Assembly (NCBI GenBank): GCA_038087875.1
Contig: JAXLNO010002167.1
Coordinates: forward strand, 1-64,000
From: Malacoraja senta
Taxonomy: Eukaryota
Direction: 5' to 3'
DNA: 64,000 nt
The notes below the pieces were generated by a model. It did not search any database, was not told the origin of the DNA, and was given only the letters and a program-made list of their open reading frames with translations. This document shows positions 1-64,000 of this stretch, piece after piece. Within the stretch, counting starts at the first letter, position 1. Each line of letters opens with the position of its first letter. The translations under genes and the position numbers were made by a program.

Positions 1-488
1 AATGGTAGTTCTCATGTTGATCATCTTAATATGTTACTTCAATTATGGTGTTGTCTGTGATTTCATACCGCTGCTTTGAAGATTGACGCGCATGCGCCCT
101 GACGGGGTTCTTCACGTAATCACCAACGTAACTCCTCATAAAATAAAGATCAAACTTCAAACTGGTAAGTTCTCGTTTAATCTTACTATTCTGATTGACA
201 AATTGAATCCAGTTTGCTCGAGATATGAGGCAGCATCTCGACCAGCTATACCAAACCACCCAACCACTGCTCAATTTAACATTAGCTATCACACACCCCA
301 ACAATTTGTCAATCAGAATTGATACCGTTCATCAACAGCTTCATCACACCCAGGCATATTTGGCAATGTTGCAAACTCAGATCTGACAATCTGCACCCAC
401 ACAGAGTATGCAGTAATGGGACTGCTTACTGAGAACCTCCATCGTCAGAAATGTAGGTGTTGAAGTGTTGAGATTATGCACATAGTAA

Positions 489-736
489 AGGGCCTGTCCC
501 ACTTTCACTACCTAATTTACGACCTCTGCCGAGTTTGCCCCTGACTCATACTCGTAGCATGGTCATCACGAGGTCGTAGGAGGCCTTAGGAGGTCGTAGG
601 TAGGTCATAGGTAGGTCGTGATGCTAGTCGTAGGTACTCGTGGCATCAAGTAGGTCGGGGCGTTTTTCTAGCCTGATGAAAAATGTCCACGAGTAAAAAA
701 GGTTGTGAATTAGGTCGTGAAAGTGGGACAGGCCCT
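489..736. mobile_element. MITE, PIF/Harbinger-like
   Basis: TIR AGGGCCTGTCCCACTTTCAC...GTGAAAGTGGGACAGGCCCT flanked by TAA on both sides. Confidence 0.8.
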
Positions 737-2182
737 TAAGCAACCTACCTCAGGATTTACAACATAACGTCCACAGTAAAAGCATTTCCGAATCAAATAA
801 TTACACAGAAACTGTTCAGGTGAAACCATTGAAGCTAACTTTTGTTACCTGCTTATAACAGAGTGCACAATTTTATAAAATGATACAACTGTACAGACTG
901 ACCATTTGCTAGGTTTAAACCTGTTGTCATAAACTAAAATTGAGGATGAGATAGCAGAGCAGTCAATAGAGGAAAACATTTTTAAAGAAATAATTTGAAA
1001 GAAAAGTTTGAGATAGGGCAAAACTAGCTGGCATTTATTTCATAGAAGATAGAACAACTAGAGAGCAATCCTGAACTACTACCTACATTGGCGACCCTTG
1101 GACTATCTTTAATCAGACTCTACTGGTCTTTATCTTGCATTAGATTTTATCCTGTTTATCATGTATCTGTATGTTGGGTTGGAAGATTGCAACCTTCACG
1201 TGGTCCGCCCTGTTTCGACGAATGCAATCAACCCAGCGTGCACAATCAAAAAAGATCAAATAGAACAAGTTGTCCTGCAACCGTAGGCTGTGCACAATAT
1301 ACTGCAGTGATGCAGTGACAGAAGATGTATCTGTATACTGTGGACAGTTCGATTGTAATCATATAGTCTTTCTGCTGACTGATTAGCACGCAAGAAAAAG
1401 CTTTTCACTGGCAAGCAATAAGTCAAACCTTTGGAACCTCCAACTAGAGGTGTCACAGGGTAAAATGTTTTTCTGCAATACAGAATCGACAGCAAAGCTA
1501 CTGACCACAATGACATCTACTCCCAGCTACAGAGCAGGCAGACCAACAGGTTGATTGTTATCTATTTTAGTTTAGTTTAGTTTATTGTCCTGCTACATCT
1601 GGCTAATCTCAAAAATATGTTGATATATCTACCAACAAGATTGGTTTACACAGATCTCATAACCCAAAACCATTACTTCAGTTTTCTCTCTTTCCCTCCA
1701 AACAGCCTTCCTCACCATTTTTTCCTTTGCAGGCTGCAAATCCACCATCTGCTCTCCCTGATCTCCTTGGCAAATCTTGTGCTGACTCTGTCAATAGAAT
1801 GCCTAGCTTCTCCCATCACTGCAGTATATTGTGACACGTGTGGGAATGGTCCTTCTTATCCTTTAGTTCATGATAGATAATTCCATTAATATTGTATCCT
1901 TTGCATAATGTGGGCTAACTGAATTTGGTAACAGATTTGGTAACTGAAGCTGAAGGTGACTGGGATCTGGTTAAGAACACAACCAGCAGAATCTTTTATA
2001 ATCTCAAGATTGAAAAACAAGTGTGGGCAACCAAGTGTACAATAGAATATGCAAATCCAGCTGAAACATTGATGAGGATATCAGCAGGGCTAGAGGGTTA
2101 GAATTGTGTGATAATACAGTGATGGAAATAAATAAATAAATGGCAAATGTGGTGCAAGATTCAACAGCATTCAACCACTTAC

Positions 2183-2242
2183 TAGTTGTGGAGCTGTTGG
2201 TTGTTGAAGTTATACGCGGCACCGTTACTGTTGATGTTGTTT
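2183..2242 (-). CDS. Linker exon A
   Basis: [19 protein letters not shown]; 60 nt; donor gtaagt. Confidence 0.72.
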
Positions 2243-5200
2243 CTATAAAACATAAAAGATGTCACAGTCGGTTATAACGCATACTGTTGCTCTATGACTG
2301 TATCAGGTTCAACTTGTTATTTTTCATTTTCAGGATACAGATGTCACCAGCAATACTGGCATTTATTGTCAATCCCCAATTTCCCCATATTGACGAGACA
2401 AAGGCAAAACTTTCCATGACCAACAAGAGACATAACTGACATACCATCTTTAAATTTCCATGACTGTGGTATGAAGAATTCTCCTGTTCTTGTACAGATT
2501 GTACAATGGAAACCAATGCCACTACTGGACAGCTGCAGCCTGAGCTAAACAGCTCTGCTTAGATATATCTTACATCCTTAACTGGAAGTAGCATTGTAGC
2601 TGCGAGAGTGGATGGAGGGTGTGCTATGAGTCAAGCTGGCCTGAGAAATTATAGACTAGTTTCACTGCTTTAATGGTATAGTCCTCTTCAGTAATGCAAA
2701 ACCCTATATCCCATAAATCGTTACAGGTGTTGTCGATTCTGTATTGCAGAAAAACATTTTACAATAAACAATTGCATTAATGCTGTACACTCAGAATAAA
2801 ACTGACTGGCTCAGATTTCTTACAGGATGCCGAATGGTGAAGGATGACTGGAATGTGGCTGAGAGCACGATAGGGAAATCAAAATAAATCTGAAGTGGGG
2901 AACAATTAAGGTGAGTTAAGAGAGTTAAAGGTTCTTCATTGTGAAAAGGGATCAAAGGAGAATATTAGAGTGTTTGAGTAGATCGGTGGATGTAGAATTG
3001 CATCTGGGACAGAGAAAGAGGGAAGGAGGATGGGAGAGTGTATGGACGGCAGCAGAGGATTAGAATTTGGAAGAAACAATGAGAAGTAGCATGGCCACAT
3101 GAAGAGGCAGGGATAATGGAGAGAATATGGGCTGGACAGTTTGTACAGAGGGGGGAAAGATGATGGATTGAAATATCTGTGGAATTCTCACTGAAACAGA
3201 ATAAAATTCCAAATGCCCTCTCAATTAATGACAGTTTCCTTGCACAAGGCTGTCATATTTACTGTAAATAGTTGTTGTGGATGCTGTACTTGGAGTTGGT
3301 GTTGGCAGAGGCTCACAGCAAAACCGAATTTTATAGTCAAGACATATCTTGACTTCCTCCAAAGGCTCTTTGGTGACTCTGCAGACCAGTCCTACGTCTG
3401 GGTCACAGGTCACATTGTCTGGTGATTCACTTAATGACCACTGAGAGAAATCGGCAAATTTGCACTCGATTTTATTAATTGTATAGGAAACGGAAGGACA
3501 CAAATCTTGTCGTATGGACTCCAGTAATTCAATATCGCCTGGACTGTCTGGAGATGGTCTATGGCCATTAAACCATGCAGACCAGCCACCAATGCAAGTC
3601 CCCTCTGGAAAAGGAGAAGCCAAGGTTCAGTTTATCTTCCAAATGTTAATTAATCAAAAGTACAGAATAAAATAGCAAAATAACTTTTCCCCATTTGATG
3701 GTATTCCTCAGTACTGGCAAGCTTTATAGCTGACAAGACTGCAGCACCTCTTCCCAGACATTGAAAATAGAACAGTACAGCACGGATATTGGCCCTTTGG
3801 CCCACAATGTTTGTGCTGAACATGATGCCTGATAATCTGATCTAATCTGCATGATCCAAATCCCTTTATTCTCTGCACTTCCACGTGCTTATCCAAAAAC
3901 CTCTTAAAGTCAACTACTATATCTGCTTCCACCACCACCCCTGGCAGAGCATTCCAGGCCCCCACCACTTTCTGTGTAAAAGAATTGCCTCAAACATTTA
4001 CATTAAACTTGTCCCATCTCACCTTATAACTATACCATCTAATGTTAGACATTTCCACCCTGGGAAATAGGTTTTGACTCCCTGCCATATCTGTGCCTCT
4101 CATAATTTTATATACTTCTATCAAGTCTCCTCTCAACCTCCGATGTTCCAGAGAAAACAATGCAAGTTTATCCAAACTCTTCCTCTAGCTGAAACCTTCT
4201 AATCTAGGTGACATTCTGGTAAACCTCCTCTGCACCCTTTCCAAAGCCTCCTCATAATTCCTGTAAAGGGGCGACCAGAATTGCATGCAATATTTCACAT
4301 GTGACCTTACCAAAGTCCTATAGAGCTGCACAATGACTTCTATGTCTCCAACAATGAAGGCTGTTGTTGTGGCTCATGTTGCAGCCCCTGGCCGGCAGCA
4401 CTTTCTTCAGGCCACTGCCAGTAACAAGATGTGCTCAATCACAGAGGGGCTCCCTCTCTTCTCACCAGCTCCACCACAGCCGGCTACTCCTTCTCCCGCG
4501 GCTTTGCCCACTCCGCCGCTCCATTGCTGCCTCCTCCTCCTTCACCCTGCAGTCCCCGACATCTTCCAAGGTGGAGTATGTCGGCGACTCCAGGGGAGAT
4601 GGATGTGGAGGGGGCAGGGAAGAGACCAAGTGCACAGAGCGATGGGGGAAAGAGGAGGAGGCAGCAGTTGAGCAGACAAAGTGAGGGTCGGCATTTAGAA
4701 GTAGCAGCTGGCGAGAGTGGAGGGAGCGCCACAATGACCAAGCACATCCTGTCATTGGCAACGGCCCTAAGAAAGCGCTGTCCCCATGGGGCTACAACAT
4801 GAGCCGCAACTGCAGCCACCTCAACCAGACTGTGCAGTAGATAAAGAAGGGCACGATGATGCACGTTGAAAGCCGGGGGTGGGGTGAGAAGCTGGGGCCG
4901 GAAGCAGAGGGGAGATGGTGTGTGCCAGGAGTTGCATTGGCTGTCGGTCAGCTAAAACCAAAACTTGTTATAAAGTGCTCTGTTAAAATGAGGGTTTACA
5001 GTACTGTGATCTTCCATATTGTAAAACCCTAATTCCCTAAGAATCTCCACCACTTCCCTCCCTGTCATTAGCCCACGGCATGTAATTTCACCTCATCCTA
5101 ATCCTGTACAAGGTGTTTCCTTTAGTTTCTCTTCAGTCCTCTTTCGTGACGTCTAAACTTTAGAAGTCACGAAAGCTTTAGACTAAAGCTCATCCTGTCT

Positions 5201-8200
5201 CCCTCCCCTCCACCTTTCTTTGCGCTACTCTTCCCAAACTGGCTGCCACACAACATCCCTTCATAGTCTTCCAATTTAACAGCAACAAGGTCCATCAGAA
5301 TTTATTTTGAAGGACAATGAAAAAGCAATAAGGAAATTAACATAAATCTGTTCCGGGCACTGACAAGGTGTGAAAGAGAGGTAGAGTTTCCTCATTGGAA
5401 AAAGAGATCGAAGAGGAATATTTGCTGCTTTCTCAATAGCCCACTCAGAGTCCTTGTGCGGAAAAATTTGGTACAAGGAGAAACAGCTGTCAATCTCTTA
5501 CCAGTTGTGTAGGTGCTGGTTGATGTAGTTGTAGGCGGTACCTTTATTGTTGTTGTTGTTGTTGTTTCTATAAAATACAAAAGATGTCACAACAAGTTAT
5601 AATACACACTGTGGCTCGATGACTTGGTATCAGGTCAAAATTTTCACTTTTCAATTTCAGGATGTAGGTGCCACCAGCAATGCTGCCATTTATTGTCAAT
5701 CGCCAATTTATTCCATATTAAGGAGACAAAGGCTAAACTTTTCACACCTAACAATAAACATTGAACATAATTTTGCAAAATATATCCCTTTAAGTTGCAA
5801 CATTATTCCAATGATGACAATATCCAAATGACTCAATTCGAGTCATCTGAGACAGAATCAGGGTGTTATTTTCTTCCAAGTAATAAATCAGGCTCCTTTG
5901 GAGACCCACTGTTACCTACCTGGTTTGTAGCTGGGAGTGGTTGTGGTCTGCATCGCTGTTGGTAAGGTTGTTTCTAGAGAGCAGACAAAAACATTTAAAT
6001 TGCACACTGAGATTCTATGCATGTGCTTCGTTCAAATGCTTGCTTCCTGCTGCATGATTCCAAGTATTAGAAAAAAACTTTGGCTAATGTTTCTACACCA
6101 CATGGAAAATAAGAGGGAGCATTGACCATTTAGCACTTTAAACCAACATGATTATGGTTGGTCATCTATCTCTCCCCATCCCCCTTGAGGACTTTTTTTG
6201 AACTTCTACAGATGAAAAAATAGAGATCATATTGACTGGTTGCATCACGGACTGGTTCGGCAACTTGAATGCCCAGGAGCGAAGAAGACTGCACAAAGTG
6301 GTGTGCATGGCCCAGTCCATGACGGGTTCCGATCTCCCCACCAACGAAGGAATTTACAGGAGTCACTGGCTCAAAAAGGCATCCAGCATAATCAGAGAAC
6401 CACACCACCTAGGCCACACATTCATTTCACCCTTGCTATCGGAAAGAAGGCACAGGAGCCTGAAAACTATAGCATCCAGGTTCACGAATAGCTTCTTCCA
6501 TGCAGCCATCAGGCTATTAATTACTACAACCTCCAAATAAGCTCTGAACTAAGACTTGGGGGTACTGGTTTTGTCTTTTTGCACTATTTTTGTTTGTTTG
6601 TGGAAAATAAGAGGGGAAATTTAAACCAAAATGGTGATGGTCATCTATCTCTCCTCATCCCCCTTGAGACCTTTTGAGCCTGGAAGTTGTTCCACCTCCA
6701 TAAATATATTCAGTGACTTGGATTCTTAAGCCTTCTTAAGTGGCAAACTCCATACGGGTCATCACCCTTTGAGTGCAAATATTATTGCTCCTCAGTCCAT
6801 AATCTCTTGCTCAATAATGGGAGACGGTGACCCTCTTAGTCTAGTCTCCACAGCGTGGGAACCCTGTCCTGTTCTGCCAGGATGTTTAAAGTTTCTATGA
6901 GCTTTGTTGTTCATTTGCTAGGTGCTAATCCACCTCCCGCTCTATTCGAAATGATCTCCCAGGCAAATCTTGCCTTATCAAGTGTTGTTTCTGTCAGTAC
7001 ATCATCCAGCGCTTCCTAGATTTACTCCCATCACTCCAGAATATTCGATCATTTGTGGGAATGGTCACTTTTATCGATTGGTTCAAGATAGGTAATTGCA
7101 TTAATGCTGTATCCTTTATGTAAACTAGACTGACCCAGATTTCTTAACTGATGAATGCTGAGTGGTATAGAACACAATCAGCAGAACTTTTTATAATCTG
7201 AAGACTGAAGAGTGAAGGCTAGAGGGTTAGAATTGTGCGATACCACAGAGATAGAAATCTCAGTAATCCATCCTCAGTAATGGAATAGATAAATGGGCCA
7301 AAGCCTGTGATTCAAGATTGTGCTTTGCCAGTTACTGGACAGGAGATGGAAGCTATGACGACAAATCAAATTTTTAAATGTGGTCTGAGGCTAAAGGCTT
7401 TGTTCTTTCTTGCATTTATTTGGAGGAAAAGTTCTGGTCATTGAGTACCGGATGTTGGGTAATCAACCTGAAAATGTAGTGGAAAAATATAGAGGAGAAA
7501 TTGGAGTGGGACATTAGAGAATCAGCACCATTACTCTTCCCGTTAATCACTGAAAGGGACATATTTCACCTCAACATAATCCTGAACATGGGACTTCCTT
7601 CAGATTTTCTCCCGTCTTCTATTGTGACTCCGAGAGCTTATCCTGTCCACCTCCCCTTGCTCTCCTTTTGCGCTACGCCTTCCAAACTGTCTACTACACC
7701 ACATACATTCAAGGCCTCTCAGTTTTAATGACAACAAGGTCCATGTGAATTTTATGGAGGTGAATGAAAAAGCGATAAGATAATCAAGATGAATCTGTAG
7801 CAGAGAGCAGATAAGGTGTGAGAGAGGGTTAAAGGAGGGAAGAGTAAGGGTTCCTCATTGGGAAAAGGAACAAAGATGGATGATAGGCCATGTTTGAGTA
7901 GATTGGTGAATGTAGAATTGCAGCTGAAAACAGATGTTGTACTTGGAATTGTTGTTGCTATATTCTCACAGCAAAATCGAATTTGATAGTCAAGACAGAC
8001 CTTGACTTCCTCCAAGGATTCTATGGAGACACTGCAGACCAGTCCTACGTCTGGGTCACAGGTCACATTGTCTGGCGATTCATTTATTGGCCATTCAGGG
8101 AAATCGGCAAATTGGCACTCGACTTTTTTAATTGTATGGTAAATGGAAGGGCACAGATCTTGCCGTATGGATTCAAGTAATTCAGTATTGCCTGGACTGT

Positions 8201-11200
8201 ATTCAGATGGTGTGTGATCATTATACCATGCAGACCAGACACCATTACATTTCCAGTCTGGAAAAGGAGAAGCTTCCTTCAAGTGTTCATTAACCAAAAG
8301 TACAAAATAAAATAGCAAGATACATATTTCCTCATTTGATGGTATTTCTCAGCACTGGCCCGGTTTATAGTTGTGAAGATGTGCAGCACCTACTCCCAAA
8401 TCTCTGAAACATTTTGCCTTCTTTTGAATCACAATATTTTTGGATGACAAGATATATTAAATCAAAATAATCTGTGGAATACTCATTTGCATTTCACATA
8501 TTGGAGGCACATAATCATGAGCCTATTTCTGCCAATTATGCACATCACTAAATATTGTATCAACTGGTGTTGAATTCTTGATCAGCACAGTCTAATGGGA
8601 ATATTCACTGAAACACAGTCCTCTGAAGATTATCCATAATTTACAACACAAAGTCCACAGCTACAATTAATTCAAAAGCAAATGTTTAGAAAATGCATTA
8701 TCTGAGAAAGCTCAGTGAAAGTTGTACGTTGCTGCTTTCTCAATGGCTCACCCAGAGACCTGTGCCGACAAACTTGGTGCAAGGATAAACAACCGTCAAT
8801 CACTTACCAGCTGTGTAGCTGCGGGCCGATGTAGTTGTGGGTGGTACCTTTGTTGTTGTTGTTTCTGTAAAACATAAAAGATGTCACGGCAAGTTATAAT
8901 GCACACTGTTCCTCGATGACTTGGTATCAGGTCCATCTTTTCATTTTTTATTTCAAGGTGTAGGTACCACCAGCAATGCAGGCATCTATTGTCAATTCAC
9001 CATTGCCCCATGTTAAGGAGGCAAGTGCTCAACCTTCCATCAGCATCCTTTTGTGTTTCCATTCATCACATTCAGTTAGATTGTCATGTTCACAATAGAT
9101 TTTCTTCTTCATGTTGCCCTTTAAATTGCAACATAAATCCAATTATGCCATCCAATCAAAGCAATCAATTAGGAAGAATAATGTGAGATAGAATCAGTGA
9201 TATTTTGTTCAAAGACGGAAGAATAAACCAGGTTCCTTTGAAGAGCAACTGTGGGCAAGAAGTACAGTAATCCCACTGTTACCCGTCTAGTTTGTAGCTG
9301 GTAGTAGATGATGTTGTTGTTTGAAACTCTTTTGGTGAAGTTGTTTCTCAATGGTGTTAAGGAGTGATAGAGAGTTAAAGAAGGGCAGAGTAAGAGTTCC
9401 TCATAGGGAAAGGTATCCAAGTTGAAGGATACTCTGTAGCTTAGATCGGTGGCTTGAGAATTACTGCTGGAAATAGACAGAGGGAAGGAGGATGAGAGAG
9501 TGTATGGACCGCAGCAGAAGGAAGTCGTCGGTGAGGGATAGAATTTTAAGAAAATGAGAAGTAGCATGGCCACATGAAGAGTGGGGATTAATGGAGAGAA
9601 TATGGGCTGGCTAGTTTGTACAGAGCTCATTAGAGGGGAAACGTGATGGATGGAAATGCATCAGGAACTCTCACTGAAACAGATAAAATTCCAAATGCCC
9701 CATCAATAAAAGACAGTATCCTTGCACATGACTGGCATATTTACCTGAAATTGTTGTTGTTGATGTTGTACTTGGAGTTGTTGTTGCTACATGCTCATAG
9801 CAAAATCGAATTTGATAGTCAAAACAGATGTTGACTTCCTCCAAAGGCTCATTGGAGACTATGCAGACCAGTCCTAAGTCTGGGTCACAGGTCACATTGT
9901 CTGGTGAATCATTTAGTGGCCAATAAGGGAAATCGACAAATTGGCACTCAACCTTTTTAATTGTACAGTAACTGGAAGGACACAGATCTTGCCGTATGGA
10001 TTCCAGTAATTCAGTATCGCCTGGACTGTATTCAGTTGGTATGTGGTCATTATACCATGCAGACCAGACACCATTACATTTCCAGTCTGGAAAAGGAGAA
10101 GCAAAGGTTCAGTTCATCTTCCTTCAAGTGTTCATTAACCAAAAGTACAAAATAAAATAGCAAGATACATATTTCCTCATTTGATGGTATTTCTCAGCAC
10201 TGGCCGGGTTTATAGTTGTGAAGATGTGCAGCACCTACTCCCAAATTCCTGAAACATTTTGCCTTCTTTTGAATCACAATATTTTTGGATGACAAGATAT
10301 ATTAAATCAAAATAATCTGTGGAATACTCATTTGCATTTCACATATTGGAGGCACATAATCATGAGCCTATTTCTGCCAATTATGCACATCACTGAATAT
10401 TATATCAACTGGTGTTGAATTCTTGATCAGCACAGTCTAATGGGAATATTCACTGAAACACAGTCCTCTGAAGATTATCCATAATTTACAACACAAAGTC
10501 CACAGCTACAATTAATTCACAAGCAAATGTTTAGAAAATGCATTATCTGAGAAAGCTGTGAAAGTTGTACGTTGCTGCTTTCTCAATGGCTCACCCAGAG
10601 ACCTGTGCCGACAAACTTGGTGCAAGGATAAACAACCGTCAATCACTTACCAGCTGTGTAGCTGCGGGTCGATGTAGTTGTGGGTGGTACCTTTGTTGTT
10701 GTTGTTTCTGTAAAACATAAAAGATGTCACGGCAAGTTATAATGCACACTGTTCCTCGATGACTTGGTATCAGGTCCATCTTTTCATTTTTTATTTCAAG
10801 GTGTAGGTACCACCAGCAATGCAGGCATCTATTGTCAATTCACCATTGCCCCATGTTAAGGAGGCAAGTGCTCAACCTTCCATCAGCATCCTTTTGTGTT
10901 TCCATTCATCACATTCAGTTAGATTGTCATGTTCACAATAGATTTTCTTCTTCATGTTGCCCTTTAAATTGCAACATAAATCCAATTATGCCATCCAATC
11001 AAAGCAATCAATTAGGAAGAATAATGTGAGATAGAATCAGTGATATTTTGTTCAAAGACGGAAGAATAAACCAGGTTCCTTTGAAGAGCAACTGTGGGCA
11101 AGAAGTACAGTAATCCCACTGTTACCCGTCTAGTTTGTAGCTGGTAGTAGATGATGTTGTTGTTTGAAACTCTTTTGGTGAAGTTGTTTCTCAATGGTGT

Positions 11201-14200
11201 TAAGGAGTGATAGAGAGTTAAAGAAGGGCAGAGTAAGAGTTCCTCATAGGGAAAGGTATCCAAGGTGAAGGATACTCTGTAGTTTAGATCGGTGGCTTGA
11301 GAATTACTGCTGGAAATAGACAGAGGGAAGGAGGATGAGAGAGTGTATGGACCGCAGCAGAAGGAAGTCGTCGGTGAGGGATAGAATTTTAAGAAAATGA
11401 GAAGTAGCATGGCCACATGAAGAGTGGGGATTAATGGAGAGAATATGGGCTGGCTAGTTTGTACAGAGCTCATTAGAGGGGAAACGTGATGGATGGAAAT
11501 GCATCAGGAACTCTCACTGAAACAGATAAAATTCCAAATGCCCCTTCAATAAAAGACAGTATCCTTGCACATGACTGGCATATTTACCTGAAATTGTTGT
11601 TGTTGATGTTGTACTTGGAGTTGTTGTTGCTACATGCTCATAGCAAAATCGAATTTGATAGTCAAAACAGATGTTGACTTCCTCCAAAGGCTCATTGGAG
11701 ACTATGCAGACCAGTCCTAAGTCTGGGTCACAGGTCACATTGTCTGGTGAATCATTTAGTGGCCAATAAGGGAAATCGACAAATTGGCACTCAACCTTTT
11801 TAATTGTACAGTAACTGGAAGGACACAGATCTTGCCGTATGGATTCCAGTAATTCAGTATCGCCTGGACTGTATTCAGTTGGTATGTGGTCATTATACCA
11901 TGCAGACCAGACACCATTACATTTCCAGTCTGGAAAAGGAGAAGCAAAGGTTCAGTTCATCTTCCTTCAAGTGTTCATTAACCAAAAGTACAAAATAAAA
12001 TAGCAAGATACATATTTCCTCATTTGATGGTATTTCTCAGCACTGGCCGGGTTTATAGTTGTGAAGATGTGCAGCACCTACTCCCAAATTCCTGAAACAT
12101 TTTGCCTTCTTTTGAATCACAATATTTTTGGATGACAAGATATATTAAATCAAAATAATCTGTGGAATACTCATTTGTATTTCACATATTGGAGGCACAT
12201 AATCATGAGCCTATTTCTGCCAATTATGCACATCACTGAATATTATATCAACTGGTGTTGAATTCTTGATCAGCACAGTCTAATGGGAATATTCACTGAA
12301 ACACAGTCCTCTGAAGATTATCCATAATTTACAACACAAAGTCCACAGCTACAATTAATTCACAAGCAAATGTTTAGAAAATGCATTATCTGAGAAAGCT
12401 GTGAAAGTTGTACGTTGCTGCTTTCTCAATGGCTCACCCAGAGACCTGTGCCGACAAACTTGGTGCAAGGATAAACAACCGTCAATCACTTACCAGCTGT
12501 GTAGCTGTGGGTCGATGTAGTTGTGGGTGGTACCTTTGTTGTTGTTGTTTCTGTAAAACATAAAAGATGTCACAGCAAGTTATAATGCACACTGTTGCTC
12601 GATGACTTGGTATCAGGTCCATCTTTTCATTTTTTATTTCAGGGTGTAGGTACCACCAGCAATGCAGGCATTTATTGCTGGTCAATTCACAATTGCCCCA
12701 TGTTAAGGAGGCAAGTGCTCAACCTTCCATCAGCATCCTTTTGTGTTACCATTCATCACATTCAGTTAGATTGTCATGTTAACAATACATTTTCTTCTTC
12801 ATGTTGCCCTTTAAATTGCAACATCAATCCAATTATGCCATCCTATCAAAGCAATCAATTAGGAAGAATAATGTGAGATAGAATCAGAGTGATATTTTGT
12901 TCAAAGACGGAAGAATAAACGAGATTCCTTTGAAGAGCAACTGTGGGCAAGAAGTACAGTAATCCCACTGTTACCTGTCTAGTTTGTAGCTGGTAGTAGA
13001 TGATGTTGTTGTCTGAAACTCTTTTGGTGAAGTTGTTTCTCAATGGTGTTAAGGAGTGATAGAGAGTTAAAGAAGGGCAGAGTAAGAGTTCCTCATAGGG
13101 AAAGGTATCAAAGTTGAAGGATACTCTGTACTTTAGATCGGTGGCTTGAGAATTACTGCTGGAAATAGACAGAGGGAAGGAGGAAGGGAGAGTGGATGGA
13201 CCGCAGCAGAAGGAAGTCGTCGGTGAGGGATAGAATTTTAAGAAAATGAGAAGTAGCATGGCCACATGAAGAGTGGGGATTAATGGAGAGAATATGGGCT
13301 GGCTAGTTTGTACAGAGCTCATTAGAGGGGAAACGTGATAGATGGAAATGCATCTGGAACTCTCACTGAAACAGAATAAAATTCCAAATGCCCCTTCAAT
13401 AAAAGACAGTATCCTTGCACATGACTGGCATATTTACCTGAAATTGTTGTTGTTGATGTTGTACTTGGAGTTATTGTTGCTACATGCTCATAGCAAAATC
13501 GAATTTGATAGTCAAGACAGATGTTGACTTCCTCCAAAGACTCATTGGAGACTGTGCAGACCAGTCCTACGTCTGGGTCACAGGTCACATTGTCTGATGT
13601 TTCATTTAGTGGCCAATAAGGGAAATCGACAAATTGACACTCAACTTCTTTAATTGTACAGTAACTGGAAGGACACAGATCTTGCCGTATGGATTCCAGT
13701 AATTCAGTATCGCCTGGACTGTATTCAGATGGTTTGTGGTTATTATACCATGCAGACCAGACACCATTACATTTCCAGTCTGGAAAAGGAGAAGCAAAGG
13801 TTCAGTTCATCTTCCTTCAAGTGTTCATTAACCAAAAGTACAAAATAAAATAGCAAGATACATATTTCCTCATTTGATGGTATTTCTCAGCACTGGCCCG
13901 GTTTATAGTTGTGAAGATGTGCAGCACCTACTCCCAAATCCCTGAAACATTTTGCCTTCTTTTGAATCACAATATTTTTGGATGACAAGATATATCAAAT
14001 CAAAATAATCTGTGGAATACTCATTTACATTTCACATATTGGAGGCACATAATCATGAGCCTATTTCTGCCAATTATGCACATCACTAAATATTATATCA
14101 ACTGGTGTTGAATTCTTGATCAGCACAGTCTAATGGGAAAATTCACCGAAACACAGTCCTCTGAAGATTATCCATAATTTACAACACAAAGTCCACAGCT

Positions 14201-17200
14201 ACAATTAATTCAAAAGCAAATGTTTAGAAAATGCATTATCTGAGAAAGCTGTGAAAGTTGTACGTTGCTGCTTTCTCAATGGCTCACCCAGAGACCTGTG
14301 CCGACAAACTTGGTGCAAGGATAAACAACTGTCAATCACTTACCAGCTGTGTAGCTGCGGGTCGATGTAGTTGTGGGTGGTACCTTTGATGTTGTTGTTT
14401 CTGTAAAACATAAAAGATGTCACAGCAAGTTATAATGCACACTGTTGCTCGATGACTTTGTATAAGGTCCATCATTTCATTTTTTATTTCAGGGTGTAGG
14501 TACCACCAGCAATGCAGGCATTTATTGCTGGTCAATTCACAATTGCCCCATGTTAAGGAGGCAAGTGCTCAACCTTCCATCAGCATCCTTTTGTGTTTCC
14601 ATTCAATACATTCAGTTAGATTGTCATGTTAACAATAGATTTTCTTCTTCATGTTGCCCTTTAAATTGCAACATCAATCCAATGATGCCATCCTATCAAA
14701 GCAATCAATTAGGAAGAATAATGTGAGATACAATCAGTGATATTTTGTTCAAAGACGGAAGAATAAACCAGGTTCCTTTCGAGAACAATTGTGGGCAAGA
14801 AGTACTGTAATCCCACTGTTACCTGTTTAGTTTGTAGCTGGTAGTAGATGATGTTGTGGTCTGAAACTCTTTTGGTGAAGTTGTTTCTCAATGGTGTTAA
14901 GGAGTGATAGAGAGTTAAAGAAGGGCAGAGTAAGAGTTCCTCATAGGGAAAGGTATCAAAGTTGAAGGATACTCTGTACTTTAGATCGGTGGCTTGAGAA
15001 TTACTGCTGGAAATAGACAGAGGGAAGGAGGAAGGGAGAGTGGATGGACCGCAGCAGAAGGAAGTCGTCGGTGAGGGATAGAATTTTAAGAAAATGAGAA
15101 GTAGCATGGCCACATGAAGAGTGGGGATTAATGGAGAGAATATGGGCTGGCTAGTTTGTACAGAGCTCATTAGAGGGGAAACGTGATAGATGGAAATGCA
15201 TCTGGAACTCTCACTGAAACAGAATAAAATTCCAAATGCCCCTTCAATAAAAGACAGTATCCTTGCACATGACTGGCATATTTACCTGAAATTGTTGTTG
15301 TTGATGTTGTACTTGGAGTTATTGTTGCTACATGCTCATAGCAAAATCGAATTTGATAGTCAAGACAGATGTTGACTTCCTCCAAAGACTCATTGGAGAC
15401 TGTGCAGACCAGTCCTACGTCTGGGTCACAGGTCACATTGTCTGGTGTTTCATTTAGTGGCCAATAAGGGAAATCGACAAATTGACACTCAACTTCTTTA
15501 ATTGTACAGTAACTGGAAGGACACAGATCTTGCCGTATGGATTCCAGTAATTCAGTATCGCCTGGACTGTATTCAGATGGTTTGTGGTTATTATACCATG
15601 CAGACCAGACACCATTACATTTCCAGTCTGGAAAAGGAGAAGCAAAGGTTCAGTTCATCTTCCTTCAAGTGTTCATTAACCAAAAGTACAAAATAAAATA
15701 GCAAGATACATATTTCCTCATTTGATGGTATTTCTCAGCACTGGCCCGGTTTATAGTTGTGAAGATGTGCAGCACCTACTCCCAAATCCCTGAAACATTT
15801 TGCCTTCTTTTGAATCACAATATTTTTGGATGACAAGATATATCAAATCAAAGTAATCTGTGGAATACTCATTTACATTTCACATATTGGAGGCACATAA
15901 TCATGAGCCTATTTCTGCCAATTATGCACATCACTAAATATTGTATCAACTGGTGTTGAATTCTTGATCAGCACAGTCTAATGGGAAAATTCACTGAAAC
16001 ACAGTCCTCTGAAGATTATCCATAATTTACAACACAAAGTCCACAGCTACAATTAATTCAAAAGCAAATGTTTAGAAAATGCATTATCTGAGAAAGCTGT
16101 GAAAGTTGTACGTTGCTGCTTTCTCAATGGCTCACCCAGAGACCTGTGCCGACAAACTTGGTGCAAGGATAAACAGCCGTCAATCACTTACCAGCTGTGT
16201 AGCTGCGGGTCGATGTAGTTGTGGGTGGTAACTTTGTTGTTGTTGTTTCTGTAAAACATAAAAGATATCACAGCAAGTTATAATGCACACTGTTGCTCGA
16301 TGACTTGGCATCAGGTCCATCTTTTCATTTTTTATTTCAGGGTGTAGGTACCACCAGCAATGCAGGCATTTATTGCTGGTCAATTCACAATTGCCCCATG
16401 TTAAGGAGGCAAGTGCTCAACCTTCCATCAGCATCTTTTGTGTTTCCATTCATCACATTCAGTTAGATTGTCATGTTAACAATAGATTTTCTTCTTCATG
16501 TTGCCCTTTAAATTGCAACATCAATCCAATGATGCCATCCTATCAAAGCAATCAATTAGGAAGAATAATGTGAGATACAATCAGTGATATTTTGTTCAAA
16601 GACGGAAGAATAAACCAGGTTCCTTTCGAGAACAATTGTGGGCAAGAAGTACTGTAATCCCACTGTTACCTGTTTAGTTTGTAGCTGGTAGTAGATGATG
16701 TTGTGGTCTGAAACTCTTTTGGTGAAGTTGTTTCTCAATGGTGTTAAGGAGTGATAGAGAGTTAAAGAAGGGCAGAGTAAGAGTTCCTCATAGGGAAAGG
16801 TATCAAAGTTGAAGGATACTCTGTACTTTAGATCGGTGGCTTGAGAATTACTGCTGGAAATAGACAGAGGGAAGGAGGAAGGGAGAGTGGATGGACCGCA
16901 GCAGAAGGAAGTCGTCGGTGAGGGATAGAATTTTAAGAAAATGAGAAGTAGCATGGCCACATGAAGAGTGGGGATTAATGGAGAGAATATGGGCTGGCTA
17001 GTTTGTACAGAGCTCATTAGAGGGGAAACGTGATAGATGGAAATGCATCTGGAACTCTCACTGAAACAGAATAAAATTCCAAATGCCCCTTCAATAAAAG
17101 ACAGTATCCTTGCACATGACTGGCATATTTACCTGAAATTGTTGTTGTTGATGTTGTACTTGGAGTTATTGTTGCTACATGCTCATAGCAAAATCGAATT

Positions 17201-20200
17201 TGATAGTCAAGACAGATGTTGACTTCCTCCAAAGACTCATTGGAGACTGTGCAGACCAGTCCTACGTCTGGGTCACAGGTCACATTGTCTGATGTTTCAT
17301 TTAGTGGCCAATAAGGGAAATCGACAAATTGACACTCAACTTCTTTAATTGTACAGTAACTGGAAGGACACAGATCTTGCCGTATGGATTCCAGTAATTC
17401 AGTATCGCCTGGACTGTATTCAGATGGTTTGTGGTTATTATACCATGCAGACCAGACACCATTACATTTCCAGTCTGGAAAAGGAGAAGCAAAGGTTCAG
17501 TTCATCTTCCTTCAAGTGTTCATTAACCAAAAGTACAAAATAAAATAGCAAGATACATATTTCCTCATTTGATGGTATTTCTCAGCACTGGCCCGGTTTA
17601 TAGTTGTGAAGATGTGCAGCACCTACTCCCAAATCCCTGAAACATTTTGCCTTCTTTTGAATCACAATATTTTTGGATGACAAGATATATCAAATCAAAG
17701 TAATCTGTGGAATACTCATTTACATTTCACATATTGGAGGCACATAATCATGAGCCTATTTCTGCCAATTATGCACATCACTAAATATTGTATCAACTGG
17801 TGTTGAATTCTTGATCAGCACAGTCTAATGGGAAAATTCACTGAAACACAGTCCTCTGAAGATTATCCATAATTTACAACACAAAGTCCACAGCTACAAT
17901 TAATTCAAAAGCAAATGTTTAGAAAATGCATTATCTGAGAAAGCTGTGAAAGTTGTACGTTGCTGCTTTCTCAATGGCTCACCCAGAGACCTGTGCCGAC
18001 AAACTTGGTGCAAGGATAAACAGCCGTCAATCACTTACCAGCTGTGTAGCTGCGGGTCGATGTAGTTGTGGGTGGTAACTTTGTTGTTGTTGTTTCTGTA
18101 AAACATAAAAGATATCACAGCAAGTTATAATGCACACTGTTGCTCGATGACTTGGCATCAGGTCCATCTTTTCATTTTTTATTTCAGGGTGTAGGTACCA
18201 CCAGCAATGCAGGCATTTATTGCTGGTCAATTCACAATTGCCCCATGTTAAGGAGGCAAGTGCTCAACCTTCCATCAGCATCTTTTGTGTTTCCATTCAT
18301 CACATTCAGTTAGATTGTCATGTTAACAATAGATTTTCTTCTTCATGTTGCCCTTTAAATTGCAACATCAATCCAATGATGCCATCCTATCAAAGCAATC
18401 AATTAGGAAGAATAATGTGAGATACAATCAGTGATATTTTGTTCAAAGACGGAAGAATAAACCAGGTTCCTTTCGAGAACAATTGTGGGCAAGAAGTACT
18501 GTAATCCCACTGTTACCTGTTTAGTTTGTAGCTGGTAGTAGATGATGTTGTGGTCTGAAACTCTTTTGGTGAAGTTGTTTCTCAATGGTGTTAAGGAGTG
18601 ATAGAGAGTTAAAGAAGGGCAGAGTAAGAGTTCCTCATAGGGAAAGGTATCAAAGTTGAAGGATACTCTGTACTTTAGATCGGTGGCTTGAGAATTACTG
18701 CTGGAAATAGACAGAGGGAAGGAGGAAGGGAGAGTGGATGGACCGCAGCAGAAGGAAGTCGTCGGTGAGGGATAGAATTTTAAGAAAATGAGAAGTAGCA
18801 TGGCCACATGAAGAGTGGGGATTAATGGAGAGAATATGGGCTGGCTAGTTTGTACAGAGCTCATTAGAGGGGAAACGTGATAGATGGAAATGCATCTGGA
18901 ACTCTCACTGAAACAGAATAAAATTCCAAATGCCCCTTCAATAAAAGACAGTATCCTTGCACATGACTGGCATATTTACCTGAAATTGTTGTTGTTGATG
19001 TTGTACTTGGAGTTATTGTTGCTACATGCTCATAGCAAAATCGAATTTGATAGTCAAGACAGATGTTGACTTCCTCCAAAGACTCATTGGAGACTGTGCA
19101 GACCAGTCCTACGTCTGGGTCACAGGTCACATTGTCTGGTGTTTCATTTAGTGGCCAATAAGGGAAATCGACAAATTGACACTCAACTTCTTTAATTGTA
19201 CAGTAACTGGAAGGACACAGATCTTGCCGTATGGATTCCAGTAATTCAGTATCGCCTGGACTATATTCAGTTGGTTTGTGGTTATTATACCATGCAGACC
19301 AGACACCATTACATTTCCAGTCTGGAAAAGGAGAAGCAAAGGTTCAGTTCATCTTCCTTCAAGTGTTCATTAACCAAAAGTACAAAATAAAATAGCAAGA
19401 TACATATTTCCTCATTTGATGGTATTTCTCAGCACTGGCCCGGTTTATAGTTGTGAAGATGTGCAGCACCTACTCCCAAATTCCTGAAACATTTTGCCTT
19501 CTTTTGAATCACAATATTTTTGGATGACAAGATATATTAAATCAAAGTAATCTGTGGAATACTCATTTGCATTTCACATATTGGAGGCACATAATCATGA
19601 GCCTATTTCTGCCAATTATGCACATCACTGAATATTGTATCAACTGGTGTTGATTTCTTGATCAGCACAGTCTAATGGGAAAATTCACCGAAACACAGTC
19701 CTCTGAAGATTATCCATAATTTACAACACAAAGTCCACAGCTACAATTAATTCAAAAGCAAATGTTTAGAAAATGCATTATCTGAGAAAGCTGTGAAAGT
19801 TGTACGTTGCTGCTTTCTCAATGGCTCACCCAGAGACCTGTGCCGACAAACTTGGTGCAAGGATAAACAACCGTCAATCACTTACCAGCTGTGTAGCTGC
19901 GGGTCGATGTAGTTGTGGGTGGTACCTTTGTTGTTGTTGTTTCTGTAAAACATAAAAGATATCACAGCAAGTTATAATGCACACTGTTGCTCGATGACTT
20001 GGCATCAGGTCCATCTTTTCATTTTTTATTTCAGGGTGTAGGTACCACCAGCAATGCAGGCATTTATTGCTGGTCAATTCACAATTGCCCCATGTTAAGG
20101 AGGCAAGTGCACAACCTTCCATCAGCATCTTTTGTGTTTCCATTCATCACATTCAGTTAGATTGTCATGTTAACAATAGATTTTCTTCTTCATGTTGCCC

Positions 20201-23200
20201 TTTAAATTGCAACATCAATCCAATGATGCCATCCTATCAAAGCAATCAATTAGGAAGAATAATGTGAGATACAATCAGTGATATTTTGTTCAAAGACGGA
20301 AGAATAAACCAGGTTCCTTTCAAGAACAATTGTGGGCAAGAAGTACTGTAATCCCACTGTTACCTGTTTAGTTTGTAGCTGGTAGTAGATGATGTTGTGG
20401 TCTGAAACTCTTTTGGTGAAGTGGCCTGTCCCACTTGCGTGTCCTTGGCATGCAAATTAAGTGACCTCGTCATCGCGTTGAGGCGCACGGGCATCGTGTG
20501 GCCGCGCGGGGCCGCTTCCACTGAGAAGCGCGGAGGGGTATGGAGTTGTGCGCGGTATCGCGCGGCGTTCCGGAATTTTGTACCAAACGGAATCTTCGCG
20601 AGCAACCGACCCGTTGCGTAACTGACGGCCAAAGTGGGACAGGCCCAAGACCCTGGCGTGACGCAACCTCTCACCTCCAACAGCAGTAGAAGCAGGCAAA
20701 CGATCGTCGAACTCGGCCTGGGGCTCACGGCCATTGCGGATCCGATCCGTCCCCTCTTCTGCTCCCAGAGCGGGGCCAAGAAAATTGAGATAGACTCCTA
20801 CAAAATGTAGGAGTGACTCAGCGGGACCGGCAGCATATCTGGAGAGAAGGAATGGGTGACGTTTCAGGTCAAGACCCTTCTTTCAGACTGAAGAAGGGTC
20901 TCGACCCGAAACATCATCCATTCCTTCTCTCCAGAGATGCTGCCGGTCCCGCTGAGTTACTCCAGCATGTTGTAGCAATGTTACAATACTTACCTTCAGC
21001 TGCGCTGCAGTTCTGCCACTGGCCATGTGCGTGACTTTGGCGCCTTTGAGGGGGGTGGCGGGATAAAAATCCAGTTTTCTACCGCCTGTCCGAGACCGAT
21101 TTCCTCTGGTGATTCATTTATTGGCCAATAAGGGAAATGGACAATTGGCACTCAACTATTTTAATTGTATAGTAAATGGAAGGACAAGCTCTGCCATTCA
21201 ATATGATTATGGCTGATGATCGCTTTCTATCCAACCCCCTTGAGGCTTTTGATATTTTATATTTCTCTACCTCCTAAAATATATTCAGTGATGTTGGCTC
21301 TCAAGTGTTTTGATTAGCAAACTCCACAGGGCCTCACTCTCTCCTCATGTTCTCCTCATTTCAGTCCATAATTTCGTGCCAATATCTTGAGACTGTGACC
21401 CAATAGTCTAAGTCTCCACAGCAAGGGGAATCCTTATCAGACCTCTCTGGATTTTTGAAGTTGCAGTGAGGCTTTCTTCCATTCTACTAACTACAGGTGG
21501 TTAAACGGACTTGACCTAATCTCTCCAGATATGACAATTCTGCTGGAGCGGAAGTCAATCCGGTCAACTTTCACTGCACGATCTCTCAGGAAGCATATAT
21601 TTTCTCAGATGAGGAGGTCAAAATTTAATCAGTCTTCCAAGCATGTTATCATAAGAGACTTGTATTGCTGTATGAATGAATGAATGATACTTTATTATCA
21701 CGTGACATGTCACCGTGAGATTCTTTGTTTTGCATACACAAGGTATGCAAAGAGTCGCCACATACAGGGCACCGACGGATACCAATGCCTCAGCCGGACT
21801 GATAATCTCAGGACCCTGCCATCATGATGCACCAAGATCTAATAAGAACTTAGTCATCAACCCTGCCCCACTCCCAGTCTCCTTATTTCTATTCTTGATT
21901 ATGCTTACAAACCTGGTCTACTCACAACAACACGCATCCCGACCACCCAGACCAGCCTCTGTGTCAGCACCTGCTCCTGTGAAAATTATCACCACCTGCT
22001 CTGGAACTCCAGGCAACTTTGGCCTCGTCCTTGGCTGAAGATCTCAGCAGTGAGTCCACCACTGACCAGATGCACCATGCACCACTGACCAGAACTACTA
22101 GATGCACCATTGAGCAGAACTTCTAGCTGACTAATTGGGGCACACTGCTGTCTCAATGCATTCAATGTACAGTACTTTTGAAACTGAGCAGATGATGTTT
22201 AGTCAAAATATACAATCTAGGGATAAGTAATGAATCTCCACAGCAACTCATGTACATCAATTGGTCACAACTCTTTGAGAAGTTGGTTATGGGGCATATC
22301 AACCCCTACCTCAACAAGAACCTCGACCCATTACAGTTTGCCTACCATCACAATAGGTCCACGGAGGATGCAATCTCACTGGCTCTCCACTCCACACTGG
22401 ACCACTTGGACAATATAACACTTACGTCAGGCTGTTGTTTATAGACTACAGCTTGGCGTTCAATACCATCATCCCCTGCAAGCTGGTTACCAAGCTCACG
22501 GAATTGGGTCTCTGTGCATCCCTCTGCAATTGGATCCTCAACTTCCTCATTCACAGACCATAATCTGCTTGAATTGACTGAAATACTTAATCCTCAGTAA
22601 CAATCAGAACGAGAGCACCTCAAGGTTGCGTGCTCAGCCCCCTGCTCTACTCACTCTATACTCATGACTGTGTAGTTGGACACAGTGCGAACTCCATCTT
22701 CAAGTTCGTCAATGACACCACTATTGTGAGATGAATTACAGATGGTGATGAATCAGAGTATGGAAGTGAGATTGACCGATTAACCAAATAGTGCCAGCAC
22801 AACAACCTGGCTCACAATATCGGTAAAACCAAAGAACTGATTGTGGACTTTAGAAGAGGAAGGATTAGGACCCACAATCCTGTTTATATCAATGGGACGA
22901 TGGTGGAGAGAGTCAAAAACTTCAAATTCCTGGGCGTGCATATTTCCGAAGATCTTTCCTGGACCCAGCACACTGATGCAATAATAAAGAAAGCACATCA
23001 GAGCCTCTACTTCTTGAGAAGGTTACGGAGATTCAGTATGTCAAAGAGGATTCTCTTCAACTTCTACAGGTGCACAGTAGAGAGCATATTGACTGGCTGC
23101 ATCATGGCCTGGTTGGGCAACTTGATCATCCAGGAGTGGAAAAGACTGCAAAAAGTTGTAAACACTGCCCAGTCCATTACTGGCTCTGATCTCCCCACCA

Positions 23201-26200
23201 TTGAAGGGATTTATCAAATTTGTTGCCTCAAAAATGGAGCCAGCATCAACAGAGACCTCACCATTCTGGCCACACACTCATTTCACCACTGCCGTCGGGA
23301 AGAAGGTACAGGAGCCTGAAAACTGTAACGTCCAGATTCAGGAACAGCTTCTTCCCTACAGCCATCAGGCTATTAAACACTACATCCTCATATAAGCTCT
23401 AAACTACAATAGACTATTATTATTATTAATATTGCACTATTATTGTTTGCTTTTTGAGTATGTGTGTATATACACACACTGAACTTTTTTTTCTCTCTCT
23501 CGTTTATCATATTATTTACAGTGTACTATGTTTACATATTCTGTTGTGCTGCAGCAAGTAAGAATTTCATTGTTCTATCTGGGACATATGACAATAAAAC
23601 ATTCTTGACTCTCTCTCTTGAATCAATATTAGGAACAATTCTCTAAAGGTTGTTCAGCATTTACAACCGAAAACCCAGTTCAATATCAGTTCTAAAGCAT
23701 TTAATTAGACAAGAATGTATGACAGGTCAGTGAAAGTTGTAGCCTGTTGCTCTCTGAATGACTCACTCAATAATTTAGAAATTATAGAATAATTTAATGC
23801 TTGTCTAAACAGGCATGATGTAAAGTATAACTGCGCTCACTTCCCAGTTATGTGAGTACTGGGTGAAATAGTTGTCATCAGTATCTGCTTTGTTGTGGTT
23901 GTTTCTATAAATCAAGGAAGGAATTGCAGTCAGTTACTACACTGCACACCCGTTTAGTTTAGAGATACAGCGCGGAAACAGGCCCTTTGGCTCATTGTTT
24001 CCGCGCCGGCCAACAGTTCCCGCACACTAACACTATCCTACACACATTATGGACAATTTACAATTTTTACTGAAGCTAATTAAGCTACAAACCTGTACGT
24101 CTTTGGAGTGTGGGAGGAAACCGGAGAAAAATCACGCAGGTCACGAGGAGAATGTACAAATTTCATAAATACAGCCCCCGTAGTCGGGATCCAACCTGGG
24201 GCTCTGGTGCTGTACGGCAGCAACTCTACCACCATGCTGCCATCCCAACCCGTGTTGGGTTTAAAGACCTTGAGGCTAAAACTGATACCCCTCCCTCCAC
24301 CACCAAAAGGTACAGGGAGAGGGCCACACAGTCAATCAGTCCAGGTCCATTATAACTGCGGGTAGCAGACCAGGTTTGTGCTGGTTGCTAGTTTTTCTCA
24401 GTTTTACTTTAATTCTGTGTAAACTGCATGGAGTAATGGCTCCTGGATCAGTCAAGATCCAATGCTGAGTGAAGCTCATTTCATTTAAAGAAAAATTGCA
24501 CTGATTCAAGTGCATAAACTCTGGGATTCTGCAGGTGAAGGCTTTCCTGGAAATCAGTGGGGATGAATGGTCTCCAGGATGTTGTGCTGGGCCTTGATGC
24601 ATCAGCGTTCATTGAGAAGAGATATTTTGTTGCACTGGAAATTGTAGATGCTGGATACAAGTCCAGATGCAGCATTGATGAGGATATTAGCAGAGCTAGA
24701 GGGTTGAAATTGTATGATAATACAGAGATGGAGATTAGTATTGGAATAGATAAATGGGCCAAAGATTATCTTGCGATTCAACATGTTCTCAGGATTATAA
24801 TAGTCGTTCTTCACAACTTCCCATTCTGACACTGGCCCAATGGGACAAACTTCATCTCAACTCAATCCTGAGCATGGGTCTTCCTTTAGTTCCACTCTCA
24901 TTGTCTGGTTATTCACATTGGCCACTCAGGGAAATGGGCAAATTGGCATCAAATGTTCAATAACCAAAATTACAGAATAAAATTGCAAAACAATTGTTTT
25001 CGCAATTGATGATATTCCTCAGTACTGGCATGGTTTATAGTTGTGAAGGTGTGCATCACCTACTCCTAAAGCCCTAAGACTTCTCGCCTTCTCTTGAATG
25101 ACAGCAAGAATACTCATTCCAAATTTCACTTTATAGGAGCACATAATCATGAGCCTATTTTGACCAATCATGTACATCACCAAATAATATTTAAACTGGG
25201 GTTCAATTCATAATTTGCACTGTCTTATCTCAAAATTCACAGAAATACAATCCTCTGTAAGTTGTACATAATTTACAACAGAAAGTCCACAGAGACAATT
25301 AATTCTATAGCAAATCAATAGAAAATGGCAAATAAGAGAAAGATCAGTGGAAGTTGTACTTTCAGTTGTGCAATCAAACCTGGTGCAAGAAGATACAGCA
25401 GTCAATGACTTACCAGATGTGGAGTTGCGGGTTGATGAAGTTGTAGGCGGTACTTTTGTTGTTGTAGTTGTTGTTGTTGTTGTTGTTGTTGTTTCTATAA
25501 AACACAAAATATATCACTGCTGGTATGCTGGGTATCATTTCCATCAGAAAAGCATTTGCTAGTATTGTCTGGTGGAAATGCGTGTGCTGTTCACAAAAAT
25601 ATTTGCAAGGCTTCCAACGGAAAGATCCCTTTGACAGATAAACAAACCATGCCATTTGAAAAATTTCAGGTCCATTGAAAAAGGAACCTGGTAGCATTCC
25701 TGACGTACTATACAAGTGTCATTTTTCTCAGCCTTCGAGGGCTGAACTGCAATGAAGTATCGAGGGTTGATGAGAGATTCTGTCAGTTAAATATTTACTG
25801 CAGGTATTTTAATACCCTATCTTGTTAGGGTTTCCAAACACAGAATTCACTTCGACACATTGGTTGCAATGGGCGGTAGTAGGACAAAAGGGAAAACAGG
25901 TTTTAAACTTTTTGTTTAACCTGAATACTTTTAATTAATTGTATCTGTTTTTATGAGGTTTAGATAATTTTACTTTCTTTACTTTGGGGGGGGGGGGGGG
26001 GTTATAGTCTGTAAGGATGTTTGTCAAAAACAGCTGGGGTGCAGTAAAATGGGCAGGAGGTTTTGGGGCAGGACATCCTTATTGACTAATAGATACAAAG
26101 AATTGCTGATGTTGGTCCTGCAGGGGGACCAGAAGACCCTCAAACAGCTCATCAATTGGGCAATGGGAACAGATTTCTGTGGATGTCACTGCCAGGATTC

Positions 26201-29200
26201 AAAACCTGGCATGATGGCAAAGCGACATGACTTTTAATGTCCTTCTACAAGAGGTCACTGTGACTGCTTCCTGTACGCCTCTCTGTCCAACTGCTCGATT
26301 CTCCGCAGCCCCACAATTCAGATTTCAGAATCCTGCATCACGGCCCTCCCAATCATAGACAGTAGTGGTCCAAGACTGCTGACCACATGTCACTGACTGT
26401 ACGTACTGCCAGCGAGGAAATGCTAAGGTGATTAGAAATTGAGTGACAGCCCATTTACCCCGTGTGTCGCTCGTTGTTGGGGTATTGATGCTATCGTTTC
26501 TAAGAGCAGAAAAAAACTCATCTCATTGATTTCAAACACCAATTCAAATTTTTTCTCTCCAAATGTTACCCAACCTGCTGAGTATTTACAATATTTTCTG
26601 TTTTAATTTATCTCTTATTTTCCTACAGACAAGAAAACATAATGCATCACCCATAACCTATTGAAATCTGGCTCGGTCTATATAATAACATTATTTTGCC
26701 ACAGAGAAAGATACTGCTTTCATAGGCCTGCCTTGCATTCAGGTCCTCAATTCCTCAACGATAGGAGTTGTTGGAATTGTCACTCAGATTTGATGTGCTT
26801 TGGTGGCATTGCTGGGATTATTAGTGTCAATGTGGAAGAGGAAACTCTTTTCATTTGAAAGATCAATATTGAATAAATAGCGGGTCCAACATTATTCAGA
26901 CAACATTCCCCACAATTCTCCCAGAGTTATGCCTCCCGGGCCCACAAAACATGGATTTGTCACTTGTCAGGTGATAATGCAGATCATGAGATAATGTACT
27001 TCTAGAGACATCTATTGTTTTCACACCTAACCCTTCCATATCTCTACATCAGGAAAGCAATGACAGGATCAGTCAAAGTCAGCATTTATGAAGGGGAAAT
27101 AATGCTTGACTAATCTTCTGGAATTTTTTGAGGATGTAACAAGTAGAATAGATAAGGGAGAGCCAGTGGATGTGGTGTATCTGGACTTTCAAAAAAGCCT
27201 TTGACAAGGTCCCACACAAGAGATTAGTGTGCAAAATTAGAGCACATATGACTGGTGGTAGGGTATTGAAATGGATAGAGAACTGGTTGGCAAACAGGAA
27301 TGAAAGAGTAGGAATTAACGGGTCCTTTTCAGAATGGCAGACAGTGACTAGTGGGGTGCAGCAAGGCTCGGTGCTGGGACCCCAGTTATTTACAATATAT
27401 ATTCACGATTTAGACGAGGGAATTAAATGTGACATCTCCAATTTGCGGATGACTCAAAGCTGGGTGGCAGTGTGAGCTGTGATGAGGATGCTATGAGGCT
27501 GCGGGGTGATTTGGATAGATTGGGTGAGTGGGCAGATGCATGGCTGATGATTTAAAATCAGTACCCCGTTCCTGCTTTTTAACCATATCCCTTGAGGATA
27601 AATGTGAGGTTATCCACTTTGGTGGTAAGAACAGGAAGGCAGATTATGATCTGAATGGTGTCAGATAAGGAAAAGGGGAGGTGCAATGAGACCTGGGTGT
27701 GCTTGTACATCAGTCACTGAAAGTAAGCATGCATGTTCAGCAGGCAGTGAAGAAAGCTAATTGTGGCCTTCATTGTGAGAGGATTTGAGTTTAGGAGCAA
27801 AGAAGTCCTACTGCAGTTGTACAGGGCCCTGGTGAGACCGCACCTGGAGTATTGTGTGCAATTTTGGTCTCCTAATTTGAGTAAGGATATTATTGCTATT
27901 GAGGGAGTGCAGCGTAGGTTCACCTGGTTATTCCCGGGATGGCTGGACTGACATATGATGAAAGAATGGGTCGTCTGGGCCTGAATTCACTGGAATTGAG
28001 AATGATGAGAGGGGATCTTATAGAAACATATACAATTCTTAAAGGATTGTACAGGCTAGATGCAGGAAAAATGTTCCCGATGTTGGGGGAGTCCAGAACC
28101 AGGGGTCAAAGTTTAAGATTAAGGGGTTGGCCATTTAGGACTGAGATGAGGAAAAACTTCTTCACCCAGAGTTGTGAATCTGTGGAATTCTCTGCCACAG
28201 AAGGCAGTGGAGGTCAATTCACTGGATGATTTCAGGAGAGAGTTAGACTTAGCTCTTAGGGCTAAAGGAATCAAGAGATATGGTTAAAAAGCAGGAACGG
28301 GGTACTGATTTTAAATGATCAGCCATGATCATATTGAATGGCGGTGCTGGCTCAAATGGCCAAATGGCCTATTACTGCACCTATTTTCCTATATTTCTAT
28401 GTTTCACACCTTCCTCTTCCATATCTCTACATCTGTTGTTTTCACACCTTAACCCTTCCATAAGAAACATTTAGACAGGCACATGAATAGGACAGGTTTA
28501 GAGAGATATGGACCAAACGCAGGGAGGTGTGAAAGAACATGTTGGCTGTAGCATTAAACATTCTTGGGCATAAATTTTTAATCTTTCAATTGCTCTACTC
28601 CTATTCAGAAAGGAGTAAGTCAATCAGCTAAACACAAAGTGCCAGATGAACCTAGTCGGTCAAGCAGCATTTGTGGAGGGAATGAACAGTTGTTATTTTA
28701 GATTGGGACCCTTCTTCGGACTGATGAAGTAGGAGGGAGAAAGCTGGAGAGGAGAGGTCATAGGGCAAAGCTTCGCAAGGGGGGATACCAGCGAGGGGGG
28801 TGGTGTGTGGTGATTACCAGACAAGCAAAATCTAAACAATTGATTTTCTTCGTCTGACAATCACCACCCCCACCTCCTCCCTTAAATTGGCAATTCCTTT
28901 TGCTTTGTGTACAAAGTAGTCCTGCCCAATCATGAGACTGGACAAGGGTTGCAGATGACCAGGATCTTGGTGTACCCGACCCCACCCCCTCCACATCAAT
29001 GGCCGAGGTGAAGAAAGAAACCCCCAATTGTGGACTCTCAGAACAGATCTGATGCGGGCCTCAAGAATAGCTCTCTTTACCGGAGAGAATAGTCAGTAAC
29101 CAACGATCTATTCTCAACCTTTAAACATTTCCTTCACGATGTTCCAATGTTTATGATTATTCATTTTCAATCACCATTCAGCTGAATAACAAAATGCAGA

Positions 29201-32200
29201 ATAAACTATTGCATACCAGATCATAATTTCAGAGTTTAAACAATGGAGAATGAAATTATTCTCAGTTAATTAATTAAGGAATTTGATTTTGTCACAATAA
29301 ACAGTAGACCAAAATTACTCCAAGGAGATCTTGATCCCCTCAATGCATTTAATTTGGGGGAAAAAATTCCCTGCAGTTTATCCAAATGTATGGATGGATC
29401 AGTGAATATTGGCTCCGAGTCATTCACTTTAATAAGACTTTAGCATAAGTCAATAGCGATCACTTTGCAATTAAAGTTCTGGGGAGAAGGCAGAAGAATG
29501 GGGTTAGGAGAGAGGGATAGATCAGCCATGACAGGGTAGACTTGATGGGCTGAATGGTCTAATTCTGCTCCAATCACTTTTGAACATAAACAGTTTCTCC
29601 AATGAACAGGTACCAGCATATTCATTCTGAAATTAAACTATCTCTAAACTAAAATTGTGGACAATACAAATAAATTAATTGTGAACATTTTGTAAGCTTC
29701 AGTAGTGAGACTCATTGCATGCAATATCCTGAAGTCAGACAGCTATTTGTAATTGGATTTGTCAAATTAAGATCAATAGACCATTATTTGTTTATTTGCA
29801 CTTTATCTGCTTATTTATTCATGTATATATTTATATAATGGCATATTGACACACTGATCTGTTCTGTATACATGCCTACTATATTCCATTGTGCTGAAGC
29901 AAAGTAAGAATTTCATTGTCCTATCTGGGACACATGACAATAAACTCTCTTGAATCTTGAATCTTGAAAAACTGAATTTTCCGCCCAGCTTTTCTTCCCT
30001 AGTCCATGAGACATAAGTTGTTGAATTCCTTACGTTTACCCCATAGAAGTTGGCTAACAAGATGCTCCCCGACCCGCTGAGTTCTTCCAGCACTTTTCAA
30101 AAAACACTTTTCTTTAGCTATCTAATTTTGAACATTACATTTGTTTAGCATCTTTTACAATATGGCAAAGCATTTTTTAATCCTATAAGACACTTTTTAA
30201 GTCTGATCATTATATGAATGCAGAAAAATGAAAAGCCAATTGACACACACCAAGTTTCCATAGAAAGTAAAATGTTTAAGAATCAATATTACCTCATATA
30301 CTAAAACTGTAATTTACTTCATATACGATATAGCCTGCACCCATTTAACAAAGCATCTGGACTCCTTTACATCCCCCTGAGAGAGTTGGTTTAGAATCTC
30401 TACTGCAAGATAGTATCCCCAATTGTGCAGCTCCTCCCAGAGACTGCTCTGTGCTGTAATTAAAGTGTTTCCTTATTAGTTTGTAACATCATTCATGTTT
30501 CTTTTCATGTTTGAAGCTGTCTAATTATCTTTGAATTCTAAGTAGTTAATTCCATAATAGCTCAGCTACTAGCTCCAAGTTGCTCCTGCACTTGTAGCAA
30601 TGACGCTGTATATTCAATTGTATGTTGAGAATTATTCATTCAAGGAATGTATTAAAGCTTATTCCAAAACATCTACACGAGTCCAATTTTATTATACAAA
30701 AAAGTCATAAAAGAAGTTTACTCCACATCTTCTCAACATGATTTCCAAACAGCAGACACAAGCAAACACAATGGATAAATCTTTCACTATTGGTGAAAAA
30801 ACTCAAAAATTATATTTTTAAATCCAATATAAGTCGCCAGTATGAATACTTCGATGCAAGATAGCATAGTATCGTAAAATATGAGACTAGCCCATTGAAA
30901 TATTTTGCATATCTTTTTAAATAGGCACAAGAGGAAACCATTACCTGTGGTGGTTGCTGCAACTGTTGTTGTACTTAATGTTGAATTAATGACTTCTGTG
31001 GTTGTAGCTAATGCTGGTGAAGAAAAAGATAAAGAGGTCATAACACAGCTTTCAATGATTATGATATAAAATTAATAGCATTTTGAAGATTATTTTCAGT
31101 TTTTAAGCTTAATTGGCAACTGAAAAATCTTAAATGTAAAAGTAAAAAAATCATGGTCTTTTGGATGCACGTCCCCATAACACTTCATAAAGCATCATTG
31201 GGATCCTGTCTTTGAGTTCCTCTCAGCAAAGCAAAGCAGGGATGAGCTGGTGTGAAATAGGTGGTGTGACTCTAATCATTTCAACGAGAATGATTCGAGG
31301 TTTTCATATTGTTTGTTTCTGGGCCAGTTAAAATAGGTAAAAAGGTATATGGATAGGACAGGTATAAAACAGTAAAAAATAATACACACCTCTGCATATC
31401 ACTTTCCCATTCTTGCACACACTGCAAAAGATTTAAATAATTTAGGTTAATGAGAGATTAGGTTAATATGGTTTTTGCTATTTTAACACATTAATTATTT
31501 TGGTTAGACAGCTTGCTACTTTCTTGGCAATATCTGTTGTCATGAAAGCTAACTTTAATACAGCTGCATTAGAAATTTCATGAAATAATTAAAGGGCCTG
31601 TCCCACTGTACGAGGTAATTCAAGAGTTCTCCCAAGTTCTCCCCTGATTCGAGCTCGTGTAATGATTGCATTAGTCGAAACAGGGCGGACCACGTGAAGG
31701 TTGCAATCTCCCACCCCCCACAAGCTCCTACGTACCCGCTACATACATTACACGAGCTCGAATCAGGGGAGAACCCGGGAGAACTCTTGAATTACCTCGT
31801 ACAGTGGGACAGGCCCTTAAGTCTCTAACCTCTAGAAATAAATGAGATAGTTCAAACAAAATAGATAATCACCTTCCATTTCGTATTAGCTTTAGATGGA
31901 AGCTATATGTGCAGAAATGTACCTCATCTGCAACCTCACAAATGCATCCACCAACAAACTTTCCCAAGTCAATCCTGCAATATTCCCATCACCATTTAAC
32001 ATCCTTTCGAAATGGCAGACAGTGCCAACCATTTCATTGAGTTACCAAAAACATAAGAGGTCTGTGGCCTCATAAAATTCACTTCTCTCATTATTCTTAC
32101 AGGAAAGGAATAAAAACATGTTACTGATTGTATGCCTCATTGTCACCTTCCCCTCAGCTAACAATGATTCATTCTACATTTTCATTGAGCATCGTCCTAT

Positions 32201-35200
32201 TTGATGTCTCGTATTCACACCTTGCCCTTCCATATCTCTCTGTCTCTCAGTCTGAAGAAGGGTCTCGACCCGAAATGTCACCCATTCCTTCTCTGCAGAG
32301 ATGCTGCCTGTCCAATCTTCCAAAATAGTTTTATAGTGACAATAACTGTACATGTACACAATATTATGAAATAGCTACACATAAGTGAATATTTTTGTTA
32401 AAGAAAAGAAAATATTTAAAATTCATGGCTAATATGAACTAAAAATGGAAGGTGCATTTATAGATACCATTCTTCACAATCATTCATGGTTCTATTGCCT
32501 GGCAGCAATATTTTCCCATTATAATAACAAGTACAATCAGGTAGATTAACACATTTCATTTTATTTTCGTCCAGATACGGAGTATTCTCAGGGCATCTTG
32601 CATAACAACCTGAAGTAAATAGAAAGTGATAATGAGGACAGGGCATTGATAACATGGTTTAGTGACTTAGATTAATAAACACTTCAACAGGTTCATATTG
32701 TTCCAAACTTGTTTTAAAACTTGAATTATTAAAGGATCACAAATACCCACCATTCAATTAAATAAAAATGCCATTGTGTATACAGAACATTTGTAAAAAA
32801 ACTATATAAATACTTAGTCAGGAATATTACCATTTACAAAAACAATCTTATAATACACAGGGTGAATAAGAATCAAAATACGTGAGGTTTTCAAGCACAA
32901 CCTTCAAGAACTGCAGAATATTTTTTCCCGATGTGATGGTCGGAGCATGTTCGCGTTTTTATTGTTCCACAAGGCTGATAGTGCCAGCTGCACTCACCGG
33001 GAGTGTTATAATAGTCACAGTACACAGCTGAAATGTAAAACAGAAATAGTTCTCCATTATGACCTGCAATTTGTTTCCAGTTTTATAAATCTCTGATTTG
33101 TTACACATGATTGGCGGTATTCCTTTCCTGTTACTAATGATCAGACAAATGCTTCATTAGCTGAACTTCATAACAAGAATAATGGTAGGAGCATTAATAA
33201 CAGCTTGTTGTTATTAAAAACGAATCAGATAGCAATGAACAACATTCACGTCTATCCATAGGTCAGAGTGGGATTCGGATGGAGAATTAAGGTGACCCAA
33301 GTGTAGAGGAGACTTTTTATTGGTTTGTTGCCTCCTACATTGTTATGAGGTCCAATGTAATCTTATGGAACAGTACCTCATTTTATGTCTGGGCCCATTG
33401 CAGCTCCTGGACTCAATATTGAACTTTATAACTGCAAGTAACGTGATTTCTCTGTCCATGTTAGTCACCCATCTGTGACATTAGCTCCAGGTGTTTTTTT
33501 ACTGCCCTTTTAATCTCTGGGAGTGGTGGAATGTGGAATTTGACCCGCTGGGCTTGTCTCACGAATCCGCATTTCACACCCCCACATTCTTTTGTCTGTT
33601 TTCACTCTCTAACGGCTCCCATTTACACATTGACCAGTTAACCTAGTCCACAATGAAACACAAAGTGCTGGTGGAACTCAACGAGTCAAGTAGCATTTGT
33701 GGAAGGAATGGACAGACCGCATTTCGGATCGGTCCCCTTCTTCAGAGAAGGAAGGGTCCAAACTCGAAACGTCATCTGTCCATTCCCTGAGTTCTTCCAG
33801 TACTTTGTATTATGCTCAAGATTACAGTATCTACAGTCTCATATCTCCATGTAACCTTGTTTATAGTTTATTGCCATGGTCAGCCTGGTTTTACACAGTC
33901 ATAGACATCTCCCCTCCTCCATGCTCCCTGCAGCTAAACAAGCTTCTATTGTGTCCTTAACAGTTTTGCCGAAAGGTCTTTAACCTGAAACATTTACTAT
34001 TTATCTTCTTAAGGGTATGGTTGTTGTTTTCCATTCGATAGTCACCAAAGTCAACAGGAATTGCACTTGTGCAGTGAAAGTTGGGTACAGGAAATGAGCT
34101 TTTATTTGAATCCAACTCCACCAGGTTTTAATTTCAGTTGGAGATTTAAAATTTACTCTAACTTTTAAACTTTTTGTTCATACTCTTTTATTTCATAGTT
34201 CCGTCATTTGTCTATGATATCTGTCCAGGATTTTACATTGTTTTATCCTCTACTTTTCAGTTTAGGCTCATGTGTGGCCATTCTTTAAAGACAGAAACAA
34301 AATGCTGGAGTAACTCAACGGATCAGGCAACATCTCTGGATAAAAGGAATAGGTGGCGTTTCGGATCAAAACCCTTCTTCAGGCAATTCAGTCTGATTTG
34401 AGTCTGATTGCTTAAAGACTCACGATGCCCCTGCACCTGTTCAGTCAGATCCCAGAGTACATTTGAACAGCTGTAATGTTATCAAGTCACAGAGCAATGT
34501 CCCAGGGCAAATGCAAGTGTAATGCTGCTCCTTCGCATCTGCTAACTACAAAGCTAAAGGCATTGTTTACATTATCTGATGTACCCAGGGGAACCCAGTG
34601 GAGCAGAGATCCGTGTTTTTGCGGTAACTGGAGGAGTATTTATTTTCCCTTCAGACTCCCACTTACATACTAAAGTATCCACCTAGCACCACGTTTTTGG
34701 GGAGAAAGGGCCAGCTACAACAATGATAGGAAAGAAGGGAGCCTGTCACTGAAGTAAAATGATGTATAATACATAATAAATTATCTTTGTTATTCTTCAC
34801 ATTATTAACCATTCTCAAAGAAATTCAAGAACATAATTTCTTTGAGAATTGCTTGCATTGATCAAATAAGTTTAATAATATCTACAACTTAATACTTACG
34901 ACACAAGTCCGGTGTTCTCCAATTAATACAAACTCCAGCTTTATTACAAGCTTCTGCATACACAGCTACAGCAGTGCAGAAGCCCAGATATTTCCCTTCC
35001 ATGTCACAGGCACAAGCTTCTTCAACACAAGCATCATAATATGGGACTGGGTCTACCTGATACAGCGCATGATCATAATGTTAGAAAGAAGGTTTTGCAT
35101 ACAGATCAACTTTGATTTAATTTATTTTGTTCAAAATAAACTACCTTACCTTTTTATGGCAATTTTGAAACACAACATCCTTCATTATGTTGCATCTCCT

Positions 35201-38200
35201 CTGAGCCCATGCTAAACAGTATGGGTTTCTATCGCAAGGAAATGTTTGATTCAATATATCTGAACAAGACAATGAAGATTTCCAGGTGTTTCCAAATTTT
35301 ACAGTATTGGTCACCAAAGAATTTCCTTTTGTTTTTAGATCATCTGCAACATCGTCATTGAAATTTCCACACAGTCCACATACTTTGTTCTGTAAGTGAA
35401 AATACATTATTACAATGTTTTGACTGAGAAATTCCATTGGGCTATTCCCAATCTGCAGTTGTAAATCCGAGACAAAACCAAAAATTAAACGCAAATGATA
35501 GAGACTGGACTCTCCACCAATGACCAACTTAGGGATGTGGAATTTTAGTGCCCTAAACAGTTGAGTAAAAAAATATAATTTCATGTTGTCATATCTTCTT
35601 ATAATAAATTCCTATCCCAGCTATGATGGTCTTGAATCAACACAGTTTCACATTTCCCAACTCCTTGGCCTCTTGGCAAACAACCTCTTATACTCCAACC
35701 AATTCTATTTCTTAGCTTCTTAAATTCTGTAGCTTTGGCTTTTAAACAAAAGTAAAATACAACAATTTACCAGAATACTTTTTGTATTAAATCGGCATTG
35801 AAGTTTAAAATCTGCTGGCCCGACAAGAAAGTTGAAAATAAAAATAAAAAATGCACTAAATACTCGGCAGGTCAGGCAGCATTCGAGGAGGACAAAACAG
35901 TGAACATTTCACCTAATAGTCATTCATCAGCATCATTCCAGCAACTATATTTTTAATTTTGTTTTTCTATGATGGAGTCAAACGCATTTTCGCTGCAATT
36001 TTCAACAGTGTACAATAATACAGAGAACATGCTTAATTAAGATATGCTGATATATATTTATATGGTACATATTTACTTAAGATTATTGTAAATAATATGC
36101 TGAATGCTGGAATGAAACCTATTGCAGCATGCAATGTATATTTATTTCTGCAAGAGATTAAGTTCTTGATATATTTATTTATTGTTAACCACATTAAAAA
36201 ATGCAAGCATTAATATCTAATCTCTAAACAGTACTTACTTTCCATCTTGGGTCCAATGTTATCGAAAACTTTGTGTGTCTATCCCATATCACAACAATCC
36301 CATTTGAAAATGAGAGGATTAAATAAAGTCCGACCGTGTGAAATGAATAAGAATTATCTCGGCACTGGGTTTGACGAGATTTACCAGTCCTTACCACTCT
36401 TCCATCAGTTAGAAGGAATTCTACCTCCTAAAGATAAGAAGTCGCAATGAGTTCTTAACATGTTCATAATGATGTGCAAATACAGATAACCCTAAAAAAA
36501 ATAGTTTAATATTTTAAAAGTATACAGTGACAAAATTTATAGTAAAATACAGATCCCCCTCCCCTTCACTCCTGTAATACATGCTATTCCAATCTGTTTT
36601 GTTCTCAACCTGAAACTTGTGTATGCATTTGCAAGTAGTTTTCAGGTCTACTTTGTTTTCATTTTCATGTGTGTTTTTTAAGCTGCATCCTCTGAGCTTC
36701 CCTCAGCTTTGAAAGCACGTTGAAAGCACCTACATTATTGATGTATTCAAGAGAGAGTTAGAGAAAGCTTTTAGGGATAACAGAATCTAGGGATATGGGG
36801 AGAAAGCAGGAACAGGGGGGCTGATTTTGGATGATCAGCCTTAATCATATTGGATGTTGGTGCTGGCTTGAAGGGCCAAATGGCCTACTCCTGGACCTAT
36901 TTTCTATGATTCTATGTTCTATGTTTCTATGAAATGTTGTAGCTTCTACTTCTTGTCAAATTCTAAGCCTTGTAGCCACTATGCCTGGGCGAGTAGCCAG
37001 CCGGAGAGAGTAGGCATTGAATCTGTATGGAGCACATGGATGTGAGAGGGCCACACAAGGTCAGCCCAGCAGGAGGAGGAGGAGGACTGGAGTTAGGATG
37101 CAGTGAGGAATTCACCAGGAAAGATGTGTTTTTACTTAATACCAGGCATGGATTGTGAAAGGGTGATTTAGGTATGATCTGAATACAAAAATAGATGCTT
37201 CCACTTCTGAAATGTGCTGCATGATTTGGGCATTTATTTTAAAAATCATAACTTAAGTTCAGGATATTTGTCAGATTGGCAACACTCTGGCCATACACAG
37301 CAGGTAACAACTCTTGTTCAGGACCAGAACTATCTTGCTGCCTTAACCTGGATTCAAGGACTAATTAACCAGAATTCACAGTGTTATAAGGCATTACGAA
37401 CTTGCTGTTGCCTCAAAAATGCAATGGAGGCTATTCTAAATTAAGGAGGCTTGGTTTTCTTTTTTTCTGAGAATTTATTATATTATTTATTGTGTGGTAA
37501 ATGTGTCTTTTGGGAGTTGAAGAAAATATTGATTGGTTTAGGAAGCAACATGCTGCTAAATTAATTTTTGGGGTGGTAGGATTGACTAATTCTTAAGTGG
37601 TGGGATTGCATTCTTTTCCCAGAGTGAAACCTTTTCATCTTTTAAAATGTAGGGGATTCTTTTTAATTTCAGATGGTGACAAGACTTTGGCTCAGTTGTA
37701 CAGATGCAATGTGGTAAAAAAGTAAATGTTATATAGTAGTAAAGAGTTTCTGTAACATTTGCACCCAACTTGAATACTCCACTGATCTATTCACATCTAT
37801 TTCCTCGCACCCCATGATTACATAGATACAAATTAAATAGATACAAACAAAGAGATCAAAATCAAAATTAAAGATACAGACCGCAAACAAAATTTTGATG
37901 TTTCTTGAGCAGGTCACTCCATTTTCGCAACATGGAACACTTTCTATTAATATTTGGAATGTCCCTTCTCCTTGATTGCAATGGTCCTAAATAGAAAGAT
38001 ACAAACAAATATGGCATAAGGCTGAAGAAAGGCTTTTACACCTTCTTGTTGTGTGCCCATGAGATTGAACTCCTGCTTCCGAAGTTGATGCTTTTTAAAT
38101 TCCGAATTAACTCCCTAATATTTCACAAACAAAAATGGCAGAGAAGTGAGTTGCACTGGACCAATCAGAATGATTGGAATGGGCGCTGAAAGATGCCCCT

Positions 38201-41200
38201 CATTAAAATTTGCCCAAAGCTAGAGAGAGAATTGACGGATTCAGATGATCACAACTGGTATTGTTTTTATTTTGTTGTATCATAGCAAAATTATAGATGA
38301 CACATAATTTACAAAATGTAACTGCTCAAAAATGTATGCATTGTTTTAGTATTTCTTGATCTTGTTATTTTAACCAATGGTGTTCACCCATCTTTTGAGA
38401 CCTGGTAGCTACCACTATTGTCTTAGCTAACATATTCACTAATTATGCTTAGAAATTATGCAGAATTACCCAGGAGTGGCCACAAACGAAAATACGACTA
38501 TTCTAATTCCTCTCTGCAACTTTTACCATTTTTTCACAACATACAAACATCAGTGTTGTTGGCCCAAAACATAACCATTCACTCTCTACCCAACTCTGCC
38601 ATATGTGCTCATTCTCTTTGAACTCTCTGCTCATTCACTTCTTCAAACTCTCTGCCAACTCTCCAATTTTTATATATATTTAAGGGGGGGAAATTGCACA
38701 AATGCAAGTTGTCAGCAAGCACTTCGAGAGGTAACTATTTCAGCAAATAGCACTGGAATCAGATGCAGACGTGAAGCCTGTTCAATGCGTTAAATCACAT
38801 GGTAAAGAAAGCAGAAAGGGGAGAATGGATTGCAGGACAAATACCAGGACAAAATAAATATGCTATAGAAAACATGAAGAGAATGTATGAAAGAGTTAAA
38901 AGGGGTAAAAAAAATATGGCCACACAAGAACATGAGACAAAACTGATAGCAAGATGAGAAATGGATGGTGTTAAGAGGAAAGAATGGGTGGCAGGAAAAG
39001 AGAAGGCTGTGATTCTAGTCAGGGAAAAAGAAGAGGGAGTAAGGAATGAGAGATGGAAAATGAAATCTGTGTCAAAGAAAGGATGTAAATGGATTGCAGC
39101 AGTAGGAAGTAGTAGGAAATGGACTGAAGAGGGATGGGGCAGATGTAGAGAATAATACATTGCTGGGAAATACAGGAGCCAAGCACATATGAAGAGCAAT
39201 CAAATATTAATTCCTTTTATTACTACAACAGTGACATTTATTGTAGTTCACACCAGTATGACATGGTTGCCTTTTCACATTGCTCTTGTAAAGAACCTGT
39301 GAACAGAATGTGCAGCAAACTTAATCACTTTGTCCTATTTTCATGGAAATGTTTATTTCTATCTTCATATACTAAACTCAAAAAGGAATGGGGTTATTTG
39401 ATATCTATGAAATACATGCTGAGAAATGAATTAAATGATATGAAGAAATACACATTAAGAACGTTGCCACTGGGTTTAGAAGCAGAATGATATTTGTTTA
39501 TATATTTAATATATTACTCTGCAGTAATGCATATCAACCAATAGATAATTTTATTTAAAATCTATTTCAACAGTTTATGAGAAGTATTTAAATACAGTCT
39601 TAATTGAACAGTATATTCGGTCACTTTTATTCTTATTTACCTCAACAAAAATATATTCACAGTTGCCATCAAACATGTATCTTTTTCCATCAAAGGTTAT
39701 GTACTGGCCATCTCCATGAACCTGGCAGGTCTTTGGACATGAATTTGTAGTGCATTTCCATATTCCGGCATTGCATGTACTGTGGCAGAATAAACACAAG
39801 AAAATAATATTTTGATAGAAACATTTGTATTGGAATCTTGCCTGCCGTCTTGACAATATATCTGTCAGTTAATGGTAGCCGTACCTTCTGAGACCTTTAC
39901 ATAATACCTCCCATTTGCGATACACTTAAGGTATAATATTGCCTCATCTCAATGGAGTAGATATTTTTTGCATTCTGAAAATTCCGTTGTGAATCATCAT
40001 TTTTAAACCAGTTAAGAAGACTGTGGAGGTCAAGTCAATGGATATTTTTAAGGCAGAGATAGATTCTTGGGCTGTCAGGGGTATTGGGGAGAAGGCAGGA
40101 GAATGGGGTTATATAAAAAGGATAGATCAGCCATCTTTGAATGACGGAGTAGACTGATGGGCTGAAAGGACTAATTTTGCTCCTACCACATTAATGTGAA
40201 TTATGAAGAACATATAACATTTTTTTGTCTGATATGATTCTATTTTCAAGGAATGTATTATCAAGGAATGGTGACAGAAATAACAATATAATGGGAAAGT
40301 TTAAGTTTATATGAGGAGGGCTGAAGCATCAAACTAAACTACTTTATGTTAAGATATTAATGTAATATCCAAAGCAAATATTAATGTATTTATTTTAATG
40401 TCAGTCACTCTCACTTCACTGCCCATGACATTGTATAATATCTTTGCTACACTAAGATTTTAGTCCAGTCACGAACAGTCCCAATTGCCAGCATCCTGAA
40501 CAAAAGTGGTGTCAGATCTATCCTACATGCGCCTTCCCTAGATCTTGCACACACCCCGGACAGCTCCAGCCACCTAACTCAAGCCACACTTGTCATTCCG
40601 GTTCTCTCACCGACCTCATCCCCAGCCAGTGGCCTATCTGGTTTTGAACCTCATCCATGATTGCTGCGAGGAAGCCTCACACAAACCTTGCCTGCATGTC
40701 CTGCCCAGTTCATCAACATTTTGGGCAGCCCGTTTCTGTCATTGATAGAAATTCTTCCACAAGCAGAATTGAGTCAGTAAATTGATACAGATCCATATCA
40801 TTGCTCTTTGGTCAATCCCAAAATAGCAGTGCAACTTTCCATCTAAATTTTGAATAACATTGCCTCACCATTGATTGCAGTCTCGCTGGATTGTTTTTCC
40901 AGCAGGATGCTTTTCTCCTCCAAACACACAAGGACACTGCTCAGGATGGATGCATCTTCCACTGTCATCTTCCACAAGATTATCAGGACAGACACAGCCA
41001 GGAAAACACGGACTAAACACCTTTAAAATAAAACGCCCTAATCAAGTTCACACTTAGGGTGCATTGAGAAGCAAACAGTGCAGATTCCCATGGCTTTGAG
41101 CTCCAGACATTCTTGCAAGATCATTATTCTCCTTAGGTTTAAGATTTAACTTGGATATCGGGCGAAGTTAATTGTATCCATCAATGAATGTATTAGAAGT

Positions 41201-44200
41201 TACGGAACAAAACAAAAAGTTGTGTGCTAAATTGGTTTTCTATATTTATGATGTTATTTCAGCCATTGTTGGGTCAGAGGAGATTGAACTCTGCCCAGAC
41301 ACATGGAACCTGCTACTTATCATTGGGAGAGTCTAGCTATAAAACTTAGAAAGTTCACTATACTTCCAGAAAACAGCTTTATTAGTGTCACACCTATTGC
41401 AAATCTCAAGTAATTCGACAGCATATGGCGATGTTTAAGAAACATTTAGACAGGTACATGGATAAGACAGGTTTAGAGGGATATGGGCCAAATGTACTAG
41501 GGTAGATGGGACATGTTGGCCGGTGTGGGAAAGTGGCAAATCAAGGGAAAAGGTAGTTTAAAACCTCAAAGATTACAAAAGCAAATGAATAATTTGTAGC
41601 AATTATTCAGTTCCAATTGTTGTAAATTATAGACCGCAATTCAACAAAGGAGTAAATACAGGAGGATTACTCACCTGAGGAATATTTCGATTTCTGCATG
41701 ACTGTTTATTTACATTAGGGTTGGTGCAATCATTATATAGTTTTCCGTTCTGACATTCTATGAAAGAAATATATATTTTTTAAAGCAACAATTTCAATTG
41801 TTCATTTTGGTGGCACAGGATTAAATTGAAGCAGCTGCTCACCTCTACTGGGTGTAGGACTGACCGGACAATGAAGTTTCCCATTTTCACACTTACTGCA
41901 TGAAGAAAAAGTGTTACATTTTGGCACGTATTTAATCATTTCGTCAAATGTCTGTAGAATATGCTAAAGGACACTTACCAGCTTCTCCCATTCAGTGTAA
42001 TACTCTGCCCTTTATTGACAACCATGTCACCAATGTAACACGGGCAGTCCAACTTGTCAACACAAGCTCCAGTGCCATCCATGTATTTTCCCTCAGGACA
42101 GCCGCAGCCAAAAACAGGAGTATCCTTGACTTCACAAGTGTAATCGTACATTGCGAGTGACCTACAGGTACGGTTACAGGCTCTCATGTCATTGTCAAAG
42201 ACCTGACTGTTGGCGCATGGTTTATCTGGAAAGAAATCCAACGTTTTCATTAGGATTGCATGTTGTGATAAATTTCTAGCAGATCGGTTTCATTTTCCCA
42301 CTGAGTGTTGGAGAATCTTGTGTAAAAAAGTGAACAGAGTTAATGGTAAGTCGAGGGACAGAAGTTGGAAGTATTTAAATTGTGACGCTTTGCCATGACC
42401 AAGGAGGCATAATGGAACAGCTCTGGGTTTGCAATACTAAAGGAGAGATTGAGCAAAAAACAAACTGCTGGATGAACTCAACAGCGTAGGCAACATCTGT
42501 GGAGAGAAATGGACAGACAACATTTCAGGTCAATGCCTTTCTTGAAGACTGGTAGAAAGAGGTGAGGGGAAAGGTTGGGGCAAGAGCTGGAAATGATAGG
42601 TGGATCTAGATAAGAGGTTATTGACAGATGAATCAGGTGGGGGTCAGTAATGATCCAAAGATGAACAGTGTGCGTGATGACCAAAATATCATAGAGCAGG
42701 GGATAGCAATTGGGTCACACGGGGTGGGAGGAGTGGAGTGGAAAGAAAGGTGTGCATGAAAGGATACGGTAGATGTAAAGGAGAGAGGGGATGTGGGGGG
42801 GTTACCCAAAATTGGAGAATTCTGTGTTCATTCCATTGGGTAGTCGTCTACTCAAGCAGAATATGAGGTACTATTCTTCCACTTTGCATCTGGCCACACT
42901 CTGGCAATGGAGGAGGACAAGGTCAGACAGGAATGGGAAGGGGAATGGAAATTTTGCACCAGATGGAGAGATAATGTCATGCCACTCACCATGGATTCCA
43001 CTGAGTGCAGAAGAATATATAAGAGGTTGGGAGGCAAATCACAATTTAACCAACTTTTCATTGTTATGGCCAGCAGTGGGAACAGTTAAAATGATTATTT
43101 GAGTTCCATAGAAAGGGGAGGATCACAGAGATCGGAGTGAAATATACAAGAATATAAATGAGCTGACTGTCAGTAAGTTCTTTCTTCCTCAGCAGTGATC
43201 CTCTTGGATAAGCTGCAAATGGTCATGTAGAGGCAGACACTCATCAGACCTTTAATCCAGAGAAACAAGGAACCGCAGAAGCTGGAATCAGGAAAGAAAA
43301 TACGCAATTTGCTAGAGGAATTCAGCAGGTCAGACAGTGCCTGCATCAGGACTAGACCGACAGTCTGGATTCCTGGTTGTGACTAAGGCTGTTTTCAATG
43401 TAAGATAAAGTTATTTGTCGTTGATGCATTGTCGATGTGACCTAGATTAGTTCTGACTAGCTATGAGTGTTGGAGAGCAATAATCCTAATGGACAGGCAG
43501 AAGCAAACAAGACGATCGATCGTCCGTACACACTTGTCATGATATTCAGTTCCACCGATTACAGGAGTATTGTACAACTGATCTGAAAGAAATATCCACT
43601 TACTTACATAGAACAGGTCAGCACTGGAACGGGCCCTTTGGCCCACAATGTTTGTGCCAAACATGATGCGAGTTATACTGATCTCATCCGCCTGTACATG
43701 ATCCATATCCCTCTATTCCCTGCACTTCCATGTACTTATCTAAAAGCCACAAGCACCACTATTGTATCTGCCTCCACCACCACCCTGGCGACGCTTTCCA
43801 GGCCCCCACCACACTCGGTGTATAAACACTTGCCCCACACATGTCCATTAAACTTTCCCCCTCTCACCATATAGCTATGCCCTCTAGTGTTGGACATTTC
43901 CACCCTGGGAAAAAGGTTCTGACTGTCTACGCTTTCTATGACTCTCTTAATTTTATATACCTGACAAGTCAATTTCAAACCTTCCCCAATAACAATTACA
44001 TATTCTTAATATATATCCCTAAATCCAACAAATGGCAACTTACTGCAAATGTTTCCACTCCATTTTCTCACGATAACACCATTAGCAGCACACTCATGGA
44101 CGTATGTTCCCAAGGCAGCACACAGGCAGTCATTGATATTCTCACAGGCACAGGTAGCTGCCACACACATCTAAATAAATGTTCTTAGTTACAACAGCTG

Positions 44201-47200
44201 GATATCTTTGAAAATTGTAAGTGCAACACAATTCTTTACTTCCACAGTATGAGATCCAAGATGGCGCTGTTTGTGTGCCAGTCACAGAAGTGGATCTGCA
44301 ATCACACATTACAATCGCTCCACTGTACCGAGGTACATTTGACAATAAACTAAACTCAAATGCTAACTCAAATTTATTTCACCAAATTATTTAATATACA
44401 AAACCAAATCGAAAACATAATTTTAAAAACAAATAGTTATACTGCAGGTTTATAAGCTATGAATTGATATTGTCTTTGATGACAAGCTAATCATTTTTCT
44501 TGATCATTTCATTCCTCAGCCAAGAAGATGTCAGACATATTGTACAATAGATTTAATCTATTGCACCGCAACTTAAAGTAGGTCAACTTAAGGTCTAGAA
44601 ACATAATTTTTCGTCACCAACAAAGACTGCCAAAGCTTGAGGCAATGTTTTGACTTGGAGTTTGAAAGCTGAGTGTTTATGGCCTTTGGGCATTACAAAT
44701 CACTTTTAATTTATTTAAGAACTCCTGAAGTGTTGCAATGTAGGAAATGTGCCAGCCAAATGTGAACACTAAACACCCACAAAATCTATTATAAATGACC
44801 AGGTTATTTGTTTTGGTGTCATTTGTTTTATTCAATGCATTGGCTTGGGTAACAAGGACTCGTTTGTCTTCATCAAGAGGGTAGGTGGGGCTAAGATGTT
44901 ACACAATCTTTAACATTGCAGTACTCCCTCAGTACCACAGTGATTTATTAAGATGAATGATAGGCTCAGCTTCTGGAACTGGATTTGAATTCACAACTTT
45001 CAAACTCGGGTAAAGTGCTACATCGGGATTAAGGAAAGACTATTAATAATGTTTCCTCTGAATTCTTACCTGATAATATTTCAGGTAATCCACAGTGGAA
45101 TGGCAGATGGAGAAAGCACTTGCTGCATCTTTCAATTGAGAGCAATGTAGCTTGGCATAGTTTTCTGTAATTACATTTAAAGGCATGATCAGCTGAATCC
45201 AAACATTACACTTCTAGAAAAAATAATCGGCATACTAAAAGTCATGGAATAAAATCTACTACTCTTGACATTTCTATGGGAGGAACAAAAAGATTAAACT
45301 TACCAGTTAGCAATAAAACTAAATTAATTGCATAGTTCTCGACTATACTAAGCTTAAATTGAAATTATGTTTTTATTAAAAAAGTGTTAGAAATAAATTC
45401 ATACACAGTTTAAAAATTGATTTTTATCTGATAGTTTCTACAGGAGCCAAAAAGGAAAGATTAATTCCATAACATAACAGTGTTTTCACTAAAACAGTGA
45501 AGCAAATTGAAGACAAGAAACAGCAAGGGTACTTTCAAGGTCAAATAACATTCAGGAGGTCAGGTGGGGTACTGCGAAAGCATTCATATGAGGGACTCTG
45601 TACAAGGAGCATACTGTATGCATACACTTTACCAATTGGTTCTACAAAGTTTCTGTGGCGCAACTGTCCACTGAAGTTAAATATTCACTGGTGTAATACC
45701 AATAAGGTGCCGATAAACTCAGCTCGACACCATCTAAACTACATTTTCTGTGAAAATTGGCAAAAAGGACTATTTGGAAAATCAGGCAAGACATGCCTTT
45801 CAATATTTATTTGCACACTGACAGTATCATGAAGAGGGAGTTATTCATGTCATTCAATCAAGTGATTTTTTTGCTGCAAAACAAAATAGATGTTTGGGGC
45901 TAACCTTTGCCAACTAGCAAAGAAATTGATTATTCACGAACATATGGGAGTAATACCCTTTGAGTGATTACTGGAGTGACCAGGATTCACAGATGGAATT
46001 AGGGGTGAGCTGAAGTTGCATTTATAATCGAGGTAAAACTGCAAAGTCACAGTACAAAAGTCATATTAATGCATGATATTTCTTTACACAACACAGGAGG
46101 CCATTAGGCCAATGTAGTCTGTGACAGCTCCCTAAAGAGCATTTCATCAGCAACGTTCTTTCTCTCACTCAGCAACCCTGCATCTTATTCTCTCTCACAA
46201 GCTCATCAAATCCGCTTTGATTGTTTTGCCATTAACCTACACAAATGGGTAATTTAGAGTAGCCAATCAATATACAGGCTTATCTTTGTGATGTGGGAAG
46301 AAACTGGAGAACATGTAGAAACTAAACAGTAACTGTGAGTGTGTACAAACTCCACGCAGACTGCTCCTGGGGTCAGAAATGTACCTGGGTCGTGTAAGCC
46401 AAATTTTGTGGCGTGTAATAGTGCTTTTTGTGTGGTTCCTTTCAATATGCTGTTATATTATTTATAGTTGTTGCATTTAATATATTTGTAAACATTTAAT
46501 AGTTTTAAGCAGTTTTAGGAATAATTCCACTTCTGCTTCTGTGGAAGTGGCCCACAAAATTAATGGGTCAAAGATGCCCAAATAACTTTTGGACAGTTGT
46601 GGACTGCTTCATGTCACCACACCTGGTCAGGACCATGGTGGGGCAGTGTGTTATACTCAGAGAGGCTGGAACTGTCAAGTAAGCTGAGTAGCCCATGCAG
46701 AAAGGGCTTTGTTATGCCCAGTACTTGAGTGCGAGATTAAATTCCTTTTCGTTGCCAAGTAAAATATTCCTCTTTTCAAAAGAAAATTGCAGTAAGTTCT
46801 GGGTGGTACAGCCAGCAGTTTGGAAATTGCATTCACGCTGAAGGGAGATTTATTTCTCTACAAGAGGTTGTATCAGTTGCAGACTGTCAAACCACGGCTT
46901 TAACTTGGCTTTTGAAGTAAAATTAATCTTGGAAACTTTGAACAATACTAACTTCATCCATCAATTTAAGATACTTCTAAGAAGATTAGATGTGGCACTT
47001 ATTCCTTTACAATCTGCACAGCAATCAAAATAACTTTTATCCTGATGCTGATTATTAACACAAACAATGGAAGGATCGCTTTATTTAGATAGATCGTTTC
47101 CTTAGTGCTTTGTAGTATGATGAGAGGAAATATAATGTGCTCACTTAAGTGCTGGAGAAAAATGCAACTGAATTCAAAGAGCAGAAAGCTCAGGAAGACT

Positions 47201-50200
47201 TAAACAGGCTATTCGACCCAACTCAACCAAGTTGCCTGAGCCAGTCCCATTTCCTGCGTTTGGGCCACGTTTCTCTAAACCATCCCTCCCCATGTACCTG
47301 TCCAAATGCCAAATGTCTTTTAAATGTTGTAAACATACCTGCCTCTGTCACTTCCTCTGTGTATAAAAGTTACCCCTGTGTGTGTAAAAGTTACCCCTCT
47401 GTGCGTAAAAGTTACCCCTCTGCTCCCTGTTTAAAACTTTACCCTTGACCTCAAATCTATGTCCTCTAAATATAGACCCCAAGCCTGGGAAAAGGCTGTG
47501 ACCATTCAGTATATTCACTTGGGCTCTCTGTGAATAAAGACTGTGAAAAGAGTTGCAAAAATAAAGTGTTGAGCAAGTATAAAAACAGGCGTACTAGTTT
47601 GCAAAGTAGCAGATCAAATAGTAAACTCGCAATAGGTAATGACTAAATGGATAAGATGCAACTTCAGTACATTCCAGATTGATGAGACCAATGAAGAAAA
47701 CATGATTAATATAGGAGGAGATGTGCAGACCAAAGAAAAAGATGTAGAAACGCCAATGGCATCTCGGAAGATAAATACGGCAAAGGGAAATATTTATGAA
47801 AATTGTGCAAACTGCAACTGAAAGGAGTGTCAAAGAAGATAACAATGTATGGGAGTGAAAAATCTTTGGCGATGCTTGTTAATAGGTGACTTCAGTTTTT
47901 AGAGAATCATTAAAGCATTACTTCAAGTCCAGAAGAGACATTAGCTTTAGATTTTGAAATAAAAACCCACACAGCTGTTTTACCATCTGTGGAGCAACTG
48001 AAATGAAAAATTTAGAACAGAGCATTTGTTCTAAATATCTTTTGAAACTTTTTTATTTGTTACCTTGCAAAGTTGTATTCCCTCAACAAGGCCCCATAGC
48101 ACTCCTTCTGGCCTCACCTAACCTGCTCCTCTCTATATAACATATCAAAGTAATTCTTGCTATTGAGGGAGTGCAGCGTAGGTTCACGAGGTTAATTCCC
48201 AGGATGGTGGGACTGTTGATAGACTGGAGCAGCTGGGCTTGTATACTCTTGAATTTAGAAGGATGAGAGGGAATCTTATTGAAACATATAAGATTATTAA
48301 GGGTTTGGACATGCTAGAGGCAGGAAACATGTTCCCAATGTTGGGGGAGTCCAGAACCAGGGGCCATAGTATAAGAATAAGTGGTAAGCCATTTAGAACG
48401 GAGATGAGGAAAAACTTTTTCACACAGAGAGTTGTGAGTGTGTGGAATTCTCTGCCTCAAAGGGCGGTGGAGGCTGGTTCTGTGGGTGCTTTCAAGAGAT
48501 GGTTAGATAGAGCTCTTAGGGATTGTGGAGTTAAGGGATATGGAGAGAAGGCAGGAACGGGGTACTGATTGTGGATGATCAGCCATGATCACATTGAATG
48601 GCGGTGCTGACGCGAAGGGCCGAATGGCCTACTCCTGCACCATTGTCTATTGTCTATCAAAGGAACTTACGTACTAATTATCACAAATGATCACTAATTA
48701 TCCCAAGCCCCTGCCTTTGAATCCACTGAATCCCTGCCCATCTCCAATGCCATCGCAACAAGCATGCCCAGCTAGTCGTTGTTTTGAAGAAGTAATAGAG
48801 CCAAATGTCACATTGACCTTCACTGCTGATCATGGAGGAATGTTAGTGTCCTTTAATTGGGTTTGCTATTTATCCAAATCTGTTTCATTTAACAGAGATC
48901 AGCTCTGTTTTGCTGCATTCTTGTGGTAAAGTATACCGTATCTTAATTACTTTGTCCATGGAATACACAAAATAAAATTTTCAATAAATAAAATTAATAA
49001 TCATCTCAAATTCTTCTATTCTTGCTTTGAGTAACCTCTTGCAGCCTTACTTTCTCCTGTTTTAATCACAGTTCAGAGTGCCCCCAGTACAAAACCAAGT
49101 TGAGCACTTTAATCATTGTCTTTGCTGATACTGCTGACCATTAGACAACAAATAAAATATTGTGGACAGCTTTGCACTTTGTTCTTTACAGGAATTGCAA
49201 AACTTGAAACGAGAGGACTCGGGAAGCCTGCACAAAGACTTTTAATGCCATACTGCTCTTTTGTGCAGGATGCTTTAGTTCTCAAATTTCAAGTTTTGCA
49301 ATTCCTGTAAGGTACAAAGTGCAAAGCTACCCACAGTTCACACTGGATTATGTCTTCAAAGGCAAAAGGCAAAAAGGCAAGCTAAAGAATACTGTGAAGA
49401 TTCTTGTCCTGAATTTATCATGATTCATTTTAATAGCTTAGGAAATAAAAGCATAGCACAGAGCAAAGTTGTGGTATTTAGAAGAAACGTTATTACCATT
49501 TTCTGAACTGACACAAGGGGCTGGTATTTTTGGTTCAGGACAGCTGTCATCAGTCTTCCAGGAATCAGCAAATGTAACAGGAGTGCTTTCCAAAATGCCT
49601 TGTTCAGATAGAAAGTCATCTTCAGCTTCACCATTGAAAGTGCCACATAAACCTGTGGGTAAAGAATGACAACAGAAGAAAGATTACTCTGCTTGTACAC
49701 TCAGTGCTTTAAAGGATAGCAATAACTAGATTCAAACTTGCTCCAACTATATGTGTTTTTATGCTCTTCTCTCTCAATATGTGTGTGCTTATATTAATTA
49801 AAAAGGTAATCGGATTATACATGTTCTAATAAATTAACTTCCTTCTCTTTATACAGTGCATTCCGGGATTACAAAAAACTATTTTGTCCGTAAATTGGAA
49901 AATAAACTAAATCACTCGATCCAGTAACAATGTTTCCACAGCATTGTTACGAATGGTGTTGACGAGGGACTATTTATAATCGTACAATCAACGGTGGGTT
50001 TCAATGGGCTTGCGGTATCAGTGGTTGTTACACCTTTTAACTGTGCATTGTTGAACAAGTAGCAATATAAGTGGTTGCTGGTCAATTTCCAAAGCAATCT
50101 CTTGAATGATCTCCCACAGTGAAACTGGCAACATGTGGTCTTAAGAAACAATGGTGTCTGGTTACTGCAGGGAGGTTACATGGAAACAGGTTTTTATTTT

Positions 50201-53200
50201 ACAAAACTGGTTCTCATTTTAATGTAATAACATTAATGGGAGCTTTTTCATTTATATGGAGTGTCCATAAGTCAGGAGTTTGTAACCTCCGAGGGCCCAC
50301 TGTGTCTCAATATATTCATGAAATCAATCTTACAAGATTTTAAAAATAGTGGCATAATGAAATGTTGAGGATAATCATTTGTTTATGCCATCCTTGAGTG
50401 ATTTTATTGATATGAATGTTTCAGAAATATAAATGAATAACTACACTTTCTCTGCTCCATTAATAACAAAGATTTTGTAAATTTGCATGGTGGCACAGCG
50501 GTAGAGTTGATGCCTTACAGCGCCAGGAACCCGGGTTTGATCCTGACTACAGGTGCTGGCTGGATGGAATTTGTATGTTCTCCCCATGACCTGTCTGGGT
50601 TTTCTCCGGGTGTTCTGGTTTCTTCCCACACTACAAAGACATACAGATTTGTAGGTTAATTGGCTTTGTATAATTGTAAATTGTCCCTAGTGTGCATAGG
50701 ATAGTGTTAGTGCACGGGGATTGCTGGTCTGCACTGACTTGGTGGGCCGAAGGGCCTATTTCCACGCTGTATTTCAAAACTAAACTATTTTATAACTTGA
50801 TGTTAGTAAATAGGCAGAACTGTAACAAATTGTAACTGTGAAGATTGTATGAACACTTTCCAAATGGAAAGCTACAACAAGAGGACATCTAAAGAGATGT
50901 GGTTTACATACATAGATCAACAAACTTTCCTTGACAGACACAAACGGAGTCGAATGGAAAGCTGCCTTCCATCCAGAAGACACGTCAGGAGATGTATGAC
51001 AGTTTTATACAATCCCTTGGTTGTAGAGCACATGGAATCCAGGTTGTTATTCACACTGGACCTTAAGAAAGAAGTGCTTACATGGAAGAGTGCTCACTGG
51101 ACTTAGCAGCATGATGTCTAATTGTAAGGGAAAATTACATAAAGCAAGGCAGCAAGCAAGGGGGGGGGGGGGGTAACTGCACAGGTGAAGTGTAACTATT
51201 TCCATAGGCTTGGAAGTCAATGTCCAAAGCCATTGACTCAACATTAGAGCCACAGCTTGTCATACAACAAAGCAAAAAAAAGACAGGAAAAGCTGAACAG
51301 GTCATCTCAGCTGTGAAAGTCATCAACCCAAAAGGTATATACTGTTTTTGACCTGCTGAATATTTCCAGTGATTCACTTAAGATTTCCAGCAGGTAAGGT
51401 TTAAAAGTCATGGAGTCCAAAGTCATACAGCACAAAAATAACCCCGTTGGCCCAATTGGTCCATATTGATCAATCTAAGCTAGTCCCATTTGCCTGCATT
51501 TGGCCCATATCTCTCTAAACCTTTCCTATCCAATATACCTGTCCAAATGTCTTTTAAATGTTGTTTCTGGCAAACGGTACGAGCTTAGTCTGCATGAATG
51601 TCCTCTGACAGCTCATTCCATAAAGACACCAGCTTCTGTGTGGAAAAAGTTGCCCCTTAGGTTTCTATTAAATCTTTCCCCTCTCACCCTAAACTTATGG
51701 CCTTTAGTTCTTGATTCCCTTACCTGCGAAAAAAGACTGTGCATTCACCTTATTTATTTCGCTGATGATTTTTGCACTTTAAATGATCACCTCCCAGCCT
51801 TCCGTACTCCAAGGAATAAAGTCCTAATCTCAAGTTCAAGTTCAAGTGAGTTTATTGTCATGTGTCCCTGATAGGACAATGGAATTCTTGCTTTGCTTTA
51901 GCACAACAGAACATAGAAGGCATTGACTACAAAACAGATCAGTTTGTCCATATATCATTATATAAATATATACACACATGAATAAATAAACTGATAAAGT
52001 GCAAATAACAGTGGGCACTTGAAATGGAGCATAAAAGTGCAAATAATGGGCTATTAATGTTCATAGTTTTGTCCGAGCCAAGTTTAATAGGTTGATGGCT
52101 GTGGGGAAGTAGCTATTCCTGAACCTGGTCGTTGCAGTCTTCAGGCTCCTGTACCTTCTACCTGAAGGTAGCAGGGAGATGAGTGTGTGGCCAGGATGCT
52201 GTGGGTCCTTGATGATACTGCCAGCCTTTTTGAGGCAGCGACTGCGATAGATCCCCTCGATAGAAGGGAGGTCAGAGCCAATGATGGACTGGGCAGTGTT
52301 TACTACTCTTTGTAGTCTTTTCCTCTCCAGGGCACTCAAGTTGCTGAACCAAGCCACGATGCAACTGGTCAGCATGCTCTCTACTGTGCACCTGTAGAAG
52401 TTAGAGAGAGTCCTTGACAAACCGACTCTCCGTAATCTTCTCAGGAAGTAGAGGCGCTGATGTGCTTTCTTAATAGTAGCATCAGTGTTCTCAGACCAGG
52501 AAAGATCTTCAGAGATGTGCACGCCCAGGAATTTAAAGCTCTTGACCCTTTCAACCATCGACTCATTGATATAAACGGAACTGTGGGTCCCCATCCTACT
52601 CCTACCAAAGTCCACAATCAGTTCCTTGGTTTTGCTGGTGTTGAGGGCCAGGTTATTGTGCTGGCACCATATGGACAGTTTCTCGATCTCTCTTCTGTAC
52701 TCTGACTCATCCCCATCAGTGATACGTCCCACAACAGTGGTGTCGTCAGCAAACTTGATGATGGAGTTCGCACTATGACCGGCTATGCAGTCATGATCTC
52801 CCCAATCTCTCCCAAAAGCACAGGGCCTCAAGTGGCAAAATCCTCATCAATCTTCTTAGTTTAGTTTAGTTTAGAGATACAGCGGGGAAACAGCCTTTCG
52901 GCCCACCTGGTCCATGCCGACCAGCGATCCCCGCACTTTAACACTATCCTACACCCACTAGGGACGATTTTTACATTTACCAAGCCAATTAACCCTCAAA
53001 CCTGTACGTCTTTGGAGTGTGGGAGGAAACCGAAGATCTCGGAGAAAACCCACGCAGATCACAGGAAGAACATACAAACTCCGTACAGACAGCACCCGTA
53101 GTCAGGATCAAACCCGGGTCTCCGGCACTGCATTCGCAGTAAGGCAGCAACTCTACCGCTGCGCCACCATGACTGCCCAAACTCTCCACCCTTTCTAGTT

Positions 53201-56200
53201 TAATGTCATATTTCCTTTAGCAGGGTGACCAAAACTGAACACAGTACTCCAAATGCGGACTCACTAATATCTTACACAACTGTAACATAACGTCTATACT
53301 CAGTGCCCTGACTGACGTAGGCCAATGTGACAAATGTTTTATTCACCATCCTATCTACAAGTGATGCCACATCAGGAAACTATATACTTGTACTCCTTGA
53401 TTCCTCTGCTCTACACTCTCCAGGGCCCTATCGTTCACTGTGAACTGCTCTGCTCTGGTTTGACTTCCCAAAATCTCGCACTTATCTGCATTAAACTCCA
53501 TTTGCCATTCTTCAGTCCACTAGCTCAGTTGATTAATGTCTCCTGTAATTCTTGATAACTTATCTTGGTGACATTTGCAAACTTACTAATCATGCCTTGT
53601 ACATTCTCAACCAAATTGTCAATATAGATGACAAACAGGAAACACAAACTGATAGAAGGATAACAGAAACTTGTAGCTTGGGGTATTGGTACAATCACAG
53701 TTAGCAAGCAGAAAGTTACAAGTGTGTTAAAGGACTCAGACAAGAACAAAGAGCCTGGATAATTTGAAACTTTATATTTTATCGCCATATACCTTAAGTT
53801 TTGAACAGCAAAAGGAATCCTCCCAGATGAGAATCAATCTGCTTTTAGTTTCTATGTTAAGTGGAGTGCGCCTCTCTCTCATGCAGAGTGGACAGAAAGA
53901 CAATTACATTGATTGCAAATGGAATCATGTCAAAACTAAGATGTGCTTTTGTCCAGTTTACTTCATTTTTAATCATACCTTTTGTGGTTCCATTTGCATA
54001 CACAGGCAGTGAAATATAAAGCTGCATAACAGGTGTTGTCTGCACTTGCATCTTCAGTCCAAATGTTGTTGCGACTTGAATGAACATGGAGGACATCTGA
54101 AATACTATTATTTCGCCTGTTTAAAGAGAAAAACCAATGCTTCAGCTCAACTATTTACTCAGCACTGAGCCAGGGTGTAGGACAACATTCAACATATAGC
54201 AAGACATTCTTTACCTGTTTTCATTGGAATTCCAATAGCCTGTCCGTTCAAATACACCTTGCCATCATTGCTGAACACATAAGTCGTCTGCAAGTAAAAT
54301 GGGATGCGTATCATTGCAGAGAGCACGCGGATAGAACTACAATACTCAACAAAACAAATGGTTTTCCGTATTCTCACCTGATTTATAGTGAGGGCAACTC
54401 GCTGCAAACAAGACTGTTCAAAAATTGCTTGACACTGTCGGATATCGATCTTGATGGTCCAGCTGTTTGTCTGTTTGCAGGTGGGGAACAAAGTTAACAA
54501 ACGAAATTTTAACATTAAGAATCCTGCCAGCAATGTGACTATGCTTAGCATTACAAGGTTACAAACTTATTTCAAGACAGTTATGGGTAGAGAATCTCAC
54601 GTACAACCACAGCGTAGTATGAACAATCTCCAATTATACTGTAGTAACTGTTGTCGAACGTTGTAAAATAAGTTGCTTCTTCAATCGAGCATGTGCCAGG
54701 ACAGCTGGGAAGGGAGCATGACCAGATCCCATGTTTGCAAGTGCTGTCGAGAGACAAAGGATCAACAACATAATAACTGACCACTGCCACCAAAATAAAG
54801 GAAAATACACTAGTAGGAAACTCTACAATGGTCAACTCATACCATGACTGGCAGGATGTGGTTCTGATATCTCCCGAGTTATAAAACTGCCCACCATATT
54901 CACAAGGACATTCAGTTTTGCTGACGCATTTTTTGGAACCTCTTATGTTATCCAGAAGATGGCCTTAAGTTTTGAGAAAAATATTTAAATGCATTAATTC
55001 ACAGTACATACTTTTAAATTAAAGTGGCAGAGCATTATGTTGTCCCTGCTCCAGCTTTATTTTAACAAAGATTATTTTTAACATTGATCAGGAAATATTG
55101 TCTTCAAGTTCTTTCTAGAGAAAAGAAACATAATGAAATCCATTCCCTGCCTGTCAGATAAGGTAGTGCATGGTGTCAAGGCTAAATGTCATCAAAAATG
55201 TATACTGGTCCAACAAAAGCTTTTTTTACTCTATCTTGGTACACATGACAATAATAAACCAATGCCAATACTAATACACATTCTGGTAGGACATATAGAG
55301 TCAATGGCAAGAGTCCTAGGAGCACCGATGAGGGACACCCTGAGGTGCAAGTCCATGTCTCACTAAAGGCGACACAGGTGGATAAGGCAGTGAAAAGGGT
55401 ATTTAGTTTGCATGCCTGCAAAGGCTGAGGCATTGAGTATCAGGTTTAGGATGTCCTATTGCAACTCTCCAAACATTATTTAGACTGCTCCTGGAGTACA
55501 ATTCTGGATAGAATTGAACACTTCAGCAAGTGTTATCCCAGCATGCCCAAAATCTTCTTATTTCTACGATCCATTCTTTATAAACAGAGTTTAACATTTG
55601 GGAGTGGAGACCTGAGTTTCTATTGGAATCGCAACACAAATCCAGTGGGATATCAGCACCGACATTTAGAATCACTTGCTGGAGACTTGTCCCCAAATTC
55701 ATGATTGAAATAATTAGTTGGGGACTTGACAATTTATTAGTTCAGTAGAGAGCAAAGGAATCTGCATCTGAGCGGAAGAAAGATAATTAGACTTTTCTCC
55801 CTAATGTTTTGATATGTAAACTTGGATTATTTTTGCAGTAACCCATGTCCTGCTACTGCGGGACAATCATTTATTTGGCATTGATTCCATAGTGATTACT
55901 GCCCCAGGGACCTGCCAGCACAAAATTCCAATGGTTTGCCACGACAATGTCAAGGAGTAGCGTGGGAAGTTTATATGGCCTAAGGACTCCACAAACATAG
56001 AATTATAAAATCGCACATCATGGTAACGGGTCCTTTCAGCCCACCTCGTCCAGGTCGACTGTGATGCCTATCAATGCTAATCAAATTTAACGGCAATAAG
56101 ACTTAACTATCTTGCCTTGCCAATCCCTGCAACCACTGCTCTAATGTGGCAGAGTTGGATAGGCATGAGATAACTTGCATCCTCTTTTTCTGTTAAACTT

Positions 56201-59200
56201 GCAAAGTAACCATAGCTGGCCAGCGCAGCATTTAGCACCCATCCCCAATTGCCTTGCCTGGCATGTAAAAGGCAATTAAAAGACACAAATACATACATTG
56301 TCGTTCACATTGTCTAGGATCATATTGTGGCTACATCAGTCAAGGACAGCAAATTTCCGTACCTGAAGGACTTTAGTAAACCAATATCTCTGCTCTACAA
56401 TCACAATTACTAATACTTGTATCTAAGATTTTGATTAGGAATTTAATTTTCCCAACTGTAATGATGACATTTGAATTTACATCTCCAGATTAATAAACTC
56501 AGACATGTAAATTAAAGTCCAATAACTGACATACTGGGGGTGGGATATTGCAACCTTCACATGATCCACCCTGTTTTGACTAATGCAATCAACCCGACAT
56601 GCAAAAACAAGATCAAATAGAACAAGTTGACCTACAACTTTAGGCTGGGCATGCTATATGCAAGGAGACTGAGACACTTGGCCACCTTATACTCTTATTA
56701 TATATTGGGGGTTCAGTATTGATGTGGATAGAGAACTGGCTGGCAGACAGGAAGCAAAGAGTAGGAGTAAACGGGTCCTTTTCAGAATGGCAGGCAGTGA
56801 CTAGTGGGGTACCGCAAGGCTCACTGCTGGGACCCCAGCTATTTACAATATATATTAATGATTTGGACGAGGGAATTGAATGCAACATCTCCAAGTTTGC
56901 GGATGACACTAAGCTGGCGGGCAGTGTTAGCTGTGAGGAGGCTGCTAGGAGGCTGCAAGGTGACTTGGATAGGCTGGGTGAGTGGGCAAATGTTTGGCAG
57001 ATGCAGTATAATGTGGATAAATGTGAGGTTATCCACTTTGGTGGCAAAAACAGGAAAGTAGACTATTATCTGAATGGTGGCCGATTAGGAAAAGGGGAGA
57101 TGCAACGAGACCTGGGTGTCATGGTACACCAGTCATTGAAAGTAGGCATGCAGGTGCAGCAGGCAATGAAGAAAGCGAATGGTATGTTAGCATTCATAGC
57201 AAAAGGATTTGAGTATAGGAGCAGGGAGGTTCTACGGCAGTTGTACAGGGTCTTGGTGAGACCACACCTGGAGTATTGCATACAGTTTTGGTCTCCTAAT
57301 CTGAGGAAAGACATTCTTGCCATAGAGGGAGTACAGAGAAGGTTCACCAGACTGATTCCTGGGATGTCAGGACTTTCATATGAAGAAAGACTGGATAGAC
57401 TCGGCTTGTACTCGCTAGAATTTAGAAGATTGAGGGGGGATCTTATAGAAACTTACAAAATTCTTATGGGGTTGGACAGGCTAGATGCAGGAAGATTGTT
57501 CCCGATGTTGGGAAAGTCCAGAACAAGGGGTCACAGTTTAAGGATAAGGAGGAAATCCTTTAGGACCGAGATGAGAAAAACATTTTTCACACAGAGAATG
57601 GTGAATCTCTGGAATTCTCTGCCACAGAAGGTAGTTGAGGCCAGTTCATTGGCTATATTTAGTTGGGAGTTAGATGTGGCCCTTGTGGCTAAAGGGATCA
57701 GGGGAGAGAAGGCAGGTACAGGATACTGAGTTGGATGATCAGCCATCATCATATTGAATGGCGGTGCAGGCTCGAAGGGCCGAATGGCCTACTCCTGCAC
57801 CTATTTTCTATGTTTCTAACCAATTTATAATGATGTACCCTTCCACAAAACCTGCAAACACCATTTAGACATCTTCTCAATATATAAATTGCAGTGTGAT
57901 CTGAAAATTTTCCAAATAATAGTAACGACTTTTCTTCCATTCATTGTATCCTTGGATTTATAGATTCTTGCCTTGAAATTAAAATATTTATGTCCACACC
58001 CTCAATTCTCTGTACTATTCTTTGTGCTGTTCCCCTTCCTCCAATCTAAACAAGTTCAGGTGTCGTATATGTTTCTGCAAAGAAATATGGCAGCTCTGTG
58101 GTGCAGCAGTAGAGTCGCTGCTTTGTAGTGCCAGAGACCCGGGTTCGATCCTGACTACAGGTGCTGACTGCATGGAGTTTGAACATTCTCCCTGTGTTTT
58201 CTCTGGGTGCTCCGGTTTTCTCCCGCACTCCAAAGACGTACATGTCTGTAAGTTAATTGGCTTGTAAAAAATTGTGAATTGCCCCTAGTCTGTAGGATAG
58301 TGTTAGTGTGCAGGGTGATCGTAGACTCAATCGGCCGCAGGGCCTGTACCTCTAAACTCACGTTGTATCTCTAAAGTCTAAAAAATAGGTAAAATAAATA
58401 GGTAATAAAGAAACAAAAAGAAAAGGAACTGGCAATCTCTTACCTTCTGGACAGACACATGTACTCACACACTGATCACACTGCAGTTCGGGATTTGGAT
58501 CAGTACAGGTTGGAATACAGGCAGAACCACATTCCTTATAAATCTGATTTCTTGGGCAAGTGGGCGGTGCTGAGAAAGAAAAATGTTGCTACATTTATCT
58601 CTTACACCATACACAATGTATTTGAATAATAAAATATAACGACATCCACTGGATCCGCTGAATGAAAACTACCTACCACACCCTGTCTCATTTCTCCAGT
58701 TTTTCCACATGTTATTCAGTCCTCCATTACATCGCCGTGCCATTTCTTCAAAAAAAGCACATTCGCACCTTGATGTTTTACAATTGCAGACATCTGCCTG
58801 ACACAGTTTCCAGTATTCGGCTGTCACTTCGATCTCATAACATGAAAGGAACAGTGAAGAAATCGGTTGGCAGTTCTGAGGATGACAAAAATCAGAAGGA
58901 GAGAAATACTGTCAATAAACCAAAATCCAATTCATTTGGTAGGATCCAAAAAGATGTGTAGCCAACTGCTCTGGATATTGAGTCATGTGAAATAATGAAT
59001 TAATTTTTACAGGATTATTCAGTCAATAATCTAAAGAGGAATTAAATCAAAAAACTCTTACTGGAAGGATGTTGGTGATTTCAGGTGAGGTGCGGTGTGG
59101 GGACTGCCACTGTCATTTCATCAGATTTTGGGATGAAAATGTGAAAGGGAAGGTTTTGAACTCTTGGAATCACAATCACACCTGATAGAGTTCTTTCTGC

Positions 59201-62200
59201 TCAGAAACCACATGCCAGCATGAAAAGGGGAGCTTGGCAACTCCTACAAATCTGCACTAACGCAGAGCCGACATGCCGCAAGTTCCAGTACCCTTCATCA
59301 CACTCACAAAACGAGGTCTTGCTGAATGATAACGCGCCTCATTCGCAGGCGTAGCTGGACACAGTTCCACTACCTATGAACCTATGTTCCACTACCTATG
59401 TATGCTGTGATCACTGACCATGGAAATTTGTGTATAAATATTTTCTTACAACATTGTCTTTGCACAGGTGCGTAGAAAATAGAGAATTTTAACATGACAG
59501 AGAACTCAAGTAGTTAGTCAGAAACACAAATACTGCAATAAGACGTAAACTTTATCTCACACTCTGCTCCAATTGCCTGCATTAATGTCAGAGGTAGCAG
59601 AAGACCATCTTTGAATGAGAAGATCTCTTTTGAGAATGACTGGCAGGTAAAAGTTAATAGCAACAAGTGATAATTACATGGAATTGGCATTGGGGAAACA
59701 TGCAATTGTGTTATATAATTATTTATGTATCAATTTGTCCTGCTTCTCCTTAAATACATTTATTTTGTTTATCCCTTGCAGCATTGGTTTAGAAATGGTC
59801 ACAGTTATGCAAAGAATTACCAGCATTTCACCAAGTAAGTGGCACTGAGCATTTAGTCATAAATATATGCACGTTGCAAATATGCTGGCCACTATTGGAA
59901 GATGGTTCCCCACACTAGGCTTCTCATGAATTAAGCAGAGGAGCTATGGTTGCAGCCATTCTGGACCCTGCCTGCTGAATTCATTGCAGGGCAGAGGGTG
60001 GTCTGCAAAGGGCTCTACATGTGAAATAATTCTTATATTTGTAATTAATTTAATTTTAATTTTAATTAAATGCAATATTTTTTTAATTGCTTGATTGATT
60101 GTAATAATTCTACAATATGCATTTCTGAATGACAGTTCATAACATAGTTAACAACCTGCTTAACCAGGCTATGTGACTGCCAGACTTGCCAGGCAGTTCA
60201 GAGATCAGTGGGCAGATTGGATGGATCAGGAGGAGATGGAAGCCACTGCTTGGAGTGTGAATCATGGTCATTGTTATTGTCAAAATAATGTCCCTCTTAA
60301 CATTCAAAATAGTTCAAAATGCATAAATTTTTCATCCATGCTTGGATGACTACGAGCTTCCATTGTGTTTTAATGTATACTGCCATGAATTTTGTTCCTT
60401 AATGTCAGCCTCAAATCTTCCTAATTTAATTCAAAATCTGAGTAAGGAAGCGAAAAGCTTTGGGTCATAGAAGGAAGTACCAAAAGACCAAAAGTCACCA
60501 TATATCTGGATAATCAATTGTGCTGCATATTAGATTAATTCTGATCACATGTGGGAATCAAACGAGAAAATCTGACAGAATAAGAATAAAAGAAAGCAAA
60601 TTAATTCTGAAAGAATGTTGCTACATTAACACCACCAGATTTTTTTTCAGAACAGGCATATAAAGATTATGGAGCAGTGTTAGTAATTTGACTCTGTTAT
60701 CACAACTCGGTCAATTTTATGTTGCACTTGAGAAATTAAAGGCCAATTAGGAAAACAGAATGGCCAGTTTGTGTGCAACAAAACAGATTGTAATGGGAAT
60801 TAATCCATTAAAGAACACAGGTTTCCATGGTATATTTATAAAATATGGAGCTGTGGAGTCGGGTATATTGGCTCGATTGTAATCGTGGATTGTCTTTCTG
60901 CTGACTGGATAGCACGCTAAAAAAAAAGCTTTGCACTGTACCTCGGCACACGTGACAATAAACTAAACTAAACATGCCGGATCCTTTCTGCATGTATGTG
61001 TGTGACATGGCAAAGTGATACCATTGCTAAACTAAATTGGATCTAATAAGAAAGGTAGATAGAGTGGACCAAGAAAGAAATGGGAGATGTATTTGTAACA
61101 GTAAAATATCTACAAGTGACCAGTAGATTTGATATTTAACCCAAGTTACCAGCTGTAAACTTACAGTGATTGCACTACATGATGACGCTGAAGATGGGTC
61201 GGTGTAACACGTGTGGCCCAGAACATCCAGTTTATTTGTGTCAAGAAAAGTCGCATCTAGATATAAAAAAAACAGCATGTCAGCAATTCCATTGAGATTA
61301 TTAGATTACATATTTACCAAATAGCATTCTAGCAAAATAGAGTAACCAGTTTTACGGCTATTACCATAAACAATGCTGCTGCTTTTGTCAAATGCCCCAC
61401 AAAGGCCACACAGTTGTCCTTGATATTTATCATCAAGTTGTACCTACAAATAGAACAAATTCACATTGTTAGCCAGATGTTTGAGGGAGCACGGGGATTG
61501 ACATTTCCCAAAGTGTGAAAACTACTGGCTTCCATCTCAGAAGTTCTTGTTTCTATCAGGTTGACAATCTTAGTCAAAGATAATAATAAGATGACTGATG
61601 AGCTAACCAGAAAACACAATAAGTTATCAGACCTGTGAAGCTCAAGTGATACAGTGAGGGCTCTGGTTTCCAGTTTGGTTATCTCAGTTCTGATCTAGGA
61701 ATACTTAATAGTCATCATCAATTGATATTAAAATAGAATTTTGTTCTGCTTCCCAGGTCAGAAACAAAAACACTTTAGTTTTAGGTTTTTAGTTCTAGAT
61801 ATATAGTGTTGGAATTGGCCCTTCGGCCAACCGAGTCTGCGCTGACCAATGATCACCCGTTCACTAGTTCTATCCTACACACTAGGAACAATTTACAGAT
61901 GCCAATTAATCTACAAATCTGCACGATTTTGGAATGTGGGGGAAAACCTGAGCACCCGGAGAAAATCCATGCAGTCACAGGAAGAAAGTACAACCTCCGT
62001 ACAGACAGCACCCATAGTAAGGATTGAACCCGGGTCTCTGGCGATGAAAGGCTGCAACTCTACTGCGGCACCACTTTTAACAGATGTATAAAGACATACT
62101 AAGTGGAGGAGAAAATGCCTCGTCAGTTCTAATCAAATTAGATTTTACTCACTCTCTATGTCTGAAATCTCCCTAGCATAGTGATGCAATCTCATTATAA

Positions 62201-63054
62201 AGTAGTATAACCTACATTCACTACATTACTCGGCTAATAACAGGCAACAAAGTCGGGAGCAGTGGCTTATACAATAATAAGAACAATAATAAGAACAACA
62301 TTGAATTGATAGCTATATTAACCACAAAAATGAATTTAAACATAATCCATCTAGTACTTTGCTGCTTAAGAAGGGTCAGTCTTCCCAAAAGAGAGGTTAG
62401 TCTACATCTGGATGAAGGTAGGAAACCTAGCCAAGAAATGTGTTCAGTATATCTGTTACTTCATTCAACAACATGACCAGAATCAACCTAACTTCAATGA
62501 AGACATATTAGAGATATATATTTACAATTGTTATATTTTAGTATTTTTTAATATATGTTTGATATAAAATGTAAATATCTATTTCTTATCAAAAGTAACT
62601 ACAGGCATTTAGTGTTTTACGCAAGTTTGATTTATGCATTTTTGAACTAATGCGCTTGATCGTTGAACACCAAAGCTTGATTTACATGCTTGTATATTTG
62701 GAATAATGAGCTCAAATGTACACCTGGCAGATTCGTCGCATATATGTTCAATTTATGTGTTTTTAAATTTTGTGCTGTATTTCCAGAAATGTAAGTCTGC
62801 ATAAAATGTGAGGTGCCAGCAATTGTTGCCCTACTGAAGAAGATTACCATTACAAAGTTCACATCTCTGGGTAAATATATTTAATGTAAAAACAATTTGA
62901 AAATGGAAGTGAAAGTATCAAATAAAGGTAACCTACCCATAAAGCATCATTACCATTCCAGTTCACTAAAATAGTATGTTTCCTGTTTGAAAGTCTGGTG
63001 TTAACTCCGTGTTTATGGATGCCAAGTACCTTGTCGTTATGTGGAAGACTCACT
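2183..63054 (-). CDS. muc19-like: Partial multi-exon gel-forming mucin, MUC19-like: D1(part)-D2-D'-D3 followed by repeated [Thr-rich linker + CysD] cassettes; both gene ends outside the window
   Basis: About 40 GT-AG exons with compatible phases; CGLCG (D1, D3), GLCG (D2), TFDG, C8/TIL cysteine patterns and CysD WxxW domains; D3 motifs resemble MUC19/PSM as recalled. Confidence 0.9.
3263..3604 (-). CDS. CysD exon, older divergent copy with canonical CC
   Basis: [50 protein letters not shown]...[27 protein letters not shown]; 342 nt. Confidence 0.85.
3765..4340 (-). mobile_element. CR1-type LINE 3' fragment
   Basis: [27 protein letters not shown] motifs and 3' UTR. Confidence 0.85.
5502..5567 (-). 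CDS. Linker exon A
   Basis: [22 protein letters not shown]; 66 nt; donor gtaaga. Confidence 0.78.
5920..5973 (-). CDS. Thr-rich linker exon, type B (intact copy)
   Basis: ctctag|[18 protein letters not shown]|gtaggt; 54 nt, phase 1-1. Confidence 0.65.
6195..6600 (+). mobile_element. Rex1/L2-like LINE 3' fragment
   Basis: [10 protein letters not shown]...LPSGRR-like, [15 protein letters not shown]. Confidence 0.8.
7935..8257 (-). CDS. CysD exon with intact domain but deleted canonical donor
   Basis: [11 protein letters not shown]...[22 protein letters not shown]; the gtaaat donor of paralogous exons is absent and the frame runs to a stop at 7752. Confidence 0.55.
8808..8864 (-). CDS. Array linker exon A
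   Basis: 57 nt, phase 1-1. Confidence 0.8.
9745..10086 (-). CDS. Array CysD exon
   Basis: [114 protein letters not shown]. Confidence 0.85.
10651..10707 (-). CDS. Array linker exon A
   Basis: 57 nt, phase 1-1. Confidence 0.8.
11588..11929 (-). CDS. Array CysD exon
   Basis: 342-nt copy with intact splice sites. Confidence 0.85.
12494..12550 (-). CDS. Array linker exon A
   Basis: 57 nt, phase 1-1. Confidence 0.8.
13438..13779 (-). CDS. Array CysD exon
   Basis: [99 protein letters not shown]... Confidence 0.85.
14344..14400 (-). CDS. Array linker exon A
   Basis: 57 nt; [19 protein letters not shown]. Confidence 0.8.
15286..15627 (-). CDS. Array CysD exon
   Basis: 342-nt copy with intact splice sites. 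Confidence 0.85.
16192..16248 (-). CDS. Array linker exon A
   Basis: 57 nt, phase 1-1. Confidence 0.8.
17133..17474 (-). CDS. Array CysD exon
   Basis: 342-nt copy with intact splice sites. Confidence 0.85.
18039..18095 (-). CDS. Array linker exon A
   Basis: 57 nt, phase 1-1; [19 protein letters not shown]. Confidence 0.8.
18980..19321 (-). CDS. Array CysD exon
   Basis: 342 nt, open, ttttccag/gtaaat; WSAW motif, [14 protein letters not shown] plus Thr-rich tail. Confidence 0.85.
19886..19942 (-). CDS. Array linker exon A
   Basis: ttacag|[19 protein letters not shown]|gtaagt; 57 nt. Confidence 0.8.
20422..20646. mobile_element. GC/CpG-rich MITE of the same TIR family
   Basis: GGCCTGTCCCACTT...AAGTGGGACAGGCC termini. 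Confidence 0.7.
20800..20972. repeat. Palindromic Penelope-type repeat (fold-back) with hammerhead-like cores
   Basis: ~85-bp inverted arms centred near 20886; CTGAAGA-AGGGTCTCGACCC-GAAAC. Confidence 0.7.
21105..21187 (-). pseudogene. Truncated CysD exon remnant
   Basis: tctggtgattcatttattggccaataagggaaat...aaatggaaggaca matches the middle of the CysD exon; both ends missing. Confidence 0.75.
22265..23620 (+). mobile_element. Rex1/L2-like LINE, degenerate RT
   Basis: [53 protein letters not shown]; stops and frameshifts. Confidence 0.88.
23845..23904 (-). pseudogene. Linker exon A copy with dead donor
   Basis: [20 protein letters not shown] followed by GGAAGT instead of GTAAGT. Confidence 0.65.
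23953..24240 (-). mobile_element. tRNA-derived SINE (V-SINE/HE1-like)
   Basis: Reverse complement has A/B-box-like head, conserved core and (ctaaa)n tail. Confidence 0.8.
24898..24950 (-). pseudogene. Deleted CysD exon remnant
   Basis: cattgtctggttattcacattggccactcagggaaatgggcaaattggca fused directly to the upstream-intron homolog; acceptor and 5' half deleted. Confidence 0.7.
25414..25494 (-). CDS. Thr-rich linker exon (type A) with expanded (ACA)n
   Basis: [26 protein letters not shown]; 81 nt, phase 1-1, donor gtaagt. Confidence 0.75.
27065..28405 (+). mobile_element. CR1 LINE, 5'-truncated and degenerate
   Basis: [37 protein letters not shown]; 3' tail ctatgtttc. Confidence 0.92.
30945..31013 (-). 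CDS. First Thr-rich (PTS) exon
   Basis: [23 protein letters not shown]; 69 nt, phase 1-1. Confidence 0.8.
31390..31421 (-). CDS. Mucin micro-exon, end of E3
   Basis: ttgcag|[12 protein letters not shown]|gtgtgt; 32 nt, phase 2 to 1. Confidence 0.8.
31593..31817. mobile_element. MITE, PIF/Harbinger-like, ~70-bp inverted arms
   Basis: TAA-AGGGCCTGTCCCACTGTACGAGGTAATTCAAGAG...CTCTTGAATTACCTCGTACAGTGGGACAGGCCCT-TAA. Confidence 0.82.
32140..32315 (+). repeat. Penelope-type repeat fragment with hammerhead-like core
   Basis: cagtCTGAAGAagggtctcgacccGAAAtGTCacccattccttctctgcagagatgctgcc. Confidence 0.6.
32468..32609 (-). CDS. Mucin exon, TIL-3/E3
   Basis: [47 protein letters not shown]. Confidence 0.9.
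32902..33027 (-). CDS. Mucin exon, TIL-3
   Basis: [43 protein letters not shown]. Confidence 0.9.
34900..35056 (-). CDS. Mucin exon, C8-3
   Basis: [52 protein letters not shown]. Confidence 0.93.
35150..35389 (-). CDS. Mucin exon, VWD3 end/C8-3 start
   Basis: [22 protein letters not shown]...FGNTWK...[30 protein letters not shown]. Confidence 0.93.
36239..36427 (-). CDS. Mucin exon, VWD3
   Basis: [63 protein letters not shown]. Confidence 0.9.
37882..37986 (-). CDS. Mucin exon, VWD3
   Basis: [35 protein letters not shown]; donor gtctgt is weak but phase-compatible. Confidence 0.85.
39641..39779 (-). CDS. Mucin exon, E'/VWD3 start
   Basis: [46 protein letters not shown]. Confidence 0.92.
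40869..41020 (-). CDS. Mucin exon, TIL'/E'
   Basis: [51 protein letters not shown]. Confidence 0.9.
41675..41757 (-). CDS. Mucin exon, TIL' start
   Basis: [28 protein letters not shown]; donor gtgagt. Confidence 0.85.
41843..41895 (-). CDS. Mucin exon, end of E2
   Basis: [17 protein letters not shown]; donor gtgagc. Confidence 0.85.
41979..42225 (-). CDS. Mucin exon, TIL-2/E2
   Basis: [82 protein letters not shown]. Confidence 0.92.
43608..43960 (-). mobile_element. CR1-type LINE 3' fragment
   Basis: [18 protein letters not shown]; same family as 3765-4340. Confidence 0.8.
44044..44170 (-). CDS. Mucin exon, C8-2 second half
   Basis: [42 protein letters not shown]. Confidence 0.9.
45070..45164 (-). 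CDS. Mucin exon, C8-2 first half
   Basis: [32 protein letters not shown]. Confidence 0.88.
47354..47424. repeat. Minisatellite, ~3 x 21 bp, inside an old CR1 3' fragment
   Basis: (cctctgtgtgtaaaagttacc)-like unit repeated three times. Confidence 0.7.
48152..48658 (+). mobile_element. CR1 LINE 3' fragment
   Basis: [19 protein letters not shown]...[14 protein letters not shown]; tail (attgtct)n. Confidence 0.9.
49497..49652 (-). CDS. Mucin exon, end of VWD2
   Basis: [52 protein letters not shown]. Confidence 0.9.
50487..50785 (+). mobile_element. tRNA-derived SINE (V-SINE/HE1-like)
   Basis: ggtggcacagcggtagag...cccgggtttgatcc...aaactaaact. Confidence 0.85.
51830..52795 (-). mobile_element. 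Rex1/L2-like LINE fragment nested in a CR1 fragment
   Basis: 256-aa ORF with [29 protein letters not shown]; CR1 pieces at ~51420-51830 and ~53170-53640. Confidence 0.9.
52856..53172 (-). mobile_element. tRNA-derived SINE
   Basis: (tttag)n tail, core, and ctctaccgctgcgccacc head. Confidence 0.85.
53979..54116 (-). CDS. Mucin exon, VWD2
   Basis: [46 protein letters not shown]. Confidence 0.88.
54215..54287 (-). CDS. Mucin exon, VWD2
   Basis: [24 protein letters not shown]. Confidence 0.85.
54378..54470 (-). CDS. Mucin exon, VWD2
   Basis: [31 protein letters not shown]; donor gtgag. Confidence 0.85.
54605..54743 (-). CDS. Mucin exon, E1/VWD2 start
   Basis: [46 protein letters not shown]; donor gtacgt. 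Confidence 0.88.
54843..54963 (-). CDS. Mucin exon, TIL-1/E1
   Basis: [40 protein letters not shown]. Confidence 0.9.
56700..57818 (+). mobile_element. CR1 LINE, 5'-truncated, RT C-terminal part still open
   Basis: 336-aa ORF: [29 protein letters not shown]; 3' tail ttctatgtttcta. Confidence 0.93.
58088..58382 (+). mobile_element. tRNA-derived SINE
   Basis: ggtgcagcagtagag...cccgggttcgatcc (B box). Confidence 0.85.
58444..58569 (-). CDS. Mucin exon, TIL-1
   Basis: [43 protein letters not shown]. Confidence 0.9.
58677..58875 (-). CDS. Mucin exon, C8-1
   Basis: [66 protein letters not shown]. Confidence 0.85.
61165..61256 (-). CDS. Mucin exon, end of VWD1
   Basis: [31 protein letters not shown]; donor gtaagt. 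Confidence 0.8.
61365..61443 (-). CDS. Mucin exon, VWD1 CGLCG
   Basis: [26 protein letters not shown]; AG/GT boundaries. Confidence 0.9.
61775..62075 (-). mobile_element. tRNA-derived SINE
   Basis: Same family in reverse orientation. Confidence 0.8.
62937..63054 (-). CDS. Mucin exon, VWD1 part
   Basis: ttacag|A..TGG|gtaggt; [39 protein letters not shown]. Confidence 0.85.
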
Positions 63055-64000
63055 CTGTAAAATAAAATAAATCCCGAATGAAATTGTTCGTTCAAGCCAA
63101 AATAGAAAGAAACAAATCCCAACTTTTATTTTTGGATGAGTGAAGATTTCTTCAAGTTGCTTGGAAACCAGAGCACATCAGCACCTCGGCACCTTTTCAA
63201 TGGGTGTTAGGATGGCTTACTGGTCACCTGCTGATGGCCATTAAAGTCACCTTGAATGCCATGTCATCAAATATATAGCTGATCAGGTAAAAAGCAGCAG
63301 ATTTCTGTCTCTAAAGAATACCAGCTAACCTGATGCAGTTTAAAGATAGGTCAGTAGTCCCCATGGAAAATATTTATTCAAAATGGATTTAATCAACTGA
63401 CTAGCTTTATGTTTGTGAAGGAAGGAACTGCAGATGCTAGTTTATACAGAAGATAGACACAAATTGCTGGAGTAACGCAATGGGTCAGGCAGCTTCACTG
63501 AGGAGAGAAGGAATAGATGCGTTTTTTAGTCAGAACCTTTCTTCCAAAGGAAGTTTTAAGCTTCTCTGCTACTGGTATGATTTGAATTAATATCACCCTA
63601 ATCTTGTCCTCCTGTTTACTCGTCCAGAAACATAATCACCAATTACAGAGAAGGAGAATGTGTAGAACACACTGATGGAGGAGGAGGTGGAATCAGATAC
63701 AATCATGTTAATGTCATATCATAAAGTATATTTAAATTTGTAAGGAGCTATAATGAGAAATGTATTAGGTATAAGAGACATTTAGAGCAAAGTATAGAAA
63801 TATATGGCCCTACGATTAGGGTAGATAGGCAAAACAGTTTGCAAGGACATGGTGGGCTGAAGAACCCGTTTATGTGCTATATCTCCCAATGACTCATCTA
63901 TCATACTCATATAATGAAGCCTTTCTGGAGTCTAAAAGCGATATCCTTATGTACACTGTCAGGTGACACACCTTTATAAATACCTCAGGTGAAAATAATG

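What the first reader, a model, noticed from the sequence alone, without database searches (positions are those of the whole stretch)
2183..37986. MUC19-type gel mucin whose central region is a string of CysD domains
Seen: D3 motifs [42 protein letters not shown] and PVYCDYYN, followed by at least 7 intact CysD exons (plus one donor-less copy) separated by only ~35-aa Thr-rich linkers, ~133 aa per module. Knowledge (recalled): these D3 motifs are typical of MUC19/porcine submaxillary mucin, whereas MUC2/5AC/5B have VPCG and GDCECFC. CysD domains characterise MUC2/5AC/5B and are not described in mammalian MUC19. Inference: a hybrid architecture, a MUC19-type head on a CysD-dense, PTS-poor beads-on-a-string body. 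It could form a highly cross-associated or adhesive gel (skin mucus, oviducal or egg jelly), and CysD could be ancestral in the MUC19 lineage.
Basis: partly seen in the sequence, partly recalled or inferred. Interest (0 to 1): 0.85.

Follow-up and report, generated by a model that had tools for sequence, protein, structure and literature searches.

The report
Skate MUC19-type mucin with CysD beads
This window holds most of an intact skate mucus-protein gene whose head belongs to the MUC19 family but whose middle is a chain of small disulfide-locked CysD domains, showing that these domains, usually credited only to MUC2 and MUC5 mucins, were probably present in the MUC19 family early in jawed vertebrates.

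Summary
The minus strand carries one gel-forming mucin gene that runs off both ends of the window.

- **Head:** 24 GT-AG exons give an open 1,062-aa D1(part)-D2-D'-D3 region.
- **Middle:** short Thr-rich exons come next, then eight CysD exons (PF13330). Seven have canonical splice sites. One has lost its GT donor.
- **Module:** each is a 57-nt Thr micro-exon plus a 342-nt CysD exon, 133 aa in all.
- **Repeat:** six modules lie in a young 1.85-kb tandem repeat, 96-100% identical.

- D3 and D1-D2-D' trees place the gene, with 34 other shark and ray mucins, inside the MUC19 clade (100/100). An AU test rejects a MUC2/5 affinity (p 1e-7).
- The gene has the MUC19-specific cysteine changes, including loss of the MUC2 C1088/C1090 equivalents.
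- Bichir and reedfish MUC19-clade proteins also carry a CysD.
- MUC19-clade CysDs form their own clade, apart from MUC2/5 CysDs. Inheritance within the lineage is therefore the better reading.

Novelty is limited. Public shark and ray gene models already show D1-D3 + CysD array + D4 (+ cystine knot in two), misnamed mucin-2-like or mucin-5AC-like. No paper I could search describes it. This scan noted a similar MUC19/CysD gene on another piece of this genome (s1-210366). Expression, tissue and synteny remain untested.

The parts
58444..63053 (-). D1 assembly, partial: end of VWD1, then C8-1 and TIL-1. Five exons: 63053-62937, 61443-61365, 61256-61165, 58875-58677, 58569-58444. The first ~120 aa lie beyond the window.
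   Evidence: tblastn to sawfish P0013 with GT-AG junction refinement. Pfam C8 and TIL.
44044..54963 (-). D2 assembly (VWD2, C8-2). Eight exons: 54963-54843, 54743-54605, 54470-54378, 54287-54215, 54116-53979, 49652-49497, 45164-45070, 44170-44044.
40869..42225 (-). TIL-2 and the D' region. Four exons: 42225-41979, 41895-41843, 41757-41675, 41020-40869.
   Evidence: Pfam TIL
35150..39779 (-). VWD3. Four exons: 39779-39641, 37986-37882 (MUC19 signature PCC), 36427-36239, 35389-35150 (signature PYC).
   Evidence: Pfam VWD
34900..35056 (-). C8-3 exon. It carries the MUC19-type motif [11 protein letters not shown], which lacks the equivalents of MUC2 C1088 and C1090.
   Evidence: Pfam C8, E 1e-15; PMC6739602
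32468..33027 (-). TIL-3. Two exons: 33027-32902 and 32609-32468.
   Evidence: 88% identity to P0013 and 100% (first exon) to Amblyraja P0352; junctions
31390..31421 (-). 32-nt exon encoding [11 protein letters not shown], the end of the D3 assembly. It ends in phase 1.
   Evidence: Matches the Amblyraja and Pristis models
30945..31013 (-). 69-nt Thr/Ser-rich exon, phase 1-1. The proposed acceptor follows a T-rich tract. The Rhinoraja gene model uses an upstream acceptor and skips the 32-nt exon instead.
   Evidence: the acceptor choice is inferred
25414..25494 (-). 81-nt poly-Thr exon, phase 1-1.
21098..21186 (-). Relic fragment of a CysD exon, about 30 aa from the middle of the domain, followed by a stop.
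8261..20428 (-). Young tandem genomic repeat with units of 1829-1850 bp. Each unit holds one CysD exon, one 57-nt Thr micro-exon and one 64-nt frame-breaking relic micro-exon.
   Evidence: the repeat finder; unit identities 96-100% in exon and non-exon parts
18980..19942 (-). Module 1: micro-exon 19942-19886 plus type A CysD exon 19321-18980.
17133..18095 (-). Module 2: micro-exon 18095-18039 plus CysD exon 17474-17133.
15286..16248 (-). Module 3: micro-exon 16248-16192 plus CysD exon 15627-15286.
13438..14400 (-). Module 4: micro-exon 14400-14344 plus CysD exon 13779-13438.
11588..12550 (-). Module 5: micro-exon 12550-12494 plus CysD exon 11929-11588.
9745..10707 (-). Module 6: micro-exon 10707-10651 plus CysD exon 10086-9745.
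7916..8864 (-). Module 7: micro-exon 8864-8808 plus an older type A CysD copy starting at 8257. The canonical donor is lost. A weak in-phase GT at 7943 would keep the whole domain.
   Evidence: Pfam E 6e-15
5502..5567 (-). 66-nt Thr micro-exon.
3263..3604 (-). Type B CysD exon (starts EGTCIGGW). It is orthologous to the unit that was amplified in Rhinoraja.
   Evidence: Pfam E 3e-17; CysD tree
2183..2242 (-). 60-nt Thr/Ser micro-exon. The gene continues beyond the window start.

Best explanation
The window holds most of one intact gene for a secreted, polymer-forming mucin of a skate. The gene is a member of the MUC19 lineage. That lineage expanded in sharks and rays into a cluster of paralogs.

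The encoded protein starts with the usual D1-D2-D'-D3 head. It continues through about 70 aa of Thr-rich linker into a string of CysD domains joined by ~35-aa O-glycosylation linkers. In orthologs it ends with a last, distinct CysD and a D4 assembly, followed in the Rhinoraja and sawfish models by a cystine knot.

Likely mechanism, inferred from solved MUC2, MUC5 and VWF structures:
- The cystine knot dimerises C-termini in the ER.
- D3 links N-termini by disulfide in the Golgi. Here this can use only the TIL-3 cysteine, because the C8-3 interface cysteine (MUC2 C1088) is absent, as in human MUC19.
- The many CysD beads add reversible non-covalent cross-links. The expected result is a stiff, densely cross-associated and relatively sugar-poor gel.

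The number of beads is set by recent tandem duplication of a 1.85-kb exon-plus-intron unit. Related skates amplified a different unit.

Shown: gene structure, domain identities, paralog assignment, and repeat age and independence. Inferred: a single transcript, polymerisation chemistry, gel properties and tissue.
For: - **Gene model.** 24 plus 20 exons, all GT-AG, translate to open frames of 1,062 and 1,080 aa that share one exon. Every exon after D3 is phase 1-1.
- **Domains.** Pfam finds VWD, C8, TIL and Mucin2_WxxW.
- **CysD fold.** The CysD model has pLDDT 84.8. In the PDB at E<=0.01 it matches only solved CysD domains of MUC5B, MUC5AC and MUC2, TM 0.54-0.71. A sequence search gives the same hits.
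- **D3 identity.** 58-60% to mammalian, coelacanth and bichir MUC19, against 43-47% to MUC2/5 and 40% to MUC6.
- **Trees.** D3 ML tree: MUC19 plus the elasmobranch clade at 100/100. AU test against MUC2/5: delta lnL 185, p 1e-7. D1-D2-D' tree: 99.
- **Signature cysteines**. They agree with the published statement for human MUC19 (PMC6739602).
- **Orthologs.** Gene models in Amblyraja (98% identical in D3), Rhinoraja and Pristis join D3, CysDs and D4 in one gene; a cystine knot was detected in Rhinoraja and Pristis, not in Amblyraja.
- **Constraint.** dN/dS is 0.45 against Rhinoraja over D1-D3.
- **Independent amplification.** Rhinoraja has its own 2,782-bp repeat unit.
Against: - No transcript or protein evidence was examined for this genome. 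No gene model from this genome appeared in the searches.
- The C-terminal D4 and cystine knot are outside the window and are known only from orthologs.
- The six young CysD copies show no purifying selection. Exons are no better conserved than introns, and omega is about 1 on very few changes.
- One copy lacks its donor.
- The LRRK2/CNTN1 synteny expected of MUC19 could not be tested.
- No elasmobranch MUC2/5 CysDs were available for the CysD tree.
Confidence: 0.85

Rival explanations
1. The CysD array is a separate gene lying downstream of a D1-D3 gene on the same strand. It would be like the VWD-less CysD-chain protein of the lateral-line cupula, and automatic gene models merely fuse the two.
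For: A CysD-only family exists, with 27 CysDs reported in Amblyraja (PMC11765562). No transcript was checked here. About 11 kb of repeat-rich intron separate exon 25494-25414 from the last D3-side exon, and about 5 kb separate it from the array.
Against: - Exon phases run unbroken from D3 into the array, with no stop, start or signal-peptide exon between them.
- Models of all ten shark and ray proteins scanned for CysDs put the CysDs after D3; D4 follows in every model checked with Pfam.
- The last CysD before D4 is orthologous across species.
- The window's CysDs group with MUC19-clade CysDs, not with CysD-only proteins.
Confidence: 0.05
2. It is a MUC2 or MUC5 ortholog, as the database names of its relatives suggest (mucin-2-like, mucin-5AC-like). 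The MUC19-like motifs would be convergent.
For: Relatives carry these automatic names. The architecture with CysD and D4 looks like MUC2/5.
Against: - Two independent trees contradict it.
- The AU test gives p 1e-7.
- Five clade-specific cysteine columns are shared with MUC19.
- CysDs fall outside the MUC2/5 CysD group.
Confidence: 0.01
3. CysD domains were not ancestral in MUC19. They were captured once by exon shuffling from a MUC2/5-type gene, either in an early fish ancestor or separately in sharks and bichirs.
For: CysD exons are symmetric (phase 1-1), which makes them easy to shuffle. Teleost and tetrapod MUC19 lack them. The CysD tree has few columns and no shark MUC2/5 CysDs.
Against: Elasmobranch and bichir MUC19-clade CysDs form one clade at 100/97, separate from all MUC2/5 and CysD-only CysDs. 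This mirrors the D3 tree. D4 is retained in the same proteins. Per Lang 2016 (PMC4948705), CysD arose early in Bilateria and occurs in invertebrate mucin-like proteins.
Confidence: 0.2
4. The gene is real, but the young array is evolving neutrally or is partly an assembly artefact, so the bead count has no functional meaning.
For: Exons are not better conserved than introns among copies, and omega is about 1. One copy lost its donor. A relic CysD fragment and relic micro-exons show ongoing decay.
Against: - The six young copies share the same eight cysteines and the WxxW motif, with intact splice sites.
- The copies fall into two sub-lineages with fixed differences, so they are not simple assembly duplicates.
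- CysD-dense arrays recur in all ten shark and ray models scanned for CysDs.
Confidence: 0.15

Closest known systems
Mammalian MUC19 (pig submaxillary mucin, human and mouse MUC19)
   Same: Same orthology group by the D3 and D1-D2-D' trees. D3 is 58-60% identical. Both share the gained cysteines (PCC, QTQC, PYC) and the loss of the MUC2 C1088/C1090 equivalents (PMC6739602).
   Different: Mammalian MUC19 has no CysD and no D4, and it has a very long PTS region (PMC4948705). The skate gene has at least 7-8 CysDs with short linkers, and its orthologs have D4.
MUC2, MUC5AC and MUC5B
   Same: Overall architecture: D1-D2-D'D3, CysDs interspersed with PTS, D4, cystine knot. The CysD fold matches solved MUC2/5 CysDs.
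   Different: A different paralog lineage. D3 lacks the C1088-type interface cysteine. CysDs belong to a separate clade. CysDs fill 43-74% of the span from first to last CysD in the shark and ray models, against 23-29% in the MUC5AC and MUC2 models compared; a partial seal MUC5B model reaches 60% (mammalian models are often collapsed).
Shark and ray RefSeq/UniProt gene models named mucin-2-like or mucin-5AC-like (Amblyraja XP model P0352, Rhinoraja P0211, Pristis XP_051890192, Heterodontus, Carcharodon and others)
   Same: Orthologs or close paralogs with the same architecture. Rhinoraja has 9 CysDs at a 134-aa period. Heterodontus has 15.
   Different: They are named after the wrong family and, as far as I could find, are not discussed in papers. 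Copy number and the amplified unit differ by lineage.
Bichir and reedfish MUC19-like proteins (Polypterus XP_039617047, Erpetoichthys XP_051776840)
   Same: MUC19 clade, with a CysD in both and a fourth VWD in the reedfish protein. Their CysDs are sister to the elasmobranch ones.
   Different: A single CysD, not an array.
VWD-less CysD-chain 'Mucin-5AC' of the lateral-line cupula (PMC11765562)
   Same: A chain of CysD domains with short linkers, proposed to build a specialised hydrogel. 27 CysDs are reported in a skate.
   Different: It has no VWD, C8 or TIL head. In the CysD tree, CysD-only proteins fall on the MUC2/5 side.
Stickleback spiggin and teleost MUC19
   Same: MUC19 clade. Some keep a fourth VWD (PMC4948705, Odontesthes).
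   Different: No CysD was detected in the teleost members scanned.

Membership tests
Gel-forming mucin (VWF-like secreted mucin) | Three N-terminal VWD-C8-TIL assemblies (D1, D2, D'D3) | tested here: met
   Pfam VWD, C8 and TIL on the exons. The spliced 1,062-aa open model is collinear with P0013. The first ~120 aa are outside the window.
Gel-forming mucin (VWF-like secreted mucin) | Thr/Ser/Pro-rich O-glycosylation (PTS) region | tested here: met
   Thr-rich exons 31013-30945 and 25494-25414, plus the micro-exons and the CysD exon tails. These stretches are short: ~70 aa before the array and ~35 aa between beads.
Gel-forming mucin (VWF-like secreted mucin) | C-terminal cystine knot for dimerisation | tested here: inconclusive
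   Outside the window. Present in orthologs Rhinoraja P0211 and Pristis P0013 (PF00007, E 2e-7 to 3e-7).
MUC19 orthology group | The N-terminal assemblies group with MUC19 and not with MUC2, MUC5 or MUC6 | tested here: met
   D3 tree 100/100. AU test p 1e-7. D1-D2-D' tree 99.
MUC19 orthology group | D3 lacks the cysteines equivalent to MUC2 C1088 and C1090 (Javitt 2019) | tested here: met
   EGKYLGFC replaces GGDCECFC. The state is shared by all MUC19 and all elasmobranch clade members in the alignment (PMC6739602).
MUC19 orthology group | Location between LRRK2 and CNTN1 | not testable with these tools
   The window is all intragenic. 10-kb flanks of four sawfish paralogs and the Rhinoraja ortholog showed only mucin genes.
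MUC19 as described in mammals | No CysD and no fourth VWD | tested here: not met
   8 CysD exons in the window. D4 is present in orthologs. This describes mammalian MUC19, not the orthology group.
MUC2/MUC5 group | D3 phylogeny, and the GDCECFC and VPCG motifs | tested here: not met
CysD domain (Pfam PF13330 Mucin2_WxxW) | Full-length match above the gathering score, with the WxxW motif | tested here: met
   56-63 bits against a cut-off of 22.4, profile positions 1-88 of 88. WSAW is present in all eight copies.
CysD domain (Pfam PF13330 Mucin2_WxxW) | CysD fold | tested here: met
   AlphaFold model with pLDDT 84.8. The only PDB matches with E<=0.01 are CysDs of MUC5B, MUC5AC and MUC2.
CysD domain (Pfam PF13330 Mucin2_WxxW) | Conserved cysteine set | tested here: inconclusive
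   Eight Cys per copy. In the six young type A copies the near-invariant second Cys of the C-terminal CC pair is Tyr, and a new Cys sits in SSYC. Disulfide pairing was not examined.
VWD-less CysD-chain cupula mucin (PMC11765562) | No VWD domains, with a signal peptide directly before the CysDs | tested here: not met
   D1-D3 exons lie upstream, in phase and on the same strand.

The most novel reading that the evidence does not exclude
The ancestral jawed-vertebrate MUC19 was a complete mucin with CysDs and a D4 assembly. Sharks, rays and bichirs kept that form, while teleosts and tetrapods stripped it down.

In elasmobranchs the gene multiplied into a cluster. One paralog became a CysD bead polymer whose bead number is reset again and again by lineage-specific tandem exon amplification.

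Its D3 lacks one of the two interchain cysteines. It may therefore build a polymer network with a different topology from MUC2/5 gels.
Probability: 0.55. Interest if true: 0.55.

Novelty: new variant of a known kind. Interest (0 to 1): 0.5.

Why it matters
Papers on mucin evolution treat CysD domains as a hallmark of MUC2, MUC5AC and MUC5B, and treat MUC19 as a simpler mucin without CysD or D4. This gene and its relatives in sharks, rays and bichirs show a different picture: the MUC19 lineage carried both features early in jawed vertebrates, and the mammalian form is derived.

The finding also corrects a set of misleading database names (mucin-2-like, mucin-5AC-like).

It offers a natural series of mucins with 2 to 15 CysD beads and short glycosylated linkers. 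That series is a ready-made test of how CysD density tunes gel stiffness.

It also provides a D3 assembly with only one of the two interchain cysteines, for testing how MUC19-type mucins polymerise.

The practical weight is moderate. The parts are all known, and invertebrate mucin-like proteins with CysD already suggested an old origin.

Tried and rejected
- **Tandem Repeats Finder** found nothing because its longest period is 500 bp. The repeat finder showed the 1.85-kb repeat instead.
- **A second Thr-rich candidate micro-exon** in each unit (for example 18581-18528, similar to the sawfish PTS repeat) was rejected as coding. With its only AG and GT sites it is 64 nt long and breaks the frame.
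- **Reading 31053-30946 from the Rhinoraja-type acceptor** is incompatible with the conserved 32-nt exon. I propose an internal acceptor at 31013.
- **Amblyraja locus.** The look-up failed because isoform X2 is not on record.
- **LRRK2/CNTN1 synteny.** Five loci with 10-kb flanks showed only mucin genes.
- **A gene model from this genome** was not among the hits.
- **Papers.** Lang 2016 supplements and Lang 2007 are not held. Searches for MUC19 plus shark, skate, elasmobranch or WxxW found no description of this architecture.
- **Structure job.** I dropped those rows and did not send them elsewhere.
- **dN/dS between type A and type B CysD exons** was discarded because my codon registers were offset.

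Full report
**What is in the window.** The sequence is vertebrate-like, with 36-47% G+C and no N. Earlier notes of this scan call the genome a skate. The best protein matches agree: 98% identity in D3 to Amblyraja radiata and 95% to Rhinoraja. All coding signal of interest is on the minus strand. Stop-free stretches rich in cysteine run from about 63 kb down to 2 kb. Pfam assigns them as follows:
- C8 and TIL at 58.9-58.4 kb
- VWD at 55.0-49.4 kb
- C8 at 44.2 kb
- TIL at 42.3 and 41.0 kb
- VWD at 39.9-35.1 kb
- C8 at 35.1 kb
- Mucin2_WxxW (CysD): the three copies scanned (19.3, 8.3 and 3.6 kb) match over the whole 88-position model. With the five further copies identified by sequence there are eight between 19.3 and 3.2 kb.

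**Gene model.** I used the sawfish protein P0013 as a guide. At each junction I chose the GT/AG pair that kept the frame and gave the best alignment. This produced 24 exons from 63053 to 32468. They translate to 1,062 aa with no stop and are collinear with residues 124-1188 of the guide.

Downstream lie:
- a conserved 32-nt exon (31421-31390, [11 protein letters not shown])
- two Thr-rich exons (31013-30945 and 25494-25414)
- seven units of a 57-nt Thr micro-exon plus a CysD exon
- a 66-nt micro-exon (5567-5502)
- an eighth CysD exon of a different type (3604-3263)
- a last 60-nt micro-exon (2242-2183)

All of these have AG and GT sites. From the 32-nt exon onward every exon ends in phase 1, and all later exons are multiples of three. 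With copy 7 left out, the product from the last D3 exon to the window's end is open for 1,080 aa. About 2,100 aa are therefore encoded here, and the gene runs off both ends.

- All four motifs are present.
- The 342-nt exon, the 133-aa module and the ~35-aa linker are correct.
- The donor-less copy is the one starting at 8257. Its GTAAAT donor has been replaced. A weak in-phase GT at 7943 could still keep the whole domain.

**The repeat.** Six CysD exons sit in a head-to-tail genomic repeat of 1,829-1,850 bp. Units 1-4 and units 5-6 form two sub-lineages. Identity is 99-100% within a sub-lineage and 96-98% between them. Exons are no better conserved than the rest of the unit. Between sub-lineages there are 10-11 non-synonymous and 2-3 synonymous changes. 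The copies are therefore very young, and selection on them cannot be seen. All six share the same eight cysteines and the WSAW motif.

Each unit also holds a 64-nt Thr-rich relic. It resembles the sawfish PTS repeat but breaks the frame. A ~30-aa CysD fragment lies at 21186-21098.

**Which mucin is it?** An 81-aa D3 exon searched against 1.84 billion proteins found shark and ray proteins closest. Their automatic names were inconsistent: mucin-19-like, mucin-2-like, mucin-5AC-like, mucin-6-like.

Over the whole D3 assembly (366 aa), identity is:

| Compared with | Identity |
|---|---|
| Mammalian, coelacanth and bichir MUC19 | 58-60% |
| Squamate and frog MUC19 | 51-56% |
| Teleost MUC19 | 50% |
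| MUC2, MUC5AC, MUC5B | 43-47% |
| MUC6 | 40% |

The ML tree used 95 D3 assemblies (LG+C20+F+G4, 380 columns). It unites 35 shark and ray sequences with ray-finned-fish MUC19 and lobe-finned/tetrapod MUC19 on a long branch with 100/100 support. Outside that clade fall:
- MUC2
- MUC5
- a MUC6 clade that includes caecilian, zebra shark and elephant shark sequences
- lamprey mucins
- invertebrate outgroups

Forcing the shark and ray clade to join MUC2/5 costs 185 log-likelihood units (AU p 1e-7). An independent tree of D1-D2-D' (730 columns) gives the same clade at 99. Its internal order matches the species tree.

At the residue level, the whole clade shares three extra cysteines (PCC, QTQC, PYC). 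It lacks two cysteines of the GDCECFC motif. Javitt et al. 2019 state that human MUC19 lacks the cysteines comparable to MUC2 C1088 and C1090 (PMC6739602). The skate gene shows exactly this state. PVYCDYYN is not diagnostic.

**Is the architecture one gene, and is it old?** Pfam on full-length relatives shows these counts:

| Species | VWD | CysD |
|---|---|---|
| Amblyraja | 4 | 4 |
| Rhinoraja | 4 | 9 |
| Pristis | 4 | 2 |
| Mustelus | 4 | 7 |
| Cetorhinus | 4 | 11 |
| Heterodontus | not counted | 15 |
| Carcharodon | not counted | 9 |

A D4 VWD-C8 is present in all three orthologs checked (Amblyraja, Rhinoraja, Pristis). A C-terminal cystine knot was detected in Rhinoraja and Pristis. Linkers between beads are 33-103 aa in most models. 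CysDs fill 43-74% of the span from first to last CysD.

Outside cartilaginous fishes, the reedfish and bichir MUC19-clade proteins each carry one CysD, and the reedfish protein has four VWDs. The teleost and coelacanth members scanned have no CysD.

In a tree of 69 CysD domains, all MUC19-clade CysDs (elasmobranch plus bichir) form one side of a 100/97 branch. The other side holds CysDs of MUC2, MUC5AC, MUC5B and VWD-less CysD-chain proteins. Within sharks and rays, the last CysD before D4 is a separate, orthologous type. This pattern fits vertical inheritance of CysD in the MUC19 lineage, with loss in teleosts and tetrapods, better than recent capture. Two weaknesses remain: the alignment is short, and no shark MUC2/5 CysDs were available.

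**Lineage-specific amplification.** The Rhinoraja locus (L001) has a 2,782-bp tandem unit. It holds the type B CysD exon (the window's single copy at 3604-3263) plus a truncated type A fragment, repeated six times. The sawfish locus has only two CysD exons. This window and Amblyraja amplified type A instead. Bead number has therefore been raised independently in related skates.

**Constraint.** Against Rhinoraja, 1,058 aligned D1-D3 codons give dS 0.12, dN 0.054 and dN/dS 0.45. This fits a functional but fairly fast-evolving gene.

**CysD membership.** A phmmer search of solved structures hits only CysD domains (MUC5B, MUC2, MUC5AC). An AlphaFold model built on 56 CysD sequences has pLDDT 84.8. 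At E<=0.01 its PDB matches are the same CysD structures and nothing else. The six young type A copies carry a cysteine change: the near-invariant second Cys of the C-terminal pair is Tyr, and a new Cys appears earlier. Amblyraja shares this change. I did not analyse disulfide pairing.

**Genomic context.** In the sawfish, at least four MUC19-clade genes lie between 30.75 and 31.53 Mb of one chromosome. Paralogs of several other species share one contig. Lang et al. 2016 already reported three Muc19 paralogs in the elephant shark. They described CysD as a feature of Muc2/Muc5 and noted that some spiggins keep a fourth VWD (PMC4948705). No flanking non-mucin gene was reached, so LRRK2/CNTN1 synteny is untested.

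**How it probably works.** This is inference from solved MUC2, MUC5 and VWF structures and from the CysD literature (titles; PMC3195396, PMC6861317).
- C-terminal cystine-knot dimers are joined through D3 disulfides.
- The C1088-type cysteine is missing. All other cysteine columns shared by MUC2/5/6 are kept. The N-terminal link would therefore rest on the TIL-3 cysteine, as suggested for human MUC19.
- A dense row of CysD beads with short glycosylated linkers should give many weak protein-protein contacts, hence a stiffer, less hydrated gel than PTS-rich mucins.
- The tissue is unknown. By analogy, frog Muc19 is a skin mucin, spiggin is a kidney-made nest glue and pig MUC19 is salivary (PMC4948705). 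A VWD-less CysD chain builds the lateral-line cupula gel (PMC11765562).

**Novelty.** The parts and the overall mucin plan are known, and gene models with this architecture are public. What appears undescribed in the papers I could search:
- these shark and ray mucins are MUC19 co-orthologs;
- CysD and D4 belong to the early MUC19 plan;
- bead number is set by recurrent tandem exon amplification.

I rate it a new variant of a known kind, of moderate interest.

Noticed in passing
window 18528-18581, and the same place in each repeat unit (20375-20434, 16681-16734, 14834-14887, 12986-13039, 11137-11190, 9294-9347): Each 1.85-kb unit holds a second Thr-rich micro-exon-like stretch ([18 protein letters not shown]), similar to the 20-aa PTS repeat of the sawfish ortholog. 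With its only AG and GT sites it is 64 nt long and would break the frame. It is probably a decayed micro-exon carried along by the duplication.
   Followed up: partly
window 21098-21186 (minus strand): A short fragment of a CysD exon, about 30 aa from the middle of the domain and followed by a stop. It lies upstream of the array, in an intron rich in repeats.
   Followed up: partly
window 9745-19321, six young CysD exons: The six young type A CysD copies replace the near-invariant second Cys of the C-terminal CC pair with Tyr and carry a new Cys in SSYC. The older copies (8257, 3604) keep CC. Amblyraja shares the change, so it predates the split of the two skates. Disulfide pairing was not examined.
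   Followed up: partly
L001 57466-74034 (Rhinoraja longicauda CM130185.1): The orthologous gene of another skate has its own 2,782-bp tandem unit. It holds the other CysD type plus a truncated type A fragment, repeated six times. This is an independent amplification.
   Followed up: partly
window 30945-31421 (minus strand): The Rhinoraja gene model skips the conserved 32-nt exon and uses an upstream acceptor in the next exon. The two choices are mutually exclusive by phase. This is either alternative splicing or an annotation slip.
   Followed up: no
window 52064-52843 (-), 22843-23319 (+), 27170-27475 (+): Fragments of LINE-type reverse transcriptase (Pfam RVT_1, and the ALKBH8_N-like tail common in fish LINEs) sit in introns of the mucin gene, on both strands.
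   Followed up: partly
window 52992-53216 and 61914-62132 (minus-strand reading): Two intronic stretches share a similar sequence (translated GAAVELLP...[13 protein letters not shown].), probably copies of a SINE-like repeat.
   Followed up: no
L002-L005 (Pristis pectinata CM019873.1, 30.75-31.53 Mb): At least four MUC19-clade mucin genes lie within 0.8 Mb, some with and some without CysD. One gene appears split into two models (789 aa plus 1,287 aa).
   Followed up: partly

What the first reader, a model, noticed from the sequence alone, without database searches (positions are those of the whole stretch)
9745..19321. Cysteine swap fixed in all six young CysD copies
Seen: older copies (3263-3604, 7935-8257) end in the canonical IRFCC and have LCPSVSYT or LCPSIYHT. 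All six array copies end in IRFCY (TGT to TAT) and carry a new Cys in LCPSSYCT, so the count stays at 8. Inference: the N-terminal Cys (WKC) has probably lost its usual C-terminal partner. Either it re-pairs with the new Cys (a rewired fold) or each module exposes two free thiols, giving covalent lateral cross-link sites where CysD interactions are normally non-covalent. The variant arose before the expansion and was amplified.
Basis: partly seen in the sequence, partly recalled or inferred. Interest (0 to 1): 0.8.

Follow-up and report, generated by a model that had tools for sequence, protein, structure and literature searches.

The report
Relocated cysteine in skate mucin CysD
Six tandem exons of a skate mucus-protein gene encode a known small domain (CysD) in which a cysteine and a tyrosine have traded places; a second skate species has the same change, so it most likely moves one internal disulfide bond rather than breaking the domain.

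Summary
On the minus strand, six intact 342-nt phase 1-1 CysD exons (19321-18980 to 10086-9745) all read LCPSSYCT and IRFCY. The two older exons read LCPS(V/I)(S/Y)(Y/H)T and IRFCC. All eight have 8 Cys.

- **Reciprocal swap.** Codon 40 went TAT to TGT and codon 96 went TGT to TAT.
- **Not private to this genome.** The Amblyraja radiata orthologue (RefSeq mucin-2-like XP_032895182/3) has six identical swap-type exons in a 1.85-kb array, and its gene models include 3 or 4 of them.
- **Rare.** Among 877 distinct CysD sequences from 312 proteins, only that orthologue shares the pattern.
- **The fold is kept.** AlphaFold2 gives the same fold for old and new copies (pLDDT 89.6 and 89.5). Substitutions among swap-type copies avoid family-conserved columns (P about 0.005-0.009).

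Best reading (0.55): the N-terminal Cys now bonds the new Cys40, keeping four internal disulfides. Free thiols that cross-link are not excluded (about 0.22). Cys-Cys distances could not be measured because no model coordinates were available. This is a new variant of a known domain, of moderate interest. An earlier scan note (s1-175087) describes the same stretch.

The parts
18980..19321 (-). Swap-type CysD exon 1 of the array ([13 protein letters not shown]; codon 40 at 19202-19200, codon 96 at 19034-19032)
   Evidence: Pfam PF13330
17133..17474 (-). Swap-type CysD exon 2
15286..15627 (-). Swap-type CysD exon 3
13438..13779 (-). Swap-type CysD exon 4 (modelled with AlphaFold2, pLDDT 89.5)
11588..11929 (-). 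Swap-type CysD exon 5 (sub-family A; 12 nonsynonymous and 2 synonymous differences from exons 1-4)
9745..10086 (-). Swap-type CysD exon 6 (identical in the exon to exon 5)
7943..8257 (-). Canonical CysD exon at the 3' edge of the array ([13 protein letters not shown]). The 3' boundary is uncertain because there is no gtaaat donor; the candidate is CAA|gtacaa.
   Evidence: AlphaFold2 model with pLDDT 89.6
3263..3604 (-). Canonical CysD exon ([13 protein letters not shown]). It keeps the ancestral TAT at codon 40 and resembles the main CysD type of Rhinoraja.
8273..20576 (-). Tandem array with a period of about 1847 bp. Each unit holds one 57-nt PTS mini-exon, one CysD exon and introns.
8808..19942 (-). 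Seven 57-nt phase 1-1 PTS mini-exons (19942-19886, 18095-18039, 16248-16192, 14400-14344, 12550-12494, 10707-10651, 8864-8808) encoding xTTT(T/S)K(V/L)PPTTTS(T/A)(R/H)SYTA
25414..25494 (-). First PTS exon after D3, orthologous to the A. radiata exon L001:52758-52835, which the RefSeq model joins to the array
21080..21186 (-). Broken CysD pseudo-exon remnant ([17 protein letters not shown]...[10 protein letters not shown]). It shares its 5' breakpoint with the A. radiata pseudo-exon L001:56619-56912 but keeps Tyr (TAT) at codon 40.
24916..25053 (-). Second degraded CysD pseudo-exon remnant with stop codons, comparable to L001:53343-53637
32470..63056 (-). Exons of the N-terminal D1-D2-D'-D3 region of the same gel-forming mucin gene
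   Evidence: tblastn with elasmobranch mucins, 87-100% identity to A. radiata XP_032895183

Best explanation
The stretch is the start of the central region of a skate gel-forming mucin gene on the minus strand. The orthologue is annotated as mucin-2-like in Amblyraja radiata.

After D3 and a short PTS exon, the protein is built from repeated units: a 19-residue O-glycosylated linker exon followed by a CysD exon. In the six array units a tyrosine and a cysteine have exchanged places. Residue 40, at the start of the long beta-strand C, changed Tyr to Cys. Residue 96, the second Cys of the C-terminal CC in strand F, changed Cys to Tyr.

Residue 96 normally bonds the N-terminal Cys (WKC, residue 3). 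The most likely consequence is that Cys3 now bonds Cys40. The other three bonds (35-95, 47-66, 74-87) and the beta-sandwich fold stay as they were, and Tyr96 fills the space that Tyr40 left.

The domain would then act like other CysDs: a compact, calcium-binding, non-covalently interacting knot between glycosylated linkers.

Shown: the sequence change, its presence in two species, the intact exons and the fold prediction.
Inferred: the canonical bond map (from natural co-loss of cysteines) and the new 3-40 bond.
For: 1. All six exons carry TGT at codon 40 and TAT at codon 96. The ancestral state at codon 40 is TAT: the 3604 exon, the pseudo-exon remnant at 21186 and the Rhinoraja CysDs all have Tyr there. 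The change is therefore a reciprocal Tyr/Cys exchange that keeps the Cys count even.
2. Canonical pairing inferred from natural co-loss. Lamprey CysDs lack only the pre-WxxW Cys and the second C of the CC. Carp CysDs lack only the mid Cys and the first C of the CC. The 10-Cys class differs from the 8-Cys class by one extra N-terminal and one extra C-terminal Cys. The C5-C6 bond matches the C1365-C1379 loop described in PMC11912381.
3. The C1-C8 bond is the most plastic bond in the family. It is CxC instead of CC in 64 distinct domains, it is lost in lamprey, and the N-terminal Cys sits anywhere from -2 to -8.
4. The same swap occurs in six intact 339-nt exons of the A. radiata orthologous locus, and RefSeq isoforms include 3 or 4 of them.
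5. The 20 columns that vary among swap-type copies avoid all 19-21 family-conserved columns (P = 0.005-0.009). All splice sites and frames are intact.
6. AlphaFold2 gives the same secondary structure and confidence for new and old copies (pLDDT 89.5 against 89.6). The new model matches solved CysD structures (TM 0.58-0.72).
Against: - No coordinates were available, so the distances between residue 40 and residues 3 and 96 are unknown.
- The bond map rests on two co-loss events and on class co-occurrence, not on a structure that I could read.
- AlphaFold2 confidence around residues 31-40 drops from 92 to 84 in the new copy.
- Nonsynonymous change among swap-type copies runs at about the intron rate (dN 0.06-0.07 against about 0.06 intron divergence; dN/dS 1.7-2.5 on 2 synonymous changes). 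Overall constraint is therefore weak.
- Retention of two codons over about 6% divergence is not in itself significant.
- Transcription in this species was not shown.
Confidence: 0.55

Rival explanations
1. Free-thiol, cross-linking reading. Cys3 and Cys40 cannot reach each other, so each of the six modules exposes two unpaired cysteines. These form disulfides between domains or between molecules, or to partners such as TFF- or FCGBP-like proteins. That would turn the normally non-covalent CysD contacts into covalent lateral cross-links.
For: - The partner of the N-terminal Cys is indeed the one that was lost.
- AlphaFold2 confidence falls locally around the new Cys (84 against 92).
- CysD units with an odd Cys count exist in relatives, for example two Rhinoraja units with a ninth Cys in the linker and 11-Cys domains in several fish proteins. 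Unpaired cysteines are therefore tolerated in this family.
- The domain surface evolves fast, as might be expected for a changed interaction mode.
Against: - One Cys was lost and one gained, by a reciprocal Tyr/Cys exchange. That is the signature of compensation rather than exposure.
- Twelve free thiols per chain would be expected to cause ER retention or disulfide scrambling (general knowledge of secretory quality control). Yet in A. radiata this is the only repeated CysD type of the gene.
- Solved and mapped CysDs have only internal disulfides (PMC3195396; PMC7599080).
Confidence: 0.22
2. Double rewiring. Cys35 and Cys40 close a small local C-x4-C loop (CPSSYC). Cys95, freed from Cys35, bonds the N-terminal Cys3. 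All eight cysteines stay paired but two bonds change.
For: - Cys35 and Cys40 are only five residues apart, in the loop between the helix and strand C.
- The N-terminal Cys can evidently reach either face of the last strand, because CC and CxC variants both exist.
Against: - It needs two bonds to change instead of one.
- It removes the widely kept mid-Cys to first-C-of-CC bond.
- It does not explain why Tyr replaced Cys96.
Confidence: 0.1
3. The array exons are relaxed or unused sequence: duplicated exons that are skipped or on their way to decay. The Cys changes would then have no structural meaning.
For: - Exon divergence between species (about 5.5%) equals intron divergence (about 6%), and dN/dS is not below 1.
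- Degraded CysD pseudo-exons lie just upstream in both species.
- No expression data exist for this genome.
Against: - All 12 exons in two species keep their frame, splice sites, all Cys, the WxxW motif and the Gly/Asp/Glu core.
- Substitutions avoid conserved columns (P < 0.01).
- The true pseudo-exons show stops and truncation by contrast.
- The A. radiata RefSeq models use these exons as the main body of the central region.
Confidence: 0.08

Closest known systems
CysD domains of vertebrate gel-forming mucins (Pfam PF13330 Mucin2_WxxW; solved: MUC2 CysD1 6TM6, MUC2 CysD2 8S03, MUC5AC CysD7 8OV0, and the CysD chain of the MUC5B entry 8OER)
   Same: - Pfam hit well above the curated cut-off.
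- WxxW motif, GDxE motif and the four invariant central cysteines.
- Predicted fold matches the solved structures (TM 0.58-0.72).
- Position between PTS linkers, downstream of D3.
   Different: The second Cys of the C-terminal CC is Tyr, and an extra Cys lies 7 residues before the xEC cysteine. None of 877 distinct CysD sequences surveyed has this pattern except the A. radiata orthologue. Like other elasmobranch CysDs, it belongs to the 8-Cys class, not the mammalian 10-Cys class.
Amblyraja radiata mucin-2-like (XP_032895182.1 / XP_032895183.1; locus CM021386.1:17.61-17.72 Mb)
   Same: - Orthologous gene: N-terminal exons are 87-100% identical.
- Same 1.85-kb array of six swap-type CysD exons, with the same codons at positions 40 and 96.
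- Same mini PTS exon and the same upstream pseudo-exons.
   Different: - CysD exons are 94-95% identical in DNA and about 86% in protein, and are 339 instead of 342 nt.
- All six copies are nearly identical within A. radiata, whereas the window has two sub-families.
- A. radiata lacks intact counterparts of the window's canonical exons at 8257 and 3604.
Lamprey (Lethenteron reissneri) mucin-5B/5AC-like 6-Cys CysDs, and 'CxC' CysD variants
   Same: These also alter the bond between the N-terminal Cys and the second C of the CC, which shows that this bond is the changeable one in the family.
   Different: Lamprey simply lost both partners, leaving 6 Cys. The CxC variants shift the C-terminal partner by one residue. 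The skate variant moves the partner to a different strand.

Membership tests
CysD domain (PF13330 Mucin2_WxxW) | Profile match above Pfam's gathering score | tested here: met
   51.9-64.1 bits against a cut-off of 22.4 for new and old copies
CysD domain (PF13330 Mucin2_WxxW) | WxxW (C-mannosylation-type) motif near the N-terminus | tested here: met
   WSAW in all eight window copies and WSEW in A. radiata
CysD domain (PF13330 Mucin2_WxxW) | Four invariant central cysteines (C3-C6) and the G-L-x-C motif | tested here: met
   C47, C66, G71, C74 and C87 are invariant in a 150-sequence alignment and present in all copies
CysD domain (PF13330 Mucin2_WxxW) | C-terminal vicinal CC, each Cys bonded to an upstream Cys | tested here: not met
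   The array copies read FCY. The second Cys is present in 91% of family members. The two older copies read FCC.
CysD domain (PF13330 Mucin2_WxxW) | Small beta-sandwich fold as in the solved CysD structures | tested here: met
   AlphaFold2 pLDDT 89.5. The Foldseek top hits are all CysD structures (8oer, 8ov0, 8s03, 6tm6), with TM 0.58-0.72 and probability 1.00. This is a prediction only.
CysD domain (PF13330 Mucin2_WxxW) | All cysteines in internal disulfides, with non-covalent self-association | not testable with these tools
   This needs coordinates or biochemistry. The literature basis for canonical domains is PMC3195396 and PMC7599080.
CysD domain (PF13330 Mucin2_WxxW) | Acidic calcium-binding motif (GDxE region) | tested here: inconclusive
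   D23 and E25, conserved in 84% and 88% of the family, are present as PGDTE. Which residues bind calcium could not be read from a structure here.
Gel-forming mucin (MUC2/MUC5 type) | N-terminal D1-D2-D'-D3 (VWD-C8-TIL) assemblies upstream on the same strand | tested here: met
   Ordered tblastn hits from 63056 to 32470 to residues about 115-1180 of elasmobranch mucins
Gel-forming mucin (MUC2/MUC5 type) | C-terminal D4, VWC and cystine-knot domains | not tested
   These lie outside the window. They are present in the A. radiata orthologue's protein.

The most novel reading that the evidence does not exclude
Each swap-type module exposes two reactive thiols (Cys3 and Cys40). This skate mucin would then carry a string of covalent lateral cross-linking sites. 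It would be a natural gel-forming mucin whose CysD contacts are disulfide bonds rather than weak non-covalent contacts, fixed in at least two skate genera.
Probability: 0.2. Interest if true: 0.75.

Novelty: new variant of a known kind. Interest (0 to 1): 0.42.

Why it matters
CysD domains set the cross-linking and pore size of mucus gels, and their five-disulfide scaffold is treated as fixed. This variant is a naturally fixed version, amplified six-fold and kept in two skate genera, in which one bond has lost a partner and gained another elsewhere.

If the bond has simply moved, the variant shows which CysD disulfide is evolutionarily movable. It also gives a ready-made pair of domains, old and new types in one gene, for testing how that bond affects stability and self-association.

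If the thiols are free, it would be the first CysD built for covalent cross-linking.

Either outcome can be tested with one recombinant domain pair.

Tried and rejected
- **Measuring Cys-Cys distances.** Structure prediction returns no coordinates and none appear in /data.
- **Reading the solved disulfide map.** It is in Fig. S8A of PMC7599080, which is not held as text. The FEBS J 2023 and Cell Rep 2024 CysD papers are not in the library. The mass-spectrometry map in PMC3195396 is stated by PMC7599080 to differ from the crystal structure, so I did not use it.
- **Searching for short protein fragments like the exon.** Nothing was found.
- **Looking for this genome's own annotated protein.** None was flagged in the two long-query searches.
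- **Idea rejected: the new Cys recreates the human-type mid Cys, which sits 8 residues before the xEC Cys.** Elasmobranch domains have a 4-residue longer segment after a conserved C-P, so the -12 Cys is the equivalent of the human -8 Cys and the -7 Cys is extra.
- **Idea rejected: dN/dS above 1 shows positive selection.** With only 2 synonymous changes it does not differ significantly from 1.
- **Tandem Repeats Finder.** It found nothing because its maximum period is 500. The repeat finder did find the array.
Full report
**What is there**

The window is vertebrate DNA with elasmobranch-type repeats. Its minus strand carries the 5' two-thirds of a gel-forming mucin gene.
- tblastn with shark and ray mucins gives an ordered series of exons from 63056 down to 32470. 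These cover residues about 115-1180, the D1-D2-D'-D3 region.
- Downstream lie one PTS exon (25494-25414), two broken CysD pseudo-exon remnants (25053-24916 and 21186-21080), and then a tandem array with a period of about 1847 bp from 20576 to 8273.
- Each array unit holds a 57-nt PTS mini-exon and a 342-nt CysD exon. Both are phase 1-1 and have identical splice signals: ttttacag...gtaagtga for the mini-exon and ccttttccag...gtaaat for the CysD exon.
- Two further CysD exons follow, starting at 8257 and at 3604-3263.
- All copies hit Pfam PF13330 Mucin2_WxxW and the solved CysD sequences of MUC5B, MUC2 and MUC5AC.

**The observation**

All six array exons read LCPSSYCT and IRFCY and have 8 Cys. 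The 3604 exon reads LCPSVSYT / IRFCC, and the 8257 exon reads LCPSIYHT / IRFCC.

| Copy | Codon 40 | Codon 96 |
|---|---|---|
| Six array exons | TGT | TAT |
| 3604 exon | TAT | TGT |
| 8257 exon | CAT | TGT |
| Pseudo-exon remnant at 21186 | TAT | deleted |

Tyr also occupies position 40 in both CysD types of the Rhinoraja longicauda orthologue. The ancestral state was therefore Tyr40/Cys96 and the array state is Cys40/Tyr96. That is a reciprocal exchange made by two transitions.

The six copies inherited the change together, so it counts as one event. One small correction: the 8257 exon has no gtaaat donor, and CAA|gtacaa at 7943 is the only in-phase candidate I saw.

**Which bond is affected**

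I could not read the solved disulfide map. It is in a figure of PMC7599080, and the later CysD papers are not held. I therefore inferred the map from natural variation.

An exhaustive HMMER search returned 150 CysD-containing proteins, and two further searches added elasmobranch mucins. In total, 312 proteins gave 1475 CysD hits, of which 1312 carried all anchor residues, and these made 877 distinct sequences.

Two main classes exist (counts of distinct sequences):
- **10-Cys class (616 sequences):** two Cys before WxxW, one mid Cys, C3-C6, CC, and one further Cys downstream.
- **8-Cys class (167 sequences):** one Cys before WxxW, one mid Cys, C3-C6, and CC. The window's older copies and all shark and ray orthologues belong here.

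The extra N-terminal and extra C-terminal Cys of the 10-Cys class therefore go together. Two natural co-losses fix the rest of the map:
- Lamprey CysDs lack exactly the pre-WxxW Cys and the second C of the CC.
- Two carp CysDs lack exactly the mid Cys and the first C of the CC.

The C5-C6 bond matches the C1365-C1379 loop named in PMC11912381. The inferred map for the window's domain is 3-96, 35-95, 47-66 and 74-87.

The same bond is the most variable one in the family. It reads CxC instead of CC in 64 distinct domains, it is lost in lamprey, and the N-terminal Cys lies anywhere from -2 to -8 before the WxxW.

**Not confined to this genome**

Of the 877 distinct CysD sequences, only one has two mid Cys and a single Cys after C6. 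It is the repeated CysD of Amblyraja radiata 'mucin-2-like' XP_032895182/3. That protein is the orthologue, with N-terminal exons 87-100% identical to the window.

Its genomic locus (L001) contains:
- six intact 339-nt swap-type exons at a spacing of about 1.85 kb, with the same splice signals and the same TGT and TAT codons;
- the same type of mini-exon;
- two upstream pseudo-exons with stop codons.

One of these pseudo-exons (L001:56619-56912) shares its 5' breakpoint (…NGRACPS…) with the window's remnant at 21186. It reads SSYC/FCY, whereas the window's remnant reads SIYY. That difference suggests gene conversion in one lineage.

The two RefSeq isoforms contain three and four of the six units. 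These are followed by one canonical CysD, then D4, VWC and the cystine knot.

The Rhinoraja, Pristis and shark orthologues carry only canonical CC domains. The swap therefore arose within skates, before the split of A. radiata and this species.

**Age and selection**

| Comparison | CysD exon identity | Rest of the unit |
|---|---|---|
| Within the window | 95.9-100% | 97.2-100% |
| Between the two species | 94-95% | about 94% |

The copies group by species, so the arrays have been homogenised or re-expanded since the split. 'Young' describes the copies, not the swap.

Among swap-type copies, nonsynonymous change runs at about the neutral rate:
- dN is 0.047-0.071.
- dN/dS is 1.7 between the window's two sub-families and 2.2-2.5 between species.
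- These ratios rest on only 2 synonymous changes, so they show no overall purifying selection but do not differ significantly from 1.

The 20 variable columns nevertheless avoid all 19-21 columns that are conserved across the family (hypergeometric P = 0.005-0.009). All 12 exons keep their frame and splice sites, unlike the neighbouring pseudo-exons. This fits a folded domain with a fast-changing surface.

**Structure prediction**

Both models used the same 150-sequence alignment.

| Feature | New copy | Old copy |
|---|---|---|
| Mean pLDDT | 89.5 | 89.6 |
| pLDDT, residues 31-40 | 84 | 92 |

The DSSP pattern is identical in the two models: strands 23-26, 40-49, 63-67, 71-75 and 90-98, and a helix at 27-34. 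The only difference is the lower confidence around the new Cys. The new Cys is the first residue of strand C, and residues 95 and 96 lie in strand F.

Foldseek places the new model with the solved CysD structures (TM 0.58-0.72). No coordinates are returned, so Cys-Cys distances could not be measured.

**Interpretation**

Four things point to compensation: the exchange is reciprocal, the Cys count stays even, two genera keep the change, and the fold core is conserved. The simplest form is that Cys3 now bonds Cys40 and Tyr96 takes the place of Tyr40 (confidence 0.55).

The rivals are:
- two free thiols per module that form covalent cross-links (0.22);
- a double rewiring, 35-40 together with 3-95 (0.10);
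- unused or decaying exons (0.08).

No paper in the library describes this variant.

**Verdict**

This is a new variant of a known domain that already sits, undescribed, in a public gene model of a related skate. Interest is moderate, and the deciding experiment is simple.

Noticed in passing
L001:56619-56912 (A. radiata) versus window 21186-21080: These are orthologous CysD pseudo-exons that share the same 5' breakpoint (…NGRACPS…). The A. radiata copy is swap-type (SSYC, FCY, with stops). The window copy keeps Tyr at codon 40 (SIYY) and has lost its 3' part. This suggests gene conversion between the array and the pseudo-exon in one lineage, or a fossil of the pre-swap state.
   Followed up: partly
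window 9745-19321 and L001:64748-74289: Among swap-type CysD exons nearly all substitutions are nonsynonymous (12-18 nonsynonymous against 2 synonymous). The two window sub-families differ more in the exon (about 4%) than in the rest of the unit (1.6-2.8%). This could be diversifying selection on the domain surface, but the counts are too small to tell.
   Followed up: partly
window 14870-14833 and the same place in every unit: Each unit contains a short PTS-like stretch ([12 protein letters not shown]) flanked by tttcag and gtaaca. It looks like a relic micro-exon, but it is 38 nt long and out of phase with the 1-1 exons, and it is not part of the A. radiata protein model.
   Followed up: partly
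P0157 (Rhinoraja longicauda mucin-5AC-like), residues about 2078-2338: Two CysD units carry a ninth cysteine in the linker just after the domain (…EPLPTPTSCTTS). The odd count could leave an unpaired thiol.
   Followed up: no
P0051/P0154 (Lethenteron reissneri mucin-5B/5AC-like): Lamprey CysDs have only 6 Cys. They lack both the N-terminal Cys and the second Cys of the CC, so one whole disulfide has been deleted naturally.
   Followed up: partly
window 7943-8257: The canonical CysD exon at the 3' edge of the array has lost the gtaaat donor shared by all the other copies. The intron upstream of it is still 98% identical to the array introns, so the duplication boundary lies at the exon's 5' edge.
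   Followed up: partly
window 3990-4175 (-) and 3708-3968 (-): ORF fragments such as [19 protein letters not shown] look, from my memory of such sequences, like a retrotransposon fragment of a kind common in elasmobranch genomes. They lie in the intron between the two older CysD exons.
   Followed up: no
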